From assembly GCA_947053645.1 (NCBI GenBank), contig CAMRTM010000003.1, positions 16,232 to 80,231 on the forward strand: a stretch of 64,000 bases of DNA, read 5' to 3'. Numbering within the stretch: position 1 is the first letter of the stretch; every line of letters starts with the position of its first letter. The notes beneath the pieces were generated by a model. The model made no database searches, had not been told where the DNA came from, and saw only the letters and a list, made by a program, of their open reading frames with translations. The stretch is from an uncultured Bacillota bacterium. Its GTDB lineage: Bacteria; Bacillota; Clostridia; Christensenellales; UBA1242. Position numbers and translations under genes: made by a program. Positions 1 through 64,000 of this stretch are shown piece after piece.

Positions 1-260
1 TAGTTTTTAGGTAAATTGTCTTTTCTTACAATCTCTCTTATTCGGCGCTTTAGTTTATTTCTAACATTTGCCTTGCCAATCTTCTTGTTTACAGATATAC
101 CGATTTTAAAAACTCTGTATCTACTAGGCACGATAAATAATGTTAAATTTTTTGTACTTTTGCGTTTCCCCTTTCTATAGATGTAACTGAAATGTTTATT
201 CTTTTTTAGTCTGTGATCCTGCTTTTCCTTAGTTTTAAGCAGCGAGTTTTTTTCTTCCAC
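1..260 (-). CDS. rnpA: Ribonuclease P protein component (3' end cut by window edge)
   Basis: Minus-strand frame reads ..[62 protein letters not shown].., the conserved RnpA core. Candidate GTG start at 260 overlaps the rpmH 3' end. Directly downstream of rpmH, as is usual. Confidence 0.8.
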
Positions 261-369
261 GATTTCTTCTTCTCTTAATAACATTTCTTCCGCCAGTAGT
301 TCTCATTCTTTCTCTAAAGCCGTGAACTTTACTTCTCTGTCTCTTTTTTGGTTGATATGTTCGCTTCAT
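235..369 (-). CDS. rpmH: 50S ribosomal protein L34
   Basis: 44-codon ORF, too short for the ORF track: [50 protein letters not shown] lies 6 nt upstream of the ATG. Confidence 0.95.
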
Positions 370-498
370 GTCATGCCTCCTTTAATTTAGTAACTAACTT
401 ATTATAATTGAAAGTTCAGCCTTTGTCAATAAAATATTCTCCATGTTTTTCCATTTGACTGATTAAAAGTATTGTGATATAAATAAATAGAGGTTATT

Positions 499-1020
499 AT
501 GAAGAAAAATGTAATATGTTTTGCTAAAACTAATGATAAGGCAATAATCCCATCTAAACGCAAAGAAGATGTAGGATATGATTTGTACCCATGTTTTGAT
601 GAAGATTATCTTATAATAAAACCAAATGAGTTCATACCTGTCCCCACTGGCCTTGCTTGGGCTTGTGATAAAAAATACTATATGCAAATTGAAGAGCGTT
701 CTTCCACCGGCAGTAATGGCATAAAGAAAAACGCAGGAGTTATAGATAGCGGTTATAGGGGAGAAATCAAAGTATGCATTTATAACACAAGAAAAGAAAA
801 CCTTATTCTTTCCAACCTTGATGAAGAGTCTTTAAAAACTAAGTATCCTGTCCTTACAAAAGAAAAATATTTTTTCTATAGCACAGAGAAAGCAATAGCA
901 CAAGGCATTATACATAAAGTAACTCATTTTAAAGTTAAAGAACTTTCTTATGAAGACCTTTGCAAAATTTCTTCCTCACGCGGACAAAACGGCTTTGGCA
1001 GTACAAATAAAACAAAATAA
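499..1020 (+). CDS. dut: dUTP diphosphatase
   Basis: 173 aa with the dUTPase motifs ..EDVGYDL.. and GVIDSGYRGEI. Confidence 0.85.
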   Translation: MKKNVICFAKTNDKAIIPSKRKEDVGYDLYPCFDEDYLIIKPNEFIPVPTGLAWACDKKYYMQIEERSSTGSNGIKKNAGVIDSGYRGEIKVCIYNTRKENLILSNLDEESLKTKYPVLTKEKYFFYSTEKAIAQGIIHKVTHFKVKELSYEDLCKISSSRGQNGFGSTNKTK

Positions 1021-1041
1021 AACACGGAAATTCCGTGTTTT
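1021..1041. terminator. Bidirectional hairpin between convergent dut and dnaN
   Basis: aacacgga-aat-tccgtgtt followed by a T run. Confidence 0.6.
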
Positions 1042-1081
1042 CTATTTTTCTCTTTTCCTTTCAAGAAAGCGACTAAGTCGC

Positions 1082-2179
1082 CTACATAAAGCGTACTGGA
1101 AGGATTAAGTATAAGAATTCGTCATCCTCTGTTGGCACGATTACGCATGGATTTGAAGCCTCGTTAAAGCAAACTTTGACAAACTCATTCGTATTCACTC
1201 TTAAACTTTCAAGGAAATATCTTGGATTGAAGGAAATTAGTAAATCTTTTCCTGCAACAGTTGCTGGAATATTTTCCTTCACATTACCAAGTTCAGAGTT
1301 ACTTGTAAGGCAGATATTATTTTCCTTAATATCAAGTTTTACAAAGTTGTTTTGTGCCGATCTAAGAAGGAGGGTGGCACGCTCCAAAGCCTCTACAAAT
1401 TGATCTCTATTAAGTATTACAAAGGTTTCATAATTTACAGGAATGATTTGTTTATAATTCATGTAATCACCTTCAAGTAATCTTGAAGTTACCTTTGTAT
1501 CGCCAAGATCAAGCATGATAGTGTACTCATCAATGTAAACATTAATCACATCATCATTTTCGTCAATAAGTCTAGAGATTTCGTTCAAACTTCTTGCTGG
1601 TACAACAATTGATTTTTTAATATTTGATTGAATGGATTTTTTAATTCTTGCAAGGCGGTATCCATCCAAAGCAACAGCATTAAGTTCTCTGTTATCAATA
1701 TCGAATAACACACCTTTTAGGATTGGTCTTGAATCATCTGTTGCGACAGCAAATATACATTTGTTTACTACTGTTTTAAAGTCTTTCTTCGTGATACCAA
1801 AGTATTCATTAGTTCCAATTTTTTTAAAGCCAGGATATTCTACTGGGTTGTAACACTGAATAACACTTTCGCTGTCTTCATAGCGGATTATAAGTTGGTT
1901 TCTTTCATTAAGTTCAAGTTCAATTAAAGAATTGGTAAGTTTCTTTACAAACTCAGTAATAAAACGCCCAGGAACAACTGTTTCACCTTCAATCTTAATA
2001 TCAGCCTTAATTTTCTTTTCAATGGAAAGTTCGGTATCTGTTGCGCTCATAGTAAGAGTGCCATCCTCTGCAACAAGTTTAATTCCCTCTAATATCGGAT
2101 TTGTAATCTTATTTGAAATCGCCTTACTCACTCTTAAAAAAGCGTCACTTAGCTCTAATCCTTGACAAACAACTAACAT
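1082..2179 (-). CDS. dnaN: DNA polymerase III beta sliding clamp
   Basis: Translation MLVVCQGLELSDAFLRVSKAISNKITNPILEGIKLVAEDGTLT.. matches the DnaN N-terminal pattern. Start moved to the ATG at 2179, which has AAGGAG upstream. Lies downstream of dnaA. Confidence 0.9.
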   Translation of the reverse strand: MLVVCQGLELSDAFLRVSKAISNKITNPILEGIKLVAEDGTLTMSATDTELSIEKKIKADIKIEGETVVPGRFITEFVKKLTNSLIELELNERNQLIIRYEDSESVIQCYNPVEYPGFKKIGTNEYFGITKKDFKTVVNKCIFAVATDDSRPILKGVLFDIDNRELNAVALDGYRLARIKKSIQSNIKKSIVVPARSLNEISRLIDENDDVINVYIDEYTIMLDLGDTKVTSRLLEGDYMNYKQIIPVNYETFVILNRDQFVEALERATLLLRSAQNNFVKLDIKENNICLTSNSELGNVKENIPATVAGKDLLISFNPRYFLESLRVNTNEFVKVCFNEASNPCVIVPTEDDEFLYLILPVRFM

Positions 2180-2239
2180 AAATTTTTCTCCTTTATCTTC
2201 ATGGTAATTATACCACATCTTCACAATTTTGACAATCAA

Positions 2240-2440
2240 AATTCACTCACTCGCGATGAAATATTATTGATTATTATTTGATTAATAATAGTAATATTAT
2301 TAGGTAATGTGAAATTGTGGATAACTTATTTTTTATGCGATATATAGATACACACAGAAAATATTTTACTATATATTGTGTAATTTTTAATCTCACTTAC
2401 TGTGGATAACAATGTGCACAACATCTTCTACTTATCCACC
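2240..2440. promoter_or_regulatory. Candidate oriC segment: DnaA boxes plus AT-rich unwinding stretch in the dnaA-dnaN spacer
   Basis: Perfect TGTGGATAA at 2316-2324 and 2401-2409. Near-boxes TGTGCACAA at 2413-2421 and TTATCCACC at 2432-2440. Almost pure A/T run at about 2269-2313. Confidence 0.7.
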
Positions 2441-3781
2441 TTTCAACATTTTTCTTATCTCACCAACAAGGGTTTGCATTTTGTGAGAAGTCTTAACACC
2501 GTCTGCAATTTTGTCACGAGAGTGCATGATTGTAGTATGATCTCGCCCTCCAAAAATTTTCCCAATAGATACAAGCGGTATTTCTAAGATGTCACTGATA
2601 AGGTAGATTGCAATCATTCTTGGCTCTACAACATCCTTACTCTTTTTCTTGCCTAAGATGTCTTCCTTAGTTACATCGAAATATTTGCATACTCCGTCAA
2701 TAATGGCGTCAGGGGTAAGCCCTTCATTTCGCTCTTCTTCTGCCTCGCCATTAAGGGCTTCCATGGCCTCTTCCATGCTGGCAGAGCGTTTTCCCATAAG
2801 GTTTGCAAGGAAATATACCTTTGAAAGCGTACCTTCAAGTTCACGGATGTTGGAGTCCACTCTCTCTGCAATGTAATCAATCACTTCGTCATCAATTACA
2901 TATTTTTCAATCTGGCATTTCTTTCTTAGAATCGCAATTCTTGTTTCAAGGTCTGGGGTTTGAATATCTTGAATAAGTCCCATAGAAAAACGAGAGCGCA
3001 GTCTGTCTGCCAGTGTTTTGATTTCCTTAGGTGGACGGTCTGATGTGATGATAATCTGCTTGTTTGCTTCATGAAGTTCGTTGAAAGTGTGGAAAAACTC
3101 TTCCTGTGTAGAAGGTTTTGTAGAGATAAATTGAATATCATCTATCATAAGCACATCAAGATTTCTGAATTTTGATCTAAATTCAAGGGTAGCCTTTGTT
3201 TTGGAAGGCGAGCCTAAACTTTCAATGTAGGCATTGGTAAATTGCTCACAAGTTACATACATTACTTTAAGGTTTGGATTAAATTCTCGTAAATAGTTTC
3301 CTACCGCGTGAAGAAGGTGGGTTTTACCAAGTCCAACACCGCCGTATATAAAGAGAGGATTGAATTTGTCCCCAGGATGCTCTGCCACCGCTCTTGCCGC
3401 AGCATAAACAAACTGGTTGCTTTTGCCTACGACAAAGTTGTCAAAGGTGTATTTTGCATTGAAAGGATTCTTGCTTACTTCCACTTCTTTTGCTCTTGCC
3501 TTCTTACCATTTTTTTCTACATAGGAGATTTCTTCATTTTGGTCAAGTACTTCCACTTCAATGTTTTCGCCCAGTATATCGTGTACCGCCTCTGTCAGTT
3601 TGTCCATATAGTTTCTTAAGATTTGATTTTTTGCTGAAGTAGAATTTGTACTGATTACAAGTTTGTTGTCCACAAGGTCAAGTACTTTTAAAGGTTTAAA
3701 CCACATAATAAATGATACATTTGATACCGTCAGTTGCAATTTCTCCAAAATTGTCTGCCATAAACTACTTAACTCTTGCAT
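2432..3781 (-). CDS. dnaA: Chromosomal replication initiator protein DnaA
   Basis: Walker A GGVGLGKTHL, sensor and box motifs, C-terminal DNA-binding ..FGGRDHTTIMHSRDKI... ATG at 3781 preferred because AGGTGG lies 5 nt upstream; the track start at 3790 is a GTG inside the RBS. Confidence 0.95.
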   Translation of the reverse strand: MQELSSLWQTILEKLQLTVSNVSFIMWFKPLKVLDLVDNKLVISTNSTSAKNQILRNYMDKLTEAVHDILGENIEVEVLDQNEEISYVEKNGKKARAKEVEVSKNPFNAKYTFDNFVVGKSNQFVYAAARAVAEHPGDKFNPLFIYGGVGLGKTHLLHAVGNYLREFNPNLKVMYVTCEQFTNAYIESLGSPSKTKATLEFRSKFRNLDVLMIDDIQFISTKPSTQEEFFHTFNELHEANKQIIITSDRPPKEIKTLADRLRSRFSMGLIQDIQTPDLETRIAILRKKCQIEKYVIDDEVIDYIAERVDSNIRELEGTLSKVYFLANLMGKRSASMEEAMEALNGEAEEERNEGLTPDAIIDGVCKYFDVTKEDILGKKKSKDVVEPRMIAIYLISDILEIPLVSIGKIFGGRDHTTIMHSRDKIADGVKTSHKMQTLVGEIRKMLKGG

Positions 3782-3899
3782 ATAAGCCACCTTTTAATAT
3801 TGATAGTAAAATCATAACATCCACGATTTTTTTTGTCAAGCATTCATGAACGATTGAATAGGGTTTGATTTTTCTTTATAGAAGTGATAATATAAGAGC

Positions 3900-4979
3900 G
3901 TGAAGATAAGCGAACTGACACTAAAAAATTACCGCTCCTATGAAAACGCAAATATAAAGTTTTCTGATGGACTTAATGTGCTTATAGGCAAGAACGCACA
4001 AGGAAAGACAAATCTCCTTGAAGCGATTTTTTTCACGGTTATTGGCAAAAGTTTTAAAACCAGTAAAGAAAAAGAGGTTATCTCTTGGGGAGAAGATAAT
4101 AGTTATGTCAAAGCGGTGTTTAATAAAAAATATCGTGATGAGGTAATTGAACTTATCTTTAATAGTCAAACAAAGAAAGTAATCAAGGTGGATGGAATTC
4201 CGCTTCATAGAATAGGCGAACTTATGGGTTGTGCGAATGCAGTTTTCTTTTCGCCGGACGAACTTAAACTTATCAAAGATAGCCCAGAAGAGAGAAGGCG
4301 TTTTATGAACATCGATATTTCCCAAACAGATAAAAGATATTTCTACCTGCTTGGAAGGTATGATAAAGTTCTTGCAAACAGAAATAAACTTTTAAAGACT
4401 TCGCAGGATATTAAAACTTTAAAGCAGACAATTGACATCTGGGACAGGGCGTTATGTGACATAGCAAAGAAGATTGCAAAGGCAAGATATAACTTTTTGC
4501 AGGAACTTGCGCCTTTTGCCTCCATGGCACACAACTATATTTCAGGCGGAGAGGAAAAACTTGAATTAAAGTATAGCGGACTGACTGATGATATAGATGG
4601 TTATGACGCGGTTATGCTTAAATCCCTTCAAAAGAATATTGATAAAGATTTTAAACTAGGCTATACAAGCGTGGGTGTACATCGAGATGATATTGACATT
4701 TATCTAAACGGGGTGGAAGTGAAAAACTTTGGATCGCAAGGCCAGCAAAGGACGGTTGCACTTTCTATGAAACTTGCCGAACTAGAGATTATCAAAAATA
4801 GAATAGGAGAATATCCTATCTTGCTTCTTGATGATGTGTTCAGTGAACTAGATAAATTTCGTAGAAACCGTCTTTTAAAGTTTACATCAAAAACGCAAAC
4901 AATACTAACAACCACAGATTTTGACGCTGAAAACCTTGATGCAAAAGTATTTAAAATAGAGAAAAATAAAATAAACTAG
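3900..4979 (+). CDS. recF: DNA replication/repair protein RecF
   Basis: GTG start. N-terminal Walker A GKNAQGKTNLLEA. C-terminal GSQGQQRT and LLLDDVFSELD, as in RecF/SMC-like ATPases. Confidence 0.9.
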   Translation: MKISELTLKNYRSYENANIKFSDGLNVLIGKNAQGKTNLLEAIFFTVIGKSFKTSKEKEVISWGEDNSYVKAVFNKKYRDEVIELIFNSQTKKVIKVDGIPLHRIGELMGCANAVFFSPDELKLIKDSPEERRRFMNIDISQTDKRYFYLLGRYDKVLANRNKLLKTSQDIKTLKQTIDIWDRALCDIAKKIAKARYNFLQELAPFASMAHNYISGGEEKLELKYSGLTDDIDGYDAVMLKSLQKNIDKDFKLGYTSVGVHRDDIDIYLNGVEVKNFGSQGQQRTVALSMKLAELEIIKNRIGEYPILLLDDVFSELDKFRRNRLLKFTSKTQTILTTTDFDAENLDAKVFKIEKNKIN

Positions 4980-5046
4980 CGAAGATTGTCGAAGACGAAT
5001 AATACTTTTTTATAGTCAAATTCTAACAATCGTAAAGGAGGAGATT

Positions 5047-5748
5047 ATGAAAAAGTTTTTTATTGCTGTAGTTTGCTTAATGCTTGTTGTAGTTGGTGCT
5101 GTAGGGGTCACAATGTCATCATCGGTCGATGCAGTAGCAAGTGCAGAAAGTGTAAGCAAAATCACAGTAAATGGGGTAGGAGAAATAAAACTCGCACCAG
5201 ATATGGCTGTAATCAGTTTAGGAGTAGAAACACTTAATGAAAGTTTAGCAGTCGCACAGAAGGAAAATTCGGAAGGAATAACCAACTTGATAGATGCTAT
5301 CAAAGGGTTTGGTGTTAAAGAAGAAGATATCAAGACCAAGAATTTCTATGTTTATCAAAGATATGATTATTCACAAGGAGAGAAATTTTTAGGTTATCAG
5401 GTTTCCAACTATATTGATTTTAAAACAAAGGATGTAGATAATGTAAGCAGTATAGTAAATAAACTTCTTGAGAGCGGTGCAAATAAATTTAGCGGTATTA
5501 GTTTTACTATAGAAGACTATGAATCCGCATATAAACTGGCACTTGAAAAAGCACTAGAGAACGCTAAAAGTAAAGCAAGTGCAATAGCGGATAGAGAGAT
5601 ATCTACTTTTGAAGTTTGTGAAGAGTCTAGTTACAGCATTATCACACGCGATTCTTATTCTCTTTCAAGCTTAAACAGCGAGGCTTCTACAATGATGAAA
5701 GGAGAAATCACCGTAAGGGCAAATATAAGAGTAATATTTGAATATTAA
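5047..5748 (+). CDS. SIMPL/DUF541-family secreted protein
   Basis: Signal-peptide-like N-terminus, then ITVNGVGEIKLAPDMAVISLGVET.. and a C-terminal ..GEITVRANIRVIFE pattern typical of SIMPL proteins. Confidence 0.6.
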   Translation: MKKFFIAVVCLMLVVVGAVGVTMSSSVDAVASAESVSKITVNGVGEIKLAPDMAVISLGVETLNESLAVAQKENSEGITNLIDAIKGFGVKEEDIKTKNFYVYQRYDYSQGEKFLGYQVSNYIDFKTKDVDNVSSIVNKLLESGANKFSGISFTIEDYESAYKLALEKALENAKSKASAIADREISTFEVCEESSYSIITRDSYSLSSLNSEASTMMKGEITVRANIRVIFEY

Positions 5749-5778
5749 AGTGCATGTTTTATGCACTTTTTTGTATCC

Positions 5779-5807
5779 TTGACAATGCAAATTATTAATG
5801 ATATAAT
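5779..5807 (+). promoter_or_regulatory. Sigma-A type promoter
   Basis: TTGACA, 17 nt, TATAAT, about 25 nt upstream of the 5833 ORF and just after a hairpin (agtgcat..atgcact + T run). Confidence 0.6.
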
Positions 5808-5832
5808 TTTGCATAGATTGTAGGAGAAAAAC

Positions 5833-6402
5833 ATGTTTTATCATGGCACAAATGTTGGCGGAATAAAAGAACTAAAACCTAGCCTTAGCAACCAAGGAAA
5901 TTATGTTTATTTTAGCGACGAAAGACTTAGAATAATTCCTTATCTAGTAAATCCTGTTCAAAAATTTGTTGATGATAAATATGGAAAAGGTAAGTATAAA
6001 ACTTCGCTTAGATGGGCTAGATTTACTTTTATTAACAACAAACTAGTGCTTATAGAAGCGTATCCTAATTATATTGAAGATACCTTTAAAGGACAGATTG
6101 GATATATATACTATTTCGAAAATATCGAAGGATTAAAAGCGTTGAACAACCCTCATACTTTCGGATTGGATAAAGCAGTTAAAGTTGAAAAAGTTGAAGT
6201 TATTCCAGATGTTTATGATGAAATCTTGCGATTAGAAAAAGATGGAAAACTTGTAATTAAGAAATATGAAGAAAATACAGAAAAGGAAAATAGAGATTTT
6301 GAAGAGTTTGTTAAAGGCGAAATGCTGAAGAAAAACAAATACTATAATGAATTTTATAGAGAGTTTTTAAGAGAAAAGTTTCCTCAGGTCTTTGAGAAAT
6401 AA
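5833..6402 (+). CDS. Hypothetical protein
   Basis: 189-aa ORF with RBS (taggagaaaaacATG). No motif I recognise. Confidence 0.5.
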   Translation: MFYHGTNVGGIKELKPSLSNQGNYVYFSDERLRIIPYLVNPVQKFVDDKYGKGKYKTSLRWARFTFINNKLVLIEAYPNYIEDTFKGQIGYIYYFENIEGLKALNNPHTFGLDKAVKVEKVEVIPDVYDEILRLEKDGKLVIKKYEENTEKENRDFEEFVKGEMLKKNKYYNEFYREFLREKFPQVFEK

Positions 6403-6416
6403 TAAAAAAGAAGAGG

Positions 6417-8249
6417 TTAATTCTCCTCTTCAAATTGACTGTTGTATAGGTCGGCGTAAAAGCCACCTTTTGCAAGTAAGTCGTTGTGATTTCCTTGCTC
6501 TATAATATCGCCGTCTTTCATTACTAAAATGAGGTCGGCATTTTTTATTGTAGAAAGTCTGTGTGCGATTACAAATGAAGTGCGTCCCTCAGTGAGTTTA
6601 TCCATCGCCTTTTGTATAAGCACTTCTGTACGGGTATCGACACTGCTTGTTGCTTCATCTAGTATTAGCATAGGACTATTTTGTATCATCGCTCTTGCAA
6701 TGGTCATAAGTTGTCGTTGTCCTGCTGAAATGGAAGTGTTATCATCTAGTATTGAATCATATCCATGTGGCAGACTTTTAATGAAGTGATGTACTCCGCA
6801 TGCTTTGCAGGCAGTCTTCACATCCTCGTCAGTTACGCCTTCCTTGCTGTAGACAATGTTGTCGCGTACACTGCCTTCAAAAAGCCAAGTGTCTTGAAGC
6901 ACCATAGAGAAAAGGTCGTGTACATTTTCTCGTGTCAAGGTACTGATTGGTACGCCATCAATTAATATCTCTCCGTCATCCACTTCATAGAATCTCATAA
7001 GCAGGTTTACAAGTGTGGTTTTTCCAGCCCCAGTTGGGCCAACAATAGCAACCTTTTGTCCGGCTTTCACTTTTGCTGAGAAGTCTTTAATAATTGTTTT
7101 ATCTGGGTTATAGCCAAACCTAACATTTTTAAATTCTACATTACCTTTTATATCTATTAAGATATCTTTTTTGTGACTTTCATCCATAAGTTCTTTTTCA
7201 TCAAGGAATTCAAAGACACGCTCACTTGCGGCGGCGGTGGATTGAAGATTGTTGAATGCCTGCGCAAGTTGTGCAAGAGGTTGATTAAAAAGTCTTACAT
7301 AAAGCATGAAAGCGATAATTACGCCAAAGGAAATTTGACCACTCATAGTAAGCACCGCACCTACGACGCAAACGGCAACATAGCCGAAATCTCCAATAAA
7401 GTTCATGATAGGCATCATAAGGCCAGAGATAAACTGAGATTTCCAACCGCTGTTATATAGACGATTATTAATTTCTTCAAATTTTGCTTTAGTTTCGCGT
7501 TTGCCGTTGTAGACATTGACAATATCATGACCAGAGTAAACCTCTTCAATATGACCGTTAATATTGCCAAGTTCTTCTTGTTGTGCCTTGAAGTGTTTCT
7601 GAGAAAATTTCATAACAAGTGCAATAAATACAAAACCAATCAAACTTGCACCAATGGCGGTTAGTGCCATAATCCAGTTTGTGATAAACATCATTACTAC
7701 ACTTCCTACAAGCAAGGTAATAGAACTTACGAGGGTAGTAATCGAGTTACTGAGTGTCTGACCAATGGTATCGACATCGTTTGTTACACGACTAAGCACA
7801 TCACCGTAAGGTGTGCTATCCATATATTTAAGTGGAAGTTTATTAATTTTTGAGGAAATATCCTTTCTCATGCGTTTTGAAAGACGCTGAGTAATAGTAG
7901 TCATTATGAAGCCTTGAACATAACTGAATACCGCACTTAAAGAATAGATGATAACTAGAAAGATGCCAATTTCAATTATCTTTTGCATTTCCACAGGAGT
8001 GCCAAGACTAATGAGAGTTTTGTTAATTTCATCAAATACAGGAAGTGAGTTCCTAATCAAGTCGGTCAGGTCACTTATTTTATTAGGGCCTATAAGAGTA
8101 AGTACGGTACCTGCCACCGCGAAAAGGATTGCGATTATAATCCCCCATAAGTGTCTTTTAGAGTACTTGATAAGTTTACCAAAAGAGGCTTTAAAATTTT
8201 TAGGTTTTTCAATTGCGGCCATCGGTCCGCTCATAGGTTTCTTAGCCAT
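6417..8249 (-). CDS. ABC transporter permease/ATP-binding protein (exporter half, heterodimer partner 2)
   Basis: Six-TM N-terminal domain. Walker A GPTGAGKTT, signature SAGQRQ, Walker B LILDEATSSVD. Confidence 0.85.
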   Translation of the reverse strand: MAKKPMSGPMAAIEKPKNFKASFGKLIKYSKRHLWGIIIAILFAVAGTVLTLIGPNKISDLTDLIRNSLPVFDEINKTLISLGTPVEMQKIIEIGIFLVIIYSLSAVFSYVQGFIMTTITQRLSKRMRKDISSKINKLPLKYMDSTPYGDVLSRVTNDVDTIGQTLSNSITTLVSSITLLVGSVVMMFITNWIMALTAIGASLIGFVFIALVMKFSQKHFKAQQEELGNINGHIEEVYSGHDIVNVYNGKRETKAKFEEINNRLYNSGWKSQFISGLMMPIMNFIGDFGYVAVCVVGAVLTMSGQISFGVIIAFMLYVRLFNQPLAQLAQAFNNLQSTAAASERVFEFLDEKELMDESHKKDILIDIKGNVEFKNVRFGYNPDKTIIKDFSAKVKAGQKVAIVGPTGAGKTTLVNLLMRFYEVDDGEILIDGVPISTLTRENVHDLFSMVLQDTWLFEGSVRDNIVYSKEGVTDEDVKTACKACGVHHFIKSLPHGYDSILDDNTSISAGQRQLMTIARAMIQNSPMLILDEATSSVDTRTEVLIQKAMDKLTEGRTSFVIAHRLSTIKNADLILVMKDGDIIEQGNHNDLLAKGGFYADLYNSQFEEEN

Positions 8250-10018
8250 TATAGTTCCTCCTTTGATAATTGCGATAATGCAATTTCTTTGTAAACTTCG
8301 CAGGTATTCAGAAGTTCGTCATGGGTACCCATACCCACCATTTCACCTTCGTTCAGCACAATAATTTTATCTGCATGTTTGATTGTTCCAATTCGCTGAG
8401 CAACAATAAGACAAGTCGCGTGCGAAAGGTATTTATTAAGCGCTTTACGAAGTTTCTTATCTGTTTTGTAGTCAAGAGCGGAAAAAGAATCGTCAAATAT
8501 GAAAATCTCTGGGTTGCGTGCAATGGCTCTAGCAATAGAAAGCCTTTGCTTTTGACCTCCAGAAACATTACTTCCGCCTTGTGTTATTTCGCTGTCATAT
8601 CCCTCTGGCATTTTTTCCACAAAATCCTTTGCTTGTGCAATTTTTATCGCATTTTTAATTTCTTCCTCGGTAGGTTTCGCATCAATATCATCGCCGAAAG
8701 AAATATTACTTGAAACACTTCCGCTGAAAAGAAAGGCTTTTTGTGCAACATATCCAAGTTTGTTGTGAAGGTCTTGAATTTTATAATCCTTAACATTCAC
8801 TCCGTCAACAATAACTTCGCCTTCAGTGGCGTCGTAGAAACGAGGGACAAGGTCAATAAGAGTACTTTTCCCACTTCCAGTCGAGCCTATGAATGCCACT
8901 GTTTCTCCTTTTTTTACAGTAAAATTGATATCGCGCAGAACATATTCGTCTGCATCTGGATATTTAAAGGAAACATGCTTAAATTCAATTTCGCCTTTAA
9001 CTGGAGAATGTATGTCATATTCGCCGTGTCCGTCTTGTACGCTTGGTACTGTATCTAGAATTTCATTGATTCTTTTAGCAGATACCGTTGCTCTTGGAAG
9101 CATGATAAAAATCATAGTCAGCATTACAAATGACATGACAATCTGCATCGCATAGGAGGAGAATACCACCATATCACTGAAAAGTGTAAGTTTAGTAAAA
9201 GGCTCTGTCATTGCTGTATTATTGATAAGCGCTGCACCAATCCAATATATAGCAAGAGAAAGACCAGACATACTTATACTCATTACAGGTCCCAAAAGAC
9301 TCATCATACGGTTTGAAAATAAACTAGTCTTTGTAAGTTCACTGTTTGCCTTTTCAAACTTTTCCGCTTCATAGTTTTCAGCATTATAGGCACGCACAAC
9401 TCGTAGACCGGTAAGATTTTCGCGAGTAACGCGGTTTATGTTGTCAGTCAAAGTTTGCATTTTTTTAAACTTAGGAAGTACAATGATAATCAGCATTATA
9501 ATTACTGCAAGTATGATTGCGATACAAACAACAGTAGCCACCGACCATTGCCAACTTTTGCCTACAATTTTAAATATAGCCCAAGTTGCAAGTATTGGTG
9601 CTTTGATAAGTACTTGAAGCCCCATAGCAACAAAGCGTTGGATTTGGGTTACATCATTCGTCGAGCGTGTAATTAAACTTGCGGTAGAAAAACTTTTCAT
9701 TTCTTTTTTGGAAAAGGTTTGCACCTTGTTAAAGATGTCGCTACGCACCAATTTTGCCATACCAGAAGAAATTTGTGAGGCGAAAAAGCCCACTCCCACC
9801 GAAAGAAAAGCGCTGGCAAGTGCACAAGCAAGCATATATCCGCCATTTATCCACACTTCTGTCATTGAATTACCTTCAGTTGTTACAAGCAAGGTAATTT
9901 TGCTCATATATTCTGGCACTTTAAGGTCAAGCCAAACCTGAAGCACGATAAAAGCAATGCTGGCAACAATCATAAGCCAGTGTTTAAGTTTCAAATTTTT
10001 ACCTAATATTTTTAACAT
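8249..10018 (-). CDS. ABC transporter permease/ATP-binding protein (exporter half, heterodimer partner 1)
   Basis: TM domain plus GSTGSGKST, VSGGQKQR, IFIFDDSFSALD. Stop overlaps the start of the downstream half-transporter gene. Confidence 0.85.
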   Translation of the reverse strand: MLKILGKNLKLKHWLMIVASIAFIVLQVWLDLKVPEYMSKITLLVTTEGNSMTEVWINGGYMLACALASAFLSVGVGFFASQISSGMAKLVRSDIFNKVQTFSKKEMKSFSTASLITRSTNDVTQIQRFVAMGLQVLIKAPILATWAIFKIVGKSWQWSVATVVCIAIILAVIIMLIIIVLPKFKKMQTLTDNINRVTRENLTGLRVVRAYNAENYEAEKFEKANSELTKTSLFSNRMMSLLGPVMSISMSGLSLAIYWIGAALINNTAMTEPFTKLTLFSDMVVFSSYAMQIVMSFVMLTMIFIMLPRATVSAKRINEILDTVPSVQDGHGEYDIHSPVKGEIEFKHVSFKYPDADEYVLRDINFTVKKGETVAFIGSTGSGKSTLIDLVPRFYDATEGEVIVDGVNVKDYKIQDLHNKLGYVAQKAFLFSGSVSSNISFGDDIDAKPTEEEIKNAIKIAQAKDFVEKMPEGYDSEITQGGSNVSGGQKQRLSIARAIARNPEIFIFDDSFSALDYKTDKKLRKALNKYLSHATCLIVAQRIGTIKHADKIIVLNEGEMVGMGTHDELLNTCEVYKEIALSQLSKEEL

Positions 10019-10170
10019 CGTTTGCCTCCAAAAGTAAATATTACGCTAACTATTTTATGCTACGACAAAATAAGTGTCAATCAATTAAAAAAAGTTTTTG
10101 AAATATTTTGTCACATTGGAATAGAGTGATATAATATAAATAGAATAAAAGTGAAAAAGGAGGAAGATAG

Positions 10171-10404
10171 ATGCAACAATTCGTATCCGCAATGGACAAA
10201 TTGCCAAAACTCGTGAAGGTAATATTGGCTATACCATTTCTTGATATTATTTGGGTTATTTACAGACTCTGCCGCAGTATCGCTAAAAATAGTATCGTAG
10301 GTATTGTTCTTGCAGTAGTGCTTATCATAATAGGGATTCCATTCTTATGGCTTATTGATATGATAACTCTTGCTGTTACAGACAAAGTACTCTGGATAGA
10401 TTAA
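10171..10404 (+). CDS. Small two-TM membrane protein
   Basis: 77 aa with two hydrophobic segments. GGAGG RBS upstream. Followed by the hairpin aatgcc-ataa-ggcatt + T run. Confidence 0.5.
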   Translation: MQQFVSAMDKLPKLVKVILAIPFLDIIWVIYRLCRSIAKNSIVGIVLAVVLIIIGIPFLWLIDMITLAVTDKVLWID

Positions 10405-10500
10405 AAGAATGCCATAAGGCATTTTTTTATTGTTTTCATAAAATATATTTTGTAATTTGGAAACGAATGTGTATAATTTCTATGGACAAAAGGAGAAATT

Positions 10501-11373
10501 ATGAAAACAGCAATAGTAACAGACAGTAATTCAGGCATAACTCAGGCCGAGGCAAAAAAGTTTGGTGCATTTGTAATTCCAATGCCATTTATTATAGGGG
10601 AGGATGAGTTTTTTGAAGATATAAATCTCACACAGGAAGAGTTTTATCAAAAACTCTTGACAGGGGAAGATATATCCACCTCTCAGCCAGCAATAGGGCA
10701 GGTTACAGAGTTTTGGGATAAATTATTAAAGGAGTATGATGAGATTGTTCACATTCCGATGTCAAGTGGGTTAAGTGAGTCTTGCAATACCGCTCTTCGT
10801 CTTGCTGAGGATTATAGTGGCAAAGTACAAGTGGTAGATAATCACAGAATTTCGGTTACCCAAAAGCAGGCGACTATTGATGCTGTTAATATGGCTAAGG
10901 ATGGATTCAGTGCTAAAGAGATAAAATCATATCTAGAGCGTACAGCAAAAGATTCCAGTATTTACATTATGGTTGACACATTAAAGTACTTAAAAAAAGG
11001 TGGAAGATTAACTCCAGCGGTGGCGGCGATAGGTACCCTTCTTAAAATAAAACCAGTACTTCAAATTCAAGGCGGAAAACTTGATACCTATGCCAAGGTC
11101 ATGAGCAGTCAAGTGGGTAAGGTAAAAATGATTGAAGCAATGAAAAAAGACTTGGCGGAAAGATTTAAAGAATTTGCCGCAAATGAAGAAATGAAAATTT
11201 TTGTTGCATACACTAATTGTTTGGAAAGGGCAGAATTATTCAAACAAGAAATTGCAAAAGCAATACCAAATGTAGAAGTTGCTTTCGTTGACCCATTGTC
11301 TTTAAGCGTTGCGTGTCATATTGGCAGTGGAGCATTGGCGGTTGCTTGTGCAAGAAAATATGTAAAAAAATAG
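10501..11373 (+). CDS. DegV family fatty-acid-binding protein
   Basis: MKTAIVTDSNSG.. start, ..TSQP.., ..LKYLKKGGRL.. motifs characteristic of DegV. Confidence 0.85.
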   Translation: MKTAIVTDSNSGITQAEAKKFGAFVIPMPFIIGEDEFFEDINLTQEEFYQKLLTGEDISTSQPAIGQVTEFWDKLLKEYDEIVHIPMSSGLSESCNTALRLAEDYSGKVQVVDNHRISVTQKQATIDAVNMAKDGFSAKEIKSYLERTAKDSSIYIMVDTLKYLKKGGRLTPAVAAIGTLLKIKPVLQIQGGKLDTYAKVMSSQVGKVKMIEAMKKDLAERFKEFAANEEMKIFVAYTNCLERAELFKQEIAKAIPNVEVAFVDPLSLSVACHIGSGALAVACARKYVKK

Positions 11374-11605
11374 AAAATTTTAAAAAATCGCTATAAGCAC
11401 TAAAAATAAAGGAAAGTAGACTAATTTTAAGGCCTACTTTTTTTGAAGAATAAATGTATAAAAAATCGCCTCTTTCCCTTTAAAATAAAGGGATTTAGCA
11501 GATATAAACAAGTGTTTAAATTTTTTTTGATTTATTTAAAAATCGTTTTGCGATTTGATTTTTATTATGTATAATCGGTTTTGTAAATTGCTTAAGGAGA
11601 ACAAA

Positions 11606-12379
11606 ATGAAAAAGATTGTGATTATCACTGGTGCAAACAGTGGCATTGGACTTGCTACTGCGAAAAGATTTATTTCCAAAGGTTATACCGTGTATGGAAT
11701 TTCAAAAGGAGAATATGAGGGTAACGACTTTGTAAACTATAATGCTGATGTAAATGATGATGCAAGGATGCAAGAAATAATTCAAGAAGTTTTTGAAAAA
11801 GAAGGTAAGATTAATGTCTTTGTAAACAACGCAGGTTTTGGTTTAGGTGGTGAACTTGTAGAAACAAAGGCGGAAGATATTCAGAGGCTATTTTCTACAA
11901 ATCTTACGGCTGTGGCGGTAAATACTGCACTAGTTGGAAAGATTATGAAGAGTCAGCGTCACGGCAAGATTATAAATACATGTTCTCTTTCAGCGCTCTT
12001 TCCACTTCCTTATCAGAGTGCATACAGTGCAAGCAAAGCAGGCATTGAAGTGCTTTCAAGGACAACACGAGGGGAACTTAAACCTTATGGCGTATATGTC
12101 AGCACAGTACTTCCAGGGGATGTAAAAACAGGCTTCACTGATGCGAGGGTGAAGGGAAAGATTGATGACAAGAAAGTGGATAAATCCATGCAAAAATTTG
12201 AAAAGTATGAGCGTCAAGGCATGAGTCCTGATAAGGTAGCAAAAAAGATTGTTTCACTTGCTGGAAAGAAAAGACCTGCGCCAAGAGTGAGTGTAGGCTC
12301 TTTAAAACTGCTAATCATTTTACAAAAGACATTGCCTATAAGATTTCTTGATTGGTTAATTAGAAAAATCTATTGTTAG
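11606..12379 (+). CDS. Short-chain dehydrogenase/reductase (SDR)
   Basis: TGANSGIG cofactor motif, NNAG, catalytic YSASK. Start moved to the ATG at 11606, which has AAGGAG upstream. Confidence 0.85.
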   Translation: MKKIVIITGANSGIGLATAKRFISKGYTVYGISKGEYEGNDFVNYNADVNDDARMQEIIQEVFEKEGKINVFVNNAGFGLGGELVETKAEDIQRLFSTNLTAVAVNTALVGKIMKSQRHGKIINTCSLSALFPLPYQSAYSASKAGIEVLSRTTRGELKPYGVYVSTVLPGDVKTGFTDARVKGKIDDKKVDKSMQKFEKYERQGMSPDKVAKKIVSLAGKKRPAPRVSVGSLKLLIILQKTLPIRFLDWLIRKIYC

Positions 12380-12394
12380 AGGAGATATGAAGAA

Positions 12395-13576
12395 ATGGAT
12401 ATATTTAAAAAAATGCAAACAAGACAACTTTTTGATGAGGTAAAGGATGCGGGTGTCTACCCATATTTTCACGAACTTACATCTGGACAGGACACTGTAG
12501 TTGAAATGGAGGGGCATGAAACAATCATGATAGGTTCAAACAACTATCTAGGACTTACCTCTCATCCAGAAGTAATTGAAGCGGGAGTTAAGGCGATTGA
12601 AAATTATGGATCAGGCTGCTCAGGCTCACGCTTTTTAAACGGTACACTTGATATGCATGTCGAACTTGAAAGAGAACTTGCCAAATTTTTACATAAAGAG
12701 GCAGTGGTTACTTTCAGTACAGGCTTTCAATCCAATCTTGGCATAATTAGTGCTGTTGTAGGACGAAATGACTATATCGTTTGCGATAAAGAAAATCATG
12801 CAAGTATATATGATGCGGCAAGACTTAGTTTTGGGAAAATGGTAAGATTTGAACATGCTGACATGGCGGACCTAGAAAGAAAACTGAAAGAAATTCCACA
12901 GGACAAGGGTATTTTAATCGTCACTGATGGCGTATTCAGTATGGGCGGAGATATATGTAAACTTCCTGAAATTGTAACTCTGGCAAAGAAGTACGGTGCA
13001 AGAGTAATGGTCGATGATGCCCATGGGCTTGGTGTACTTGGCAAGCATGGAAGAGGTACCGCTGAGCATTTTGGTCTTGAAGACGAGGTTGATATCATAA
13101 TGGGAACCTTTTCAAAATCTCTTGCTTCTTTAGGTGGGTTTATGGCTGCCTCTCAGAGAGTGGTAGAATATGTAAAACACACATCAAGACCATATATTTT
13201 TAGTGCAAGTATAACGCCAGCATGCGTGGCAAGTGCGCTCACTGCACTTAAGATTCTTGAAAGGGAGCCAGAAAGGGTACAAGCACTTCGCGATATCAGT
13301 AATTATATGAGAGAGGGATTAAAAAGACTTGGTGTTCAAATTATAGATAGTGAAACACCTATCATTCCAATTTACACCTATGATGACTATAAAGCCTTTA
13401 TTGCTTGTAAAATGCTGCTCGAACGCGGAGTGTATGTCAATCCAGTAGTTACTCCAGCAACTCCTCAAGGGAAGGCGCTATTAAGAACAAGTTACACAGC
13501 CACCCATACCAAAGAGCAGATGGACAAAGCGATGAAAGCGATACATGATGTTCTATGTGAGTTAGAAATAATATAA
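12395..13576 (+). CDS. PLP-dependent alpha-oxoamine synthase, serine palmitoyltransferase-like
   Basis: GSNNYLGL, GSGCSGSRFLNGTLDMHVELE, DGVFSMGGD, DDAHGLG and the PLP lysine motif GTFSKSLASLGGF. From memory it sits closer to Bacteroidetes/Sphingomonas SPT-type sequences than to Kbl/BioF. Starts 15 nt after the SDR gene. Confidence 0.7.
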   Translation: MDIFKKMQTRQLFDEVKDAGVYPYFHELTSGQDTVVEMEGHETIMIGSNNYLGLTSHPEVIEAGVKAIENYGSGCSGSRFLNGTLDMHVELERELAKFLHKEAVVTFSTGFQSNLGIISAVVGRNDYIVCDKENHASIYDAARLSFGKMVRFEHADMADLERKLKEIPQDKGILIVTDGVFSMGGDICKLPEIVTLAKKYGARVMVDDAHGLGVLGKHGRGTAEHFGLEDEVDIIMGTFSKSLASLGGFMAASQRVVEYVKHTSRPYIFSASITPACVASALTALKILEREPERVQALRDISNYMREGLKRLGVQIIDSETPIIPIYTYDDYKAFIACKMLLERGVYVNPVVTPATPQGKALLRTSYTATHTKEQMDKAMKAIHDVLCELEII

Positions 13577-13652
13577 ATCTCCACTAGGAGATTTTATTTT
13601 GAAGTAGTGACAAAACTCTGCTACAATATATATCATAAATATTAGAGGACTT

Positions 13653-15587
13653 ATGAACAAATTTTGGAAATACTTTTTTGGTACATTCAAACAGGGCAAG
13701 TTTTTGCTTGCCACTTTTCTGACAAATGCCGGACTTATGTGTGTAGTCACCGTGCTTGCAAACTTATTAGATACACCTCAACTTACCTACTTGAATGCTT
13801 TTTTAGCGATTAACTATTTTGGCACCATGATTTCCTTTGGAGTATCGCAGTCGACAAATATATTTGTAAATCAAAGTATATCTTCTAAGTACAAAGTAAG
13901 GCAGTACACAAGCGCAGGTTTTTATATCGCAATTGCGGCATTAAGTATTTTTGAATGTATTCTTATTGCTTTCCCAGAGTTTATAATGGAGACCCTTGGC
14001 GACTTTGTTCCAAATGATTACACTTTTTATTACATTATGTGTGGTTATCTATTTTTAACAGGTATATCAAACTATATGCAAGATATGTTGCAGGCACTTC
14101 AAAAGTACAAGATAGAGTTCTTTTGTGAGATAATGCCAATTATAGTCACAATTATTGGCTTTATGGTGCTGTATTTTGCAGGTTTTTATTATTTGAATTA
14201 CATTGCTATAGTATATATCATAAGCGGAATAGTTAGTGTTGCAATAGCCGCTACTGCACTATTTAAAGATAAAAAATTTAAAATTAATCTTTTTAATAAA
14301 CTTACAATAAGATTCACGAGACACCAATGGATGATAATGCTAACAAATTTTTTTACAGAGGTAATATGGCAGGTAGGGTATTTTGCCACAAGCATGTTTC
14401 TCCTAAGGTTAAATGACGGAATATTCAATACCTATTCATATCTTGAAAATGTACTCGATATATTCAATGGTTTCCTCTTTGCCTACATTGGCATTACCTG
14501 CATAAGAATTACAAGATGTCTAGGCAGAGAACAATTTGAAAAGGCTAAACAGCATGCAAAGTATTCCATTATTGGCACGGTTATTATTTGGGCAGCCTAT
14601 TTTGTTGTAAGTTTGGTGCTAATTTACCCTCTTGCAATAGGTGCAAATAATGAGTATTTTTCACTTATGTTTTATGCCATACCTTGTTATGCGTTTATTC
14701 ATCTTGCAAGATTTCTTGCATGGAATTTCTCTTCCTATATGCTTAGGCTAGGTGGAAAATGCAAAGGGCTTTTGGTACTTGAAATTATAAACGTCGTGTA
14801 CCTCTTTGTGATGTGTGCAATTGTAAAATATCTTCCAGTAGATGTTTTCTTTGCATATTTCATTATCTTAGTGCCAGAACTCATCAAACTTGTAGTTTGC
14901 TTTATAATTTATAAGCGTGGCAAGTGGATTGCTAATATTAATGAAGATAACAATAGTTTAAAGAGTAAGGTAAAATGTGTAATATTTGCGTTTTACGATA
15001 CTATTTATTATGGTATAAATTGGTCTTTTTGGTATAGAATGGTTGGCGAGTGGTTTGATACACATTTTAAAGACATGTCTTTTGAAGAAAAGAAAAATTT
15101 GCTAAAAAAATATGGAGTGAGATATAGAAAACAAAATTTCAAATTGTCAGACAATGTGCTATGCAAAGTGTTAATTGAAATAGAGGGCAGTGCAAAACCA
15201 TGGCTTGAATATCGTGATCAATTAGAAATGCACACAGAGGAAAAGAAAGGTAAAGCAATCTCAAAAAAAGAACTTAAGCGTTTTGCAAAACTAGGAAAAC
15301 TTTACATTGTTTCAAACTCACATTTGTCAAATATAAAGCAAATCGCAGAATTTTACAACATAGATTTATCTTTATTTGAAAAAATTTATGTGAATGATTA
15401 CGAAACTAAAAATACAAGTAAAGATAAATATTTTAAAGAGATTATGGAAGAAAATAATCTTAAACCAGAGAATGTGTTAGTAATAGGCGATAGCAAACAG
15501 CAGGACATTTTGCCGGCTAAAAGATTAAAAATGCAATATTATAGATGTAAAAACGGGTTTAAGTATCTTGATGTAATTGAAAAATAA
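13653..15587 (+). CDS. Polytopic membrane protein (MATE/MOP flippase-like) fused to a C-terminal HAD-like domain
   Basis: About 430 aa with roughly 12 hydrophobic segments, then HAD motifs LYIVSNSH and VLVIGDSKQQD. Motif I reads VIFAFYDT instead of DxDxT. Confidence 0.6.
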   Translation: MNKFWKYFFGTFKQGKFLLATFLTNAGLMCVVTVLANLLDTPQLTYLNAFLAINYFGTMISFGVSQSTNIFVNQSISSKYKVRQYTSAGFYIAIAALSIFECILIAFPEFIMETLGDFVPNDYTFYYIMCGYLFLTGISNYMQDMLQALQKYKIEFFCEIMPIIVTIIGFMVLYFAGFYYLNYIAIVYIISGIVSVAIAATALFKDKKFKINLFNKLTIRFTRHQWMIMLTNFFTEVIWQVGYFATSMFLLRLNDGIFNTYSYLENVLDIFNGFLFAYIGITCIRITRCLGREQFEKAKQHAKYSIIGTVIIWAAYFVVSLVLIYPLAIGANNEYFSLMFYAIPCYAFIHLARFLAWNFSSYMLRLGGKCKGLLVLEIINVVYLFVMCAIVKYLPVDVFFAYFIILVPELIKLVVCFIIYKRGKWIANINEDNNSLKSKVKCVIFAFYDTIYYGINWSFWYRMVGEWFDTHFKDMSFEEKKNLLKKYGVRYRKQNFKLSDNVLCKVLIEIEGSAKPWLEYRDQLEMHTEEKKGKAISKKELKRFAKLGKLYIVSNSHLSNIKQIAEFYNIDLSLFEKIYVNDYETKNTSKDKYFKEIMEENNLKPENVLVIGDSKQQDILPAKRLKMQYYRCKNGFKYLDVIEK

Positions 15588-15612
15588 ATGCACCCATATT
15601 CGGGTGCATTTT
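15588..15612. terminator. Bidirectional hairpin terminator
   Basis: atgcaccc-atattc-gggtgcat flanked by A and T runs, between convergent genes. Confidence 0.7.
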
Positions 15613-16723
15613 AAAATGTTAAAATGTTTTTCTTACCAAAGCGATGTAAAGTTTTTGTGTATCTTGCTTTAGCCTTTACAGAAGAAATGGCTGTTTTCTT
15701 CTGCCAGCCGAAAGGCAGAAATTTAAATTTTCTTTTTCTAAATAATTTCTTTTTAGTGAAGTTAAATTTAGATTTGCGTATGCAGCGTACCTTATATTTT
15801 AGGGTTGGATTCGCATTTCTAATTTTATCCTTTCGTACAGAGGCTTCTCTTAGGAAGAAACTCTCTCCAAGTGTCTCTCGCACTGTGGTTGAGTAAACAA
15901 AACTATTTGGATCCGCTTGTTTAATGATGCTTTTCATTGCAGGCGCCTGCTCATTAGTAACAAGACATACAAGCAACTTCTTTTCTTTATGTGAAAACAT
16001 TCCTTCAGCGGGAAGTTTTGTCACCCCTCGATTAAATGTTTCAAGGATTTTCTCTGCCACCTCTTCATCCTTGTCGCAGATGATATAGAATGCTCGTACA
16101 GCTTTCGAGCCGTCAAGAACGATATCCACCATTTTTCCAGATATAAAAATTGCAATTATGGTGTATAGTCCGCTTGTTATATCGCCGCTTAATAGAATAC
16201 TGCTCACTACAACTATTGCATTAATTACCATAAGGCATTGACCGGTTTTAATTTTTGGGAATGTTTTAGTAACAAGTGCTGCCACTATATCACTTCCCCC
16301 GGTCGAGCCACCAACCCTAAATACAATTCCCGACCCAAGCCCAAGAAGGGATGCCCCAATGACGGCTGCGAGTACAATATCGTTTTGAATTATTAGAGCG
16401 TCGATGACAACAAATTCACTTGCAACAGTAAAGATACCCATACCTATTAAAGTGAGAAGTCCAAACCTCCAGCCAAAAGATTTTAGAGCAATAAGAAATA
16501 AAACAAAACTTATACTAAAATATAAGATTGAAGGAGAGATGATGATATCTGCTCTAGCAAGTAGACTGGTGATAACAGTACATAGCCCCATAAATCCGCT
16601 AGGAGTTACATTGTTTGGTGTATAAAAACAGTTATAGGCGATACCCATAAAAAAACATCCAAGAATGATACCTAAAACTTGAATAGCGAATTGCCAATAT
16701 TTATTATGTAATATGTTTTTCAT
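15611..16723 (-). CDS. YitT family membrane protein (DUF2179) with a basic C-terminal tail
   Basis: GGSTGGSDIVA motif and five TM segments typical of YitT. The last ~85 aa are very K/R-rich. Confidence 0.7.
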   Translation of the reverse strand: MKNILHNKYWQFAIQVLGIILGCFFMGIAYNCFYTPNNVTPSGFMGLCTVITSLLARADIIISPSILYFSISFVLFLIALKSFGWRFGLLTLIGMGIFTVASEFVVIDALIIQNDIVLAAVIGASLLGLGSGIVFRVGGSTGGSDIVAALVTKTFPKIKTGQCLMVINAIVVVSSILLSGDITSGLYTIIAIFISGKMVDIVLDGSKAVRAFYIICDKDEEVAEKILETFNRGVTKLPAEGMFSHKEKKLLVCLVTNEQAPAMKSIIKQADPNSFVYSTTVRETLGESFFLREASVRKDKIRNANPTLKYKVRCIRKSKFNFTKKKLFRKRKFKFLPFGWQKKTAISSVKAKARYTKTLHRFGKKNILTF

Positions 16724-16842
16724 ATACCTTCCTCAAGTCAAATATACTCGAATTGAAAATAAAACACAAATATTTTATCGTTATTTAGGAATTATTGTTA
16801 ATTTTTTTTGCAACAATAAATAAAAAGGCGTATATTAAAAAT

Positions 16843-17718
16843 ATGAAGTGTGCTTTTATATACAACCCAAACAGTGGGAAGGTAAAACAAGAAAAGTATA
16901 AAGATTATATTGTAAACAAACTGCTATCCAAATATGAAGTGGTCGATGTCTTTCCTTCCCAAAAACCAAGGCATGCGACCTTACTTGCTAAAGAGGCGTG
17001 CGGCAGATATGACACTCTTGTAGTGATGGGCGGGGATGGAACACTTAGCGAAGTTATAAATGGTATTGCAGAGGAAGAAAATAAACCGGTAATAGGGTAC
17101 ATACCCCATGGCACTGTCAATGATGTTGGGCACAGCCTAAAACTTCCTAGAAATGTAAAAAAATGTATAGATGTAATTCTTAAAGGCAAAACTCTCAGCC
17201 ATGATATTTTTAAGGCAAACGATAAATATGGAATATATGTATGTTGTGCAGGACTGTTTACTGAAACAAGTTATTCTACTCGTCAGAAAGATAAGAAGAG
17301 AATAGGAAAACTTGCCTACTTTTTTCATGGTTGTAAAAAACTATTAAAAACAAATAGCGTAGACTTAAAGATAAGTTTTGACGGCGGGGAGATTGAAGGT
17401 AGATTTGCCTTTGTACTTGTTTTAAATTCCCGTTCGGTGGCAGGATTTAAAATAAACGGCAAAGCAAAACTAAATGACGGAAAAATGGATATCCTGCTTG
17501 TAAAAGACAAGGGCAAAAAGGTATCAATGAAGGGTATTTTTAAAGTCTTTTCGCTTTTTGTGTGCGGATTGCAAAGACAGGGAATTAGGTTAAGATTAGA
17601 TAGATTTACAGTGGAAACAAGGGATGACGAAGTGATAAATATAGATGGAGAAAATGCTTTTACTGGCGGTTTTGATTTTCAAGTTTTAAAAAATGGAATA
17701 GAAATAATCGTACCTTAG
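16843..17718 (+). CDS. Diacylglycerol/lipid kinase family protein (YegS/DagK-like)
   Basis: NPNSGK.., VVMGGDGTLSEVINGI, GTVNDV motifs. ATG at 16843 preferred over the upstream TTG. Confidence 0.8.
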   Translation: MKCAFIYNPNSGKVKQEKYKDYIVNKLLSKYEVVDVFPSQKPRHATLLAKEACGRYDTLVVMGGDGTLSEVINGIAEEENKPVIGYIPHGTVNDVGHSLKLPRNVKKCIDVILKGKTLSHDIFKANDKYGIYVCCAGLFTETSYSTRQKDKKRIGKLAYFFHGCKKLLKTNSVDLKISFDGGEIEGRFAFVLVLNSRSVAGFKINGKAKLNDGKMDILLVKDKGKKVSMKGIFKVFSLFVCGLQRQGIRLRLDRFTVETRDDEVINIDGENAFTGGFDFQVLKNGIEIIVP

Positions 17719-17765
17719 TGTATAAATAATTCTTCTTTTAGAAAGAATACTAAAAGGAGGAATTT

Positions 17766-19013
17766 ATGAACTATAATCCATTTTTGGAAAAGCCAAAGAA
17801 ACTCGAAAGTCTAATTATGAGTTGGAAAGACCTTGCACCTAAATCATATAATAAAGATGAAGTAGACCCATATACAAGGGTGCGATGTATATTAATGAAT
17901 GGTACTGAATACGAAGCAGTATGGTCAAAGCACCATTTCAATAGACATTGTGACAATAATGATGTAAGACGAAGTGTCGCTCTTATTAGAGATATGGAAC
18001 AGCAACAGCAAAAACTTATTTCTGGGCTGAAACCACTTGATGAAAACCTGCTTGAAACCACGATTGGTTATGAACAACTTGCGGTAGACCTGACTGCAAT
18101 TTTGGCAGCGAGGGCAAAAGATAAACATGTGAAGGATGCACTTGACTTTGCACTTCTTGAAGACTTTGACCACCTTTATAGATATGCCAATTTGCTTGAA
18201 ACTGATATGGGGGCTCATGCCGAAAAGTATGTTGGCGATTATACTGAAATTATGCCGGCAAGACCGACTATCTCTCATCATCGTCACCCTTATGATAATA
18301 TCAAAGAGGCGATTTGCAATAAGACGGCAGACCCAATTACAAAACTTGATGTATCTATAATTACGGCGGCGGAACAGCAAACCATGAATTACTATATGAA
18401 CCTAGGACAGTTCTATAAAAACAAAATGGGGCGGGAACTGTATACTGAAATTGCTATGGTTGAAGAAGAGCATGTTTCGCAGTATGGCAGTTTGATAGAC
18501 CCAAATTGCTCCATGTGTGAAGAAATGCTTATGCACGAATACATCGAAAGTTATCTATATTTTTCAATGCTTAATGACGAAACCGACCCTTATATAAAAA
18601 AGATATGGGAAAAACTATTTGAACAGGAACTTGCCCATCTTCATGAAGCACTTAAAATGTTAAGAAAGTTTGAAAAAAAAGACTGGAGTGATGTCATACC
18701 AAATGGAGTATACCCAGACCTTATCAGTTTTCATTCAAATAAAGATTATATTAGGGGAATTTTAGGAAAGACAGTAACCCTGACTGGTGACCGTGAAAAA
18801 TATATTAAAGTTAATAAACTGCCAGATAAAGCCAACTTCTTTAAATATCAAAATAAGGTAAATGCAAAGCCAGAAGAGGAGGCAGGACATCAAGTTATCA
18901 CCCAGCATATTGAAAGATTTGGACAGGACTACCGCGTAGAAGATAAAGACAATCCAGTCAAGGAACTGCGTAATCGTAAGAAAGACAATTTCACACTCGG
19001 AAGAACAAAATAA
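17766..19013 (+). CDS. Ferritin-like diiron-carboxylate domain protein
   Basis: Repeated ExxH-type motifs (LLEDFDH, MVEEEHVSQY, EQELAHLHE) spaced as in four-helix-bundle diiron proteins. Confidence 0.45.
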   Translation: MNYNPFLEKPKKLESLIMSWKDLAPKSYNKDEVDPYTRVRCILMNGTEYEAVWSKHHFNRHCDNNDVRRSVALIRDMEQQQQKLISGLKPLDENLLETTIGYEQLAVDLTAILAARAKDKHVKDALDFALLEDFDHLYRYANLLETDMGAHAEKYVGDYTEIMPARPTISHHRHPYDNIKEAICNKTADPITKLDVSIITAAEQQTMNYYMNLGQFYKNKMGRELYTEIAMVEEEHVSQYGSLIDPNCSMCEEMLMHEYIESYLYFSMLNDETDPYIKKIWEKLFEQELAHLHEALKMLRKFEKKDWSDVIPNGVYPDLISFHSNKDYIRGILGKTVTLTGDREKYIKVNKLPDKANFFKYQNKVNAKPEEEAGHQVITQHIERFGQDYRVEDKDNPVKELRNRKKDNFTLGRTK

Positions 19014-19046
19014 AAAAAGAGGACTAAGTCCCTTTTTTTTTATTTG

Positions 19047-20963
19047 TTATCTGCCGTGGCAACCACCGCCGCCACCGCCACCGCCAGAAGAACCACCATG
19101 TCCACCGCCGCCAGTCGAGCGTCCTCCAGAAGAGGATCGTCCAGAGGCACGACTCATAGAGTGGCCAAGCGCGAATCCAATATAAGAGTAAGATACGCTG
19201 CTATCAAGATATTCAGGTTTTTCCACATTAAGATTTTTAAATCGCTTTTCCATTTTTTTAGTTATGCCAAACACATAGCAGTATGGAAGGATTTTGTAAA
19301 AGTATTCAGGGTCTTCTTCAAGTTGCATTTCAAGTTTGGATAACTCTGCTTTCACAAGGAAGTTTTTAAAACCCTTGATTTGTCCTCGTATCACTCTTTC
19401 CTCTTTCGGATAGAATTTAACAATTCGCCCAAACATTGTGCCAATCACAAGAATAAGGGCGGCGACTAAACCTAGGCTATAGATATCGTAGCTATAAGAG
19501 TAGGTGGTAACCAACAGCCAAAGAGGGACACCTCCAAAGCCAGCACACCAAATTATCTTAAACCACAATGGAATAGGGGTATAAACGAAGACATTAATAG
19601 CAATAAGTGGAAAAAGTAATAAAAATAAGAGAACAAATTCAAAGCCACCAATTGTACCCTGCCAAACAATGTAAAATACAAGAGGAAGGATTGCGATAAG
19701 TGAGATTAACAATCTAAAAATGTTACGCTTTTTCTTTACTACATCGTTTTCTTTATAGAGTTTATCTGTTGCATCTCTTAACTTAGCATTCACTTTTCGC
19801 TTAGCCACTTTTGTGTCAAATACATTACTTGAAGCAAATAGTGCATCAAAGTAGGCTTTTTCTTTCTGCTTTGAAGAAAAAGGTATCGAAGCATTGAAGG
19901 AAGGGAAGTCTTGCAGTTTTGTTAAAATAATGTGATACTTACTTTTAAATTCGAGTTTAATAAGTCCTTTTCCCGCCCATTCAATGACGAGCGACGCGAA
20001 ATCTTTAGGTAGTACATTCCCACGGTAAATTCTTCCCACATCTATCGGATTAAGTCCCTCCGGTGGATAGAATTCTACTGTTTCCACTTCGTTCTTGTGA
20101 ATCCTGCTTCCAAAAGATAAAATTAGAATTAAAAAGACAGTTGTAATGCAAACTACAAGTAAAGCCCAATAGGAAGAGTTTGGAGTGAAAGAAGTGTCAA
20201 AGTATTTTTGTGGCAATATTAGTTGCATAGTCACGCAAGTAGTTTTGCTTACATTATCTCTACTAAATGAAAGGGTATTTGTTTCGCTGTCATAATTTGT
20301 GTGAAAGGATCTTAAGTCTAAGTTAGGTCGATTCAAATGCGTTCTTAAAGTTAAAACTTCGGCAAGGTCTTTACCGTTTAAAATATCTTTGCCTTCAGGG
20401 AAGGTAACCGAGCAGTTAAAAAGCGCGATATCAAAACCAAAATCCTCGTCCTTGATATCAAAAGTGAAATCGTCAAATTCTGAAATCATATCTTCGCCAA
20501 AGTCTAAGGAGTAGATAAGTTCATACTCATGCCTACCTACTTTATAATCGCCGTCACGACCCACATTTATATAATAGAAGCCAGAGCCTTCTTCCACAAA
20601 CTTGTATTCGTTATGCCCGTCCATGGCAAGAGAAAGAAGTTTAAACTTTGAAAGAGTTTTAGTGCGATATTCTTTCCCGTCAACTTTGCGTGTTATTTCG
20701 TTTGCCTTAGATACACTTCTTACGAAGCCAACATTGATATAGTTTTCTTTATAGTTAAAAACAAGTTTTTCAGTAATAAGACAAACCTTATTTTCGTTTA
20801 TTACAATATCTTTTGAAAACTCTAAACATTCAATATTTGTATCTCTATAATCCTCAGCACTTGTAGGGGAAGGGGTTGAAAAATCTATAAAACAAAGCGG
20901 TGCCAATAAAATTAGCACTACTACAGTTATTAAACCTAAAATTTTTTTGTTAACTTTTTTCAT
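19047..20963 (-). CDS. DUF2207-like membrane protein with glycine-rich C-terminal tail
   Basis: Signal anchor MKKVNKKILGLITVVVLILL, large extracytoplasmic domain, central and C-terminal TM clusters. Tail is ..GGGGHGGSSGGGGGGGGCHGR. Confidence 0.6.
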   Translation of the reverse strand: MKKVNKKILGLITVVVLILLAPLCFIDFSTPSPTSAEDYRDTNIECLEFSKDIVINENKVCLITEKLVFNYKENYINVGFVRSVSKANEITRKVDGKEYRTKTLSKFKLLSLAMDGHNEYKFVEEGSGFYYINVGRDGDYKVGRHEYELIYSLDFGEDMISEFDDFTFDIKDEDFGFDIALFNCSVTFPEGKDILNGKDLAEVLTLRTHLNRPNLDLRSFHTNYDSETNTLSFSRDNVSKTTCVTMQLILPQKYFDTSFTPNSSYWALLVVCITTVFLILILSFGSRIHKNEVETVEFYPPEGLNPIDVGRIYRGNVLPKDFASLVIEWAGKGLIKLEFKSKYHIILTKLQDFPSFNASIPFSSKQKEKAYFDALFASSNVFDTKVAKRKVNAKLRDATDKLYKENDVVKKKRNIFRLLISLIAILPLVFYIVWQGTIGGFEFVLLFLLLFPLIAINVFVYTPIPLWFKIIWCAGFGGVPLWLLVTTYSYSYDIYSLGLVAALILVIGTMFGRIVKFYPKEERVIRGQIKGFKNFLVKAELSKLEMQLEEDPEYFYKILPYCYVFGITKKMEKRFKNLNVEKPEYLDSSVSYSYIGFALGHSMSRASGRSSSGGRSTGGGGHGGSSGGGGGGGGCHGR

Positions 20964-20990
20964 ATAAAAATATATTATCACTTTTTTAGT

Positions 20991-21614
20991 CTAATGTAAA
21001 GATTTCACATAAATAGTGAAAGAGAAATTTGTCTGTTCGTGAAAAAAAGTAATATTGCCTTCATCTCCGTATTTCAAATAATAAAACTTTATCTCTTGTT
21101 TCAAACTGGTGCAAGAAGATGCGAATTTTAAGTTGTCTAAATTTTGCAGTTCTCCCTTGCTATCAAAAATAACGAGTTCAAATCCAATATCGCCAGTTAA
21201 AAAGATTGTGTTGTCAGTAAAGTATCCACCAGATTTTACGATAATATCAAATTGATAATTTTCCATTGGCGTGTCAAGGACTGTGATTGTGGCGCCGCAG
21301 TAAGATACCTGTTTTCCCAAAGTTGCCGACCCGCGAATTGAAGTAACGCCCGCTTTTAACGCAACAATTTTGTTGTCTTGAATTGCAGCAATACTGCTAT
21401 CAGCAACCGAAAAAAATACTTCAGCATTTGCATAATTAACATCATATTTTATATAATCACTTTCTCCCACAGTTAAGACAATGTCATATATTTCAAAAGA
21501 TAATTGTTCTTCCAAAGGTGTGGAAAATATTAAAAAGAAAAGCACAGAAAAAACGCTTACAAAAAAACAAATAAGCGTTGAAAGCAACATATTAAAGTTT
21601 CGGGTGAAACACAT
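20991..21614 (-). CDS. Membrane-anchored protein with bacterial Ig-like (Big_2-type) domain
   Basis: N-terminal TM, then ..SVADSSIAAIQDNKIVALKAGVTSIRGSA.., typical of Big_2. Start uncertain (an internal Met 8 codons further in is possible). Confidence 0.5.
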   Translation of the reverse strand: MCFTRNFNMLLSTLICFFVSVFSVLFFLIFSTPLEEQLSFEIYDIVLTVGESDYIKYDVNYANAEVFFSVADSSIAAIQDNKIVALKAGVTSIRGSATLGKQVSYCGATITVLDTPMENYQFDIIVKSGGYFTDNTIFLTGDIGFELVIFDSKGELQNLDNLKFASSCTSLKQEIKFYYLKYGDEGNITFFHEQTNFSFTIYVKSLH

Positions 21615-21720
21615 GTGTCTATTTTAGTCGAAAAATGTCTATTTGTAAATCATAAAACTGCCATAAACGGCAATTTTGGCAAGATAAATCTTTAAAAATT
21701 GAAAATTTTTCAAATTTTTA

Positions 21721-21749
21721 TTGACTTATTAACTTAAATTATTTATACT
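21721..21749 (+). promoter_or_regulatory. Sigma-A type promoter for tRNA gene
   Basis: TTGACT, 17 nt, TATACT, ending 10 nt before the tRNA 5' end. Confidence 0.65.
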
Positions 21750-21759
21750 TTTAAAGCAT

Positions 21760-21836
21760 GGCAGCTTAGCTCAGCTGGCTAGAGCGCATGATTCATACTC
21801 ATGAGGTCACTGGTTCGATCCCAGTAGCTGCTACCA
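21760..21836 (+). tRNA. tRNA with CAT anticodon (Met, or Ile2 if lysidine-modified), CCA encoded
   Basis: The 77-nt sequence folds by hand as a cloverleaf: acceptor GGCAGCT/AGCTGCT, D arm GCTC..GAGC, anticodon stem CATGA/TCATG with loop TTCATAC, T arm ACTGG-TTCGATC-CCAGT. Confidence 0.85.
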
Positions 21837-21840
21837 ATAG

Positions 21841-21863
21841 AAAAGACGCAAGTCTTTTTTTTT
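21841..21863 (+). terminator. Intrinsic terminator after tRNA
   Basis: aaaagac-gcaa-gtctttt followed by a T run. Confidence 0.75.
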
Positions 21864-21943
21864 ATTTAAAAATAAAAGTACCGATTTGGTACTCGTGAAA
21901 AATATTTTTAAATTTTGTGATATTTTGGTTGCGAGGAGGTAAT

Positions 21944-22204
21944 ATGGAAAACAATTTCGCATCGCGACTAAAATTATTATTAGAGGAAAACAATTTGTCG
22001 CCAAAGGAACTGTCAATTAAAATAAAGCTTGATGTAAGACAGATTAAAAAATATTTAACTGACAAAGTAGATGTGCGAGGGGACACATTAATAAAACTAG
22101 TAAAGTATTTTAATGTGAGTTTAGATTTTCTGCTTGGACTATCTGATGACAGAAGTAGAAAGCATAAAAATAATGATAAAGTCTTTCACAAAATCGAAAA
22201 ATAA
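21944..22204 (+). CDS. XRE-family helix-turn-helix protein
   Basis: MENNFASRLKLLLEENNLSPKELS.. HTH_3-like pattern. ATG at 21944 has GAGGAGG upstream. Confidence 0.7.
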   Translation: MENNFASRLKLLLEENNLSPKELSIKIKLDVRQIKKYLTDKVDVRGDTLIKLVKYFNVSLDFLLGLSDDRSRKHKNNDKVFHKIEK

Positions 22205-22219
22205 TTCTTATAATTTACT

Positions 22220-23212
22220 ATGAATTATTTTAATAAGCGTATCATTTCGTCTGAAAAGATTTTAGAGAATTTAAGCATTTTTAAATCAAAAAAAATTTGT
22301 GCAATGGTAAAAGGTAATGCATATGGTTTTGATGTGGGGGAGATAGTTAGATTGATATCTCCACATGTCGACTTTTTTGGTGTTGCCAATGTGGAAGAGG
22401 CACTTGAAGTAAGGGAGATTGACTCTAAAAAAAAGATACTTGTTGTTGGTAAAAATTATGACCCATATATTTGTAAGGATTACAATATTTCTTATGCAGT
22501 GACAAATGTAACAGATGCTCTCTATGCACCAAAAGGCGGAAATGTGCATCTTAAAATTGATAGTGGCATGCATAGACTTGGGTTTGATAGTACCGATGAC
22601 TTTTTAAATGCAATTTCAATCCTGCGTGATAAAGAAGTCAATATTGAAGGGGTGTATACACATTTTTGCACACTTGATTGTGACGATGATTATTTTCAGC
22701 ATCAATATACTGTGTTTAAAAATTATCTAAAATTAATTCCTCAAGATTTAAACCCTATCATTCATATTGGTGGGAGTTGGGCGCTAGCAAAAGAAGTGCC
22801 AGAGGCCAGCATGATAAGAATCGGCAAGGGCATTTATCATGGAGCCATGAGAATTGAAAGTAGGATCATAAGGGTAATGAATATAGAAAAAGGCGACCGC
22901 GTGGGCTACGCTAATGGCTTTATTGCAGATAGGAAGATGAAGGTGGCGATTGTGCCAGTGGGTTATGCAGATGGGCTTAAACGCATGCTTGCAAACAACT
23001 ATGATGTTATAATTTCAGATAAGAAGTGTCGAATCCTTGGCAACATTTGCATGGATATGTTTGCTGTAGATATTTCTAAAGTGAATGCAAAGGAAGGAAG
23101 TGTAGTTACCGTGCTTTATGATGAAGCATCGCTTGCACAAAAGTTGCAATCTTCTTCATACGAGGTTACAACAAATTTCAATCATTTGCGAGGGAAAACC
23201 ATAATAATATAG
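22220..23212 (+). CDS. alr: Alanine racemase (short form)
   Basis: PLP-lysine context AMVKGNAYGFD, ..HLKIDSGMHRLG.., ..VGYADG.. motifs. Confidence 0.8.
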   Translation: MNYFNKRIISSEKILENLSIFKSKKICAMVKGNAYGFDVGEIVRLISPHVDFFGVANVEEALEVREIDSKKKILVVGKNYDPYICKDYNISYAVTNVTDALYAPKGGNVHLKIDSGMHRLGFDSTDDFLNAISILRDKEVNIEGVYTHFCTLDCDDDYFQHQYTVFKNYLKLIPQDLNPIIHIGGSWALAKEVPEASMIRIGKGIYHGAMRIESRIIRVMNIEKGDRVGYANGFIADRKMKVAIVPVGYADGLKRMLANNYDVIISDKKCRILGNICMDMFAVDISKVNAKEGSVVTVLYDEASLAQKLQSSSYEVTTNFNHLRGKTIII

Positions 23213-23281
23213 GACAGACACCTTATTATTTTATTTTGCAAAATCAAGGTTTTGTTGTATACTCTTGTAAAGGAGATTGTT

Positions 23282-23704
23282 ATGTTATACGAAGAAATCA
23301 AAAAAGCAAATGTACAAGCCATGAAAGATAAAGACGCGGTAGCACGCAGTATTTACAGTGTTGTCCTCAACAAACTCATGCTTGAAAATATCAAGAAAAG
23401 AGAGAAGGGTGAGGAACTTTCAGACGCTGATGTTTCAAACATCTTGCAAAAAACAATTAAGGAACTCGCAGAAGAAGCAGAGAATTATACCAAAGCGGGC
23501 AACGCTGAAGAAAGCGATAAAATAAAAATCCAAATCAAGATAGTAGAAAAATATCTTCCTAAAATGCTTTCCAAGGAAGAAATCAAAGATATTATACTTG
23601 CTCTACCAGACAAAACTATACCATTTGTTATGAAGCATTTTAAAACCAATTACAATGGCAAATGTGATATGCGTCTTGTTCAAGAAGTGTTAAGGACAAT
23701 CTAA
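23282..23704 (+). CDS. GatB/YqeY domain protein
   Basis: MLYEEIKKANVQAMKDKD..RS.. and ..YLPKMLSKEEI.. typical of YqeY. AAGGAG RBS before the 23282 ATG. Confidence 0.8.
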   Translation: MLYEEIKKANVQAMKDKDAVARSIYSVVLNKLMLENIKKREKGEELSDADVSNILQKTIKELAEEAENYTKAGNAEESDKIKIQIKIVEKYLPKMLSKEEIKDIILALPDKTIPFVMKHFKTNYNGKCDMRLVQEVLRTI

Positions 23705-24394
23705 ATGAAGGTTTTCGCAATTAGTGATCTTCATCTTTCAATAAACAACCCAAAACCTATGGACATTTTTGGTCCTGCTTGGGACAACTATGTAGAGAAT
23801 ATTATTGAAGATTGGAAAAGTAAGGTAAGTGAAGATGACCTCGTACTTATGGCGGGGGATTTTTCATGGGCTATGATGCTTAATGATACCCGAAAAGACT
23901 TCGACCTTTTAAAAGATTTGAAAGGTAAAAAGATAATCATAAGAGGGAATCATGATTACTGGTGGAAAAGTATTTCTGCTGTTCGTCAGTTTTTACCAGA
24001 GGGATTTTATGCAATTCAAAACGACGCAATAAAATTTGGCAATATCATTGTGTGCGGAACTCGAGGGTGGACATTTCCAAATGGCGATGCTAGTGAAGAG
24101 AAGGTGTTTAATCGCGAGGTAATAAGGCTGGAACTTACCCTAAAACAGGCTCTTGCCATGAAGGAAGAAGGCGATAAAATTATTTGCATGATGCACTACC
24201 CACCAGTAAACACTAAACGCGAGGACAGTGAGTTTTCAAAACTTCTAAAAGGTTATGGTGTGGATGCGGTAGTCTTTGGACATCTGCATGGTTACAAAAC
24301 CGTACAATTAAAATTTTTCAAAGATGACATTCCATACTACCTCACTTCATGTGACCTTGTAGGGAATAAACTTATTAATATAAGTGAGGTTTAG
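23705..24394 (+). CDS. Metallophosphoesterase
   Basis: ISDLHLS, GDFSW, GNHDYW, HYPP, GHLH motifs of calcineurin-like phosphoesterases. Confidence 0.8.
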   Translation: MKVFAISDLHLSINNPKPMDIFGPAWDNYVENIIEDWKSKVSEDDLVLMAGDFSWAMMLNDTRKDFDLLKDLKGKKIIIRGNHDYWWKSISAVRQFLPEGFYAIQNDAIKFGNIIVCGTRGWTFPNGDASEEKVFNREVIRLELTLKQALAMKEEGDKIICMMHYPPVNTKREDSEFSKLLKGYGVDAVVFGHLHGYKTVQLKFFKDDIPYYLTSCDLVGNKLINISEV

Positions 24395-24487
24395 TCCTTT
24401 TTATAAAGGGTAATAATACTTTAAACTAATTGACAAATCAACTTTATTATAGTAAACTTAGTAAATCTAAAATTTAGCGGAGAGAAT

Positions 24488-25843
24488 ATGCGAAAAAAAT
24501 TACTTAAAATGCTTAGTTTCGTGTTTGTGGTAGCAGTCTTGCTCACAGGTTGTGCGACAGTAAGCAATATAAAAAATAATGAAACAGACTTGATTTTTAA
24601 TGGTGGAAATGTAGTCAAGGTAGGTGACTATGTTTATTTTGCAAATGGCTATACCGAAGTGGGAGATAAAAGCAAGGATTTTGATTATGACGAAAATGTG
24701 AAAATTTCTTACATGAATAGAGTGAATTTAAATGGTGGATTTAGCACTTCAAGTGAAAGTCCAAAAGACACTGAAAAAGTAAACTCCCGTGTTGTAGGCT
24801 TTGAAAGCGAATATATGTTTGTCCTTGGAGATTATATTTACTTTTCCACTGTAAACACTCATAAGAATAAGCAAGTTGAAAATGAATATACTCTTGTTTC
24901 TTATTTCCGTTCCCGTCTTAATGGCGACGAACTTACTGAAATCTATACAACACCTTCATACAATTCTTCCACTGCAATAACAAGAGTGCTTAAAGGCAGT
25001 GATGATAATTACCATTTAGTTATCTTTGATGGCACTAATCTTAATTCCTTCTCGATAGGCAATAGAATAGGAAAGCGTCAGGAACTTGCAAAGAATGTTA
25101 CAAGCATTGCTATGCCAAGAGAAAAAGATGAATTTGAATACAAGAAAATTCTGTATACAGTAAAAAAAGAGGGAAGTTCTTCTGACACAGAGGTTTATAG
25201 TGTAGACTATGCTACAAATCAAAAGGAAAAAGCAACTTCAATTTCAGCAAGTACAAAATTTATTGATAGACAAGGCGATATGGTGCTTTACACAAACGGC
25301 GATGCCGCAGCACAAGCATATTATAAATATCTTCGAAACGATATAAGTATAGTTTTGGACGGAAGCGAGGCGTTTTATAGACTACCTGATATCACAAAAA
25401 TCCAAAAAGTATGCGATAAGGACGCTGATAAAGAAGGGTATGTTTTCCTTGGCAAAAGCGGCTCAATTATGTATAAAAATATGGTAAGGGTGGGAGAGCA
25501 AGCGACAATCCTTCTTGACAAAAGTGAAACCGATTTTTCAAATATGCTGTTTGTAGAAGGCGATTGGGTTTACTATTCTACTACTAAAGGCATTTATAGA
25601 ATAAGTGCAAGAGATAAATCAAAACAAACTATTGTTGAAATGCAAAATGAAATACAACCAAGCACATGTTCTTATGTTGACAACTATATTTACTACTACG
25701 CAAAACTTGAACCGGTAGATAGTGAAGTTGACGACAAAGAATATGAAGAAGACAACAATTACTATGCCTATAGAGTGGATTTAAGCGGACAAGGCAATTA
25801 CCAAATACTATCAAACTTCAAAAGAGTAGAGAAAAAGGCGTAA
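24488..25843 (+). CDS. Lipoprotein with repeated DUF5050-like beta-propeller motifs
   Basis: Lipobox LLTGC. Recurrent GDYVYF / GDYIYF / GDWVYY / DNYIYYY repeats. Confidence 0.55.
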   Translation: MRKKLLKMLSFVFVVAVLLTGCATVSNIKNNETDLIFNGGNVVKVGDYVYFANGYTEVGDKSKDFDYDENVKISYMNRVNLNGGFSTSSESPKDTEKVNSRVVGFESEYMFVLGDYIYFSTVNTHKNKQVENEYTLVSYFRSRLNGDELTEIYTTPSYNSSTAITRVLKGSDDNYHLVIFDGTNLNSFSIGNRIGKRQELAKNVTSIAMPREKDEFEYKKILYTVKKEGSSSDTEVYSVDYATNQKEKATSISASTKFIDRQGDMVLYTNGDAAAQAYYKYLRNDISIVLDGSEAFYRLPDITKIQKVCDKDADKEGYVFLGKSGSIMYKNMVRVGEQATILLDKSETDFSNMLFVEGDWVYYSTTKGIYRISARDKSKQTIVEMQNEIQPSTCSYVDNYIYYYAKLEPVDSEVDDKEYEEDNNYYAYRVDLSGQGNYQILSNFKRVEKKA

Positions 25844-26018
25844 TTAAACAAAAAAATTTAATAATCCGACGGCATTATTGTAATGCTACAAGAGGTGACA
25901 AAAACTATCATAATTCGCGGTTTAACGACTGCCATTATGATTTTTTTTGATATAATTTTGTGTTATCTTTGTATTGTTTCAATTTTTAAGTTGAAAGATG
26001 ATATATAAAGGAGCAGTT

Positions 26019-26762
26019 ATGGAACAGTCAAAATTAAAAATCTATTTAGCAGATACCGAAGATAATGCACTTTCAGATTATTTTAAAAATAGCGAAAAGT
26101 TTTCAGTAGTAGGCAAAAGCACAGACGGCGTTGAAGTTGCACGCGATGTAAAACTTTTAAAACCGGACTTTCTTATCATGGAAGTAATGCTTTCTGGTAT
26201 GGACGGTTTTATGGTAATGGAAAACCTTAAAAAAGAAATGAAAGAAAAAATGCCAAAGATTATATTTATTTCCAATCTTTCTCACAGTGGTTTCGTTTCA
26301 AAGGCTATTAAAGAAGGTGCTAGTTATTTCATGGTAAAACCAGTTCTTCCTGAAAACCTTGAACAAAGACTTAAAGACCTTATGCATTCAAAAGGCAATA
26401 GCCAAGATAGAGGAGAAAGAGGGCTGGATGAAAAAATTTCAAACATCTTTATAAGTATTGGAATACCAGCGCACATCAAGGGCTATCAATTTTTAAGAGA
26501 AGCGGTAAAACTTGCGGTGGAAGAGCCTGAAATAATTGGTTCAATTACAAAGAAACTCTACCCAACGATTGCCGAAAGATTTGATACAAGTTCCTCCAAA
26601 GTTGAAAGGGGTATGCGCCATGCAATAGAGGTTGCTTGGAATAGGGGTAAGATAGAAAATATAAATTCACTTTTTGGACTTAAAATTTATAATAGTAATG
26701 AAAAACCTACCAATGGTGAACTCATTGCCCTTATTGCTGATAAAATGATTATGGAAGGTTAA
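26019..26762 (+). CDS. spo0A: Sporulation transcription factor Spo0A (atypical receiver: Glu at phospho-acceptor position)
   Basis: C-terminal IGIPAHIKGYQFLREA..SITKKLYPTIAERF..SKVERGMRHAIEVAWNRG is the Spo0A effector signature. In the receiver, KPDFLIMEVMLSGMDG aligns gap-free with B. subtilis DPDVLVLDIIMPHLDG. Confidence 0.9.
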   Translation: MEQSKLKIYLADTEDNALSDYFKNSEKFSVVGKSTDGVEVARDVKLLKPDFLIMEVMLSGMDGFMVMENLKKEMKEKMPKIIFISNLSHSGFVSKAIKEGASYFMVKPVLPENLEQRLKDLMHSKGNSQDRGERGLDEKISNIFISIGIPAHIKGYQFLREAVKLAVEEPEIIGSITKKLYPTIAERFDTSSSKVERGMRHAIEVAWNRGKIENINSLFGLKIYNSNEKPTNGELIALIADKMIMEG

Positions 26763-26801
26763 ACTCTTGCTTTTTCTCTAACTTTTTATTATTATATACC
26801 T

Positions 26802-27140
26802 ATGTTAAAATTTATAAATTTAAAGGAGTGTAGTCCTACTGTTGACTATGCACTTGCGGTGGTAGAGATAGAAATTGAAAATGCTAAGGCGGAGGGCGTA
26901 ACTTGTATAAAGGTTCTCCACGGCTATGGCTCCCATGGTAAGGGCGGAATAATACTAGTGGAACTTAGAAAGAGATTAAGAAATCTACTTAAACAAAATA
27001 AGATAAGTGATTATTTTGGCGGCGATGAGTGGAATATCTTTTCACCCCGCACCATGGCGATACTTAATGCCGATAAATCAATCGCAGGAGATGAGGATTT
27101 AAATAGGGCAAACTCAGGAATTACCATAATAAAAATATAA
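26802..27140 (+). CDS. Smr domain protein
   Basis: ..IKVLHGYGSHGKGG.. Smr/MutS2 C-terminal-like motif. Confidence 0.6.
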   Translation: MLKFINLKECSPTVDYALAVVEIEIENAKAEGVTCIKVLHGYGSHGKGGIILVELRKRLRNLLKQNKISDYFGGDEWNIFSPRTMAILNADKSIAGDEDLNRANSGITIIKI

Positions 27141-27197
27141 CAAGGTCGATGCCTTGTTTTTATTTGCAATAAAAATAAAATACGATATAATAAAACT

Positions 27198-28034
27198 ATG
27201 ATATGTACGCAGTGTCCTCGCCTTTGCCAAATTGATAGAAAGGTAAGCAAAGGTTATTGCTTGGAAAAAGATAAAATAAGAGTGGCGAAAGTAATAGAAA
27301 ATTTTATGTGGGAAGAGCCTTGCATCAGTGGAAAGAATGGGGCGCTTGCCATCTTCTTTTCTGGATGCAATTTAAGATGTGAGTTTTGTCAAAATTATGA
27401 GATATCTCATATTGGAAAGGGGAAAGAATATAGCCCAGACGAATTTAGAAATTTTATTTTAAGTTTTGATTTAAATAAATTTGACTCTATCGACCTTATA
27501 ACACCTTCGCAATTTTCTCTTCAAATAATCGATGCATTAAAAGGAATAAAGTTTCCAATTCCTATCGTTTGGAATAGTAATTGTTATGAAAGAGTAGAGG
27601 TTATACAAAAACTTTGCAAAGTAATTGATGTGTTTTTAGTTGACTTCAAATTTTATGACAGCAGTCTATCGCAAGAACTATGCGGTGCTAAGGACTATTT
27701 TGAAGTTGCCTCTAAAGCACTCGAAGTCATGTCAAAAAATAAAACAAGAGTAATGGAAAACGGTATCATGAAGCAGGGAGTGTTAATCAGACATTTGATT
27801 TTGCCAGACCATGTGAAAGACAGCATTGAAGTTTTAAAATATATAAAAGAAAAGATTGAAAATCCTTTTGTAAGTATAATGAGCCAGTTCACACCTTGCA
27901 AAGGAAGGCTTAAAAGAAAACTCACACCTTTAGAGATTAAGACAGTTCTTAGTTTTGCACAGAGGATAGGTTTAAGTGAGGGTTACTATCAAGATGACGC
28001 AAGCGCAAACGACTCTTTTATTCCAAAATTTTAG
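27198..28034 (+). CDS. Radical SAM protein (PflA-like activase family)
   Basis: CNLRCEFCQN CxxxCxxC cluster motif, ~280 aa. Confidence 0.75.
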   Translation: MICTQCPRLCQIDRKVSKGYCLEKDKIRVAKVIENFMWEEPCISGKNGALAIFFSGCNLRCEFCQNYEISHIGKGKEYSPDEFRNFILSFDLNKFDSIDLITPSQFSLQIIDALKGIKFPIPIVWNSNCYERVEVIQKLCKVIDVFLVDFKFYDSSLSQELCGAKDYFEVASKALEVMSKNKTRVMENGIMKQGVLIRHLILPDHVKDSIEVLKYIKEKIENPFVSIMSQFTPCKGRLKRKLTPLEIKTVLSFAQRIGLSEGYYQDDASANDSFIPKF

Positions 28035-28089
28035 CGAATAATTTGACATTATAAATTTAACCTAGTAAAATAAAGATGAGGATAAAGCA

Positions 28090-28392
28090 ATGGATATTTA
28101 TAGTAGAAAACTTAAAAAGACGGTTGTAAAGACAAGGCTGGTGGGGCTTCTTAGTGCTATACTTGGTGTTGCTTGTATATTTTTTTACTATTTTAAAATT
28201 TTAGATCCATGGATATGCATAATTACCTTAAGTTATGCCATGGCAGTTTGCTTTACTTTAAATGCCACCTATCAGGAAATTTTTAATGGCAAAAAAATAA
28301 GCAAAATAAATTTAGCCTTTGCAATAATATTTTTCATATTGACAATAGGGATTATAATATTTGCTTTTGTTTCAGGAAATATTAGATTTTAA
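28090..28392 (+). CDS. Small three-TM membrane protein
   Basis: 100 aa, three hydrophobic segments, GAGGA RBS. Confidence 0.45.
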   Translation: MDIYSRKLKKTVVKTRLVGLLSAILGVACIFFYYFKILDPWICIITLSYAMAVCFTLNATYQEIFNGKKISKINLAFAIIFFILTIGIIIFAFVSGNIRF

Positions 28393-28393
28393 T

Positions 28394-28418
28394 AAAAAAC
28401 GGGAATTCCCCGTTTTTT
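28394..28418. terminator. Bidirectional hairpin terminator
   Basis: aaaaaacggg-aattc-cccgtttttt palindrome between convergent genes. Confidence 0.7.
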
Positions 28419-29628
28419 ATTTTTCTCCCTCAATTCTGTATACAAAGTGGGAAGTATTTCCTTTGTCTCTTGTAAAGGAAATCGCACCTGTTGTCAAGTT
28501 TGCTTCAAACCATCCCAGTTGATTGACAACAAATCTATTTTTTGCAGGAGTTATGTTTACCTTCATATTAATTATTCTATTCGATCCAACAGACACCGCC
28601 ATAAGATTGCCTTCCGCGTACCTACGCTTATCAAGATGAATAACCGTATAGGCATCATTCTTGTTAAGCCCAGCATATACATGTACTTTTTTGTAAGAGG
28701 TAAAATCAAAATCGAAGGAATTTCCTCCCACCATACCATTGGTAAAACCACGATTTATAGCGGCATCGGTGCTTGTGTTATCATATATTAAATCCAACTG
28801 CACAGCGCTTCCACCTTGCCCACCGCTGTTTTGTAGATTAGATATTGCGTTGTCTACACTTGTTTTCCATGTATTGAAAATTTGTTTATGTTCATTAAAT
28901 CCATTTTCAAGCGTGCTTACCCTTGTGGAGAGGGAAGAAATTTGACTTGTATGCTCATTAATAGAGGTTTTATTAGAAGAGGCAGTGGTAAGCACTGCTT
29001 GCAACGAGGAAGATAAATCTCCAACAAGAACTATTGTGTCATTAAGTGCATTAGTAATAGTACCTATGTTAGAACTTAGAGTTTGAAGATTATCTTCGCA
29101 ATCCGAAATTTTGCCTTCATGCGCTTGAAGTTGCTCTGTTTGTTGTTGAAGAGTAGGCTTAATATCAGAAAGTTCTTTCTTGCAGTTGTTGATATCAAAT
29201 TCGCAGGCAATAACCCTGTCGTCCATAGCATTGACGCTTTTAAGACAAGCATTGACGGCGGTGTTATTGGCATTTGCCAAATTTTGACAATTTTTAATTT
29301 TTTCTTCATGTGTATCAACTGTTGTACTGATTGCATTTAAGGTTGTTCCGTATTCTGAAATACTAGTCTCTATTGTAGTGAATTTATCCTCATGTTGGTT
29401 TAGTTTTTCATATATGGCACCTAAAGTACTTGTCTGTCCTGTGACGCTATTTTCTAGAGAAGATATCCTGTCGCTATTAGATTTTATATCTGCCTTTATT
29501 CCGTCTAGGTTAGGTGCAACAAGACCACCAAGTGCTTTAAGAATATCTGGTATCGACACCTTGGCTATGTACCATACCTCTTTTTTTAACTGCTCGATAG
29601 CATTGTTAATTTGTTTAATTTCGTTCAT
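28417..29628 (-). CDS. Coiled-coil fiber-like protein with C-terminal globular domain
   Basis: Long heptad-rich stalk with serial S/T/N-rich segments (..ISSLENSV..ISSLSTRVSTLEN..), GGQGG hinge, then a ~130-aa beta-rich C-terminus. ATG at 29628 has AAGGAG upstream. Confidence 0.5.
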   Translation of the reverse strand: MNEIKQINNAIEQLKKEVWYIAKVSIPDILKALGGLVAPNLDGIKADIKSNSDRISSLENSVTGQTSTLGAIYEKLNQHEDKFTTIETSISEYGTTLNAISTTVDTHEEKIKNCQNLANANNTAVNACLKSVNAMDDRVIACEFDINNCKKELSDIKPTLQQQTEQLQAHEGKISDCEDNLQTLSSNIGTITNALNDTIVLVGDLSSSLQAVLTTASSNKTSINEHTSQISSLSTRVSTLENGFNEHKQIFNTWKTSVDNAISNLQNSGGQGGSAVQLDLIYDNTSTDAAINRGFTNGMVGGNSFDFDFTSYKKVHVYAGLNKNDAYTVIHLDKRRYAEGNLMAVSVGSNRIINMKVNITPAKNRFVVNQLGWFEANLTTGAISFTRDKGNTSHFVYRIEGEK

Positions 29629-29680
29629 AATATACTCCTTTTTAAAGGAGTGTAACATGAGATTTTGCAATATGCAATAG

Positions 29681-30268
29681 TTAGTGTCGCTTCTTTTTCT
29701 TCATAAAAAGAAGTAGGAAAATAATTGTCAGGCAAGTTGCAATTACAACAAGACCGGTAATTAGCCCTCCGCTCACGCCGTTTGGAGCAATCTCTTTGGT
29801 GTCCATAAATCCATAGTATAGCGTGCCATCCTCTAGCACGATAGCCACTGCATTCATGCTTTCTTTGCCTGAGAACCCTGCATAAAGATATATTCCCTGT
29901 CCGTTCTTTCCGCGATAGGTGGTAGGCTCTTTGTTCAAATCATAAATAACAGCATTGTCCTTTGTGACCCTACCATTAAAAACAGGATAAACCTCTTGTG
30001 AAGGGGAGTTGTATGTCACATAGTAGCGATATACATAACCTTCAATATTTTTATCTTCCACTTTTACTTTTATAAATTCGGTGCTACCGTCATCTTCTAT
30101 CACACTAAGCGTATCAGTATGCTCAAGTTTTAAAGGGGAGCCTTCAAATTCTATCACCTCTTCAAAACTAGGCGAGGAGTATAGATAACAAAAGTCTGCC
30201 ACAACACTCACTTGCGACCCGCCCAAAGCACTTGTAAATAACATCATCATGCACATTAAAATTTTCAT
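29681..30268 (-). CDS. Secreted protein with C-terminal TM anchor (SH3-like repeats)
   Basis: Signal peptide MKILMCMMMLFTSALG, two ..YVYRY../..YLYAG.. beta-rich modules, C-terminal TM plus KKKKRH. TTGACA-17-GATAAT promoter upstream on the minus strand. Confidence 0.45.
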   Translation of the reverse strand: MKILMCMMMLFTSALGGSQVSVVADFCYLYSSPSFEEVIEFEGSPLKLEHTDTLSVIEDDGSTEFIKVKVEDKNIEGYVYRYYVTYNSPSQEVYPVFNGRVTKDNAVIYDLNKEPTTYRGKNGQGIYLYAGFSGKESMNAVAIVLEDGTLYYGFMDTKEIAPNGVSGGLITGLVVIATCLTIIFLLLFMKKKKRH

Positions 30269-30367
30269 ATTTTAATTATCTTTAAAAACCGAAACTTTGT
30301 CAAGAAAAATCACCGCAACAAAAAAGCATATCAATTGATATGCTTTTTATTTATTGGTTGGTTTTCA

Positions 30368-30823
30368 TTAAGTTTCCTGTAAAAAGTCTGTATTTGTTAC
30401 ATTTTCCCAAATATCGTTTAACAAAATCCCATTTAATTTTGCATTACTAACAAAATCATCTATATCGCTGTAAAGTTGTTTTTCGCCAGTTTGTATGTTT
30501 AGCAAGGCGATTTTATTCTCTATATCATCAAATAAAAGCCCATATCTTGTGTGGTCAAGAGTAAATTCAACTTCTCCATAGTTTCTATAAGCATTGGCAA
30601 AATCATTAAAATTTGCTAAAGTCGCTGATCCGCCATTATTATATTGTTTTATAGCATTGTTTAGAGCCGGAATATTTCTTATTCCCGCGACATTAGGATG
30701 TCGAAACGACTCTTCCGATTGCCTCCATCCACAATTTTCACATTCTCCATTCCCGCTTTTATCTATATCAATCATCATTTTACAAACATCGCATTTAACC
30801 ATTCTCTTAAATTGTTTATTCAT
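30368..30823 (-). CDS. Zn-ribbon protein, possible immunity/antitoxin partner
   Basis: CDVC..14..CENC zinc-ribbon at the N-terminus. Last gene of a 4-gene operon, followed by the hairpin aaaaagcatatc-aatt-gatatgcttttt. Confidence 0.35.
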   Translation of the reverse strand: MNKQFKRMVKCDVCKMMIDIDKSGNGECENCGWRQSEESFRHPNVAGIRNIPALNNAIKQYNNGGSATLANFNDFANAYRNYGEVEFTLDHTRYGLLFDDIENKIALLNIQTGEKQLYSDIDDFVSNAKLNGILLNDIWENVTNTDFLQET

Positions 30824-30833
30824 AATACCTCCT

Positions 30834-31109
30834 TTAACAAAAAGAATTGTCTACATCACAATGGTCTTTACCTCTTAAAAGACCTTTTATATCATCCCAA
30901 GACCAATAATGGTCATGTGGGCGTGGATATCCATGATTATAATCTCTATTATGAATCACCCAACCATCTGGACCAAACCATCTTTGCTGTATGAGTTCTC
31001 CTTTATCATTGTATAAATCTATTCGAGTATTAGGTGTGCTTTTACGAGGAAGACTTCCTAATCTCCCTACAGATTTTTCAATTCCTCCACTTGGTTTACA
31101 CATTCCCAT
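30834..31109 (-). CDS. Small protein resembling a polymorphic-toxin C-terminal domain
   Basis: 91 aa: ..RIDLYNDKGELIQQRWFGPDGWVIHNRDYNHGYPRPHDHYW... The R-x-D..G..H..PH-x-H pattern recalls toxin tips seen on MuF/RHS proteins. Assignment is from memory only. Confidence 0.3.
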   Translation of the reverse strand: MGMCKPSGGIEKSVGRLGSLPRKSTPNTRIDLYNDKGELIQQRWFGPDGWVIHNRDYNHGYPRPHDHYWSWDDIKGLLRGKDHCDVDNSFC

Positions 31110-31933
31110 TATAGCACCTCCTGTGGTATAAGCTCAAATGTTTTTGAAATTGTTTCGCCACCTTTACCAATAACTTTGAAAAATAGGCGTTTCCCAAATA
31201 AGTTTTTTACTTTTATATTAATAGTAAAAAGTCCTACTACATTATATTTGGTTTTTACTTTTTTTTCATCTAAATACCATTCAATTTTATTTGCATTTTC
31301 ACAAATGACAGTTATTATTCCCTGATAATTATCAATGTTTAATGATAGAATAGACGGCTCGGAACAATATAGATTTATACTATTTATATTAAATAAACTT
31401 TTATATTTGTGTTTAATAAAATCGTAATCATCCCAATCAATATTTTCATAAGGATTTTTAATCAAAGGAATATTGTTTTGTTTTATTTCAATTCCACTCC
31501 CGCCAAATTTTTCTAAATCTGAAATTATCTTCCATCTAAAAATTTTGTTTCTTTCTTCGTATTCAATTAAAGCCTTGTTGAAATGATTTGCAAATTGCAT
31601 TTCTGAGCAGTTGTTTACTTTTAAAAAATGCTCTTGTGCTTCTTCACCATAGCCAAGTCTTACTGAGTTTTTAAAATGTTTTACTCCATGACAACGAGAA
31701 CAAATTGCGAGGATATCTGTTAAAGTTTGTGTTTTCTTTTTTACATTAAATTGCCATTCTTCATGGACATCAAGGTCATCGGTTTCATAGCCGCAAATCT
31801 CACATTTGCCGTTTGCTCTTTTTAGTGCAAATACGCGTAGTCTTTCCCAATCTTTTTTAGATAGGGTTTTACTAAAATCATTGTTCCACGCTCCTTTTGG
31901 AAGCATGTTTATTGTCAATTTTAAACCTTCCAT
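31109..31933 (-). CDS. HNH-motif nuclease-like protein with C-terminal beta-rich domain
   Basis: CEICGY..DVHEEW..CSRCHGVKH (CxxC...H...CxxCH HNH zinc-finger arrangement). Confidence 0.6.
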   Translation of the reverse strand: MEGLKLTINMLPKGAWNNDFSKTLSKKDWERLRVFALKRANGKCEICGYETDDLDVHEEWQFNVKKKTQTLTDILAICSRCHGVKHFKNSVRLGYGEEAQEHFLKVNNCSEMQFANHFNKALIEYEERNKIFRWKIISDLEKFGGSGIEIKQNNIPLIKNPYENIDWDDYDFIKHKYKSLFNINSINLYCSEPSILSLNIDNYQGIITVICENANKIEWYLDEKKVKTKYNVVGLFTINIKVKNLFGKRLFFKVIGKGGETISKTFELIPQEVL

Positions 31934-31942
31934 ATTTCGCTC

Positions 31943-32680
31943 CTAAATTTCCGGGTATAACTCTCCGGCGAGTTTCTTTTTCATAAATTCAGCAAAACCG
32001 ATTTTCTTGATAAGTTCTTCACTATTGAATGGGTCAATGGCTTTGATATTTCCTTTCATTTCTTCAAAAGGTGTGCCATAACAAATGATTGCACTAGGTT
32101 TAATTTTCTCCATCATGATTTCATAGCCTTCCATAAAACCTTTTTTGTTGTCTTCTCTCGTGTATGTGGACACCGCTACAACGGAGCCTTCTTCCACACC
32201 ATCACAAAAGAAATCAAAACAGCCGTAAGAACCCCAAGAAATCGTTGGAATTACAAGCATTCCTTGCTTTTGCCAAAATGCTCCACACCAGCGATTTTTA
32301 AAAACGCTATCAATTTGTCTTGCAAGAGGCATATCTTTGTAAGTACTAAATTCAGGGGTAAGCAAAGCATAATATTGATCTAGTTTTTCTAATGAAGTTT
32401 CTGGCTTTTCATATACATTTTCAAAATTCCAGTCATAAGTAAAAAAGTGTATTGTTTTGTTTTTATTTTCTTCATCGTTTGCTTTTGTTTTTAGACAACT
32501 TAAAAATTCAATTTTATCTAAATCAATATTTTGTTTTTTGATAAGTGGCATTCCATATTTGCCACATTTTTCAAACTCATTCCGTACGAGTTTTTGTTTT
32601 TTTCTTCGCTTTTCTTCTTCATAATCGCTTTCTTGTTCATTATGAGAAAAAAGCGAACTTAATTGTTCGTTTTTTATCAT
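31943..32680 (-). CDS. DUF4417-like protein
   Basis: ..IHFFTYDWNFE.., ..LLTPEFSTYKDMP..Q..NRWCGAFWQ..G..VIPTISWGS.. matches my recollection of the DUF4417 family pattern. Confidence 0.5.
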   Translation of the reverse strand: MIKNEQLSSLFSHNEQESDYEEEKRRKKQKLVRNEFEKCGKYGMPLIKKQNIDLDKIEFLSCLKTKANDEENKNKTIHFFTYDWNFENVYEKPETSLEKLDQYYALLTPEFSTYKDMPLARQIDSVFKNRWCGAFWQKQGMLVIPTISWGSYGCFDFFCDGVEEGSVVAVSTYTREDNKKGFMEGYEIMMEKIKPSAIICYGTPFEEMKGNIKAIDPFNSEELIKKIGFAEFMKKKLAGELYPEI

Positions 32681-32892
32681 GTGATTTCTCTCCTTTTATT
32701 ATTTAGATTTTGAACAAAAGAGCCAAATATATATTTCTTTTTAGGTTATTCATTTCGTTTATATTTGCAAGTTATCCTAAAAATTTAGGGCATGCAATCA
32801 ATATGTAAAAGTTTACGGCATACTTTTTATAATTGCAATATTTAATGCCAAAAATTTGCATTTATTTTTAATGTTGATAATAAGATATTTTG

Positions 32893-33588
32893 ATGAAACT
32901 TAAATTTTTAACAATAAAAAGAAAAACAGTTCTTGCTGTTATATTAACAATGCTTATCATAGTTGGTGGATTTACCACATTTTTTACAGTGCGTGCAAAT
33001 GCTTCGCCTAAGCCACTCCACACCATTGTGATTGATGCAGGGCATGGTGGAATTGACGGAGGAGCGGTGGGAAAAACATCTGGAATAGATGAAAGCCATT
33101 TGAATCTTCAATATGCAATGGCACTGAAAAGTCTATGTGAAAAGTTTGGGCTTGGTGTCGTTATGACTCGAAGTGACATGAATGGGCTTTACGACATTTC
33201 TGCACCAAACAAGAAGAAAAGCGAGATGGCTAAGCGAAAGCAGATAATTGAAAGCAGTAATGCCGACATAGTTGTAAGTCTGCACATGAACAGTTTTCCA
33301 CTGTCGTCTGCAAGAGGGGCGCAGGTATATTATGCCATTGGGAATGATAGTGGTAAAGCACTTGCAGAAAGCGTAGGGGCGTCATTAAATCAAAGCATAG
33401 ACTATGCTAAGAAGACTGCAAAGGTGGGGGATTATTATGTATTAAACTGCACGAATAAAGCAGGGATATTGGTAGAATGCGGATTTTTGTCTAACGCTGA
33501 GGAAGAAAAATTGCTCATTTCTGAAGATTACAAAATCAAGTTTTGTTACAACTTGCTTTGTGGCATACTGAAATTTTATGAAATGTAA
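32893..33588 (+). CDS. cwlD: N-acetylmuramoyl-L-alanine amidase CwlD (germination-specific)
   Basis: N-terminal TM, IDAGHGGIDGGA, ..DIVVSLHMNSF.., ..LVECGFLSN..E amidase_3 motifs. Size is typical of CwlD. Confidence 0.8.
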   Translation: MKLKFLTIKRKTVLAVILTMLIIVGGFTTFFTVRANASPKPLHTIVIDAGHGGIDGGAVGKTSGIDESHLNLQYAMALKSLCEKFGLGVVMTRSDMNGLYDISAPNKKKSEMAKRKQIIESSNADIVVSLHMNSFPLSSARGAQVYYAIGNDSGKALAESVGASLNQSIDYAKKTAKVGDYYVLNCTNKAGILVECGFLSNAEEEKLLISEDYKIKFCYNLLCGILKFYEM

Positions 33589-33646
33589 TGCAAACGCTTT
33601 GAAATCAATAAAAAGTTTGATATCATATTTACCCTAAGAGGTAAGT

Positions 33647-34189
33647 ATGTTGATAATAGTTTCCGGAGTTTCTGGAGTTGGTAAAAATACAATTATAAAA
33701 AAACTAATTGAAAGACGGGATAATCTTAAATACTTCAAGTCGGCCACAACAAGGGCGAGAAGAGAGGGGGAGAATAATTATCTGTATCTTTCAAAGGATG
33801 AGTTTTTAAAAAGAAAAGCGAACAACGAGTTTTTCGAAACTGAAGATGTTCATGGCGACCATTATGGCACACTAAATAAAGATCTTGATATGATAATCTC
33901 TGACAATAAAAATGATTATATTAAAGACATTGATGTCAATGGTAATGCAAAGATAAGAAAGCATTTTGATGGCAAAGCAAAAGCTGTTTCTATATTTTTG
34001 GAAGCGCCAGACGAAGTGTTATATAACAGACTTATTGACAGAGGTGAAAGTATAGAACGCGCAAAGATAAGACTATCTCGCGGCGGGATGGAAAGAGCAC
34101 GAAAAAATGACTATGATATCGTGATAGAAAATATTGATATGAACAAGACAATTGAAATAATTGAAAAGTTTTTAAAGGAAAGTCGCTAG
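33647..34189 (+). CDS. Guanylate kinase-like protein
   Basis: P-loop GVSGVGKNT, ..SATTRARREGE..NYLYLSKDEF.., ..HYGT.. pattern of the GMP kinase family. Confidence 0.65.
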   Translation: MLIIVSGVSGVGKNTIIKKLIERRDNLKYFKSATTRARREGENNYLYLSKDEFLKRKANNEFFETEDVHGDHYGTLNKDLDMIISDNKNDYIKDIDVNGNAKIRKHFDGKAKAVSIFLEAPDEVLYNRLIDRGESIERAKIRLSRGGMERARKNDYDIVIENIDMNKTIEIIEKFLKESR

Positions 34190-34283
34190 GCGACTTTTTT
34201 AGTTGGCAATTTTTGACAATAAAGCCCAAAAACAAACAGATTTTTGTAATGAGAGGAAAAGGACGAAAAGTTATAATTAAACC

Positions 34284-36584
34284 ATGGAAAACATTTTCAA
34301 ATCGAATAAAAAACTTCAATATGCACTTTTCTTTCTTCTTTTTGTAGGACTGTTTTTTGTCCTACAGTTTGCAAGCATAAAAGGGGCGGTGTTTCCTTTT
34401 GCTTTTGGAATGATGTTTGCTTTAGTTTGGGCAAACCAAAAAGTGTGGCTTGTATGTCCCGCATATTTTATAGCAAGTATCGCATATAGTCAAACCTTTG
34501 AACATATCATAGCATCGCTTGTTGCAGTTTTTGTGTGCGCGCTGCCCTACTATATTCATGTGCTTTGCAAAAGAAACATGTTTAAGTGGGAAGTCTACAT
34601 ATATGCACTATTAAGCCAAACAGCCACTATAGTTTTCCAGTCGATAGGTGGTGTACATTGGATTTTGATATTGGTCCATGTAATAGTTGGACTCGCGTTC
34701 ATGGCGGGATGTGTACATATCTTTGAACCACTTATCATTCGTGGATTTGCTTATAAACTTACAAGCAGTGAACTTATATGTGGCGCACTTATCTTTGCTA
34801 TTTTCAGTGATGGACTTGCCGGGTTCACATTGGTCGGATTTTCATTTTTAAAATTAATTATTCCTTTTCTTCTGCTTTGCGTATCATATACTACTAAAGG
34901 TTATAACGCATGCTTACTTGCTGGAGTATTAGGGCTTGGGACAATGCTTGGAACAAATAATGCTGTATATGTTGCACCAATGGTGATTTGGGCACTTGCA
35001 ATAACGGCGCTTCGCTCACGAAATAGATTGCTTCCAGCACTTGCTCTACTTTTAAGTGAACTACTTTGTGGCTACTATTTTAATCTTTATTATAGTTATA
35101 CATGGCTTGAAATTTTGCCAGTGGCACTTGGCTCATTAATTTTTGTAGCCTTTCCTACCAAGTGGTATGACCAGATTGCAGTATTGTTGTCTTCCAATAC
35201 AGAGCGGCTTGCAATGAAAAATATTGTCAATAGAAATAGAGAGGTGCTTTCAAGACGACTTACAAACTTAAGCGAAGTTTTTTGCGATATGGATAATGTA
35301 TTCAGAAAACTTATCAAACAATCATTAAGCGAAGAAGAAGTCAAGACAATGCTTTTTGAAGAAGTAAGAGGTCAGATTTGTAAAGGATGTCCTGAATACA
35401 AGCATTGCCATAGAACTTTTAGTGCAGATACAAAAAATATGTTTGAAGAACTTATTCAGATATCCCTAGAAAAGGGTAGAATAACTCTTTTAGATATTCC
35501 AAGTTATCTTACTTCAAGGTGTGGCAAGACGAATGCGCTAATTGGAGAAATCAATACTTTAACAAGTCAGTATAAAAACTATTCATCGCTTGTAGGAAAT
35601 GTTGATACAAGTAAAATGCTTATTGCTGAACAACTTGGTGGAATTTCAAGCATAATGAAAGGACTTGCAAAAGAGGTAGACTTGCTTGTTTCCTTTGACA
35701 GTGTAAGAGAGAATAAAATTATAGACGAACTTGCGTATAACAACATAATCTGTACCGATGCGGTCGTTTATGAAAAGGATGCAAGGACAATGATGGCATC
35801 ATTGATAGTTCGTGATGAAGATGTTGACAGAATGAAACTTCAGCAGGTTGTAAGTAAAGTTTGTGGAAATAAAATGATGCCTTATGAAGTATATCCATCT
35901 TCCAAAGCAGGGCTTAAAACTATAAACTTAAAAACGGCATCAAGATATGATTGCGTTTTTGGACTTGCTAATCAAAATAAATCGGGAAATACCGTGTCAG
36001 GTGATTGTCATACGGTATTGCGTCTTGATGGCGATAAGTTTATGTTTGCAGTATGTGACGGCATGGGCTCTGGCGATAAGGCAAGCGAAAAAAGTGAAAC
36101 TGCGATTGGGCTTATCGAAAACTTCTATAAAGCGGGATTTGATAATGAAATAATATTGTCAAGCGTAAATAAATTGTTAAATCTAGAGAAGGATGAGATT
36201 TTCTCTACCCTTGATATATGCGTCGTAGATTTAAGAAGTGGGATTGCTGATTTTGTAAAAATGGGATCGCCATCTTCATACATACGAAGTGATGCGGAAT
36301 GTAAGATAATTGAAGGTGGCGCTTTGCCGGTAGGCGTACTTCAAAATGCAAATGCGCTTACAAAGAAAGTCGTTGTCGGTGAAAAAGATTTTATAGTGAT
36401 ATGCAGCGACGGTGTCAGTGACGCCTTTGGCAGTGACGGGGAGTTGCAGGACTACATCATGACGATAAAAAATGCAAACCCGCAAGAGTTTGCAAATGCA
36501 CTTTTAGAAAAAGCACTTGCCAATAATAACGGCTATGCTGTCGATGATATGACAATCCTTGTCGTTAAAATTTTTCAGCAATAA
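34284..36584 (+). CDS. spoIIE: Stage II sporulation protein E (membrane PP2C phosphatase)
   Basis: ~10 TM N-terminal region, central regulatory region, C-terminal PP2C ..GDCHTVLRL..FAVCDGMGSGDKA..DDMTILVVK. Confidence 0.9.
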   Translation: MENIFKSNKKLQYALFFLLFVGLFFVLQFASIKGAVFPFAFGMMFALVWANQKVWLVCPAYFIASIAYSQTFEHIIASLVAVFVCALPYYIHVLCKRNMFKWEVYIYALLSQTATIVFQSIGGVHWILILVHVIVGLAFMAGCVHIFEPLIIRGFAYKLTSSELICGALIFAIFSDGLAGFTLVGFSFLKLIIPFLLLCVSYTTKGYNACLLAGVLGLGTMLGTNNAVYVAPMVIWALAITALRSRNRLLPALALLLSELLCGYYFNLYYSYTWLEILPVALGSLIFVAFPTKWYDQIAVLLSSNTERLAMKNIVNRNREVLSRRLTNLSEVFCDMDNVFRKLIKQSLSEEEVKTMLFEEVRGQICKGCPEYKHCHRTFSADTKNMFEELIQISLEKGRITLLDIPSYLTSRCGKTNALIGEINTLTSQYKNYSSLVGNVDTSKMLIAEQLGGISSIMKGLAKEVDLLVSFDSVRENKIIDELAYNNIICTDAVVYEKDARTMMASLIVRDEDVDRMKLQQVVSKVCGNKMMPYEVYPSSKAGLKTINLKTASRYDCVFGLANQNKSGNTVSGDCHTVLRLDGDKFMFAVCDGMGSGDKASEKSETAIGLIENFYKAGFDNEIILSSVNKLLNLEKDEIFSTLDICVVDLRSGIADFVKMGSPSSYIRSDAECKIIEGGALPVGVLQNANALTKKVVVGEKDFIVICSDGVSDAFGSDGELQDYIMTIKNANPQEFANALLEKALANNNGYAVDDMTILVVKIFQQ

Positions 36585-36663
36585 AATTATTTTTTGTGCA
36601 CATTAAATTCATCGCTATACGGGGTATACGGGCATAGGAAGTTTTCTTTTTTAGGAAAAAATA

Positions 36664-36697
36664 AAAGAAAGAATAGGCAAAGGCCTATTCTTTCTTT
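36664..36697. terminator. Bidirectional hairpin terminator
   Basis: aaagaaagaataggc-aaag-gcctattctttcttt between convergent spoIIE and the hydrolase gene. Confidence 0.7.
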
Positions 36698-37584
36698 AAA
36701 AAATATATTATGTCATTGAAGACTTTTTGATATTCTTTTTCGTTTATTATTTCGTGTCGCATATCAGGGTAGGCGATGGATTGAATATTTACAAAACCTG
36801 CCTGTGCTAGTACTGTATAAGAGTCTAGCGCACCGTCATTACCACCAACACAAGGGTCTTCAAGCCCGCGCAAAAGAAGAAGTGGCATTTTGGTATTGAC
36901 ATTTTGATATCTGCTTGGCTTATGCATTAGTTTTACTAGGTGAAATAAATCATTGAAAGCAGATATAGTAAAACCGTGACCGCAATAAGGGTCCTTAAAA
37001 TACGCTTTAACATCTTCCTCATTTTTGCATACCCAATCTATAGGTGTTTTAGGATTTTTAATTGCTTTGTTGAAAACACCGACGCTCATGTTTTCGATAA
37101 ATTTAGACTTGTACTTTGCGCCACGGAAAGTTTTAATAATATTTGTAAGAATTATGCCAAATCCAGCACCCCCTTGATATCTTGGGTAGCCAGAAAGTAT
37201 AACCTTTGTATAGTCATGCGATGAACTTTGTAAAAGCACTCTTGTAATTATAGTCCCCATAGAGTGAGCAAAAATATAGATTGGAAGTTCAGGATAAATT
37301 TCTTTAATATATTTGGTAATTAACCTTTGGTCTTGTATAAGTTCTTTGTATCCCTTTTTGTCTTTGAAAAAGCCCAAGCAAGGCGCGTCGTCGCCATGCC
37401 CTCTCATGTTAGAGGTGACAACGCTGTAACCGTTTTTATTTAAAAATTTTGCAAGATGTTCATATCTTTCTTGATGCTCCTCCATGCCATGGATTACTTG
37501 CACTACAGCCTTCGCCTCTTTTACTTCAAAAACATGAATGTTTAGTTTATATCCATCTTTTGCTTCAAGAATTTCCTTTCTCAT
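36685..37584 (-). CDS. Alpha/beta hydrolase (lysophospholipase/monoacylglycerol lipase-like)
   Basis: HGMEEH oxyanion region, nucleophile elbow AHSMG, C-terminal ..DMRHE.. His. Confidence 0.8.
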   Translation of the reverse strand: MRKEILEAKDGYKLNIHVFEVKEAKAVVQVIHGMEEHQERYEHLAKFLNKNGYSVVTSNMRGHGDDAPCLGFFKDKKGYKELIQDQRLITKYIKEIYPELPIYIFAHSMGTIITRVLLQSSSHDYTKVILSGYPRYQGGAGFGIILTNIIKTFRGAKYKSKFIENMSVGVFNKAIKNPKTPIDWVCKNEEDVKAYFKDPYCGHGFTISAFNDLFHLVKLMHKPSRYQNVNTKMPLLLLRGLEDPCVGGNDGALDSYTVLAQAGFVNIQSIAYPDMRHEIINEKEYQKVFNDIIYFLKKE

Positions 37585-37669
37585 AACACCTCCGTTAAAT
37601 CAATTATAATATTTGGGGAAATCTTCGTCAAATAATTGATAGATACTTCCTTATTTTAATTTAAAAGAC

Positions 37670-37698
37670 TTGCAAAATCCAGAAAACTTTTGTATACT
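37670..37698 (+). promoter_or_regulatory. Sigma-A type promoter driving the tRNA-Leu fragment and the intact tRNA-Leu
   Basis: TTGCAA, 17 nt, TATACT. The -10 ends 14 nt before position 37713. Confidence 0.7.
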
Positions 37699-37712
37699 TA
37701 ACTTACACTTGT

Positions 37713-37795
37713 GCGGATATGGCGTGGCGGGGTTCCACGAAAACATAAATGTTTTTGGGGTGCATAGTGGCAGACGCGTTGGATTTAAATCCAGC
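37713..37795 (+). pseudogene. tRNA-Leu(UAA)-like 5' half with a 42-nt hairpin insertion; no T arm or 3' acceptor
   Basis: First 12 nt GCGGATATGGCG are identical to the downstream tRNA-Leu. A 42-nt insert follows (37725-37766, self-complementary CCACGAAAACAT/ATGTTTTTGGGG). Then GTGGCAGACGCG and an anticodon arm TTGGA-TTTAAAT-CCAGC. The downstream sequence has no T arm. Confidence 0.6.
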
Positions 37796-37841
37796 GCTAG
37801 AAAAGACAATCAACTAAAGAAAAAATGATTTAAACAAATAT

Positions 37842-37923
37842 GCGGATATGGCGGAATGGCAGACGCGCTGGATTTAGGTTCCAGTCCGAAAGGGTGCAGG
37901 TTCAAGTCCTGTTATCCGCACCA
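37842..37923 (+). tRNA. tRNA-Leu (anticodon TAG), CCA encoded
   Basis: GCGGATA acceptor / TATCCGC-A-CCA, anticodon arm CTGGA-TTTAGGT-TCCAG, long variable arm, T arm GCAGG-TTCAAGT-CCTGT. Confidence 0.9.
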
Positions 37924-37928
37924 TATAT

Positions 37929-37957
37929 CCTTTCTAAAAAGTCTTATTTTAGAAAGG
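37929..37957 (+). terminator. 11-bp perfect hairpin right after tRNA-Leu
   Basis: cctttctaaaa-agtctta-ttttagaaagg. There is no clear T run after it, so terminator function is uncertain. Confidence 0.4.
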
Positions 37958-38112
37958 AATAATAGAAATCGTTATAATGCCGATAAATAGGGCAATGTAG
38001 CGATTTTTAATTTATGTAGAATTGTTAAAAAGTTAGAATTAATAGCGAAAAAGTCTTATTTAGATATCAATGAATTTTTGATTTTCATTGATATTTTTTG
38101 TTTTTCAAGAAA

Positions 38113-38189
38113 AATCAAAACTTTCGCAAAATCAAAATAAAAAAATCAAAAGTAGCTGATTTTACCATTAAAAAAATCAAAAATCAAAA
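38113..38189 (+). repeat. Cluster of five direct AATCAAAA octamers (left island end)
   Basis: AATCAAAA at 38113, 38130, 38144, 38175 and 38182, plus an inverted copy near 38077-38084. Confidence 0.7.
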
Positions 38190-38191
38190 AC

Positions 38192-38253
38192 ATTAGCACC
38201 AATTAGCACAGATTAGCAAAAGTTAGAATGCACGAGAATTTCTGGGAATTATA
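38192..38253 (+). promoter_or_regulatory. 62-bp leader with four phased 10-bp repeats (copy A, upstream of the fiber operon)
   Basis: ATTAGCAcc aATTAGCAca gATTAGCAaa aGTTAGAAtg + cacgagaatttctgggaattata. 58/62 identical to the reverse complement of 55172-55233. Confidence 0.75.
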
Positions 38254-38314
38254 CTTGAAAGTGAGGAGGTAAAATTATTAAGAAAAACAAAAGTCGAGTA
38301 TAAAGGAGAAAGTT

Positions 38315-38956
38315 ATGGATAGCGAGTTTGTGCTAAGTTTAAAGGAGATTTCTTTAGAAATTGTTGTAATTGCTTTATTGGTGTTTGGACTCACAATGCT
38401 AATCAAATGGCCAATTAAAAAACTGACAGCAAAGTATGATGAGAACAAAAGAAAAGCTATAAACACAGTGATAGTATTTATCCCAATGTTCCTTTCATTG
38501 TTATTTAATGCATTATATTTCGGAATCTTTAAATCCCAATGGTTTTCAACACAGGCTTTTGATAGTATGGTAAGTTCATATGTTCTTGCAGTTGCAATTT
38601 ATGCTGTGTATACAAGAATTGTAATACTTATCAAGGGTGCAAAAGGACAAAGTGTAGAATCAGACCTAAGCAAAGAGACAATTTCATACATAAAGAAAAA
38701 TGTCAAAACATTATCTAAGACACTAAAATTAGATGAACAAGAACTTAACAAAATAGTTTCAAAAGTTGAGAGTCTAGTTAAACTTAGAGATGAAATTACA
38801 AGCAATGTTATATTGCAAGATATTCCAGAGACAGAAAACCTGGAAAGACAAATCAAAGAGTTGAACACTCAAAAAAATGATATCTTGGACAAGATATCCA
38901 AAAATCAATCTGAATTAGAAAAATTACAAAAATCAATTAAAAAGGAGAAAAATTAA
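38315..38956 (+). CDS. Three-TM membrane protein with long charged coiled-coil tail (holin-like architecture)
   Basis: TM segments at about aa 14-31, 49-72 and 85-106, then ~100 aa of K/E-rich coiled coil. First gene after leader copy A. AAGGAG RBS. Confidence 0.45.
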   Translation: MDSEFVLSLKEISLEIVVIALLVFGLTMLIKWPIKKLTAKYDENKRKAINTVIVFIPMFLSLLFNALYFGIFKSQWFSTQAFDSMVSSYVLAVAIYAVYTRIVILIKGAKGQSVESDLSKETISYIKKNVKTLSKTLKLDEQELNKIVSKVESLVKLRDEITSNVILQDIPETENLERQIKELNTQKNDILDKISKNQSELEKLQKSIKKEKN

Positions 38957-38958
38957 CT

Positions 38959-39402
38959 ATGTATCAGAGACAAGAATTTAAGGATAGAGAAGCAAAAAAT
39001 CCAAACAAAAGGAGAATTATAGTACTTGAACAAAATGCTAATGAAATCATTGCAAACATTGAACCAGTGGCAGAAGAGATTACTGAAGAAGGCACACCAT
39101 TTAATGCTGACCTTATGGAGAAATTTCAAGAATCAATTATTCAAAGTGAAACCGACTCGTCAGAAGCTCTTAGAATCGCAAGAGAGGCTAAATCACAATC
39201 ACAAGAATCATACGACCACGTGGTTTCAGTTCAAGGAACAAAAGTTACAAAAAATGGAGCTTTCGTTGCGAATTTTAATGCAGATGAAAAAGTCGACCAA
39301 ACTGATTTTGAAGCAATTGTGCGAAGAGTAGCCGCTTTGGAAAATAGTCCTATTATGACAAAAATAAAGTATGATTCAGAATCAGATACTTTTACTATTT
39401 AA
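38959..39402 (+). CDS. XkdV-like tail-fiber N-terminal domain protein (stub)
   Basis: MYQRQEFKDREAKNPNKRRI..EEITEEGTPFNADLMEKFQESI follows the Y-x-R..F-x-D..P-N-R..GTP..A..M pattern of Firmicute prophage tail-fiber N-termini. Only 147 aa. Confidence 0.5.
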   Translation: MYQRQEFKDREAKNPNKRRIIVLEQNANEIIANIEPVAEEITEEGTPFNADLMEKFQESIIQSETDSSEALRIAREAKSQSQESYDHVVSVQGTKVTKNGAFVANFNADEKVDQTDFEAIVRRVAALENSPIMTKIKYDSESDTFTI

Positions 39403-39434
39403 GTTGTTGCTTACATTGACAAAAAGGAGGAATT

Positions 39435-39965
39435 ATGCCAGATATTAGTTGTGAAGGAAAAATTGAAGCAAGAAGTTTGTTTGTCGATGGCTCAGAAATA
39501 TTTCCAGCAGGCATTGTTTTAGCATTTGGCGGAACTAGTATTCCAGCAGGGTATTTGCTTTGTGATGGAAGGGCAGTGTCAAGAACTCAATATGCTAGAT
39601 TGTTTAATGCAATTGGAACAAGTTATGGAGAAGGAGATGGACTCACATCCTTTAATCTACCAAACCTAATGGATAGGTTTATTCAGGGAAAAAATGAGAT
39701 TGTAAAGGATATTGAAGCAAAGTTACCAAACATTAAAGGTGGTAAGAAGTCGGGAAGCATTTTATATGGTGCAAATACTGAAATGCAGGGAGCGTTTCAG
39801 GGAAAATCTAATACAACAGTATATTCAAGTGTTGGCTCAGGCAGTGGTAAGATTTATTATAGTCCATTAGATTTTGATGCATCAAAGTCTAACCCAATTT
39901 ACAGCGACAATTGTAATACAGTTCAACCCCCAGCAGTTGGTATGAAATATATTATCAAATATTAG
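39435..39965 (+). CDS. Phage tail collar domain protein (fiber-tip-like 1)
   Basis: IVLAFGGTSIPAGYLLCDGRAVSRTQYARLFNAIGTSYGEGDGLTSFNLPNLMDRFIQG is a clear tail-collar motif. N-terminal adaptor motif MPDISCEGKIEA. LPNIKG motif. Confidence 0.75.
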   Translation: MPDISCEGKIEARSLFVDGSEIFPAGIVLAFGGTSIPAGYLLCDGRAVSRTQYARLFNAIGTSYGEGDGLTSFNLPNLMDRFIQGKNEIVKDIEAKLPNIKGGKKSGSILYGANTEMQGAFQGKSNTTVYSSVGSGSGKIYYSPLDFDASKSNPIYSDNCNTVQPPAVGMKYIIKY

Positions 39966-39978
39966 TTGGGAGATTCGT

Positions 39979-40453
39979 ATGAGAATTTTTAATGAAAATA
40001 AAACAAAAGAAATAAAAAAAAGAAGAAGTTGACTCTATAACAGAAAGATTAGTAGAAGATAAACTCTTTATACAACATCACGAAGTCATCCAGGAAATTC
40101 CAAAGCAATCTCATCTTAAGGTAGTTAAGGAATACGATAATGGCGGAAAAGATGTAATAGAAGTGGTTGATGTTGAATATGTGAAACCACAAGAAGCTTA
40201 TGATGAATATGAAGATATCTTAAGAGTAAAAACCTTAACAAAAGAAGAAATATTAAACAATCTTCGAATACTTAGGGAAGAACAGTGTTTTTCTATTGTC
40301 AACAGAGGATTAGTTTGGTATGCACAAATTGATAACAGCCAAAATTTAGAACTTACGCGATGGTATAAAGAATGGTTAGATATTACCGACTAATACACTG
40401 AAGGCGTGGATGTATTGACTATCATTCCAAATAAGCCAGAGTGGTTGAAGTAA
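39979..40453 (+). pseudogene. XkdW-like fiber accessory/chaperone-like gene with an A8 frameshift and an in-frame TAA
   Basis: ATG at 39979 (MRIFNENKTKEIKK) runs into an A8 tract (40014-40021), and the homologous frame continues in +1 (EEVDSITERLVEDKLFIQHHE..). TAA at 40391-40393 is followed in frame by YTEGVDVLTIIPNKPEWLK, which matches the C-terminus (VIPNKPTWLK) of the paralog at 42454-42804. Confidence 0.65.
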
Positions 40454-40462
40454 GGAGGTAAT

Positions 40463-40906
40463 ATGGGGAAATTTAATTGTGAAGGAGAAATCCAACTCTT
40501 TGGTATAAACATATTAGATAAAATCTATCCAATAGGTTCAGTTTATTTATCAGTAAGTCAAACAAGTCCTGCAAGTCTGTTTGGGGGGGGTACGTGGTCT
40601 CAGTTACCAGAGGGACACGCTGTATGGACAGCTTCAAGTGGTGCTGGCGAAACGATTTCAGCAGGTTTGCCAAATATAATCGGTAAAACAACTGATGTAA
40701 TTTTTTATAAAGATGTAATTAGAGGCGAAGGAGCCTTCGTTACTGGAGACACTGCTGCCTATTGGGATAGTAACAAAGGTGGAGATTATGTGGGAAGAAG
40801 AGTGTCGCTTTGGTTTGATGCTTCTTGCTATAACTCGATATATGGGGCATCATCAACAGTTCAACCACAAGCAATAAAAATTTATGCGTGGAAAAGAATT
40901 TCATAA
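40463..40906 (+). CDS. Fiber-tip-like protein 2
   Basis: N-terminal MGKFNCEGEIQ adaptor motif. IYPIGSVYLSVSQTSPASLFGGGTWSQL and LPNIIG motifs common in phage fiber tips. Contains a G8 tract at 40583-40590. Confidence 0.6.
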   Translation: MGKFNCEGEIQLFGINILDKIYPIGSVYLSVSQTSPASLFGGGTWSQLPEGHAVWTASSGAGETISAGLPNIIGKTTDVIFYKDVIRGEGAFVTGDTAAYWDSNKGGDYVGRRVSLWFDASCYNSIYGASSTVQPQAIKIYAWKRIS

Positions 40907-40919
40907 ATAGGAGGAAATT

Positions 40920-41456
40920 ATGGGCAATGCAAATATTGAAGGAAAATTAAAAGTCGATGGAAAATTAGAGGCTTTTGGTGTAATACCAATTGGTGGAGTT
41001 ATTCCATATTTTGGAACAAACACACCAAAAGGTTGGTTATTCTGTGATGGGAGTGTGTTTGATACTACTTTTTATCCAGAACTTTATTCCGTGTTAGGAA
41101 GTAATACCTTGCCAAAGATATCCGATAATAGATATTTGGAGGGGGCATCAATACCTAATGTACCACAAGATGCATCTATTCCTAACATTAAAGGGGAAGT
41201 TACTATTAAGGGAATTGATTCAAGTAGATTGTATATTGATCATACTGAAAACCAAATTGTTCAAGGAGCTAATAACGCACTTAGTGGTGGTAATAGTGCA
41301 TGTTGTATGCGTGTGGCAAGTTACAAAGAAAATACTGCATATAAGCAACATAAAACATTAGTCTTTGATGCAAACAAATACAACAATGTTTATAACGATA
41401 CTAATATTTTAAGACCTAAGTCAGTAACGGTTAGATATTTGATAAGGGCAAAGTAG
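40920..41456 (+). CDS. Phage tail collar domain protein (fiber-tip-like 3)
   Basis: MGNANIEGKLK adaptor motif. IPIGGVIPYFGTNTPKGWLFCDGSVFDTTFYPELYSVLG collar motif. IPNIKG. Confidence 0.7.
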   Translation: MGNANIEGKLKVDGKLEAFGVIPIGGVIPYFGTNTPKGWLFCDGSVFDTTFYPELYSVLGSNTLPKISDNRYLEGASIPNVPQDASIPNIKGEVTIKGIDSSRLYIDHTENQIVQGANNALSGGNSACCMRVASYKENTAYKQHKTLVFDANKYNNVYNDTNILRPKSVTVRYLIRAK

Positions 41457-41465
41457 GAGGAATTT

Positions 41466-41786
41466 ATGGTAAGTGAGAATGAACTTGTATCTCTTATTGA
41501 TAAGGATAATGTAATTTACAATGTTTTAAAAGCAGAAAGATTAAATTATCCAGATAGAGAAGCAACACTTGAAGAAATTGAGTGTAGAAAACAAGAGGAA
41601 CAAAAGGAAAAACAAATTGGAATACTTAAACAAAGGCTAAGAGACTATAGTGATGATATAGTTCAAGATATGGCAGGAGAAATCGTTCCAGATATTGAAA
41701 AAAGAAAACTTGAATTTATGAGAACCCACGATTTGTTAAGAGCCTTATTAAATATGCCTATTAGGGATAAGAAAGGAGAAATATAA
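41466..41786 (+). CDS. Small acidic accessory protein (chaperone-like)
   Basis: 106 aa, charged and coiled. Sits directly after a fiber-tip gene, in the same position as the XkdW-like genes. Confidence 0.35.
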   Translation: MVSENELVSLIDKDNVIYNVLKAERLNYPDREATLEEIECRKQEEQKEKQIGILKQRLRDYSDDIVQDMAGEIVPDIEKRKLEFMRTHDLLRALLNMPIRDKKGEI

Positions 41787-42457
41787 TGGCAAAAGCAAAT
41801 ATAGAAGGAAATGTTAAAGCTGAAAGTTTGGAAGTCTCAGGTAAAATTCAAGCGAAGACTTTGGATTTGGAGGGTGCGTTTACCGCACTTAAGAGTATTG
41901 GTGGGGGATTTTCAATATCCGACCCAGTAAATGTGGGATTAGAGTTGGGTAGAAGAGATGGAACACCAGGCACTCCATATATTGACTTCCATACAGATGG
42001 ACAAGCAAATACAGATTATAATGCAAGAATTATTGCACATAGCAATTATTTAGATATAGCATCTGCTGGAGGTTTAAAGATTAATGGAAATTCCGTAGAT
42101 GCTCTAATGATGGCTATGATGGGAAATAATTGGTCTGCATTTTCGACCTATGGAAAAGTTACTAAACTTGTAGACGGGAATATTGCATCTGGTAATATAG
42201 GAATTGGTGCGCCACTTTTGAACTATGATATTATTTTCGTTTGCGGAACAGAGGATAATAACAATGGAACTACTTGGACTTGTATACCTGTTTGGCAACT
42301 TAGTGAGGCTTTAACACAAAATCCAAATGGCAATACAGCTTTGTGGTTTAATTCTCAGGCTTTTTGGTATGTAAAAAACTCATCATTTAATACAACAACA
42401 CTAACAGTCTTTTCAGAATGTGCAAAAATATATAAAATAATAGGAGTGAAACTATGA
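41786..42457 (+). CDS. Fiber-tip-like protein 4 (paralog of 42814-43452)
   Basis: MAKANIEGNVKAESLEVSG..GTPGTPYIDFHTDG..TDYN.R. The first ~85 aa are nearly the same as the paralog; the C-terminal ~135 aa are unrelated. Confidence 0.6.
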   Translation: MAKANIEGNVKAESLEVSGKIQAKTLDLEGAFTALKSIGGGFSISDPVNVGLELGRRDGTPGTPYIDFHTDGQANTDYNARIIAHSNYLDIASAGGLKINGNSVDALMMAMMGNNWSAFSTYGKVTKLVDGNIASGNIGIGAPLLNYDIIFVCGTEDNNNGTTWTCIPVWQLSEALTQNPNGNTALWFNSQAFWYVKNSSFNTTTLTVFSECAKIYKIIGVKL

Positions 42458-42804
42458 TTAAGTACGAATTAGATGAAAACAATTTCTTAACTGGGAATTT
42501 TGCTTATGTTGGACAATTTGAAAGATTTGTGGAATTAGATAAAGAACTTAACGAAGTAAATAAAAATTTGCAATGGAATGGCACAAACTTCATTTTGTCG
42601 ACAAATCCAAAAGAAGTAGAAAGAGAACTTCGTGTGTTAAGAGAAGAAAGAGAGAAAGAATGTTTTTCTTTCATAAACAGAGGACAAATGTGGTATGAAA
42701 CGCTAAGTTATGAACAAAAACAAGAACTAAGAAATTGGTATATTCAATGGCTTGATGTAACAGAAACAAAAGTAATTCCAAATAAACCAACATGGTTAAA
42801 ATAG
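42454..42804 (+). CDS. XkdW-like fiber accessory/chaperone-like protein (intact)
   Basis: ..LRVLREEREKECFSFINRGQMWYETLSYEQKQELRNWYIQWLDVTETKVIPNKPTWLK. Paralog of the disrupted gene at 39979-40453. Confidence 0.5.
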   Translation: MIKYELDENNFLTGNFAYVGQFERFVELDKELNEVNKNLQWNGTNFILSTNPKEVERELRVLREEREKECFSFINRGQMWYETLSYEQKQELRNWYIQWLDVTETKVIPNKPTWLK

Positions 42805-42813
42805 GGGGAGTAC

Positions 42814-43452
42814 ATGGCAAAAGCGAATATAGAAGGAAATGTTAAAGCTGAAAGTTTAGAAGTTTCAGGTAACATTAAAGGCAATACGTTAGATTTAGAA
42901 GGCTCTTTTACAGCTCTTAAAAATAAAGGTGGTGGTTTTTCTATCTCAGATCCAGTAAATGTTGGTATAGAACTTGGGAGAAAAGATGGAACACCAGGTA
43001 CTCCATATATTGATTTTCATACAGACGGAAAGCCAGAAACAGATTATAACTCAAGATTAATTGCTGTTGGAGATATGTTAAGCTTAAATTCTTCTGAACT
43101 TCGTCTTAATGGGCCAACAGCAAGATTTAGTATAAATGGTGTTCGTCTTGGAGATTATGGGATTGAAATATTATCTAAAGCAGAAAGGGATTTACCAGTA
43201 GGCACTAATATAAGTTTAACACAACCGATTACGAATTTTAGTGCATTGGCAATAGCAATTGAACGCGATAATGTTATTAATGATATAAAATACTATCCAG
43301 TTTCACTTATAAAAGCATATATGAATAATTATGCTTTTACATGTCAAGGTTATGGTAATACATCATGTAAGTTCAGATTTACTGATATACAGCATATAAA
43401 CTTTCAAGCACATTATTATACTGGCTGGTTTCGTATATTTGGAATTGTGTAA
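42814..43452 (+). CDS. Fiber-tip-like protein 5 (paralog of 41786-42457)
   Basis: Same N-terminal module MAKANIEGNVKAESLEVSG..GTPGTPYIDFHTDG.., with a different C-terminal domain. Confidence 0.6.
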   Translation: MAKANIEGNVKAESLEVSGNIKGNTLDLEGSFTALKNKGGGFSISDPVNVGIELGRKDGTPGTPYIDFHTDGKPETDYNSRLIAVGDMLSLNSSELRLNGPTARFSINGVRLGDYGIEILSKAERDLPVGTNISLTQPITNFSALAIAIERDNVINDIKYYPVSLIKAYMNNYAFTCQGYGNTSCKFRFTDIQHINFQAHYYTGWFRIFGIV

Positions 43453-43473
43453 GTAAAAAAAAGATTAATTAGT

Positions 43474-43506
43474 AAAAAAAGATACTCATTTCTGAGTATC
43501 TTTTTT
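43474..43506. terminator. Bidirectional terminator at the convergence point of the two island operons
   Basis: aaaaaaa-gatactca-tttc-tgagtatc-tttttt. Confidence 0.75.
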
Positions 43507-44097
43507 ATGTTTCTCTTTTTTTGGAGGGTTGTAAGCATACCAAGATTTCATTATTTCGTTAACATCTAATGAGTTTTTGCATTTCGACTCTACCATATTA
43601 AAGCTAATAAATGTTAGTAATTTTCGAACTTGATTTTTTGTATAATGATTAATACACATTCTTTCTTTTTTGTTATTAACCAATGTGAATTCCAAATACT
43701 TTTTAGGCATAGAGGATGAAACCCACTTCAATTGTATTTTTTTATTTTTAGAGTTTTTTTCGCTCGCAATAATTGATATATTTTGAATATCAATATATTT
43801 AATTTTGCATTTATACTGAATTTTTTCAAATTTTGGAAGCATATCGCCAAAAGTATATATATCTTCTTTCCTTAGATGAATTTTAAAGCATAGTAAAAAC
43901 CTTATAGAAGTATAAAGGAGAAAAATTATTGCCAACACAAATATTACGTGTTCGTGTGGTTGCAAGTGTAATGAGGGGATTTCGACTCCACAAAGAGGTA
44001 AGATGGAGATTGTCAAGTACAGTATTGACAACCCCCAAAAGAAACAATTTAACAGTATAAAGCCAATAGAATGAGGGACAAAAACTCTTTTTTTCAT
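43486..44097 (-). CDS. Membrane protein, candidate immunity for orphan toxin 3
   Basis: Three N-terminal TM segments plus a PH-like soluble domain. Lies immediately downstream of orphan rhs-CT 3. Confidence 0.45.
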   Translation of the reverse strand: MKKRVFVPHSIGFILLNCFFWGLSILYLTISILPLCGVEIPSLHLQPHEHVIFVLAIIFLLYTSIRFLLCFKIHLRKEDIYTFGDMLPKFEKIQYKCKIKYIDIQNISIIASEKNSKNKKIQLKWVSSSMPKKYLEFTLVNNKKERMCINHYTKNQVRKLLTFISFNMVESKCKNSLDVNEIMKSWYAYNPPKKEKHKKDTQK

Positions 44098-44108
44098 TTA
44101 TACTCCTT

Positions 44109-45056
44109 TTATGTTAAAGCGGTTTTGAATATGTCAATGACTGATCCGTATAATGCCAAACCAAACATCTTTCCAAAGGTTTTCCAAGAGATATGCCTAA
44201 TTAAATCTCTTCTAAATTTTGTGTAAATCTGATCAGTTATTGCACTCCAACTTCCTCTACCATAGGTAATACCTTTAACTGAATATTTCGTATTTATTAT
44301 ACCAACGAATGCCATAGAAACAAAACCATTAATTGCGCCGTTTACTAAAGAACCAACGAGATTAAATTCCGTACCATAAATAGCATGATTAAAGGCATCA
44401 CTTAGGACGGTAGATACTAAGCCAGTTACGAAAGCAGAAATATAAGTACCTACTCCAGGGATGATGGAGAAAGCTCCACCTATAAATCCGCCAATAGTAC
44501 TGCCCAGGAAATCTCCCCAAGACCATTCCCATTTGCCAGTTACAATACCTTTAACTACAACTGATGCTGTATATGAGACTGCTCCTACAGCGGCACCAAT
44601 GGCGGCTGCAATTAGCAATCCAATAAGGAAGCTTAAGAAATAGCCGTTTTCATCAACACCATTTACAGGATTGTTTAAACAATATGCATAAAGGTTTAGT
44701 CCATTAATGGTAATTTTTGTTATGTCAAGTGTAGTAATATCATCTGCATTAATAAATCTGCCAAGTTCAGGATCGTAATACCTACTATTTAAGTAATAAA
44801 GATTAGTTTCAAAATCATAGTAGTAACTGCGATATCTAAATGGATTTTTAAAAGTAATAAACGCATTTATATTACTAATATCATTATACTTAAAATCATC
44901 ATCAATTGCAACAAAATCATAAGTTATCTTACCATCATTTGTGATTTTTTCACCCCAAAATTCCAGTTTCTGATTTCCCCAAGCATCATATGTATAACGA
45001 GATATTTGTTTACCAGTTGAATCATATATGCCAATTATATCATTTTGAGCATTTTC
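44109..45056 (-). CDS. Orphan rhs C-terminal cassette 3 (core-end fragment + Gly-zipper/hydrophobic toxin domain)
   Basis: I traced a continuous frame from 45056, directly after a TAA. It reads ..NDIIGIYDSTGKQISRYTYDAWGN..FKNPFRYRSYYYDFETNLYYLNSRYYDPELGRFINADD..LYAYCLNNPVNGVDENG, then a G/A/I-rich hydrophobic domain. There is no start codon until a TTG at 44618. Confidence 0.75.
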   Translation of the reverse strand, partial: ENAQNDIIGIYDSTGKQISRYTYDAWGNQKLEFWGEKITNDGKITYDFVAIDDDFKYNDISNINAFITFKNPFRYRSYYYDFETNLYYLNSRYYDPELGRFINADDITTLDITKITINGLNLYAYCLNNPVNGVDENGYFLSFLIGLLIAAAIGAAVGAVSYTASVVVKGIVTGKWEWSWGDFLGSTIGGFIGGAFSIIPGVGTYISAFVTGLVSTVLSDAFNHAIYGTEFNLVGSLVNGAINGFVSMAFVGIINTKYSVKGITYGRGSWSAITDQIYTKFRRDLIRHISWKTFGKMFGLALYGSVIDIFKTALT

Positions 45057-45167
45057 TTATACTAATCTTATGAACAGAAATAAAAATTAAAAGGATTAAT
45101 CATTTTTAGTTAGATGTATCAGAAATAAAAGTGATTTGCACAAAACTAATTTGTTTAATATAGATAT

Positions 45168-45201
45168 AAAAAAGATAGACTTATTTTAGCCTATCTTTTT
45201 T
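45168..45201. terminator. Hairpin terminator closing orphan cassette 2
   Basis: aaaaaagatag-acttattttagc-ctatctttttt. Confidence 0.6.
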
Positions 45202-45223
45202 ATACTCAATTTTATATTATTTG

Positions 45224-45658
45224 TTATGATAATTTTTTAATAACAGAGTATTCATCATAAATTGTTTTATCAAAGATAATCCCGCAATCAGTAAAACTAT
45301 TTTCAAAATAGATGAGAGCATTATATTTTTCAATGTCTTTGTTTGAATTTAGAATTATATTCTGATCAAAAATGTAAAATGATAAGTTTACAATATTATT
45401 GTAGAATTCATTTGATAGGATTAATTCCACATCATTTATACTTTTAAGAAGATAGAAATTTTCAAAATTTAAAAGGCTCTTATAGTTTCCAGGAATACAT
45501 TCACGAAAAAAGCCTGTGAATACAACTTTAGCACCTTTATTTGCAAAAGAGTATAAAATCTTCTTTGCTTCTTGTAATGAAAAATCTTCACCATCCGATA
45601 GCTTAATGAAATATTGTTTTTTTCTTCCGAGATAAAAATAGTTTTTCTTGATTTTCAT
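45224..45658 (-). CDS. Hypothetical cytoplasmic protein, candidate immunity (cassette 2, second gene)
   Basis: ATG at 45658 has AAGGAG upstream. No TM segments. Position within the cassette. Confidence 0.4.
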   Translation of the reverse strand: MKIKKNYFYLGRKKQYFIKLSDGEDFSLQEAKKILYSFANKGAKVVFTGFFRECIPGNYKSLLNFENFYLLKSINDVELILSNEFYNNIVNLSFYIFDQNIILNSNKDIEKYNALIYFENSFTDCGIIFDKTIYDEYSVIKKLS

Positions 45659-45751
45659 AATATCTCCTTTTATCTTGTACCTCCTATGAGTCCACCTATA
45701 ATAGCCCCAAGTTGTTAATAAGATAAATTTGAGCAAACTTTTTATTCTTGA

Positions 45752-46045
45752 TTAATTTTTATTTTCTTTTTCTATAATTACAAATGAAGAGTCTTTTGAA
45801 AGATGTCCAAAAGTATTAGGGGTTAATGGATCTAAATGAATAGAAAAATCGTTATCTAGTTTATTTTCTGAAATCGTTATCAGTAATTTTGCTAAAGATA
45901 ATAAATCTTTTTGTTCTCCATTTATAATAATATATTTTGATTTACTATCAAATTTAATCGATAGACCAGATAAGTCTATGTCTTTTAAGACAGATGATTT
46001 ATTAATTTCTTTGTCATCAAGTATATTGATTTCAATTTTTTTCAT
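45752..46045 (-). CDS. Small protein, candidate immunity for orphan toxin 2
   Basis: 97 aa. Starts 10 nt after the orphan 2 stop, with GGAGGA RBS. Confidence 0.45.
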   Translation of the reverse strand: MKKIEINILDDKEINKSSVLKDIDLSGLSIKFDSKSKYIIINGEQKDLLSLAKLLITISENKLDNDFSIHLDPLTPNTFGHLSKDSSFVIIEKENKN

Positions 46046-46054
46046 ATTATCCTC

Positions 46055-46957
46055 CTATTTAATTACTGACCACCATTTAAATAGTTTGTAAAACAAATGA
46101 TTATTTCCACCTGGCAATATATAGTTCCCCTTTGAACCTATTGGGAAAGCCCAGCTTTCTAGATTAAAGTGAGGTCCATATTTTCCATGACCTTTATAAT
46201 CCCATCTTAACTGTCGCATACCATCTTTAGAAATCCATCTCTTATTTCCAACTTTGTTATATCCTTTTCCTAAAAACTTTTGCCCCTGCTTTGCTGCCTT
46301 AAATTGACCTGTGGAGTGGTAAACTCCTAAAATCATACTTCCAACAGCAGCAACACCTTCGGTAATTCCACTAAACCAATTGTAAGCAGTTTCGTTGCCT
46401 TGGAATATGCCATCGCGTATAAAGTTATAGTTTGTACCTGCTTCGATTAATGTCGCGATTCCATCAACTGCAGTTAAAACGCCTGCCACCAATGTTACCC
46501 CAGCGACAATCCCCATTAATAACGGAATTCCTGCTCCAAATGTTGTGACAGCTAATACGATAGCAGTTACTGCTGTGAAGATTTTTCCAATTGCCTTCCA
46601 GAACTTTTTCCAGCTCCAATTTCCAGTAGTGTCTGAATCATTTACAGGGTTATTAAAACAGTAAGCATAAAGATTTAATCCATTAAGTTCATCCATTGTT
46701 TCTGTTAAAATAGAAACATCATCTGCATTAATGAATCTACCAATTTCAGGATCGTAATATCTACTATTTAAGTAATATAAATTGGTTTCAAAGTCATAAT
46801 AGTAACTACGATATCTGAATGGATTTTTGAAAGCAATGAAAGCATTGATTTCACTAATATCATTATACTTAAAAGCATCATGGAATACAACATATTCTTC
46901 GATAATTTCTCCATTTTCTTTGATGTTTTTGCCCAAATATTCAGTTTTTACATTTCC
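46055..46957 (-). CDS. Orphan rhs C-terminal cassette 2 (core-end fragment + TM segment + C-terminal toxin-like domain)
   Basis: Frame opens at 46957, right after a TAG. GNVKTEYLGKNIKENGEIIEEYVVFHDAFKYNDISEINAFIAFKNPFRYRSYYYDFETNLYYLNSRYYDPEIGRFINADD..NNPVNDSDTTG, then hydrophobic helices and ..RWDYKGHGKYGPHFNLE... The track start is a TTG at 46936. Confidence 0.75.
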   Translation of the reverse strand, partial: GNVKTEYLGKNIKENGEIIEEYVVFHDAFKYNDISEINAFIAFKNPFRYRSYYYDFETNLYYLNSRYYDPEIGRFINADDVSILTETMDELNGLNLYAYCFNNPVNDSDTTGNWSWKKFWKAIGKIFTAVTAIVLAVTTFGAGIPLLMGIVAGVTLVAGVLTAVDGIATLIEAGTNYNFIRDGIFQGNETAYNWFSGITEGVAAVGSMILGVYHSTGQFKAAKQGQKFLGKGYNKVGNKRWISKDGMRQLRWDYKGHGKYGPHFNLESWAFPIGSKGNYILPGGNNHLFYKLFKWWSVIK

Positions 46958-46958
46958 C
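46821..46958 (-). repeat. Recombination-grade homology block shared with the main rhs gene
   Basis: Hand alignment: 137 of 138 nt identical to 49914-50051. Homology continues with more mismatches down to about 46700. Confidence 0.85.
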
Positions 46959-47010
46959 TAATTTAATATAATTTGGATTAAAAGGAAAAGATTGAAAAGT
47001 TTTTAGGTAA

Positions 47011-47043
47011 TAAAAAACATTGGCATAACCACCAATGTTTTTT
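47011..47043. terminator. Hairpin terminator closing orphan cassette 1
   Basis: aaaaaacattgg-cataacca-ccaatgtttttt. Confidence 0.75.
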
Positions 47044-47100
47044 ACGACATTAAAATAGGAGTAAGTTGTAAACTCAAGTTTATTATTGAAATCTGATTTT

Positions 47101-47490
47101 TTAGAATGTGTCAATTATTGTTTTTTTAGATGTAAAAACCTTTACATTAGGTTTACCTTCCCACTTATCTTTATTAAAAGATTTCTTATCAACAAATTTG
47201 AAAGGTCTTTTAAGGGGAGTTATTCTCTTGTATTGAATGACAATCATATTTCTTAATGTCTCTATTATAAAATTAAGAATATCTTGATCTTCTATTCCAT
47301 AGTAAAAGATTGAATTTATATATACATTAAAGAGCCCATTATTTTTATCAAAACAAATTTCCATTCTAAAATCTTCATGGAATATTATTTTAATTATGTT
47401 GTGAATAATTGAAACTTTTGACTTTAATTCATTTTCGGTTGATAATTGATTGTACAAATCAGTTATTGTCTCTACAAATCCATTTTTCAT
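47101..47490 (-). CDS. Hypothetical cytoplasmic protein, candidate immunity for orphan toxin 1
   Basis: 129 aa, immediately downstream of orphan 1. No recognisable motif. Confidence 0.4.
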   Translation of the reverse strand: MKNGFVETITDLYNQLSTENELKSKVSIIHNIIKIIFHEDFRMEICFDKNNGLFNVYINSIFYYGIEDQDILNFIIETLRNMIVIQYKRITPLKRPFKFVDKKSFNKDKWEGKPNVKVFTSKKTIIDTF

Positions 47491-47534
47491 AGCATTTTCT
47501 CCTATAATTTGTTTTATTTATTTTTAATCAAGCT

Positions 47535-48566
47535 TTATTTATTTCTAATAAAATATGATCCTAAAACTGCACTGGTGTTCCAAAGTCCTGTTAGGAAACC
47601 GGTTCTAGCAATTGTGATAGCGGCACGTGTTAGCCCCATATGTATGTGAAGTCCATGTGCCAAACTAGCCTCAAGTCTAAAGAACCCATTTCCACTGCCA
47701 AATCGAGCAAAAGTGAAACTGCCAGATTTTGAACCAAACATAAAGGCGGCTTTACTATTTTTAAGATTTGGAATGACTCTTTGTGCCCAGTTGGTTTTTC
47801 CAAGCAAGCCCAAGGCCTTCCCAGCTGCACCAAAGATGGCTCCAGAAATTGCTCCAGTGGCAGCACCAATCAATGCCTCAGTCCCAACTTTCTTCCAGTC
47901 AATGTTTTCATAACCAACAGTAAGACCTTGAGAGATTATGTTGACACCTGCACCTATTACAAGTCCCGTTAACGCACCTGTTACAGCACCTCCAACAGCT
48001 CCACCAAATATAGTCGCCGCAATGCCTCCGCCTAGTGCACCTCCAATTGCTGATGCTATACCAGCCGTAGCAACTGTTATTGCAACTACGGCGACAATAG
48101 TTACGACCGCTACTACAACTGTTATTAGCCACTTTAGCCATTTTGGTAGATCTCCATTATCATCAGATGTGTTAATTGGATTATTGAAGCAGTAACAGTA
48201 AAGGTTAAGCCCATTTATTACATCTTTTGTGGTATCAAGATTGCTAATATCATCTGCATTAATGAATCTGCAAATTTCAGGGTCGTAATATCTACTATTT
48301 AAGTAATATAAATTGGTTTCAAAGTCATAATAGTAACTACGATATCTAAATGGATTTTTAAAAGTAATAAATGCATTTAGATTACTAATATCATTATACT
48401 TAAAATCATCATCGATTGCAACAAAATCATAAATTGTTTTACCATCATTTGTGGTTTTTTCGCCCCAATATTCCAGTTTCTGATTTCCCCATGCATCATA
48501 TGTATAACGAGATATTTGTTTACCAGTTGAATCATATATGCCAATTATATCATTTTGAGCATTTTT
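47535..48566 (-). CDS. Orphan rhs C-terminal cassette 1 (core-end fragment + Gly/Ala-rich hydrophobic toxin domain)
   Basis: I traced the frame codon by codon. It is open from 48566 (after a TAA) to 47535 and has no ATG/GTG/TTG until the TTG at 47873. Reads ..NDIIGIYDSTGKQISRYTYDAWGN..RYYDPEICRFINADD..NNPINTSDDNGDLPKW, then a TM and Gly-zipper region. Confidence 0.75.
   Translation of the reverse strand, partial: KNAQNDIIGIYDSTGKQISRYTYDAWGNQKLEYWGEKTTNDGKTIYDFVAIDDDFKYNDISNLNAFITFKNPFRYRSYYYDFETNLYYLNSRYYDPEICRFINADDISNLDTTKDVINGLNLYCYCFNNPINTSDDNGDLPKWLKWLITVVVAVVTIVAVVAITVATAGIASAIGGALGGGIAATIFGGAVGGAVTGALTGLVIGAGVNIISQGLTVGYENIDWKKVGTEALIGAATGAISGAIFGAAGKALGLLGKTNWAQRVIPNLKNSKAAFMFGSKSGSFTFARFGSGNGFFRLEASLAHGLHIHMGLTRAAITIARTGFLTGLWNTSAVLGSYFIRNK
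48331..48566 (-). repeat. Homology block shared by orphan cassettes 1 and 3
   Basis: Aligned by hand with 44821-45056 (offset 3510): 12 mismatches in 236 nt. Weaker similarity continues for ~70 more nt. Confidence 0.8.
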
Positions 48567-48621
48567 TTATAACAATCTGCTGTAGGTGGTTTTTATATAT
48601 TTTGTAAATATAATTAATATT

Positions 48622-48650
48622 AAAAAGCAAGGGGGATACCCTTGCTTTTT
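48622..48650. terminator. Hairpin terminator after the main rhs-immunity pair
   Basis: aaaaagcaaggg-ggata-cccttgcttttt. Confidence 0.8.
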
Positions 48651-48674
48651 AGGTTCGCTGTGAAGTGAATTGTT

Positions 48675-49049
48675 TTATTGATGGCTTATTTTAATTAATA
48701 TTAACTGAGTGATTACAACATAGAGAATTTCTAATCCTAGAATTGAAAGAGTCACAATAAATGCAATTTCTAAGGAGTTTTGTAATAAACAAAGTAATAA
48801 AATATCAGTGATTAAAGTTAACAAGGAAAGTAAATATCCCATTATTTGCATAATGTATAGCGGTATTGCCAAGCCTTCTGAAACGGGTATACCGTCAGGT
48901 GCTCTGAATAAGAACCTGAATTTTTTAATTTTTTTGCACCTAAAAGCGCCGTTATTAACTCCTGACTTAAATTGAGAGAATACTGGTAAAGCTGCTATAA
49001 AGAATATAAACAACGTTATACATATTCCCATTATTATTTTATCACCCAT
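48675..49049 (-). CDS. Multi-TM small membrane protein, candidate cognate immunity of the main RHS toxin
   Basis: 124 aa with 3-4 TM segments. Starts 14 nt after the rhs stop, with GGAGG RBS. Confidence 0.55.
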   Translation of the reverse strand: MGDKIIMGICITLFIFFIAALPVFSQFKSGVNNGAFRCKKIKKFRFLFRAPDGIPVSEGLAIPLYIMQIMGYLLSLLTLITDILLLCLLQNSLEIAFIVTLSILGLEILYVVITQLILIKISHQ

Positions 49050-49063
49050 ATGTTACCTCCTAT

Positions 49064-52000
49064 CTATTTAATATTAAATTTATTTAATGCCCAATTTATA
49101 ATATTGTTAAGAAAAGTAAAACTGCCATATGTTATCATTGCCCCAGTAAACATTTTAAACATTTGTTGTCCCACAGCCGCTGTCATTTTATTGGTAACTT
49201 GCGTTAGTGCTGATTTCATCCCTTGTGCTGTGGCGTAATAAGTTCCTGAGGCTATTCTATTCTGAACAGCTTTTAAGCTCATTGCGGCCTTTTGGACATT
49301 ATGTGCAGAACCAACAGCTTTTGCGTTTTGTGTTCCTGCACCAGCAATCAGACCTGAGACTCCGCCAACAACCACACTAATTCCGAAACTTATCCAATTT
49401 ATTTCGCTTAGTGACGCTCCACCTATTAATTGTGAGGCAAAGTTAGAAATACCACCAATACCTGCACCAATTAGCATTGAACCTATTTTGGAAATCCCAG
49501 ATACACCAAGTAATCCAGTTATTGCTCCGACTCCAATATCTAAAGCAAATTGTCCCCAGTTTAATTCTCCGTTAAAGATGGCTTGTGAGCCTAATGATAC
49601 TCCTGCACCAATCGCTGCCCCTACAAATGCCGCTCCAACTAGGCCACCAGTAAATATAGAGCCAACGACTAGCCCTACGACAATAAATCCTGCCAGTAAC
49701 CATTCCCACCATTTTGTTGTTCCAAATGGGTCAGTAAAATATATTGGATTATTCCCACAGTATGCATAAAGATTTAAACCGTTGAGTGACTCGGCATCAA
49801 GATTACTAATGTCGTCAGCATTAATGAATCTGCAAATTTCAGGGTCGTAATATCTACTATTTAAGTAGTAAAGATTGGTTTCAAAGTCATAATAATAACC
49901 ACGATACCTGAAAGGATTTTTGAAAGCAATGAAAGCATTGATTTCACTAATATCATTATACTTAAAAGCATCATGGAATACAACATATTCTTCGATAATT
50001 TCTCCATTTTCTTTGATGTTTTTGGCCAAATATTCAGTTTTTACATTTCCCCAGGCGTCATAGGTGTAGCGAACAATTTGTTTTCCATTAGAATCGTAAA
50101 TCCCAATAATATCATTTTGCAAATTCTTCTTATAGAAGAAATCAGCATCTACAATATTGTTTTTCAAATGGAAACCAGTTATGTCATCAGCTCCGTAGTA
50201 GAATGTAAGGTCATTACAGCAGTCGTGTTGTTTAATAATTTTTTCACCATTAAGGAAGAATTGAGTAGTAAAAGGTTTTTCACAAAGACAATCTTCTGTG
50301 CATTCACAATTAGCACCATTAAACTTGAATCGAGGATGGTCAGTATAAATGGTTTTACTTGTTCTAATTCCGTTTGCATTGTATTTGTAGTCAACTAATT
50401 GACCAATAATTTTATTGTTTTCATCTTTAAGTACATCAAATGCATCAAGTTGTCTGCCATTAGACCAATCGAGTTTCAAGTCTTTATATCTTGTTGGATT
50501 TCCAAGTTCATCATACTCAAACTTTCTACCATTTAACATGATAAGTTGATCTCGCCAGCCAGAAGTAGGGTATGAGTAAACAAAAGGAGTGGATTCAATT
50601 GTATCTAAATTGCCTGTTAATGTAAAAGGATATTCCAATCGTTGAGTGATATTATCGCCAGCATCATATGAGTAAACAGAAGTTTTTCCTATTTTCTTAT
50701 TATCTTCACGAATGATGCGGGATAGTCCATCATATTGATAACGTGCGATCAATTCATTATTTATTCTGACCTCAGTGATATTACCTTTACTATCATATGA
50801 ATAATGCATATTTTCGTTGGCTTCGCTTTTACTTGAAAACTTGATATTAGAAATAAGATTTGATGAGTGGTCGCCAGATTTCAAATAATTATATTCTTTA
50901 TTTATATTACCACTTTCAATTTGTTTCACTCTGCCAAGCTTATCATATTTGATAATTTGTTCAATTTCATTAGGAAGCAGAACTCCTTTAAGTTTGGGTT
51001 TAACTTCGTTTGAATAATTGTAGTTATAGAAAAGCTCCTCATCTTCAATAGTTATAGTGCTGTTTTCTACATTTGAATGTTCATCATCATAACAATTTTC
51101 AACTAGAACCTTTTTACCGTGCTGTTTTGTTTCTTCTTTGTAAGTATTACCAAATTTATCAATAAAAATTTTACTGATTTTTTCTTCAGCAGTTCCATCT
51201 TGGTTATAGATAAGTTCTTTTACAAACACTAAGTTTCCATAAGTATCGTAAATGTTTTGAGAAACTAGCCTTTCAGCAGGGCTTGGATCCTCATCAGTTG
51301 GTTTAGGAGTAAAATATGTTTCAACAACATTCCCATCATCATTGAGTGTTTGTCTAAATGTTTCTTGATTTGCAAATTTTGTGATTTCATTTTTGATAGT
51401 TTTATTACTAGATGTTGTATCATCTTCAATTGGTTCATCAATATACTCTTTGACAAGATATTCATTGTTTGCGATTGAGATTCTGGAAATATCTCCATCA
51501 GAATTATAGTCATAATCAACTGAGAAATCATTGTGTTTAAGGCTAGTTAATGTATCAAGATAATAGCCATACGTATTTGTATTTTCAATTCCATTAATTG
51601 TTGATGAAATCTCAAGTAGATTGTTGTCTGGGGTATAGCCGTAACTAATTTTAGTGCCATCTTCATATGTCTTTGACGTTATTATACCAGTACCTTCAAT
51701 GTACTCAAGCTTTGCTCCATCAAAGCCTAACTCGTTAAGCTCTTTTGTAGATTTACCTTTTTCATCTAGGCAACTTTCTTGATAGAATTTAGAAGAAGGC
51801 TCATCCTTGTTATAGGTTATAGATTTTACAACTAATCCTTGTTCATTATAAGTATTTTCATTGACAATACCATCGCAATTTGTTGTTCTAATTAAGCTGC
51901 CTTGTTTATTGTATTCATAAACTATCTCAAGTGGTTCTGCTCCCGACTTGTTAATTTCCGATTTCTTGTAAATCAATTCCTTCGAGATTCTTGTAGAGTC

Positions 52001-55000
52001 ATCTTCGTATTCAAATTTGGTTACCCATTGGGAATGTGCATTTGATTTTTCTACAAGACGGGTTTGTTCATCATAGATAGATTCCTCAAAATCGGCTTCT
52101 TTAAATTCCAAATCAGTAAATTCAATTTTTCCAGTATTGTTTGAATAATCAATTATGCATTTAACTTCTGAGACAATTTTATCTGAATTGATGTAAATAG
52201 GGACAGAACAGAATTGCCAATCAGTGTTGCGCCAATCAAATGATTTCTTTTCAATCTGAGGTTCATTATCATTGAGATAGGTGACTTCAATCCTCAATTC
52301 AAATTTTCTTTTTTCAAGATAGGTTGTAGGTGTTTTATCTTCTATATTTTCTTTTTCAGCAATATAAGCAGAATTTGCTTTTGCCCAACCAGACAACATA
52401 TAGGCTTTATGGTTGCAGTCCTTATATGAAAGATTTATCTTGTTTTTCATTTTTTTGCTCATATACACTTGCTCAAATTTGTTGATAGAATTGTCATCTA
52501 GAGAGTGGAATTTTTCACAAATTTTATATGAATATGGTATTGTATCAGCTCCACAATAAGTATTACCAAGATATAGTGCATGCTTAATGGTCCGAGGCTC
52601 TTTAAAACATTCATCACTCAATAAATTCTCAGAATAAGGGAGTTGACTAATTTTGGCAGAAGTTTTGTTGTTGTGATAGTTAAACTCTGTTGCTCTGGAG
52701 CAGTTATCCTCCGAATTTTGTTTAAAGTTATTTTCATACATTGTACGAACTTTTCCAAGATTATCAAAGATATAAGTAATACTTTTATTGTTAGATGTAA
52801 TTGTGGTTGACCTAAGATTGTTTTTTCGAATGTAGGTGGTTTTACCCGTATTTTTCTTTTCTGCAAGAATAACATTCTCATCTGCAAAATCATCAAAAGT
52901 AAGAGAGTTTTGATATTCAATGTCTCCGTTTTTGATTTCAGTAATAATGGAGAAATTCTCTATATTCAAGTCTACAACATTTCCAGATTCACTAGGAATA
53001 AGAGATTTGTTTATAATTACACCAAATCCAGATTGGTCTACCACTAATTGCTTGTCTTTATTGGTAAGAAAATAGTTGCTTTTAGAATCATTAGTATGTG
53101 TAATTTGGAACAATTTGTCGTTAGGGGTAGCGAACTTTACAATTCTATCTTTGCTATCAATAATTGACTCCAAAACAGAGTAATCATTATTATAATTAAA
53201 AAGAATTGTTTTATCTGCAGAATCGGTAATTGATTCGATTGTATTTGAATCAAAGTCTTTATATTTGATAAATATTGTGTTCTCATAAGGGTCTGCAATT
53301 AAAATTAGACGGAACAGATTATTGTTGTCTATTTTTGCTTTGCCAAAACCATAAATAACATTTTCATCGTTATATAAATAATGAATAGGGGATTGAATTT
53401 CAAGAAGGTTTAGTTGATTTTGATACTTTTCAAGTTGTTCGTTGCATTCAGTTAAGAGTTTGTTATTTTTATTAATAGATTTTGCCAAACTTTCAAGTTG
53501 TAGATCAATAGAGATGATATCTTTAAGAGAAAGGATAAATGCATTTTTAATCTCATTTTCGTTATTAGAGAATGTCTCTGGATATTTGAAGCTCTTATAA
53601 ATAGAACCAAGATCTGATATTTCTATTCCAAGGCGAGATAATTCTTTACCAATTGTTTCCTTAAAAGTTTGTTCTTCTATATCTGTATAGTAAAGATTTT
53701 TATTTAAAAGATAAGCTTCTTCTTGAGAATCTAAAGTGCTCTTAAATGGATCTGGATTTTCGCTATCCCAAAAACCAAGGGAATATATAAATGAAGATTC
53801 ATTAGAAATAATGCTTCCAAGGATGACTTGATCTTCAGAGATTGTGTATGATCCAGCGGCTCTTCCACCGACGCCACCACCACCGCCACCACCGCCAGAG
53901 CTTCCACCGAAGCCACCGCCACCAGGAGCTGAGCTACCATGTTTCAAACAATTATCATAGACTTTTAATATTTGAGAATAGGTGAGGGGATTCTTTCCTA
54001 CAAGATCCTTTGCTGTACTATTATCGCTTCCAGTTTGAAGTCGATATAGTCTATTATTTTCAGAACAAATCTTTCTAATGATTTCAATTTTTCTTTGAAA
54101 AGCGAGCATATTACTTTCATTTTGAACTGATTCTTTTTGACTATTAAATTGTTGTTGAAGAGCATTTTTAGTTAGTACATAAAGACAGAATTGCTTTTTA
54201 CTACTTTTTAAGCTGTTTTCAATATCTTCTTTATTTCTATCTAATTGTTTGATTTGTTGTCTTACGTTAATCACTTCTTCAGGTTCATAGTCTACTAACT
54301 TAGATCCGTCAATATCTTTTATAGAAGCTACGAGTTTAAGACCAGATGGGGCTTCAAGTATGGTGTGTACTTTTTTGTTTTCATACATCAAATCTCCATT
54401 AGGGCTTACGCTTAATTGTCCATATTCCAGAAAATGTTTCTCTTTATTTTCAATGTAATAATATTTTTCTTCAATTAACTGATTTTTTCCATTTCCATCA
54501 ATATATGTAAATCTGAGCCTGTTTGTAGAGTCGTCTTTTATGAGGAATTGTTGAACATTAAGTCCCCAATTGTCAGGTAAACCAGTGGTTGGCATTAACT
54601 CATTTTTTACTGAATTATAATGTGCAGCGATAGAGAGTGGCAACACATTATTATCTGAAGAAACAAGTGGAACAGACAAAGCAACCTGTTGCGTGGCTAA
54701 GTCTATTGATGCTGAACCTGCTTTGCCTAAATCAATGTTGTGTGAACTTCCATTGGCTTGAAACTCAGAAAGTGAAATATAATCAATGTTGAGCTCGCTA
54801 TCTTCAAGTTGAAGATGTTCTCCAGTTAATGTTTTAAAGAGAAGTGTTATTTGACTATAATTATTGTCCAAACAATATTGAACTTCATCACTTAGGTTTA
54901 GTGTGAGAATATCAACATCATTTGAGGCTTCAATGGAGTCAACATTCCACCTATCTGATTCATTTGGCTTGAAGTCTATATCAAACCTTGTAGGGAGAGA

Positions 55001-55132
55001 TTCAGTTTGAACTATTTTAAGGTTCAAATAAGCATCTACAACTTTGATGTTCTTAGTAAGATCTTCTAGTGGAATACTAAGAGTGTTTTCGCTGAAAACA
55101 AATTTCTGCGAATTAATTGTAACATTTTTCAT
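49064..55132 (-). CDS. RHS/YD-repeat polymorphic toxin (2022 aa) with Gly-zipper/hydrophobic C-terminal toxin domain
   Basis: Dozens of YD-type repeats (..YxYDxxGN..), e.g. YEYNKQGSLIRT, YSYDSKGNITEV, YQYDGLSRIIRE, YSYDAGDNITQR. Core end FKNPFRYRGYYYDFETNLYYLNSRYYDPEICRFINADD..LYAYCGNNPIYFTDPFGT. The ~240-aa C-terminal domain is rich in G/A/I/V. No signal peptide. Confidence 0.9.
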   Translation of the reverse strand: MKNVTINSQKFVFSENTLSIPLEDLTKNIKVVDAYLNLKIVQTESLPTRFDIDFKPNESDRWNVDSIEASNDVDILTLNLSDEVQYCLDNNYSQITLLFKTLTGEHLQLEDSELNIDYISLSEFQANGSSHNIDLGKAGSASIDLATQQVALSVPLVSSDNNVLPLSIAAHYNSVKNELMPTTGLPDNWGLNVQQFLIKDDSTNRLRFTYIDGNGKNQLIEEKYYYIENKEKHFLEYGQLSVSPNGDLMYENKKVHTILEAPSGLKLVASIKDIDGSKLVDYEPEEVINVRQQIKQLDRNKEDIENSLKSSKKQFCLYVLTKNALQQQFNSQKESVQNESNMLAFQRKIEIIRKICSENNRLYRLQTGSDNSTAKDLVGKNPLTYSQILKVYDNCLKHGSSAPGGGGFGGSSGGGGGGGGVGGRAAGSYTISEDQVILGSIISNESSFIYSLGFWDSENPDPFKSTLDSQEEAYLLNKNLYYTDIEEQTFKETIGKELSRLGIEISDLGSIYKSFKYPETFSNNENEIKNAFILSLKDIISIDLQLESLAKSINKNNKLLTECNEQLEKYQNQLNLLEIQSPIHYLYNDENVIYGFGKAKIDNNNLFRLILIADPYENTIFIKYKDFDSNTIESITDSADKTILFNYNNDYSVLESIIDSKDRIVKFATPNDKLFQITHTNDSKSNYFLTNKDKQLVVDQSGFGVIINKSLIPSESGNVVDLNIENFSIITEIKNGDIEYQNSLTFDDFADENVILAEKKNTGKTTYIRKNNLRSTTITSNNKSITYIFDNLGKVRTMYENNFKQNSEDNCSRATEFNYHNNKTSAKISQLPYSENLLSDECFKEPRTIKHALYLGNTYCGADTIPYSYKICEKFHSLDDNSINKFEQVYMSKKMKNKINLSYKDCNHKAYMLSGWAKANSAYIAEKENIEDKTPTTYLEKRKFELRIEVTYLNDNEPQIEKKSFDWRNTDWQFCSVPIYINSDKIVSEVKCIIDYSNNTGKIEFTDLEFKEADFEESIYDEQTRLVEKSNAHSQWVTKFEYEDDSTRISKELIYKKSEINKSGAEPLEIVYEYNKQGSLIRTTNCDGIVNENTYNEQGLVVKSITYNKDEPSSKFYQESCLDEKGKSTKELNELGFDGAKLEYIEGTGIITSKTYEDGTKISYGYTPDNNLLEISSTINGIENTNTYGYYLDTLTSLKHNDFSVDYDYNSDGDISRISIANNEYLVKEYIDEPIEDDTTSSNKTIKNEITKFANQETFRQTLNDDGNVVETYFTPKPTDEDPSPAERLVSQNIYDTYGNLVFVKELIYNQDGTAEEKISKIFIDKFGNTYKEETKQHGKKVLVENCYDDEHSNVENSTITIEDEELFYNYNYSNEVKPKLKGVLLPNEIEQIIKYDKLGRVKQIESGNINKEYNYLKSGDHSSNLISNIKFSSKSEANENMHYSYDSKGNITEVRINNELIARYQYDGLSRIIREDNKKIGKTSVYSYDAGDNITQRLEYPFTLTGNLDTIESTPFVYSYPTSGWRDQLIMLNGRKFEYDELGNPTRYKDLKLDWSNGRQLDAFDVLKDENNKIIGQLVDYKYNANGIRTSKTIYTDHPRFKFNGANCECTEDCLCEKPFTTQFFLNGEKIIKQHDCCNDLTFYYGADDITGFHLKNNIVDADFFYKKNLQNDIIGIYDSNGKQIVRYTYDAWGNVKTEYLAKNIKENGEIIEEYVVFHDAFKYNDISEINAFIAFKNPFRYRGYYYDFETNLYYLNSRYYDPEICRFINADDISNLDAESLNGLNLYAYCGNNPIYFTDPFGTTKWWEWLLAGFIVVGLVVGSIFTGGLVGAAFVGAAIGAGVSLGSQAIFNGELNWGQFALDIGVGAITGLLGVSGISKIGSMLIGAGIGGISNFASQLIGGASLSEINWISFGISVVVGGVSGLIAGAGTQNAKAVGSAHNVQKAAMSLKAVQNRIASGTYYATAQGMKSALTQVTNKMTAAVGQQMFKMFTGAMITYGSFTFLNNIINWALNKFNIK

Positions 55133-55171
55133 TTTCTTATTCTCCTTTTAATTTTTTAGTTACAATTCAAT

Positions 55172-55233
55172 TATAATTCCCAGAAATTCTCATGCATTCT
55201 AACTTTTGCTAATCCTTGCTAATTCGTGCTAAT
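55172..55233 (-). promoter_or_regulatory. 62-bp leader with four phased 10-bp repeats (copy B, upstream of the rhs gene)
   Basis: Reverse complement reads attagcacgaattagcaaggattagcaaaagttagaatgcatgagaatttctgggaattata. Ends 39 nt before the rhs ATG and overlaps the last codons of the sigma-like gene. Confidence 0.75.
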
Positions 55234-55605
55234 ATTGGGTTGCATTTTAGATGTTATCAATATTAGTTGGTTTAATGCATCGCTATGTAACTGATAAATT
55301 CGCTTTGTTGAGAAGTGAATTTTATCAGCGATTTGGTCAAATGTAAAAAAGCTTATATATCTCATATATAGAATAGTTCTATAAGGTTGTTGAAGTTTTT
55401 GTATTAAACTTTCAATATATTTCTTCCTTTCTAGAATTTTCTTAATTTCTAATTTTTCAGTTTCTTTTGTATCAATTAAAAATGCAGAATCGTGTTGATT
55501 CATAGTGAGTTTATTGAATAATTCAACCTCTTTAAACTTTTCGGTTAAGTATTGATTATCAAACCAGTAACTCTCAAAGAGTTCTTTCAACTTTTCCCTT
55601 GTCAT
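55219..55605 (-). CDS. Small sigma-70 region-4-like protein / phage late-activator-like regulator
   Basis: C-terminal ..YRTILYMRYISFFTFDQIADKIHFSTKRIYQLHSDALNQL is a region-4-type HTH, as in small phage sigma/RinA/ArpU-like activators. ATG at 55605 has GGAGGTGG upstream. Confidence 0.55.
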   Translation of the reverse strand: MTREKLKELFESYWFDNQYLTEKFKEVELFNKLTMNQHDSAFLIDTKETEKLEIKKILERKKYIESLIQKLQQPYRTILYMRYISFFTFDQIADKIHFSTKRIYQLHSDALNQLILITSKMQPNISTN

Positions 55606-55719
55606 TTCCACCTCCAAAAGTTTTACTATATGTAAACATAATATCAAATGTGTAAACAAAAAATCAAGCAAAAAGTTGTTTTTTTTGTATAAATGTCGAT
55701 TTATGTCTAAAAATTTTTG

Positions 55720-55729
55720 TTAACAACTA
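55720..55729. promoter_or_regulatory. Perfect palindrome TTGTTAACAA in the divergent promoter region (candidate XRE operator)
   Basis: Lies between the sigma-like gene and the XRE gene, about 18 nt upstream of an extended -10 (TGGTATAAT at 55747-55755). Confidence 0.35.
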
Positions 55730-55780
55730 GTAAAATTTTTATTATTGTGGTATAATACAAATAATAGGAGATGAAAATTT

Positions 55781-56125
55781 ATGTTTAAACATAAACTAAG
55801 AGACCTTAGGAGAGAAAGAAAACTTACTCAAGATGCTCTAGCAAAGCTTTTGAATGTTGGCAAAACAACAATATGCTTTCTAGAAACGGGAGTTCGTGAA
55901 CCAAGTGTTGAAATGTTATTTAAAGTAGCGAAAGTGTTTGGAGTTACTACTGATTGGCTTATGGAAGATGACTCCATAACAATAAAAGAAAGACCACAAG
56001 TAAATACGGTTACTATAATTGGTAGGGGTGGAACATACACAACAATTCAATTGAAAGATGATGAAATTAACGAATTGAAGAAAATTGCGCAAGAAATGTA
56101 TGACAATGATAAAAAAGACAAATAA
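55781..56125 (+). CDS. XRE-family repressor-like HTH protein
   Basis: LRDLRRERKLTQDALAKLLNVGKTTICFLETGVREPSVEMLFKVAKVFGVTTDWL is a canonical HTH_3 domain. Confidence 0.8.
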   Translation: MFKHKLRDLRRERKLTQDALAKLLNVGKTTICFLETGVREPSVEMLFKVAKVFGVTTDWLMEDDSITIKERPQVNTVTIIGRGGTYTTIQLKDDEINELKKIAQEMYDNDKKDK

Positions 56126-56558
56126 CGAAATAAAACTTATTGGGCGAACAAAGAATAATAATAATTTATTGAGAGTTGACCATAAGCGTTCAAATAATGA
56201 AAGTATAATTGAAGAAATTGCCGACAGCTTTATTCTAAAAAACAATGTTTATAGGTTGCCTGTTGATGTTGTTGAGATAGTGAAGAATAATGGATGGTTT
56301 TTACTTCCTTTCACGAAAGCTCCTAGTTTTATTTATAATAAATACTCAGATTTGTTGTATACAGATTGGGGATTTACACTTCAGTTAGATAATCAATATT
56401 ACATTTTTTATGACGACAAGATTAAACTGGAGATTCAGAGATTTACAATAGCACACGAAATTGGACATATTGTACTAAAACATTTTAAGGATGAGAATTT
56501 TTGTATTATAATATATGTGTATAAGGAAGAAAAAATAGATGAAATACATTTTGCTTGA
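56085..56558 (+). CDS. ImmA/IrrE-family metallopeptidase-like protein (probably C-terminally truncated)
   Basis: HEXXH motif in FTIAHEIGHIVLKH. The ORF stops about 30 aa later, right after ..EIHFA, where family members normally continue. Start uncertain (56085 or 56100). Confidence 0.55.
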   Translation: MRKKCMTMIKKTNNEIKLIGRTKNNNNLLRVDHKRSNNESIIEEIADSFILKNNVYRLPVDVVEIVKNNGWFLLPFTKAPSFIYNKYSDLLYTDWGFTLQLDNQYYIFYDDKIKLEIQRFTIAHEIGHIVLKHFKDENFCIIIYVYKEEKIDEIHFA

Positions 56559-56565
56559 CACATGA

Positions 56566-57606
56566 ATTTATGAGAACGAAGGTTTTAACTTTAACCAAGG
56601 ATATTTAAAGATAATAGAGACTCTGTGTAAAAATGGAGACTTGAAATTATTTAGCCACGCAATAATAGAGGGAGAGGTAAAGGCTCATATAATTGAAAAG
56701 GTTAATGAATTTAGGATAGGTGTAAAATCATTAAAAAAACTCTCATATATTTTCTATAATCAAGCAAGTTATAAAATACTAAAAAAGTTTAATGAAGAAT
56801 GGTACGATGAAAATTCTTTACTTGCGTACAAAAACTTTTTAGAATCTTCTAAGCCAATTATGTTGGGGAATAATGAAATAAGCCTTGATAAACTGGTAAA
56901 TGACTATTTAAAACGAGAACCACCATTTGGAATTGGGAAAAAGAAAAATGAATTTCCTGATGCGATTATCCTAAATGCATTATTAAAGTTTGAAAAAAAA
57001 GATCGGGATGAAATTTATATAATTTCTTCAGATAATGACTGGATTCATTTTTCAGAGAAATACAAAATTCCTTGTTATAACACCATATATGGTTTTATGA
57101 GTGAAGTAATGTCTGAAGCAGAACAAAATATGATATACACAGATGCTATAAAAACTTGGATAGCTAATGATAAAAATAAAAACCTCATCGAAGCAAGGCT
57201 TATGACGGAACTTGACACAATGATGGAGAAGCGTCATGATGATTATGATGAAATTGAACACGATTCTTTAATAAAAAATTTAGATGACTTTGAGTGCATT
57301 TGTTTCAATTTAGAAACCAAAGAGCTTAGTTTTCAAATGACTTTTGATTGCGACATAAAATATCTTTTATCATATGAAGATTACGACAATGCAATTTATG
57401 AACGTGAGTATGGTAAGTGGTATAACTTGGAGTATGTGACTGACAAGTATGAAGATTCGACTATTGGTGTGGCGGTTATTGGCTTAAAATTTGACATTAA
57501 AGGAGAACGTGTTATCATTAAAGACTTTGATGCAGTTGAAGTTCTTCAGTTGGAAGATGATGAATTTAAACATACGAGGATAAAGCCTAATTATTATTAT
57601 GATTGA
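56566..57606 (+). pseudogene. PIN-like (DUF4935-type) protein gene with damaged 5' end
   Basis: ..KNEFPDAIILNALLKF..IYIISSDNDW.. fits my recollection of DUF4935. The frame is open from 56566, but the only nearby ATG (56562) is out of frame by one nt at a T run. The track start is a TTG at 56641. Confidence 0.4.
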
Positions 57607-57610
57607 TAGA

Positions 57611-57700
57611 TTTCGCGAAATCAAATTTGATTTATTTTGATTTTTGTGAGAAATTATAAATAATCAAAAGTGTCGCATAATCAAAAAGAAGAAATCGAAA
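57611..57700 (+). repeat. Cluster of (A)ATCAAA(A)-type repeats (right island end)
   Basis: gAAATCAAAt, inverted tttGATTt / ttttGATTttt, tAATCAAAAg, tAATCAAAAAg, aAATCgAAAAA within 90 nt. Confidence 0.6.
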
Positions 57701-57810
57701 AAAGACTGCTTGTAATGTTGACACATAACATTAACTTATGCCTAACTTCGGTTCGGCTCAATTTTTACTTGTCGCACCAAATGGCAATGGCATGGCAGAA
57801 AATAAAAATA

Positions 57811-57840
57811 AAAGGAAGTGATGTTACTTCCTTTTATTTT
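57811..57840 (+). terminator. Intrinsic terminator at the right edge of the island
   Basis: aaaggaagt-gatgtt-acttccttt followed by tatttttg. Confidence 0.6.
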
Positions 57841-57873
57841 TGTTTTATGTTAAAATGAATGTAGGAGAAAATT

Positions 57874-58617
57874 ATGAACGGAATTTTATATTTCAGTTCC
57901 ACTGGAAACAGTTTGTATATTGCAAAGAAAGTGCAAGAGCGTTTTGACGGAAAAATAGTATATATTCCAAAATATGAAGGGGAAGGGAGTGAGTTTGAAA
58001 AACTTTTTATTGTTACGCCAATTTATTCCTATGGAATGCCTGCTCATGTCTATGACCTTTTGCCTAGACTTGATAAAAGCAAAGAGGTTATAATAATCCA
58101 AAACTATGGTGGGATGTCGGCTGGTGCGGATTATTTGATTTATCAATATGCAAAGAAACAGGGGCTTAATATTATAAGCGTATATAAATTGAAAATGCCA
58201 GAAAATTTCACTCTTACATTTACAGTGCCTAAATTTTATTTAAATAAAGCATTGAAAAGTGCAGACGCTCGTATAGACAAAATCCTTAATATGATTGAAG
58301 AAAAGAGATGTCTAATCCCTAAGAAACAAAAAACTAGAGAACAAAAATATTTAACAAATAAAAGCAACTGGCATTTAATAGGAAGGGATTTTAAAGCCAA
58401 TGAAAATTGCGTTAGATGTCAAAAGTGTATTTCCGTATGTCCGGTGGGAAACATATCACTTGTTGACGGAAAGATTGTTTTTGGTGACAAATGTGTGGCT
58501 TGTCTTGGCTGTTATCATAGATGTCCACAAAAAGCAATACAATACAAAAACAAAAAGAAGAAGTTTAGATATTTTAATCCAAACATTGATGAGAATGATA
58601 TTGGAAAAGATATCTAA
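57874..58617 (+). CDS. EFR1-family flavodoxin-like / 4Fe-4S ferredoxin protein
   Basis: N-terminal ILYFSSTGNSLYIAKKV. Two CxxCxxCxxxCP clusters (CVRCQKCISVCP, CVACLGCYHRCP). Confidence 0.7.
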   Translation: MNGILYFSSTGNSLYIAKKVQERFDGKIVYIPKYEGEGSEFEKLFIVTPIYSYGMPAHVYDLLPRLDKSKEVIIIQNYGGMSAGADYLIYQYAKKQGLNIISVYKLKMPENFTLTFTVPKFYLNKALKSADARIDKILNMIEEKRCLIPKKQKTREQKYLTNKSNWHLIGRDFKANENCVRCQKCISVCPVGNISLVDGKIVFGDKCVACLGCYHRCPQKAIQYKNKKKKFRYFNPNIDENDIGKDI

Positions 58618-58632
58618 ATCTAAGGAGGAAAA

Positions 58633-59364
58633 ATGAGTCTTCTTTGGAGTCCATGGCATGGTTGCCATAAATGTAGTGAGGGTTGTGCAAACTGTTATGT
58701 TTATTATCTAGATAAACAACGAGATAAAGACGCAAGCATTGTCACAAAGTCAAAGACTGGTTTCAACCTGCCACTTAAAAAAGATAGACAGGGAAATTAT
58801 AAACTACTCTCTGGTAGTGAGGTTGCCACCTGCTTTACCTCTGATTTCTTTTTGGAAGAAGCGGATGACTGGCGTGATGAGGCTTGGAGCATTATTAAAG
58901 CCAGACCCGATGTAAAGTTTTTAATTTGTACCAAGCGAGTAGAGCGAATAGAAAAGTGCTTGCCAAAAGACTGGGGCGAGGGGTATAGAAATGTGGCTAT
59001 TGCTGTGACATGCGAAAACCAAAAGCGTGCAGACGAGCGACTGCCTATATTTGCCAAAATTCCGGTAATTAAAAAATTTATTTTTGTAGCACCTATTTTA
59101 GAAAGGGTAAACTTGGAAGAATACCTAAAAAGCGGAAAGTATGATAGAGTGTGTGTTGGCGGAGAATCTTACTCCTATGCAAGAGAATGTAACTTTGACT
59201 GGGTAAAAGATATATATGGACAATGTAAAAAGTTTAATGTGGAATTTGATTTCCACCAAACAGGCTCCAACTTCGTGAAAGATGGAAAAAAGTATAGAAT
59301 AAAACATAAAGAAGAGTATTCACAAGCAAAAAAAGCAACGGAATTTTTAGAAAAAGCAAGATAA
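58633..59364 (+). CDS. DUF5131 (phage Gp37/Gp68-like) family protein
   Basis: WSPWHGCHKCSEGCANCY N-terminal motif typical of the family. Confidence 0.65.
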   Translation: MSLLWSPWHGCHKCSEGCANCYVYYLDKQRDKDASIVTKSKTGFNLPLKKDRQGNYKLLSGSEVATCFTSDFFLEEADDWRDEAWSIIKARPDVKFLICTKRVERIEKCLPKDWGEGYRNVAIAVTCENQKRADERLPIFAKIPVIKKFIFVAPILERVNLEEYLKSGKYDRVCVGGESYSYARECNFDWVKDIYGQCKKFNVEFDFHQTGSNFVKDGKKYRIKHKEEYSQAKKATEFLEKAR

Positions 59365-59566
59365 AAGCCTTCCAAATGGAGGTTTTTATTTTGATATTTA
59401 TTATTTTGTCATGATAAAAGTTTGCTTTGATACAAAATTTTGATATACTTAAGATATAATTTTATAGTTTAATATCAACTATAGGGGCAAAGAATAATTA
59501 ACCAGTGATATTTAGTATAAGTTATAAATCACAAACCAAGAAAATAAATTAGTTTATGGAGGAAAA

Positions 59567-60391
59567 ATGTTAAAAATATTTGTTGATTCTGGAAGTAGCA
59601 TTAAACAAGATGAAAAGGAAAAGTACCAAGTAGAATTGATACCTCTTATAGTAAATATAAGGGATGAAGAATATCTTGATGGCATCAATTTAGATTTGAA
59701 TGACTTTTATAAATTTCTGATAGAAGAAAAAGGCTTTCCAAAAACCTCACTACCAAACCTTGTAGAACTTGAAGAGCGTGTTAATAAATGTGTGGAGAAT
59801 GGAGATGATGTCATAATCCTTACTATTTCTTCTGGAATTTCTAGCACAAACTCTTCGATTAAGATTTTGTTTGAAGGCAATCCTAAAGTAAAAGTGATTG
59901 ATAGTAAAATGGCGGTAGGCGGAATGAGACTTATCGTAGACGAAATAAATAGGCATAGGGAAGAAAGCCTTGATGAAATAGAACAAAAGGTAAACAAACT
60001 AATTCCTCGAATAAAAATACTGGCCATTCCAGAAACTCTTGACTACTTACTTCGAGGTGGACGCCTTTCTAAAATGGAATGGATTCTTGGAAGCATTTTA
60101 AAAATAAAACCTATAATTGGCTTTAAGGACGGTAAAGTTTCGGTACACAGCAAAAAGATAGGCCTTGCAAATGGTATGAAATTTTTGGCTAATGCTCTAA
60201 GTGAATTAAATTACGATGATAGTTATAATATTGTAGCGTCATACACCTATAATAGGGCAAATCTTGATAAACTTATTTCAATGACTGATGAAAAATACAG
60301 AGATAATATGGTTTTTGATAACCTCGACCCAGCAATTGCAAGTCACTGGGGGCCAAACGCTTTTGGGTATGTTTTTGTAAGTAAAGAATAA
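59567..60391 (+). CDS. DegV family protein (second paralog)
   Basis: MLKIFVDSGSS.., ..TSLP.., ..LDYLLRGGRLS.. DegV motifs. Confidence 0.85.
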   Translation: MLKIFVDSGSSIKQDEKEKYQVELIPLIVNIRDEEYLDGINLDLNDFYKFLIEEKGFPKTSLPNLVELEERVNKCVENGDDVIILTISSGISSTNSSIKILFEGNPKVKVIDSKMAVGGMRLIVDEINRHREESLDEIEQKVNKLIPRIKILAIPETLDYLLRGGRLSKMEWILGSILKIKPIIGFKDGKVSVHSKKIGLANGMKFLANALSELNYDDSYNIVASYTYNRANLDKLISMTDEKYRDNMVFDNLDPAIASHWGPNAFGYVFVSKE

Positions 60392-60427
60392 AGGTATATA
60401 ATAAAGATAACTGGGGAAAATACCAGT

Positions 60428-60808
60428 ATGGCACTAGGTAGGGGGTTTAACTTATTTTGGCAAAGAGCCTTTGATTTTTCTGGAAGATCCTCTCGTAGGG
60501 AGTTTTGGTGGGGAGTTTTTGCCAATTCAATAATAATGGTTCTTCTACTAATACTCTTAGTGGTTAGTTTAACATGTTTACAAGAGGTGTTAAATCCATT
60601 TAGTATAACTATGATAATAGTCTTTTGCATTTTTTGTATTTTGGAACTTATTCCTTCAATTTCATTGATATTTAGAAGGATGCATGACATTGGAAAAAGC
60701 GGAGGATACATTTGGGTACTATTCATACCAGTTGTTGGTTTCATATGGTATTTGTATCTTGTTACCCGTCCAACCGATTATTATAAAAAGGATTATCATT
60801 TAAGATAA
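60428..60808 (+). CDS. DUF805 family membrane protein
   Basis: ..FSGRSSRREFWW.. and ..FRRMHDIGKSGGY.. signature motifs. Confidence 0.75.
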   Translation: MALGRGFNLFWQRAFDFSGRSSRREFWWGVFANSIIMVLLLILLVVSLTCLQEVLNPFSITMIIVFCIFCILELIPSISLIFRRMHDIGKSGGYIWVLFIPVVGFIWYLYLVTRPTDYYKKDYHLR

Positions 60809-62464
60809 TCCTTTTATCTTTCCATTTTTATCAATATCTATTTTTTCAGCAAGTGGCACTTGTGGAAGACCAGGCATAAGCATAATGTCGCCTGTGGTTG
60901 CTACAATAAAACCAGCACCGCCTTTTACCATGACATTTCTTACTTGAACTTTAAATCCTTGTGGACGCGCAAGAAGTGAAGGGTCGTCACTAAGTGAGTA
61001 TTGCGTTTTTGCAATGATGACAGGAAGTTTATCGAAGCCCTGTTTCTTAATATTCTTTATACTGGACAGTGATTCTTGTGAAAATTCAGCACATTTTCCA
61101 CCATATATATTTTTAACAATGTCGTTAATTTTTGTTTTGATGTCATCTTCAATGCTGTAAGAAAAACTTAACTTGCTTTTTTTCTTGCACTCGGAGATTA
61201 CAGCCTCAGCAAGAGCAATTGCGCCCTTGCCACCATTCGTATGCACGCTAGTTCGTACCACTGAAACATTAATTTCATTCAACATACTTTCAATCAATTT
61301 AATTTCATTTTCAGTATCGGTAGAAAATTTGTTAATTGCTACTACGACCGGCTTTTTATATACATTTTGAATGTTTTCAATATGCTTAATTAAATTTGGC
61401 ATACCATTAAATAGTGCCGTTACATCTTCAGTCGAAAGTTTAGATTTTTCTTTGCCACCATGGAATTTAAGCGCCTTAATAGTTGCAACAAGTACAATGC
61501 AGTCAGGTTCAATACCAGCAATTCGGCACTTTGTATCCAAAAATTTTTCACAGCCAAGGTCTGCACCAAAACCGGCCTCAGTTACAGTGTAATCAGCAAG
61601 CGTCATCGCAGTATAGGTGGCACGAATAGAGTTGCACCCATGTGCAATATTTGCAAAAGGCCCACCGTGTACGATAGCAGGGGTACCTTCCAAGGTTTGG
61701 ACAAGGTTTGGCTTTATTGCATCTTTAAGAAGCACAGTCATTGCGCCTTCTGCATTAAGTTCTCGTGCATAAATAAATTTACCCTTTTCATTTTCCCCAA
61801 TTATAATATTGCCAAGTCTTGTTTTAAGGTCTTGAAGGTCTTTTGATAGGCAAAGCACAGCCATAATTTCACTGCTTGCTGTAATGTTAAACTCCTCTTG
61901 TCTATTATAACTAACGCAGTTTTTCATACTTCCTGCCTCAGCGTTTAGAGTGATATCACGAAGAGCTCTGTCGTTCATGTCCAAACATCTATGGAATAAT
62001 ACATTTTTAATTTTTAGTTTGTTTCCACGGAAAATGTGGTTGTCAATCATCGCGCAAAGAAGGTTGTTGGCAGAGGTAATTGCATGTAAGTCGCCGGTAA
62101 AATGAAGGTTCATGTCAGCCATAGGCACCACCTGCGCATAACCACCGCCGGTGGCACCGCCTTTCACACCAAACACGGGGCCAAGAGAAGGCTCGCGCAA
62201 GGCAAGGCAGACTTTTTTGCCAAGCAGTGACATTGCATCGGCAAGGCCAATTGAAACTGTTGTTTTTCCCTCGCCAGCAGGGGTGGGGTTAATAGCGGTC
62301 ACCAAAATAAGTTTTGACTTTTTGGTATTAAATTTTTCAAGATTGATTTTGGCTTTGTAATTGCCATATAGTTCAAGATCAGCCTCTTTAAGGCCTATCT
62401 TTTCAGCGATTTTTCTAATATCTTTCAATTTGCACTTATCAGCAATTTCTATATCTGCCTGCAT
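60800..62464 (-). CDS. fhs: Formate--tetrahydrofolate ligase
   Basis: 554 aa. ..AINPTPAGEGKTT.., ..GGPFANIAHGCNS.. motifs. Confidence 0.95.
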   Translation of the reverse strand: MQADIEIADKCKLKDIRKIAEKIGLKEADLELYGNYKAKINLEKFNTKKSKLILVTAINPTPAGEGKTTVSIGLADAMSLLGKKVCLALREPSLGPVFGVKGGATGGGYAQVVPMADMNLHFTGDLHAITSANNLLCAMIDNHIFRGNKLKIKNVLFHRCLDMNDRALRDITLNAEAGSMKNCVSYNRQEEFNITASSEIMAVLCLSKDLQDLKTRLGNIIIGENEKGKFIYARELNAEGAMTVLLKDAIKPNLVQTLEGTPAIVHGGPFANIAHGCNSIRATYTAMTLADYTVTEAGFGADLGCEKFLDTKCRIAGIEPDCIVLVATIKALKFHGGKEKSKLSTEDVTALFNGMPNLIKHIENIQNVYKKPVVVAINKFSTDTENEIKLIESMLNEINVSVVRTSVHTNGGKGAIALAEAVISECKKKSKLSFSYSIEDDIKTKINDIVKNIYGGKCAEFSQESLSSIKNIKKQGFDKLPVIIAKTQYSLSDDPSLLARPQGFKVQVRNVMVKGGAGFIVATTGDIMLMPGLPQVPLAEKIDIDKNGKIKGLS

Positions 62465-62485
62465 ATCTTACCTCCAAGTATATTT

Positions 62486-63871
62486 TTAGCCTTGTATAGA
62501 TCCCACAGTTCTAGGGAAAAGTTGGACATCACGAATGTTAGAAATTCCAGTAAGATACATTACAAGTCTTTCAAAACCTAGGCCGTAGCCAGAATGAATG
62601 TTTGTGCCATAACGGCGGGTATCAAGATACCAAGAATAATCTTCTTCATTAAGTCCAAGTTCTTTCATACGGGAAAGAAGTTTGTCAAGACGCTCCTCTC
62701 TTTGACTTCCACCGCAAAGTTCGCCAATGCCCGGCACAAGCATATCTACTGCTGCTACAGTCTTTCCGTCATCGTTTTGCCTCATATAGAAGGCTTTAAT
62801 GTCTTTAGGATAGTTTTTAAGAAATACTGGTTTTTTATAAACTTCTTCAGTCAAATATCTTTCATGTTCACTTTGTAGGTCTGTGCCCCAAGATACTGGG
62901 AACACAAATCTGTCCTTTACCTTTTCAAGTTCTTTTATTGCGTCGGAATAGTCAAGACGAATAAAATTATTGCTAATAATATTGTTCAGTCTTTCAAGTA
63001 AACCAGCGTCTACAAACTTGTTTAAAAATTCAAGTTCAGAAGAGCACTCTTCCATTACATAACGAATTACATATTTTACCATTGCTTCTTCATTATCCAT
63101 CAGCCCTTCAAGGTCGCAGAAACACATCTCAGGCTCCATCATCCAAAACTCAGCGGCGTGGCGGGTAGTGTTGGAGTTTTCCGCACGGAAGGTTGGTCCA
63201 AAAGTATATGTCTTACCAAAAGCGTGTGTAATGGTTTCCTCGTGAAGTTGCCCTGACACGGTAAGGGACACCTTTCTTCCAAAGAAATCCTTGCTGTAAT
63301 CAACCTTTCCGTCTTTTGCAACACGGTCAAGGTCAAGAGTGGTCACCTCAAACATTTCTCCAGCACCTTCACAGTCGTTTGCTGTTATGATAGGTGTGTG
63401 AAGATATACAAAGTTTTGCTCATTAAAAAATTTGTGAATGGCAAAAGCGGCAACCGAGCGAATTCTAAACACTGCGTTAAAAAGATTTCCTCTCGCACGG
63501 ATTGTTGGAATACTGCGCAGAAACTCCACAGTGTGACGCTTCTTTTGTAGAGGGTAATCGCTGTCGCTTTCGCCAAGTATGGTTACAACGGTCGCGTTTA
63601 TTTCAAAAGGCTGTTGTGCAGAAGGGGTAAGAATAAGAGTGCCTTGCACCGCAAAGGAAGCCCCAACATTCTGTTTTACCACTTCGTCATAGTTTGCTAT
63701 CTTGTCTTTTTCCACAACAATTTGCACACTTTTAAAAGCCCCGTCGTTCAGTTCGATAAACGCGATGTTTTTGCTGTCACGCACTGTTCTTGCCCAGCCA
63801 CACACGGTAATTTCCTTGTCGGCATACTGCGTAAAGGTTTTGTGTAAATCTCTTATTTCTATTCTTTTCAT
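62486..63871 (-). CDS. asnS: Asparagine--tRNA ligase
   Basis: 461 aa class IIb aaRS: OB-fold N-terminus ..[22 protein letters not shown].., motif 2 [21 protein letters not shown], motif 3 [12 protein letters not shown]. Confidence 0.9.
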
Positions 63872-63883
63872 ATTTTACTCCTT

Positions 63884-64000
63884 TTATGGGTTCAGTCTGT
63901 CTGGGCCACGGAAGATATACATTGCCTCTTTCAAACTTGGAAGATTTAATAATAGCATTAAAAATCTGTCAAGTCCAAGTCCAAATCCACCATGTGGAGG
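63884..64000 (-). CDS. Class II aminoacyl-tRNA synthetase C-terminus (archaeal-type AspRS-like), 5' part outside the window
   Basis: Minus-strand frame reads PPHGGFGLGLDRFLMLLLNLPSLKEAMYIFRGPDRLNP*, i.e. motif 3 plus an Asp/Asn-type tail. Confidence 0.6.
   Translation of the reverse strand, partial: PPHGGFGLGLDRFLMLLLNLPSLKEAMYIFRGPDRLNP

Follow-up and report, generated by a model that had tools for sequence, protein, structure and literature searches.

The closest described relatives of the locus reported here are the serine palmitoyltransferases (SPTs) of Bacteroidota, represented by the Sphingobacterium multivorum enzyme (PDB 3A2B and 8GUH), Bacteroides Spt and the profile model NF047600, and the 3-ketosphinganine reductase KdsR, which is BT_0972 in B. 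thetaiotaomicron and has been expressed in E. coli together with BtSPT (PMC9278070; NF049977). The Caulobacter-type ceramide pathway, consisting of Spt, bCerS and CerR (PMC11087976), also has an SPT as its first enzyme and contains a reductase, as does the locus studied here, but its acylation step precedes reduction. Moreover, our SPT candidate is related to the Bacteroidota enzymes, and it has no linked genes for a bCerS-like protein or a dedicated ACP. The Caulobacter-type pathway, for its part, uses a dedicated ACP and an ACP synthetase.

We analyzed a 64,000-nucleotide stretch (the window) from the genome of an uncultured mouse-gut Christensenellales bacterium (874 kb, 95% complete). The open reading frames named in a preliminary description of this DNA were all found in place, and the locus comprises the following features:

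10501..11373, plus strand: DegV/FakB-type fatty-acid-binding protein (Pfam DegV 212 bits, TIGR00762 236 bits)
11548..11575, plus strand: sigma-70-like promoter candidate 5' of the SDR gene (TTGCGA, 16 nt, TATAAT)
11606..12379, plus strand: classical SDR, predicted 3-ketosphinganine (3-ketodihydrosphingosine) reductase (adh_short, KdsR NF049977)
12395..13576, plus strand: alpha-oxoamine synthase (AOS), predicted SPT of the Bacteroidota-related type (NF047600, 3a2b alignment, tree)
13575..13601, plus strand: terminator-like hairpin with T-run 3' of the SPT gene (scan, fold)
13599..13636, plus strand: two overlapping promoter-like sites 5' of the fusion gene (consensus scan)
13653..14951, plus strand: N-terminal 12-helix MATE/MOP-fold membrane domain of the fusion, residues 1-433 (MatE, AlphaFold, Foldseek)
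14958..15587, plus strand: C-terminal cytoplasmic HAD-like domain of the fusion (HAD_2 and Hydrolase matches)
15586..15611, minus strand as listed: terminator-like hairpin of 11 pairs where the fusion and YitT genes converge (scan)
15611..16723, minus strand: YitT-family membrane protein with DUF2179 (Pfam, 160 and 62 bits)
16795..17718, plus strand: YegS/DgkB-type lipid kinase (DAGK_cat/YegS_C, TIGR00147)

The first two enzymes form a tight pair. The SDR gene starts with an ATG preceded by AAGGAG, 3' of a promoter candidate with 10 of 12 consensus matches (a pattern match only), and its stop lies 15 nt from the synthase gene, which has an AGGAG of its own. We know of no such adjacency of BT_0972 and spt in Bacteroides. 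The DegV/FakB gene on the 5' side is genomic context, its synteny being limited to close relatives.

Several lines of evidence place the synthase, the sole AOS of the genome, with SPT. Its best profile model is NF047600 (569 bits; cut-off 640), while all Kbl, BioF or other SPT models give at most 426 bits. Among PDB entries, S. multivorum SPT scored highest (436 bits), followed by ThAOS (314), Sphingomonas SPT (302), Kbl (290), CFAT (272) and CqsA (134). The synthase equals the Bacteroidota enzymes in fold and length and aligns with 3a2b over 385 residues with zero gaps, at an identity to Bacteroidota SPTs of about 55% by eye and 52-56% by tblastn. In our tree, it falls into a monophyletic Bacillota/Mycoplasmatota branch that forms a 100/100 clade with SPTs of Bacteroides, Prevotellaceae and Saprospiraceae. 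Representatives of these three groups score 672-711 bits each with the SPT model, above its cut-off, whereas the window synthase stays below it on a branch of its own. Proteobacterial SPT, CFAT and HemA sequences were compared through profile and PDB scores only, the tree being built without them.

These data bear directly on the reading in which the synthase has a housekeeping role, as Kbl in threonine catabolism or as BioF in biotin synthesis, next to an unrelated SDR. Both models still match (421 and 391 bits), and the genome encodes no second alpha-oxoamine synthase. However, neither score reaches the cut-off of its family (460 and 426), the SPT score is much higher, and identity is only 38% to E. 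coli Kbl and 33% to BioF. The true Kbl paralogues of the order reach 646-663 bits with the Kbl model and group with E. coli Kbl in a separate 100/100 clade, outside the SPT clade. BioF falls outside the SPT clade as well. The absence of tdh and bio genes next to the locus held true and extends to the whole genome (95% complete), where tblastn with E. coli Tdh, BioA, BioB, BioC and BioD gave no match and no bioD was found. A Kbl or BioF role is thus largely refuted by the scores below cut-offs, the tree and the missing Tdh and Bio genes, and we regard it as highly improbable. The preliminary description had likewise favored an SPT-like synthase over Kbl or BioF, and we assign it as a predicted SPT of the Bacteroidota-related type.

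The active site points in the same direction. Of the 26 named residues, 23 are kept, including the PLP lysine Lys244 together with His138, Asp210, His213, Asn52, Gly80 and Ser81, all involved in PLP and L-serine binding (PMC10196870); the three pocket differences are Ser53Asn, Ala79Ser and Met271Ile. These differences and the score below the SPT equivalog cut-off would fit a different amino-ketone lipid, that is, a 1-deoxy or glycine-derived base, a cysteate-derived sulfonolipid base or a CqsA-like alpha-hydroxyketone, subsequently reduced by the SDR. S. multivorum SPT itself works at a low rate with alanine, glycine and homoserine (PMC10196870), CFAT is closely related to SPT (PMC13692747), and sequence is no secure guide to the amino-acid specificity of an AOS. 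Nevertheless, all named contact residues of the L-serine hydroxyl/carboxylate network are retained, Ser81 is SPT-like where CFAT has an alanine (Ala82), and the solved CFAT and CqsA structures score well below SPT. We therefore consider such a product unlikely, with L-serine as the presumed substrate.

The SDR is a classical family member with the expected YSASK motif, a Gly-rich NADP(H) motif (TGANSGIG) and an adh_short match of 148 bits. Its best NCBIfam model is KdsR NF049977, although with 189 bits it remains far from the cut-off of 400 and barely above generic SDR models (runner-up 177, 12 bits lower). The same model also ranks first for the SDRs next to SPT in six other clades (192-284 bits), making KdsR the top model for seven independent SDRs. 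Of 81 loci, 35 have the SDR beside the synthase, which supports a conserved partnership. On the other hand, about half of the SPT-positive genomes of the family lack a close orthologue of the window SDR, and some SPT-negative genomes encode SDRs of this type as well. Taken together, we predict a 3-ketosphinganine reductase.

Downstream of the pair, the 644-aa fusion protein (13653-15587, plus strand) combines a MATE/MOP-like and a HAD-like part, as had been proposed. In its AlphaFold model (pLDDT 84), the N-terminal ~430 residues resemble MATE/MOP transporters with TM-scores of 0.76-0.79 on target. Foldseek matched this domain to the 12-helix MOP fold of PfMATE (3VVN/4MLB), VcmN (6IDP), WzxE (9G9O) and MurJ (6NC9) with TMt of 0.65-0.79, but sequence identity to solved MATEs is only 10-16%, and Pfam MatE matches with 26.1 bits (cut-off 24.9). 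The C-terminal part (~210 residues) is recognized by HAD models but has no sequence match in the PDB, and we found no described MATE-HAD fusion. Most family members carry HAD-IA phosphatase motifs I-IV in this domain; the motif I nucleophile Asp is present in 18 of 19 aligned members, with DFDDT in most (alignment A1) and in the three closest orthologues (L092, L093, L117). Here, motif I reads AFYDT (at about 14988-15002), confirming the noted replacement of both catalytic aspartates. This loss is private to this genome, and the phosphatase is predicted to be inactive in this species.

The fusion had been described as the third gene of one operon. The SDR-synthase pair is indeed tight, but it is followed by a hairpin (-10.1 kcal/mol, z -2.1) that is kept in L092 and L093 and replaced by a different one at the equivalent place in L117, as well as by promoter-like sites with 9-10 of 12 matches (again a pattern match only). 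The proposed three-gene operon is thus probably a bicistronic unit followed by an independent gene, with the fusion probably under its own promoter.

The kinase was found 1.2 kb 3' of the fusion, as reported, and is the single DAGK_cat gene of the genome. It shares the DAGK_cat and YegS_C architecture of DgkB/YegS kinases (DAGK_cat 104 bits) and exceeds the subfamily cut-off of TIGR00147 (156 bits; cut-off 119), but falls below every equivalog cut-off (PRK13337 196 bits; cut-off 385). A DgkB-like diacylglycerol kinase is its most likely identity. The kinase and the YitT/DUF2179 gene are syntenic in five further loci (L001, L003, L004, L005, L007); the latter is a mere neighbor, with no evidence for a pathway role.

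The preliminary description combined SDR, SPT, fusion and kinase into one pathway; in its full form, such a pathway would make a long-chain-base lipid, phosphorylate or dephosphorylate it, and flip or export it. The SDR-SPT-fusion order recurs in the closest relatives of the window (L092, L093, L117), and a second small clade (L011, L102, L103) has SPT and fusion ~1.1 kb apart, but with an MscS gene between them. Within the genus, all three intact fusions occur in SPT-positive genomes and degraded copies in two SPT-negative ones. In addition, the MOP-fold proteins include the lipid flippases WzxE and MurJ, and sphingosine and ceramide kinases belong to the DAGK_cat kinases. However, the fusion lies within 7 kb of an SPT in just 7 of 33 loci; in the remaining 26, its neighbors are housekeeping genes, e.g., ThrRS, Dus, PGK and TIM. 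In the family sample, SPT is found in 25 of 40 genera and an intact fusion in 2, one of which lacks SPT. The hairpin and promoter-like sites separate the two genes, and the HAD nucleophile is lost here, yet the SPT is under strong constraint (dN/dS = 0.01-0.02 versus orthologues). The kinase is distributed independently of SPT, being found in 9 of the 16 genomes with SPT and 6 of the 14 without, i.e., in about half of the genus. We consider this combined pathway improbable. Only condensation and keto-reduction are supported among the four proposed steps, while flipping and phosphorylation are not. MATE-HAD fusions are a small family of their own, usually far from SPT, and the window's fusion is most likely a separately transcribed, lineage-restricted transporter-phosphatase unrelated to the sphingoid pathway.

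Unlike Bacteroidota, the host is a spore former of the Gram-positive type, and searches of its genome revealed no FASII genes: FabF and FabZ were not found (no PF00109 or PF07977 match), and no ketoacyl synthase (PF00109) was detected in 41 genomes of its family. The acyl chain must hence come from scavenged fatty acids. The genome encodes FakA, five DegV proteins, PlsX, PlsY and ACP, whereas its sole acyl-CoA ligase gene (FadD-like) is frameshifted, split at a G8 run. We identified no ceramide synthase, N-acyltransferase, head-group enzyme or exporter.

The data document the homology of the enzymes, the conservation of the active site, the placement in the SPT clade, the linkage of the genes and the lipid gene inventory of the genome; substrates, products, acyl donor and fate of the base are inferred. 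The functional unit would be the bicistronic SDR-SPT pair: the PLP enzyme would condense L-serine with a long-chain acyl thioester to 3-ketosphinganine, which the SDR would reduce, probably with NADPH, to sphinganine, a sphingoid long-chain base. The likely acyl route runs from FakA and DegV/FakB via acyl-phosphate and PlsX to acyl-ACP, with the protein encoded at 10501..11373 as a possible supplier of scavenged chains; that an SPT of this type accepts acyl-ACP is our assumption. Acyl-CoA may serve as an alternative donor, provided that the frameshifted ligase is still functional. Overall, we judge it fairly likely that the pair produces a sphingoid base from scavenged acyl chains, with fusion and kinase outside the pathway.

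Such a pathway had been considered unusual for the phylum. That holds for the searchable literature, in which we found no paper describing an SDR-SPT pair in Clostridia, but not for genomes: this SPT type is carried by roughly one third of those sampled from the order and ~4% of those sampled from the phylum. Its patchy presence within the genus (16 of 30 genomes) indicates that SPT is dispensable. As the two-gene unit shows close similarity to the enzymes that open sphingolipid synthesis with its first two steps, the host probably converts scavenged fatty acids into sphingoid bases.

The genome that holds the window comprises 874 kb on 19 contigs (95% complete, window on contig 3) and encodes sporulation genes such as spoIIID; near-identical DNA is present in mouse-gut metagenomes of 12 studies. 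A preliminary description had reported a run of putative lipid genes in the window, and this account of the sequence was accurate, with every gene found where it had been placed:

10501-11373 (+): DegV gene, directly upstream of the SDR
11548-11575: promoter-like site ahead of the SDR (pattern match)
11606-12379 (+): classical SDR
12395-13576 (+): alpha-oxoamine synthase, similar to serine palmitoyltransferase (SPT)
13653-15587 (+): MATE-HAD fusion protein, 644 aa
15611-16723 (-): convergent YitT/DUF2179 gene
16795-17718 (+): DAGK_cat/YegS_C kinase

Two further stretches flank these genes. Upstream of DegV, 6417-10018 on the minus strand encodes two MsbA-like ABC half-transporters of 589 and 610 aa, the stop of one gene overlapping the start of the other; the pair is syntenic in close relatives only and was rejected as a conserved partner. 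Downstream of the kinase, an ORF of 415 aa (17766-19013, +) matches no Pfam or NCBIfam family and, in the ESM Atlas, only 'hypothetical protein' clusters from Bacillota. Its identity to the three closest loci carrying the SDR, synthase and fusion in the same order (L092, L093 and L117) is 98, 94 and 86%, compared with 84, 84 and 67% for the kinase, a conservation far above that of its neighbours (dN/dS ~0.02).

The synthase scored 568.9 bits against NF047600, the NCBIfam profile for SPTs of the CFB group, and thus fell short of the equivalog cut-off of 640 bits. All Bacillota and Mycoplasmatota members in the order and phylum samples and in four further genomes likewise stayed below 640 bits, most of them at 490-571 bits; the cut-off was passed by the one representative each of Bacteroides (711 bits), Prevotellaceae (686 bits) and Saprospiraceae (672 bits). 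Scores against other profiles were 426 bits for a BioF/Kbl-related subfamily, 422 bits for beta-proteobacterial SPTs, 421 bits for Kbl (NF005394, cut-off 460), 391 bits for BioF (TIGR00858, cut-off 426), 349 bits each for Kbl TIGR01822 (cut-off 493) and alpha-proteobacterial SPTs, and 274 bits for HemA, with all three of these cut-offs missed. Among PDB entries, Sphingobacterium multivorum SPT was matched with 436 bits, Thermus AOS with 314, Sphingomonas SPT with 302, Kbl with 290 and CFAT with 272 bits.

The synthase aligns gaplessly with 3A2B over 385 residues. The crystal-structure paper on S. multivorum SPT (PMC10196870) names the residues that bind PLP and the carboxylate and hydroxyl groups of serine, and 23 of the 26 named positions are identical in the synthase, including the PLP-binding Lys244 as well as His138, Asp210, His213, Asn52, Gly80, Ser81, Ser185, Thr241 and Ser243; the differences are Ser53Asn, Ala79Ser and Met271Ile. 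CFATs have Ala at the position of SPT Ser81 (PMC13692747). The retained serine, together with the PDB score for CFAT against that for SPT, argues against a CFAT identity.

For phylogenetic placement, a maximum-likelihood tree of 54 sequences was calculated that included Bacteroides, Prevotellaceae and Saprospiraceae references, E. coli Kbl and BioF, and the lower-scoring paralogues of the order; CFAT, HemA and the proteobacterial SPTs were compared by profile and PDB scores only. Bacteroidota SPTs, a group from Chloroflexota, Nitrospirota, Aminicenantes and Planctomycetota, and a Bacillota/Mycoplasmatota clade together form a clade with 100/100 support, outside of which Kbl and BioF fall. The Bacillota/Mycoplasmatota clade is itself monophyletic (100/100) and holds the synthase of the window. 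The order's paralogues, which score 646-663 bits against the Kbl model, group with E. coli Kbl (100/100) outside the SPT clade. The tree agrees with the preliminary description, which had likened the synthase to SPTs more than to Kbl or BioF: the enzyme sits in the 100/100 SPT clade and clusters with neither of the two.

The synthase is the only alpha-oxoamine synthase in its genome. No bioD was found in this genome, and tblastn with E. coli Tdh, BioA, BioB, BioC and BioD gave no match in it. A Kbl role is largely ruled out by scores below both Kbl cut-offs, the missing Tdh match and a clade separate from true Kbl, and a BioF role by the score below the BioF cut-off and the lack of bioD and of BioA-BioD matches. 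By profile, named residues and tree, the synthase is classed as an SPT-type enzyme, predicted to use the corresponding substrates.

SPT-type genes also occur in cultured Anaerolineae, namely Longilinea arvoryzae KOME-1, Pelolinea submarina MO-CFX1 and Thermanaerothrix daxensis GNS-1 (L195, L210 and L213; matches at 3001-4161 or 3001-4149), and in MAGs of Nitrospirota, Aminicenantes and Planctomycetota. These genes share 53-58% identity with the window's SPT and lie inside the SPT clade; the two tested against NF047600 scored 534-567 bits. Two loci labelled Bacteroidales or Bacteroidaceae (L074, 122-1279; L183, 3001-4155) have an SPT that the tree places within the Bacillota clade, and a search of the 1.6-Mb L074 genome for a second, Bacteroidota-type SPT found none. 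This placement points to mis-binning, mislabelling or gene transfer.

The SDR carries the classical cofactor and catalytic motifs TGANSGIG and YSASK. Its best of 216 models was NF049977, the 3-ketosphinganine reductase KdsR, with 189.3 bits, far below the equivalog cut-off of 400 bits and 12 bits ahead of the next, generic model. KdsR was also the best model (192-284 bits) for six SPT-adjacent SDRs of other clades, which are 34-70% identical to the window's SDR. Only 15 nt, with an AGGAG inside, separate the SDR stop from the SPT start. Among 81 loci (the window and 80 related ones), 35 have an SDR of the same family next to SPT, mostly just upstream and at times divergent or downstream, and no other gene family was consistently linked to SPT in this set. 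The next commonest neighbours were generic ABC ATPases, spoIIAB-sigF genes (accompanied in a few loci by a dacF-type carboxypeptidase) and Suf genes. At the genome level, a strong SDR orthologue was found in 13 of 25 SPT-positive versus 2 of 15 SPT-negative genomes of the family sample, a positive but loose co-occurrence. We conclude that the SDR is the conserved partner of SPT.

DegV lies within 6 kb of SPT in 11 of the 81 loci; since DegV is multi-copy and these loci are related, its proximity was judged uninformative and DegV was not retained as a conserved partner. The forespore genes spoIIAB and sigF adjoin SPT together with a subtilase in ~8-12 related loci (L043-L071 and others, upstream of the match), five of which also have the dacF-type carboxypeptidase nearby. 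This arrangement may reflect conserved synteny or a connection with sporulation.

Contigs from two mouse-gut RNA libraries matched parts of the SDR, SPT and kinase, and one further RNA-library contig lies on the HAD part of the fusion; at only ~93% identity, the latter probably stems from a related strain. These contigs are a weak hint of expression: DNA carry-over is possible, contigs can demonstrate neither transcripts nor co-transcription, and the parts they leave uncovered are uninformative.

Neither ketoacyl synthase (PF00109) nor FabZ/FabA (PF07977) had a match in the window's genome. PF00109 was likewise found in none of 41 family genomes (41 genera, 0.8-1.4 Mb), while all 14 control genomes were positive; the whole family appears to be without type II fatty acid synthesis. 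The lipid genes present in the window's genome are one ACP, PlsX, PlsY, FakA and five DegV/FakB genes, one of which is the DegV gene next to the SDR. In Firmicutes, the Fak/PlsX pathway turns scavenged fatty acids into acyl-phosphate and then acyl-ACP. Read by this pathway, the gene inventory implies that the organism depends on scavenged fatty acids for its membranes. The sole gene resembling a long-chain-fatty-acid-CoA ligase (FadD-like; contig C14 of the same genome, L085:236-1836, minus strand) is split at a G8 homopolymer into two overlapping frames of 195 and 359 aa, which may reflect pseudogenisation, a slippage switch or an assembly error. The acyl donor of the SPT would most likely be acyl-ACP, or else acyl-CoA provided that the ligase works.

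These observations suggest the following route. The synthase is predicted to condense serine with a long-chain acyl thioester to 3-ketosphinganine, which the SDR would then reduce, so that the two-gene operon would yield a sphinganine-type base. We consider it fairly probable that serine and scavenged acyl chains are converted to such a base by this pair. It is predicted to work like Spt and KdsR of Bacteroidota (PMC9278070), but it misses both equivalog thresholds of that system and lies on a separate Bacillota branch; we file it by sequence as SPT-like and KdsR-like on this branch. The preliminary description had proposed a pathway of condensation, keto-reduction, flipping and phosphorylation, half of which is supported: the SPT-like synthase and KdsR-like SDR stand, and the steps assigned to the fusion and the kinase found no support.

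The fusion protein, the proposed flippase, yielded an AlphaFold model (pLDDT 84) with a 12-helix MOP-fold domain followed by a Rossmann-like HAD domain. In Foldseek, the membrane domain matched MATEs (TMt 0.76-0.79), outward-facing WzxE entries (0.75-0.78) and MurJ (0.57-0.67) with probability 1.00, and it passed the Pfam MatE cut-off (26.1 versus 24.9 bits). The model places it in the MOP/MATE superfamily, where it may belong to either the drug antiporter or the lipid flippase subfamily. The HAD domain had no PDB sequence match and hit only generic HAD-IA/IIIA entries, and hence gives no clue to its substrate. The fusion family comprises 59 clusters of ~645 residues with one common architecture; stand-alone relatives exist for each half, and two genomes of the genus (G239 and G204) have a 446-aa relative that consists of the MATE part alone.

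Loss of the catalytic aspartates of HAD motif I had been noted before. The motif indeed reads AFYDT in the window, departing from the DxDx(T/V) pattern with its nucleophile and acid/base aspartates, and motifs II-IV are kept (S554, K590, GDSxxxD), but the loss is private to the window's species and not a family trait. Most members of the family alignment have DFDDT, as do the closest three orthologues (L092, L093 and L117; 86, 78 and 60% identical), and of 19 aligned members the window alone lacks the nucleophile Asp. An exact-pattern scan of JGI metagenome contigs gave no match to the variant. A mouse-gut contig of 99% identity (X3 record 18) spans the site, with no change there among the differences listed. 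The change to AFYDT takes three or more base substitutions, and this speaks against a simple sequencing error. Relative to L092, dN/dS is 0.04 for the membrane part and 0.15 for the HAD part, and the rest of the gene is intact. In relatives with an active HAD domain, the fusion may serve as a dephosphorylate-and-export device.

Linkage of the fusion to SPT is weak. SPT lies within 7 kb in 7 of 33 fusion loci, all from two small clades, in one of which an MscS gene stands between the two; elsewhere the fusion is flanked by diverse housekeeping genes. Behind the SPT stop lies a hairpin with a T-run that is kept in L092 and L093 (L117 has another hairpin), and promoter-like hexamers precede the fusion gene. 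Of 40 genera in the family sample, 2 have an intact fusion, and one of these lacks SPT. Within the genus, the three intact fusions are all in SPT-positive genomes and the two degraded copies both in SPT-negative ones, the only hint of a link, with numbers too small to weigh. The degraded copies (G343, C3:74825-75883; G349, C9:92425-93765), from species without SPT, show an internal deletion or in-frame stops. We conclude that the fusion is a gene separate from the SPT pair, and its proposed flipping step was dropped.

The kinase is the sole DAGK_cat gene in the window's genome. It has both DAGK_cat and YegS_C and passes the cut-off of TIGR00147 (YegS/Rv2252/BmrU; 156 versus 118.65 bits), but no equivalog cut-off (DgkB PRK13337, 196 versus 385 bits). 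The simplest reading of its sequence is a DgkB-like role in diacylglycerol recycling. Alternatively, it could act on sphingoid lipids, as the proposed phosphorylation step demanded. The YitT-kinase pair does stand near SPT, in fairly close relatives only, and the kinase occurs in 9 of 16 SPT-positive versus 6 of 14 SPT-negative species of the genus; none of the tests made supports this alternative, and the kinase was removed from the pathway. With the kinase in 15 of the 30 species, half of the sampled genus seemingly dispenses with any DAGK_cat kinase. Taking the fusion and the kinase, attractive but unsupported members, out of the pathway spares experimental effort.

The high-scoring SPT type was found in ~94 of 301 genomes of the order (490-570 bits; Kbl forms a second mode near 340 bits), in 25 of 40 other genera of the family, whose genomes all measure 0.8-1.4 Mb, in 16 of 30 other species of the genus and in 15 of 400 other genomes of the phylum. 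The type, carried by about a third of sampled Christensenellales and ~4% of the sampled phylum, is thus common in the order, found elsewhere in the phylum and often lost. SPT dN/dS against orthologues is 0.01-0.02. Strong purifying selection on the SDR-SPT pair in an 874-kb genome suggests a real benefit, though half of the genus lost SPT.

We found no paper in the literature on SPT or sphingolipids in Christensenellales, Clostridia, Firmicutes or Bacillota. A search for a Bacteroides ceramide synthase family likewise yielded nothing usable. New here are the absence of FASII genes throughout the family, a tree built with bona fide Bacteroidota references, the lack of a consistent SPT link for the fusion and kinase, and a dead HAD motif private to one species. 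Bacterial gut sphingolipids are now credited to Bacteroidota, and effects on the immunity and lipid metabolism of the host have been reported for them (PMC9278070, PMC10865984). Should the pair act as predicted, sphingoid bases would also be made by a large, uncultured share of gut Clostridia. As no fatty acid synthesis genes were found in the family, the base would have to be built from scavenged fatty acids. Whether this genome-reduced Christensenellales family, in which most genera keep SPT and some a KdsR-like reductase, makes sphingoid bases from fatty acids supplied by host, diet or neighbours is, in our estimate, evenly balanced. If so, gut sphingolipids would have a second, overlooked source in Gram-positive-type gut bacteria, and the chain lengths of the lipids from this source would be set by the environment and not by the cell.

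Follow-up and report, generated by a model that had tools for sequence, protein, structure and literature searches.

What is the DNA that lies between a tRNA-Leu gene and a fer4 gene in the 64,000-nucleotide stretch analysed here (the window), and do the repeats close to its two ends mark its boundaries? The 15-mer TTTCGCAAAATCAAA at 38122-38136 (+ strand) recurs in direct orientation as TTTCGCGAAATCAAA at 57611-57625. The right copy begins 4 nt past the stop codon of a PIN_12 ORF (ORF end 57606), and each copy sits in a cluster of ATCAAAA units. An earlier note on this DNA described these repeats correctly and took them for the boundaries of an old, immobilised or trans-mobilised element. Our analysis favors another answer: the island at the tRNA gene probably carries a Rhs and fiber-tip circuit under phage-type regulators, and the 15-mer is the head motif of a phage array rather than an att site.

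The island and its junctions

The comparison with island-less relatives proposed in the earlier note was carried out with the two closest genomes, L001 and L002. Both keep the flanking order hydrolase - tRNA-Leu ... fer4 - DUF5131 - degV and both are without the ~19.8 kb, the hydrolase and fer4 genes being separated by 20.3 kb in the window versus 1.5 kb and 3 kb of different DNA in L001 and L002, respectively. SpoIIE is 93-95% identical in amino acids between the window and these genomes. Window positions 37924 to about 57700 are a genuine island of ~19.8 kb, inserted where tRNA-Leu(tag) ends; the note had already proposed an island here. The junctions are approximate, because L001 and L002 belong to different species (hydrolase 75-79% identity). 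The contents of the gap from tRNA-Leu to fer4 differ relative by relative and include a truncated serine recombinase in L002. The claim that the island encodes no integrase, recombinase or transposase also held, with zero matches to such domains among ORFs of at least 75 aa between the two repeats. The features at the ends are as follows.

37842-37923, + strand: tRNA-Leu(tag), the chromosomal anchor (ARAGORN, Rfam; also in island-less L001 and L002)
37924-38105, + strand: left-end leader with three successive hairpins, read from the sequence, at 37929-37957, about 37974-38012, and 38062-38105, the last followed by a T-run
57773-57779, + strand: CGCACCA, perhaps a degenerate copy of the 3' end of tRNA-Leu (position matches a remnant in L002)
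57801-57844, + strand: terminator hairpin common to L001 and L002, where the backbone resumes; fer4 starts at 57874

L379 and L466 carry the same island at tRNA-Gly(ccc) and in other chromosomal surroundings. Their homology to the window begins at 37917, within the tRNA 3' end, and continues through the leader and the left cluster at 86.5% identity. The leader stands there 3' of another tRNA, and its likeness to L001 is limited to its first 27 nt. The mobile unit thus extends ~200 nt outward beyond the left 15-mer copy. Homology to L001 breaks off at 37950 and returns at 57679, within the right cluster and off the repeat; the last units of the right array and the adjoining CTTGTAATGTTGACA (57679-57723) are 91% identical to this island-less genome. 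The 15-mer copies are therefore not the island boundaries that they had been taken for. The L002 remnant GTCGCACCAA precedes the same hairpin and fer4 gene as CGCACCA does in the window. CGCACCA, which occurs 7 times within the window, is not significant alone as a copy of the tRNA 3' end (p about 0.3), and none of the island members proved to have a significant copy of that end on its far side.

Regulators, promoters and cargo

The interior of the island comprises a pair of promoters, a set of regulators, and two groups of cargo genes.

38189-38259, + strand: left late-type promoter copy, proposed to drive the fiber operon
38315-38956, + strand: TMcc213, three TM helices and then a charged coiled coil; first gene of the fiber operon
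38959-43452, + strand: tail-fiber-tip proteins of 147-223 aa with Collar and Gp10_C domains (Pfam, PHROGs)
43486-49049, - strand: orphan Rhs C-terminal toxin and immunity cassettes (Rhs core-end repeats)
49064-55132, - strand: intact Rhs toxin of 2022 aa (RHS_repeat, YD repeat, and Rhs_assc_core matches)
55166-55236, - strand: right late-type promoter copy, proposed to drive rhs; lies partly within the 3' end of the activator gene
55219-55605, - strand: 128-aa DUF1492 / sigma-70 region 4 protein of the LtrB type (phage late activators; Pfam, PHROGs)
55781-56125, + strand: Xre-type HTH repressor, divergent from the activator gene (Pfam)
56085-56558, + strand: truncated ImmA-like M78 peptidase, divergent from the activator gene (Pfam)
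56641-57606, + strand: PIN_12 domain ORF, variable right-end cargo (Pfam profile positions 34-172 of 172)

The two promoter copies form a 71-nt inverted repeat that is 92% complementary, each copy with three 7-nt ATTAGCA repeats. In the left copy, ATTAGCA/GTTAGAA units at 38192, 38202, 38212 and 38222 have a period of 10 nt and are followed by a 21-nt spacer containing GGGA and by TATACT (38250-38255). A promoter of this type is kept 5' of TMcc213 homologues in L379, L383, L470 and L469, and the element 3' of the activator gene is also present in L015, L379, L381, L383 and L469; L379 and L383 have the promoter 5' of both operons. The DUF1492 protein has 30 homologues, with DUF1492 and/or Sigma70_r4 wherever Pfam domains are on record, and its LtrB family has a role as phage late transcriptional activator (PMC3753634).

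These parts suggest a circuit in which the Xre repressor and its ImmA-type partner would control the LtrB-type activator. The latter may bind the three ATTAGCA repeats, spaced at 10 nt, of both 71-nt promoters, which share the form GTTAGAA-N21-TATACT. One promoter copy would then serve the Rhs toxin, immunity genes and orphan cassettes, and the other the three-helix membrane protein with the fiber-tip proteins and chaperones. The Rhs toxin, which has no known export signal, might be released via the membrane protein and targeted by the fiber tips.

The AlphaFold model of TMcc213 places its helices at residues 14-38, 43-72 and 79-111, and its homologues, in 146 clusters, are uniformly 208-216 aa long. 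Fold and family searches gave no significant match, holins appearing only at E 0.17 or worse; TMcc213 is a candidate holin-like membrane protein. The fiber-tip genes are interleaved with small chaperone-like ORFs of 76, 106 and 116 aa, their matches are confined to the C-terminal parts of 400-1000-aa phage fibers, and the region is internally duplicated (41786 and 42814, repeat family D2). A 300-nt Rhs core-end repeat is present in four copies (44644, 46623, 48154 and 49716, repeat family D1), with a Rhs_assc_core domain within ORF 46055-46936 and a weak Imm32 match, under the family cutoff, in the cassette region. Neither domain matches nor direct reading of the N-terminus revealed a signal peptide, LXG/WXG or PAAR domain in the 2022-aa Rhs protein, whose gene is 80% identical in DNA to that of L379 and 79-80% to that of L381. 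Some island genes are damaged, as the earlier note had observed: the ImmA-like ORF has 157 aa versus 211 aa in L381 and covers 40 of the 123 Pfam profile positions, and PIN_12, which has no counterpart in L379 (not aligned), is without the first 33 positions of its profile.

A TMcc213 homologue adjoins the Rhs gene in 8 of the 8 sampled contexts, within a single operon in L385 and L468. All eight retain the architecture and the two promoter copies, at protein identities as low as 50-57%. The island represents a widespread, unnamed and undescribed gut-Firmicute module of phage regulatory parts, whose members are located at four different tRNA genes.

The ATCAAAA arrays

38076-38189, + strand: left ATCAAAA array of one inverted and five direct units, including the head motif TTTCGCAAAATCAAA (octamer positions; phage consensus match)
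57608-57700, + strand: right ATCAAAA array, with the palindrome GATTTCGCGAAATC enclosing the right 15-mer copy and a second head motif, TGTCGCATAATCAAA, at 57671-57685

On the left, five exact AATCAAAA octamers span 77 nt of the + strand (38113, 38130, 38144, 38175 and 38182), and a sixth, inverted, lies at 38076. The right side has exact octamers at 57635 (-), 57662 (+) and 57679 (+), plus ATCAAAT/TTTGATTT variants. Statistically, the octamer is not enriched across the whole window (25 observed versus 17.4 expected), but stretches of 120 nt with at least four ATCAAAA units are rare: a scan of 1.66 Mb of related genomes met them solely in the window, in L009 and in one coding-region coincidence. 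The clusters thus form a genuine and specific element, unlike a feature that is widespread between genes. The 14/15 repeat alone carries no statistical significance: first-order Markov resampling of both AT-rich boundary regions gave at least one 15-mer pair with at most one mismatch in 34 of 300 resamples (11%, p ~0.11).

We collected phage loci by TerS protein similarity alone, blind to the DNA motif. In this phylogenetically redundant set (~35 loci come from one metagenome), at least three forward ATCAAAA units were present in the 300 nt 5' of terS in 55 of the 58 loci whose TerS has an identity of 53% or more (mean 4.6 units versus a background of 0.044). Such arrays were found in none of the 16 loci with TerS 35-42% identical. 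The 15-mer corresponds to the invariant head motif of these arrays, yTCGCrwAATCAAA, in which CGC(A/G)(A/T)AATCAAAAATCAAA is nearly invariant over 27 distinct phage contexts. Because it is conserved just 5' of terS in unrelated phages, the 15-mer is a shared functional motif and not an insertion duplicate.

In this TerS clade, a conserved GC-rich, cos-like box lies on one side of the arrays and terS on the other. The box is common to both TerS clades, an HNH gene lies upstream in nearly all, and TerS passes the Pfam cutoff for Terminase_4. In phage lambda, the R sites of cosB are the recognition sites of the small terminase. The array of these cos phages is most likely an equivalent of cosB, a putative small-terminase recognition site. 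The HK97 TerS site spans 15 bp, is located 15-29 bp away from the cos cut and depends on an A-tract as well as a central C:G (PMC11331095); the head motif likewise pairs G:C positions with an A-tract. In the window, unlike at cosB, there is no GC-rich box, terS, terL or HNH nearby, and the two arrays stand 19.5 kb apart around non-phage cargo. In the island, the arrays are end pieces of phage origin that lack the GC-rich box.

Being 7-nt direct repeats just 5' of terS, the ATCAAAA units could instead be activator or promoter elements. The arrays would then be transcriptional (upstream activating, curved-DNA or late-operon leader sequences) and act with the promoter or ribosome-binding site that follows, a reading that we find rather unlikely. 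It agrees with arrays always lying directly 5' of a gene and co-oriented with it by their direct units, be it terS in the phages, the ribosome-binding site of an abhydrolase gene in L379, or the promoters TGGTATAAT in L009 and ATTAGCA in the window. The 7-nt units are phased at ~11 nt, resembling Ltr sites, and in L159-type phages, which have a gene for a Q-like antiterminator, the array is split by a terminator. However, DUF1492-type activators occur both with arrays (L319) and without (L450, L453, L457-L460, L464 and L465), so that the presence of arrays tracks TerS clade rather than type of activator. L319 keeps an ATTAGCA-like box at its DUF1492 gene, separate from the array at terS; phage units reach the ribosome-binding site, leaving no space for a downstream promoter; and the rhs promoter copy would work without an array.

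It is very improbable that the 15-mer is an att core or target duplication, with the clusters as arm-type sites for a recombinase acting in trans and the island as the DNA between the copies, as had been suggested. The island resembles tRNA-associated integrative islands in its insertion at a tRNA 3' end, its absence from relatives, its accessory cargo and the several tRNAs used by its family. None of the 8 sampled members has its own recombinase, which would suit action in trans. The window and L379 each have an array at either end, three more arrays flank small cassettes in L379, and that of L009 is ~150 nt from a tRNA 3' remnant. Unlike such integrative islands, however, no member has an integrase, and none is flanked by a significant copy of the tRNA 3' end. 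The att reading, already weakened by the L379 comparison, in which the left copy travels with the island to another tRNA, also conflicts with the outer part of the right array in L001, the chance level of the repeat and the conservation of the motif beside terS. L381, L383, L385, L468 and L469 contain the module without ATCAAAA arrays, which the island family does not require. As the two closest members, the window and L379, have arrays at both ends, these may still play an end-related role.

Relation to known systems

A decaying prophage remnant of no coherent function, with fibers, regulators and Rhs as unrelated leftovers at a tRNA hot spot, is hardly credible: it would explain the shortened ImmA and PIN_12 ORFs, the Rhs fragments and the gap DNA that differs in each relative, but not the architecture and promoters conserved in 8 of 8 contexts, the intact Rhs gene or the uniform TMcc213 length, and orphan cassettes are normal for Rhs loci. 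The description as an old, immobilised element is thus right about some damaged genes, yet too weak for an island with an intact Rhs, conserved promoters and an architecture that recurs in many genomes.

The C. difficile PaLoc (TcdR/TcdE) and C. perfringens UviA/UviB/BCN5 are toxin loci with a dedicated sigma-like factor and holin-type release. They resemble the island in their small sigma-like activator, large signal-peptide-less toxin, small membrane protein and phage ancestry. Their activators are group 5 sigma-70 factors, whereas that of the island is a DUF1492 protein and its toxin is of another type, Rhs; the fiber-tip proteins have no counterpart in these loci.

Ltr late activators of Gram-positive phages comprise RinA, ArpU, LtrA, LtrB (DUF1492) and LtrC (Quiles-Puchalt et al. 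2013, PMC3753634). Like these circuits, the island has a gene for a small DUF1492 / sigma-70 region 4 protein with 7-nt direct repeats immediately distal to it, ahead of the activated promoter, and an Xre/ImmA-type switch upstream. Ltr circuits activate terS and morphogenesis genes, whereas the island promoters are proposed to serve Rhs and fiber-tip operons, and the island promoter is duplicated, inverted, 17 kb away.

As in Rhs/YD polymorphic toxin loci (Zhang et al. 2012, PMC3482391), the island has RHS repeats, a Rhs-associated core, variable C-terminal ends, immunity genes, repeated core-end segments and orphan cassettes; unlike them, it is devoid of PAAR and LXG/WXG, of a signal peptide and of a TcdB/TcaC partner. 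Its Rhs is instead always linked to the three-helix membrane protein and fiber-tip proteins, under phage-type control.

Island status and boundaries at the tRNA-Leu hot spot

The earlier note described an island without an integrase, bounded by a 14/15-nt direct repeat (the 15-mer) among clusters of (A)ATCAAA(A) repeats that could be att-flanking arm sites, iterons or operator arrays. The features on which the argument turns, all in the window, are the following.

37842-37923: tRNA-Leu(tag)
38113-38189: left ATCAAAA array
38189-38259: first copy of a 71-nt inverted repeat
38315-38956, + strand: TMcc213, first protein of the fibre operon
46055-46936: orphan ORF among the Rhs cassettes
55166-55236: second copy of the 71-nt inverted repeat
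55219-55605, - strand: DUF1492/sigma-70 region 4 activator
57608-57700: right ATCAAAA array

A genome scan with the flanking hydrolase retrieved two relatives at approximately genus level (L001 and L002, SpoIIE 93-95% identical). Both keep the flanking genes without the island, in the order amidase - gmk - spoIIE - hydrolase - tRNA-Leu ... fer4 - DUF5131 - degV. The spacing from hydrolase to fer4 is 1.5 kb in L001 and 3 kb in L002, versus 20.3 kb in the window. The gap holds two NUDIX genes in L001. In L002 it holds a DUF488 gene and one more ORF besides a truncated serine recombinase, together with tRNA 3' end remnants. Since the DNA in this gap differs between the relatives, the interval from tRNA-Leu to fer4 is a hot spot and its content in the window is accessory. 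In abutting a tRNA 3' end and being missing from this site in relatives, the island resembles a classical tRNA-integrated island or prophage. Scanning metagenomes with the hydrolase returned no relative closer than 64%, and thus no empty site from the same species, and an exact-sequence look-up with the two flanking proteins gave no match.

The window island ORFs encode no integrase or recombinase domain, as the earlier note had stated, and the description as an island without integrase is supported. Such domains were likewise absent from the related loci L379, L381, L383, L385, L468 and L469. Family members abut the 3' ends of four tRNAs (Leu-tag, Gly-ccc, Arg-cct and Trp-cca), and L468 and L469 show no tRNA abutment within the DNA seen. 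Mobilisation in trans is possible.

The boundaries were located by two alignments. Homology with L001 extends through the tRNA as far as 37950, resumes at 57679-57723, where it covers the last two array units and CTTGTAATGTTGACA at 91% identity, and resumes a second time at a terminator hairpin at 57811. The same island is found in L379 and L466, directly 3' of a tRNA-Gly(ccc) and in an unrelated chromosomal context, where the DUF1492 protein is 83% and the first fibre-operon protein 92% identical to those of the window. DNA homology between the window and L379 begins at 37917, inside the tRNA 3' end, and extends at 86.5% into the operon, taking in the hairpins, the left array and the promoter on the way. 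The DNA from 37924 rightwards hence moves along with the island, and about 200 nt of it precede the left 15-mer. At the other end this homology stops where xre does, at 56113, and what lies beyond (ImmA, PIN_12, right array) consists of variable end pieces.

The 15-mers occur as reported, TTTCGCAAAATCAAA at 38122-38136 and TTTCGCGAAATCAAA at 57611-57625, the latter 4 nt after the end of the PIN_12 ORF. They do not bound the island: the left copy is within DNA common to L379 at another tRNA, and homology with L001 resumes 54 nt past the right copy. When the two AT-rich ends were resampled 300 times under a Markov model, a pair no worse than 14/15 came up in 34, and the repeat by itself is not significant. 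The att site proposed in the earlier note is not supported. The case carries a caution for island calling: direct repeats that are short and lie in AT-rich ends may be shared functional motifs instead of att sites. A Smith-Waterman search for a distal copy of the tRNA 3' end found none that was significant (p ~0.31 in the window, 0.16 in L383 and 0.07 in L379). The sequence CGCACCA at 57773 occupies the same position as a clearer tRNA-Leu 3' remnant in L002 and is by itself not significant.

Several further observations concern the hot spot. Three successive hairpins, at 37929-38105, separate the tRNA from the left array and are kept in L379 and L466; a sigma-70-like promoter match at 37950-37978 was read as part of a hairpin stem conserved in L379 and discarded as a promoter. 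Directly 5' of the real tRNA-Leu(tag), at 37670-37800, a TTGCAA-17-TATACT promoter is followed by a 5' half resembling tRNA-Leu(TAA). This half comprises the acceptor 5' strand, a D-arm into which a hairpin of about 43 nt is inserted and an anticodon arm, lacks a T-arm and is kept in L001 and L002. Rfam gave no match to this half, and its only matches were tRNAs. In L002 the truncated serine-recombinase ORF (8885-9667) runs into the tRNA-Leu on the opposite strand and is followed by the DUF488 gene and the second ORF (7375-8692). In L379 (1989-3250) a DUF488 gene, with DuOB genes alongside, adjoins ATCAAAA arrays. These arrangements in L002 and L379 suggest that cassettes shuffle at such hot spots.

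ATCAAAA arrays in the island and in cos phages

The clusters themselves were confirmed. The left one holds five exact AATCAAAA octamers in 77 nt, with a sixth, inverted, at 38076, and the right one three exact octamers plus variants. Over the whole window the octamer occurs 25 times versus 17.4 expected, i.e. without enrichment. The clusters are not a common intergenic feature, the possibility that the earlier note had raised against itself: they are rare in 1.66 Mb of related-genome loci, where at least 4 units within 120 nt were found only in the window, in the related-genome locus L009 and in one coding-region coincidence. Among the loci compared, arrays occur in the window, L379 and L009 only, and the core module does not include them.

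Motif searches of viral contigs returned the same array, with TTTCGCAAAATCAAAAATCAAA, immediately 5' of a small-terminase gene (terS) in the phage loci L159 and L181. The gene at the array matches Terminase_4 above the Pfam cutoff. Both loci came from a scan for TCGCAAAATCAAAA that was otherwise mostly noise; a scan for ATTAGCAAAAGTTAGAA gave only chance matches within coding sequence, and a three-octamer scan mostly AT-rich giant-virus contigs. Phage loci were then gathered by TerS protein similarity alone, blind to the DNA motif. A single-protein scan provided four loci only, and the larger set came from an alignment-based scan. Where TerS is at least 53% identical, 55 of the 58 loci carry at least 3 forward ATCAAAA units within 300 nt 5' of terS, with means of 4.6 forward and 0.74 reverse units per locus versus a background of 0.044. 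Where TerS is 35-42% identical, arrays are found in 0 of 16 loci. None of the deposited phages had a TerS above 42% identity. Just upstream, both TerS clades have a box rich in GC, of the GGGGCGGTCAAATCTC type, and an HNH endonuclease gene lies 5' of this box in nearly all loci. The arrangement of GC-rich box, HNH gene and terS is the one usual for HNH-using cos phages.

In 27 distinct contexts a CGC(A/G)(A/T)A that hardly varies stands before the first unit, giving the head motif yTCGCrwAATCAAA. Its variants TTTTCGCAAAATC, AAACGCGAAATC and AATCGCATAATC match the window head motifs at 38122, 57611 and 57671, and TGTCGC(A/G)AAATCAAAA is present in L009 and L379. The window arrays thus have the same units and head motif as the 55 of 58 phage loci, a form of array specific to that TerS clade. 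The clusters are a phage cis element, and its head motif is the repeat of the earlier note.

Two known systems bear on what this element does in phages. The cosB site of lambda lies between the cos box and terS, and the phage array corresponds to it by position. In HK97, TerS binds a 15-bp site located 15-29 bp from the cut, in which a central C:G and an A-tract are required (PMC11331095); the ATCAAAA array resembles this site. Because of this position and this likeness, recognition by TerS is favoured as the most likely function of the array in phages, a reading to which we give an even chance. Its main rival is that the array is a transcriptional leader or upstream element. DUF1492-type activators occur both in phages with arrays (L319) and in phages without them (L457 and others), and regulator type does not track the arrays. 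On the reading of TerS recognition, yTCGCrwAATCAAA, situated beside the conserved GC-rich box, is a testable candidate recognition site for the small terminase of a large clade of gut cos phages.

In ATCAAAA-clade phages (L159 at 4184-5905; L376-L378 at about 3650-4003, on the same contigs as L392-L394), a terminator hairpin splits the array 5' of terS. The regulator near the L159 array matches Phage_antitermQ. Late expression may hence proceed by antitermination through the array.

In the window, the GC-rich box of the GGGGCGGTCAAATCTC type has no match with up to 3 mismatches allowed, and no HNH, terS or terL gene was found beside the arrays. Since the box and the terminase genes are absent, the window arrays are incomplete as packaging sites.

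Three more composite arrays of about 110 nt, with the pattern ---++-++ around TGTCGCGAAATCAAAA, are found in L379 (3371-3492, 3885-3957 and 4825-4933), where they flank small cassettes past the right end of the island. A decayed remnant of a tRNA end plus hairpin at about 3640-3700 of L379 is homologous to a remnant at 8070-8170 of L009. Look-alikes of the head motif with two mismatches (TTTCACAAAATCGAA and the palindrome TTTTGCAAAATCAAG) occur in the window at 22184-22198 and 23229-23248, just 5' of ORFs starting at 22220 and 23252, possibly by chance.

A promoter pair and a proposed late-activator circuit

The island carries a 71-nt inverted repeat, 92% complementary, that the earlier note did not mention. 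Each copy contains three ATTAGCA and one GTTAGAA at a period of 10 nt, separated by a 21-nt stretch containing GGGA from a TATACT or TATAAT. The fibre operon has one copy on its 5' side; rhs has the other, which reaches into the 3' end of the DUF1492 gene. The same element, with the same 21-nt spacing, lies 3' of the activator gene in L015, L379, L381, L383 and L469, and 5' of the fibre operon in L379, L383, L470 and L469. A related box follows the regulator gene in phages L159 and L319.

The activator matches PF07374 and PF04545 above cutoffs, as well as PHROG transcriptional regulator/activator families. DUF1492 (LtrB) is a member of the phage late activator superfamily (Quiles-Puchalt et al., PMC3753634). 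The island matches the design of the Ltr late circuit described there exactly, in activator family and in repeats over the 3' end of the gene. Whereas the Ltr circuit activates terS and the morphogenesis operon, the island version has rhs and the fibre-tip operon in their place, with no terS in the window.

The Rhs, membrane protein and fibre module

In the rhs product a variable C-terminus follows RHS/YD repeats and an Rhs-associated core, as in Rhs polymorphic toxins. Orphan toxin/immunity cassettes accompany it, with four 300-nt copies of the core end and an Rhs_assc_core in the orphan ORF. Gram-positive Rhs toxins are known chiefly with type VII secretion (LXG) or cell-wall-anchor export. 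No trafficking domain (signal peptide, PAAR, LXG/WXG or TcdB/TcaC) was found in this Rhs by Pfam, NCBIfam or direct inspection of the N-terminus. A glycine-codon run GGGGFGGSSGGGGGGGGVGG at 53860-53940, in the N-terminal third of Rhs, appears as short direct DNA repeats.

TMcc213 has three predicted transmembrane helices and a coiled coil, and its homologues form 146 clusters of uniform length, unannotated. A homologue adjoins an Rhs gene (1800-2000 aa) and a phage-type regulator pair in all eight sampled contexts: the window, L379, L381, L383/L470, L385/L386, L468, L469, and L382/L384, where the L383 locus carries a variant. A variant architecture is seen in L385 (9076-20633) and L468 (10001-20633): the genes for the membrane protein, for a fibre-like protein rich in glycine (416-418 aa) and for Rhs are co-directional and make up a single operon, which in L385 is under a LexA-like HTH + S24 repressor and without the ATTAGCA promoter. 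Where the fibre proteins match phage fibres, the match is confined to the C-terminal tip of the phage protein. Holins are small proteins with a charged C-terminus and two to four transmembrane helices. TMcc213 showed no holin homology in Pfam, PHROG or NCBIfam; Foldseek with its model was not significant, with holins at E >=0.17 only, and its 213 aa exceed the usual holin length. A PICI-like satellite was rejected, as integrase, AlpA, replication, and capsid- or packaging-redirection domains are all absent.

The island is a combination of known kinds, namely an Rhs polymorphic toxin locus, an Ltr late circuit and a tRNA-associated island. This combination is widespread in gut Firmicutes, and no description of it was found in the literature searched. 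For its mechanism we infer that relief of the Xre repressor would allow the activator to be made, and that the activator would turn on both promoters. The membrane protein, or else lysis, would let Rhs out of the cell, and target recognition would fall to the fibre tips. The linkage of an intact Rhs without an export signal to a three-helix membrane protein, to fibre tips and to phage regulators of lysogeny and of late genes (8/8 contexts; 146 protein clusters) points to an undescribed route of release and targeting for interbacterial toxins in common uncultured gut Firmicutes.

A joint reading, put forward tentatively and as a whole rather doubtful, is that the island family represents a new toxin system of phage origin in Gram-positive gut bacteria, a fibre-guided Rhs bacteriocin. 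A late-activator circuit would fire an Rhs without a known secretion signal, a holin-like protein would release it and interchangeable fibre tips would guide it. In the lineage of the window and L379, flanking motifs of the terminase-recognition type would let an ATCAAAA-clade cos phage recognise the island, which has no integrase, and move or transduce it.

Beside the ImmA end of the island in L381 (216-8812) lie genes for a 964-aa protein without domain match, a UvrD-type helicase, a PAPS-reductase-domain protein and a Peptidase_S24-domain protein, which could be a defence-type cluster.

Follow-up and report, generated by a model that had tools for sequence, protein, structure and literature searches.

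What joins a large RHS toxin to an operon of membrane and fibre-like proteins, when the two units are preceded by nearly the same 62 bp of DNA? In the window, the whole 64,000-nt stretch of DNA that was analysed, copy A lies at 38192-38253 on the plus strand (ATTAGCAccaATTAGCAcagATTAGCAaaaGTTAGAAtgcACGAGAAtttCTGGGAAtTATACTtgaa, read directly from 38192) and copy B at 55233-55172 on the minus strand (ATTAGCAcgaATTAGCAaggATTAGCAaaaGTTAGAAtgcATGAGAAtttCTGGGAAtTATAATtgaa, read directly from 55233). The initial annotation had counted 58 identities in 62 positions, a figure that pairwise alignment reproduces, and both copies contain the three ATTAGCA heptads and the GTTAGAA that it placed in exact 10-bp phase. 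The heptad array of copy A (38192-38238, plus strand; predicted promoter position -70 to -24) has ATTAGCA at 38192, 38202 and 38212, GTTAGAA at 38222 and a degenerate fifth unit, ACGAGAA, at 38232. The array of copy B (55187-55233, minus strand) has ATTAGCA at 55233, 55223 and 55213, GTTAGAA at 55203 and ATGAGAA at 55193. The distances first given are also correct: 61 nt from the end of copy A at 38253 to the ATG of the first ORF at 38315, and 39 nt from the end of copy B at 55172 to the RHS ATG at 55132. Copy B does overlap the end of the small gene upstream of the toxin gene, our candidate activator gene. Its array begins 12 nt ahead of the stop codon, and units 1 and 2 overlap the last codons (..NISTN) and the TAG stop (55221-55219).

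The paired occurrence of this element is not expected by chance. Its 32-nt core, GTTAGAATGCAYGAGAATTTCTGGGAATTATA, occurs exactly twice, compared to 0 occurrences in 100 shuffles, and ATTAGCA-N3-ATTAGCA-N3-ATTAGCA has only two sites in the 64 kb when three mismatches are allowed (0 expected). Single ATTAGCA heptamers elsewhere are at chance level (19 found, 17.5 expected). Within the array, all three differences between copies A and B lie in the N3 spacers; the remaining two lie in unit 5 and at the fifth position of the predicted -10 hexamer. The 12-nt partial copy reported at 38028 (AAAAGTTAGAAT) exists, and it is missing from the orthologous upstream regions of two close relatives (L001 and L065). 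We rejected it as part of the element, and it is probably a chance match or a vestige. A separate cluster of AAATCAAAA motifs is located upstream of copy A.

The limits first drawn around the block enclose the shared core and stop short of its end. The sharing continues 6 nt further, past TATACT/TATAAT to TTGAA, and a repeat finder extends the match to 71 nt (38189-38259 and 55166-55236; 65/71 = 92%). The 10-bp register likewise runs two units beyond the fourth heptad, through ACGAGAA/ATGAGAA and then CTGGGAA. About 5 nt past TATACT/TATAAT the similarity stops, and the sequences beyond are unrelated. We predict that these two hexamers are the -10 elements of the fibre-operon promoter, P_F (TATACT, 38250-38255, plus strand), and of the RHS promoter, P_R (TATAAT, 55170-55175, minus strand). 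The predicted transcription starts are near 38260-38263 for P_F and near 55161-55163 for P_R, which would leave the RHS gene a 5′ UTR of about 30 nt. The initial annotation had tried ATTATA as the -10; the predicted hexamer is one step downstream of it, and no -35 is to be expected. A consensus promoter scan found no -35/-10 pair in either copy, and no canonical promoter at P_R; AATGCA (2/6) occupies the position 17 nt upstream of the -10. Consequently, both appear to be -10-only promoters that should need an activator.

Since the shared block ends approximately where transcription should begin, it has the extent of a promoter rather than of the "leader" it was initially named. A transcribed leader RNA, acting as an attenuator, a riboswitch-like element or the target of a small RNA or RNA-binding protein, would sit upstream of both first ORFs as the block does, and copy B at least should be read through, because no terminator was found between the candidate activator gene and the RHS gene. 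However, shuffled controls fold better than either 71-nt copy (z = +0.86 and +1.04), both 5′ UTRs show no structure on folding, and an Rfam search returned no match except the neighbouring tRNA. The conservation of heptads over spacers at a 10-bp phase is, moreover, the signature of double-stranded DNA. We consider it extremely unlikely that the block acts as an RNA.

The true 5′ UTRs differ by gene class. In the TM213/fibre class, named after the 213-aa membrane protein that heads the fibre-side operon, the 5′ UTR (38264-38297, plus strand) carries AGGAGGT (38264-38270), located at its predicted 5′ end, and AGTCGA (38292-38297), both of which are absent from copy B; in relatives, the order of AGGAGGT, 14-21 nt, AGTCGA and a ribosome-binding site is conserved. 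RHS-gene leaders instead carry AAATTGTAAtCAAtAA.TAAAAGGAG, which is equally class-specific and conserved among relatives. A mini-ORF in the TM213-class leader was considered and rejected, as AGTCGA has no constant frame. Because the activator and RHS genes are not separated by a terminator, some RHS transcripts could come from read-through, in which case the array might modulate transcription rather than create it. The 10-bp pattern also enters the core promoter at units 5 and 6, which is unusual for a simple upstream activator and could reflect a different mode of action.

To define the element without reference to its own motif, related loci were fetched through the activator protein (L001, L003, L004 and L007-L011). 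These motif-blind loci share the same module down to 55% protein identity: a gene of the DUF1492 family, approximately 85 nt, then an RHS gene (1,900-2,030 aa) and a small immunity-like gene, together with a TM213-headed operon. ATTAGCA-N3, three times over, is present in 11 of the 11 loci in which the activator gene's 3′ end is covered, and two loci fetched through TM213 (L090 and L091) carry the array as well. A pattern scan of 185,579 species genomes returned 70 stretches, of which 13 were genuine and came from Christensenella-labelled MAGs, uncultured Clostridia and Ca. Caccovivens. The others were unrelated perfect tandem repeats from Bacteroidota, Actinomycetota and other groups, which were excluded because they have no fourth unit, core or -10. 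A metagenome pattern scan added three more genuine copies, and the array pattern was absent from viral contigs. The distinct copies number 23 in total and represent about 14 lineages of gut Clostridia, all of them uncultured.

Every genuine copy precedes an RHS homologue, a TM213 homologue or, once, a fibre operon. That single case is in L035, a Christensenella contig with three copies, and its fibre operon has a TM213-class leader. The ATG is 94-101 nt from heptad 1 in RHS-class copies, and the start codon is 118-132 nt from heptad 1 in TM213-class copies. A dispersed generic repeat, the outcome that would have undone the first interpretation, is not what these counts describe, with two copies in 64 kb and the genuine ones in the scanned species genomes and metagenomes all in front of RHS, TM213 or fibre genes. 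The array is conserved in relatives at the very positions where its conservation was to be looked for.

The conservation within the element is as informative as its location. Heptads 1-3 are ATTAGCA in 21-22 of the 23 distinct copies. Unit 4 is GTTAGA[A/C/T], most often GTTAGAA (15/23), with GTTGGAA in two copies and ATTAGAC in one as variants. Unit 5 is ATTAGAA in 17 copies and in most relatives, the ACGAGAA/ATGAGAA forms being found only in the window's clade, in both gene classes. Spacers 1 and 2, by comparison, take at least eight different trinucleotides among the 23 copies. The -10, TA[T/A/G]A[A/C]T, is in the same register in 23/23 copies, including the divergent L091, where the heptads and the sixth unit differ. 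Across relatives, the element is 84-92% identical to that of the window, compared to 64-70% for the activator coding DNA and 56-59% for the RHS coding DNA. As far as sequence comparison can tell, this pattern is what purifying selection on an array of protein-binding sites in double-stranded DNA leaves behind.

The same comparisons bear on whether the copies are regulatory at all. The 71-nt, 92% identical pair brackets both operons on an island that abuts a tRNA gene, and the L001 copies do not differ at all within the 62-bp span, which runs from repeat 1 to the end of ATTATA, hinting at gene conversion. Such features would suit terminal inverted repeats or recombination sites of a 17-kb mobile or invertible segment (38189-55236). 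But the copies are in direct orientation in L011, three of them occur in one Christensenella contig, and every copy carries a -10 and stands at a constant distance from a start codon. No transposase, integrase or invertase was found in the 38189-55236 segment, and copy B is inside the module, with the activator, XRE and M78 genes left outside the supposed segment. It is therefore very unlikely that the copies are non-regulatory ends of a mobile segment. The convergent arrangement of the two operons, which the initial annotation had made part of its description, is true of the window and most relatives and does not extend to L011, where the TM213-headed operon is co-directional with the RHS unit. 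The orientation thus appears incidental.

The gene into which copy B reaches encodes the best candidate for the protein that binds the array. It lies at 55219-55605 on the minus strand, has a good ribosome-binding site, and encodes a basic protein of 128 aa (pI 9.00, and 9.76 for the C-terminal half) with homologues of 126-131 aa. We assign it to the DUF1492/Sigma70_r4 (LtrB-type) proteins from Pfam, PHROGs and AlphaFold results. Its match to PF07374 (DUF1492) is modest (30.1 bits compared to a gathering cut-off of 21.5; E = 5.8e-7), and 17 of 17 aligned homologues match both DUF1492 and Sigma70_r4. It also matches phrog_36 and phrog_248, annotated as 'transcriptional regulator/activator', and, weakly, the ArpU model of NCBIfam. 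The AlphaFold model (pLDDT 82.6) starts with two long helices at the N-terminus; a three-helix domain comes next, and it can be superposed on sigma region 4, the -35-binding region, at 1.1-1.5 Å over about 55 residues.

These similarities raise the alternative that the protein is a true alternative sigma factor of the TcdR/UviA/BotR/TetR kind, with TTAGAA as its -35 and ATTATA or TATAAT as its -10. The Sigma70_r4 match in Pfam, the NCBIfam sigma matches and the best structural matches, all to sigma region 4, argue for it, as does the place of this small sigma-related gene, which directly precedes that of a large toxin, the arrangement of clostridial toxin loci. A holin-like membrane protein in the regulon (TcdE and UviB there, possibly TM213 here) would be a further likeness. 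However, TcdR-family proteins are complete sigma factors with region 2, which neither the sigma-model matches nor the AlphaFold model reveals in the 128-aa protein: its matches to the NCBIfam sigma models cover only the C-terminal 60-95 or so positions of those models and score far below their cut-offs, and the N-terminal half is taken up by the two long helices. Without a region 2, the protein is not a sigma factor, and the description of the gene as sigma-like applies to a region-4-like domain only. The promoters disagree with the proposal as well. At 21 nt from TATAAT, TTAGAA is too distant to serve as a -35; the three upstream heptads are equally conserved, although a sigma promoter has no need of them; and, unlike TcdR-family promoters, those in the window combine an upstream repeat array with an ordinary, housekeeping-type -10 (TAnnnT). 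We regard an alternative sigma factor as quite improbable.

The protein family provides a closer precedent. The Ltr superfamily (RinA, ArpU, LtrA, LtrB and LtrC) consists of basic proteins of approximately 130 aa from phages of Gram-positive bacteria, in which Family III (LtrB) is the DUF1492 family and a pI above 8 is used as a criterion (Quiles-Puchalt et al. 2013, PMC3753634). Reporter assays and EMSA showed that Ltr proteins activate the late (terS) promoter, and their binding is lost once two or more repeats are mutated (PMC3753634). The proteins bind 7-nt direct repeats, 3-4 in a row, located where the regulator's own gene ends (PMC3753634; PMC13123087), and 'four imperfect repeats' has been described as a general rule for such activators (PMC13123087). 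The Ltr gene typically ends the phage early region, directly upstream of terS, and its targets are packaging, morphogenesis and lysis genes (PMC3753634); its own expression is under a repressor of the cI/XRE type. In the lactococcal phage TP901-1, Alt binds at -76 to -32 of P_late (PMC13123087), a promoter credited there and in PMC3753634 with four imperfect direct repeats and no functional -35 (Pedersen et al. 2006).

The module resembles these systems in its small basic protein (128 aa, pI 9.0) with a sigma-region-4-type helix-turn-helix (HTH) and a DUF1492 match, in the 3-4 direct 7-nt repeats that start from the 3′ end of the protein's own gene and precede a promoter predicted to depend on those repeats, and in the XRE/cI-type repressor gene that adjoins the regulator. 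The geometry is very close to that of Alt at P_late, with predicted limits of -70 to -34 compared to about -76 to -32 in TP901-1. In TP901-1, the heptad sequence differs and the targets are late structural genes, and Alt is reported as confined to lactococcal phages. Unlike the Ltr systems, the module targets an RHS toxin and a membrane-protein/fibre operon instead of terS and morphogenesis genes, it has two and sometimes three target promoters rather than one, no terminator separates the regulator gene from its target, and it does not constitute a phage in the window and has no relatives in phage collections.

The distance to known phage proteins is considerable. A profile of 17 sequences found no relatives of the activator in IMG/VR, and tblastn against 50,697 phage records returned only three partial matches, at 38-40% over the HTH. 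The DNA that follows two such phage genes contains nothing alignable to the heptads, although one carries a loosely repeated ATGAGAGT. With no close relative among known phages or in IMG/VR, the proposed activator function is carried over from proteins that are far removed. The homologues share one unvarying recognition helix, STKRIYQLH, and the heptads are likewise invariant across copies, and consequently there is no co-variation to tie the protein to the array. The assignment of the 128-aa protein as the array binder is made by analogy, from its position and the family precedent.

Upstream of the candidate activator gene, the module contains what appears to be a second control layer. A promoter scan predicts TTGATT-N18-TGaTATTAT (55667-55638, minus strand) as the activator-gene promoter, and abutting its -10 is a palindrome, TTTAC-N5-GTAAA (55636-55622, minus strand), the probable operator of an XRE-family HTH repressor. 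Of five related loci compared, four preserve the form of the palindrome core, TTAC-N5-GTAA, and in the fifth, L007, it is degenerate. The repressor gene (55781-56125, plus strand) is divergent from the activator gene and is overlapped by a gene for an M78/ImmA-like peptidase (56085-56558, plus strand), with which it presumably forms the upstream switch. We take this overlap to recall ImmA/ImmR-type switches. An XRE gene, usually with M78, is divergent from the activator gene in all the loci fetched, with the XRE/M78 pair flanking the activator in L003, L004 and L007-L011.

The constant presence of an XRE gene next to the module invites the question of whether the arrays are instead operators of XRE, or of a host global regulator or nucleoid protein, that co-repress or co-activate the two units while the DUF1492 protein acts elsewhere. 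The periodicity covers the core promoter at units 5 and 6, where a repressor would sit, and the AAATCAAAA cluster shows that sites of another kind exist upstream of copy A. XRE-type dimers, however, normally read palindromes; the arrays consist of direct repeats, and the place where a conserved palindrome does occur is the activator promoter. The arrays begin inside the 3′ end of the DUF1492 gene, as in the characterised Ltr systems, and the missing -35 points to a need for activation, not just relief of repression. We therefore judge it unlikely that another factor owns the arrays.

We conclude that the two copies are probably a pair of Ltr-type activator-dependent promoters that couple the RHS toxin to the TM213/fibre operon. 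From the observed anatomy, protein family, conservation and gene association, we infer the functional steps of binding, activation, transcription start and XRE/M78 control. Each promoter would present direct 7-bp sites, [A/G]TTAG[C/A]A, exactly 10 bp apart on one helix face, in a row that spans about -70 to -34 (taking +1 as approximately 7 nt past the -10), with heptads at -70, -60, -50 and -40; a fifth and weaker site, at -30, would occupy -30 to -24. A sigma-A-type -10, with no -35, would follow at a fixed distance. The 128-aa protein would bind the heptads through its sigma-region-4-like HTH, and the pair of long helices at its N-terminus probably allows multiple molecules to line up on the array. 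Once bound, it would replace the missing -35 contact and recruit host RNA polymerase. The RHS toxin and the TM213/fibre units would thus form one small regulon, fired together because the same array precedes both. The divergent XRE repressor probably holds the activator gene off through the palindrome over its promoter, and inactivation of XRE by the M78 (ImmA-like) peptidase would release it. Temperate phages connect a lysogeny switch to a late promoter in this way; here, the arrangement would serve a toxin cassette. The proposal of the initial annotation, that an island-encoded activator uses the array to co-activate the toxin and the fibre operon, is supported by four observations: the DUF1492 neighbour, the Ltr repeat precedent, the invariant heptads and variable spacers of the 23 copies, and the RHS/TM213/fibre association.

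The two predicted transcription units differ widely in content. The toxin unit (48675-55132, minus strand) comprises the gene for the 2022-aa RHS protein (49064-55132, minus strand), which has a glycine-zipper membrane C-terminal domain, and that for a 124-aa membrane protein, the presumed immunity protein (48675-49049, minus strand); an intrinsic terminator closes the unit after these two genes (48621-48651, minus strand). The fibre-side operon (38315-43452, plus strand) is headed by TM213, with three predicted TM helices and a long coiled coil (38315-38956, plus strand), and continues with a fibre-stem-like 147-aa protein, tail-collar (PF07484) and Gp10_C proteins, and fibre-tip paralogues with small interleaved ORFs. 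A terminator hairpin, also intrinsic, closes it (43475-43506, plus strand). Between the two terminators are the orphan rhs C-terminal/immunity cassettes, which comprise four copies of a 300-nt repeat. There is no terminase, portal or capsid gene in the window's island, and in the related loci phage genes are nearby only in L011, on the other side of the module.

How the toxin leaves the cell is a separate question, on which the gene content offers some leads. Family scans revealed no signal peptide, LXG or PAAR domain in the RHS protein, and no secretion system was seen alongside its gene. TM213 accompanies the RHS gene even without fibres (L091), and several fibre-side proteins begin with a similar, docking-like N-terminal motif (..N.EG....L). 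A Foldseek comparison of the TM213 model with viral structures gave weak matches (best E = 0.05), with several 'holin' entries at E > 0.2. It is possible, though we hold the idea only tentatively and think it doubtful as a whole, that the locus encodes a phage-derived weapon of a kind not described before, in which TM213 would provide a holin-like exit, interchangeable fibre-tip proteins produced simultaneously would in many loci direct the toxin to target cells, the XRE/M78-Ltr circuit would fire in a subpopulation, and the matching promoters would secure stoichiometric co-production. The constant company of TM213 and the RHS gene, the docking-like motif and the lack of a visible secretion system are compatible with such a weapon.

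Domesticated phage elements that have retained their switch offer a further comparison. PBSX uses the repressor Xre and the late factor Xpf, and ICEBs1 is controlled by ImmR/ImmA. The module shares with them the sequence of an XRE repressor (with an M78/ImmA-type peptidase), a positive factor and 'late' genes that act outside the cell. It differs in its cargo, a polymorphic RHS toxin with immunity, orphan cassettes and isolated fibre-tip-like proteins, and in having no tail, sheath, baseplate hub, capsid or lysin.

The regulatory device itself is known from phages. In the literature searched, we found no description of it outside a phage, on two or three promoters at once, or coupling an RHS toxin with a membrane protein and fibre-like proteins; nor did literature on RHS proteins with tail-collar/fibre proteins or Ltr-type regulators contain a description of the module. 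By the scans reported here, the module appears so far confined to uncultured gut Clostridia and absent from viral collections. To our knowledge, RHS and other polymorphic toxins are usually discussed by their secretion system, and few accounts deal with how Gram-positive gut anaerobes time their production. In this module, the sequence displays a complete and conserved chain of control, in which an XRE/M78 switch would govern an Ltr-type activator and the activator two matching promoters, and the circuit supplies exact sites that can be tested: five heptads, a -10 and a palindromic operator. It suggests that a phage device, the late activator with its direct repeats, now serves a small regulon outside phages. 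The obligatory partnership of this RHS family with TM213, often with tail-fibre-like proteins, provides a lead on the exit and targeting of toxins without signal sequences. If the locus does encode a weapon, its twin promoters would guarantee that toxin, exit route and targeting parts are made in stoichiometric amounts.

The end of the gene for the candidate activator, a 128-aa DUF1492/LtrB-type protein encoded on the minus strand, overlaps the protein's own predicted binding sites. Because the first two 7-bp repeats (heptads 1 and 2) dictate the protein's C-terminal residues, ..ISTN in most homologues, together with its TAG stop codon (window 55219–55233), the predicted binding sites constrain the activator's tail. 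At the predicted promoter of the same gene, a TTTAC-N5-GTAAA palindrome lies on the minus strand directly 3′ of the extended −10 element TGaTATTAT (window 55622–55667 region), and a second TGTTTACA is found 21 nt upstream. A comparison with five related loci shows the palindrome's core kept in form in four of them and degenerate in the fifth, L007. We consider this palindrome the probable operator for the XRE protein, whose gene is divergent from the activator gene.

Additional repeats lie upstream of the predicted promoter of the fibre-side operon (copy A). AAATCAAAA occurs six times, once inverted, within the 114 nt immediately 5′ of copy A (window 38076–38189), and 19 times in the whole window (6.8 expected). 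The cluster is kept in the related loci L001 and L065, and corresponding clusters are present as TTTTGATTT in L044 and L029; upstream of copy B, which precedes the RHS toxin gene, the cluster is absent. The repeats may be the site of a second regulator, or may form bent DNA, in either case particular to the fibre-side promoter. On its fibre side, the module borders a tRNA gene at that gene's 3′ end (window 37842–38190; also L044, L065 and L001). The tRNA is tRNA-Leu(tag) in the window and in L044 and tRNA-Arg(tcg) in L065; L001 has a different one. A stretch of about 270 nt 3′ of the tRNA is conserved. Three hairpins lie in it, and AAAGTCTTATTT occurs there twice, at 37938 and 38050. A search of the window's island for an integrase found none.

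Downstream of the promoter copies that precede operons of the 213-aa membrane protein (TM213), the 5′ UTR (window 38264–38297) has a perfect Shine–Dalgarno-like match, AGGAGGT, where the mRNA is predicted to begin, followed 14–21 nt 3′ by a conserved AGTCGA. Both elements are located well 5′ of the real ribosome-binding site, and the region could stabilise the 5′ end of the mRNA in the manner of a STAB-SD. The possibility of a mini-ORF in this UTR was rejected, its frame being inconsistent.

Five short fibre-tip-like proteins of 176, 147, 178, 223 and 212 aa are encoded at window 39435–43452, and all open with similar N-terminal sequences of the form M..(N/S).EG.(I/V/L)...(L/G). The 223- and 212-aa genes have a common 251-nt 5′ end (81% identical), and interspersed among the last of these genes are small ORFs of 106 and 116 aa, whose products look like fibre chaperones. 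This suggests that the five proteins are interchangeable tips for a single stem.

Beyond them, on the minus strand, an approximately 300-nt repeat coding for the end of the RHS core is present four times (window 43486–50015; 64–100% identity to the reference copy). Behind each copy come a distinct C-terminal toxin and small genes of immunity-like type, including one with a match to Imm32. The region is a typical orphan rhs cassette array. Since the orphan cassettes lie beyond the terminator at 48621–48651, they are probably silent spares.

On a Christensenella-labelled MAG contig (L035 3025–4944, minus strand), the promoter is present in three copies, the third heading a fibre operon that lacks TM213 and includes Gly-rich proteins of 386 and 408 aa. 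In several relatives (L003 and L007–L010), the module adjoins further genes upstream of the M78 peptidase gene, encoding a UvrD-like helicase, a PAPS reductase-family protein, a class V aminotransferase and a LexA/S24 protein, which may constitute a DNA-modification or defence island. In one relative, L011 (1–9833), a phage-like early region headed by the XRE–M78 pair occupies the other strand, with genes for helicases, a primase, an antiterminator-Q-like protein, an HNH protein and a small terminase. There, the RHS module sits where a prophage's lysogeny module would be, an arrangement that hints at the module's origin.
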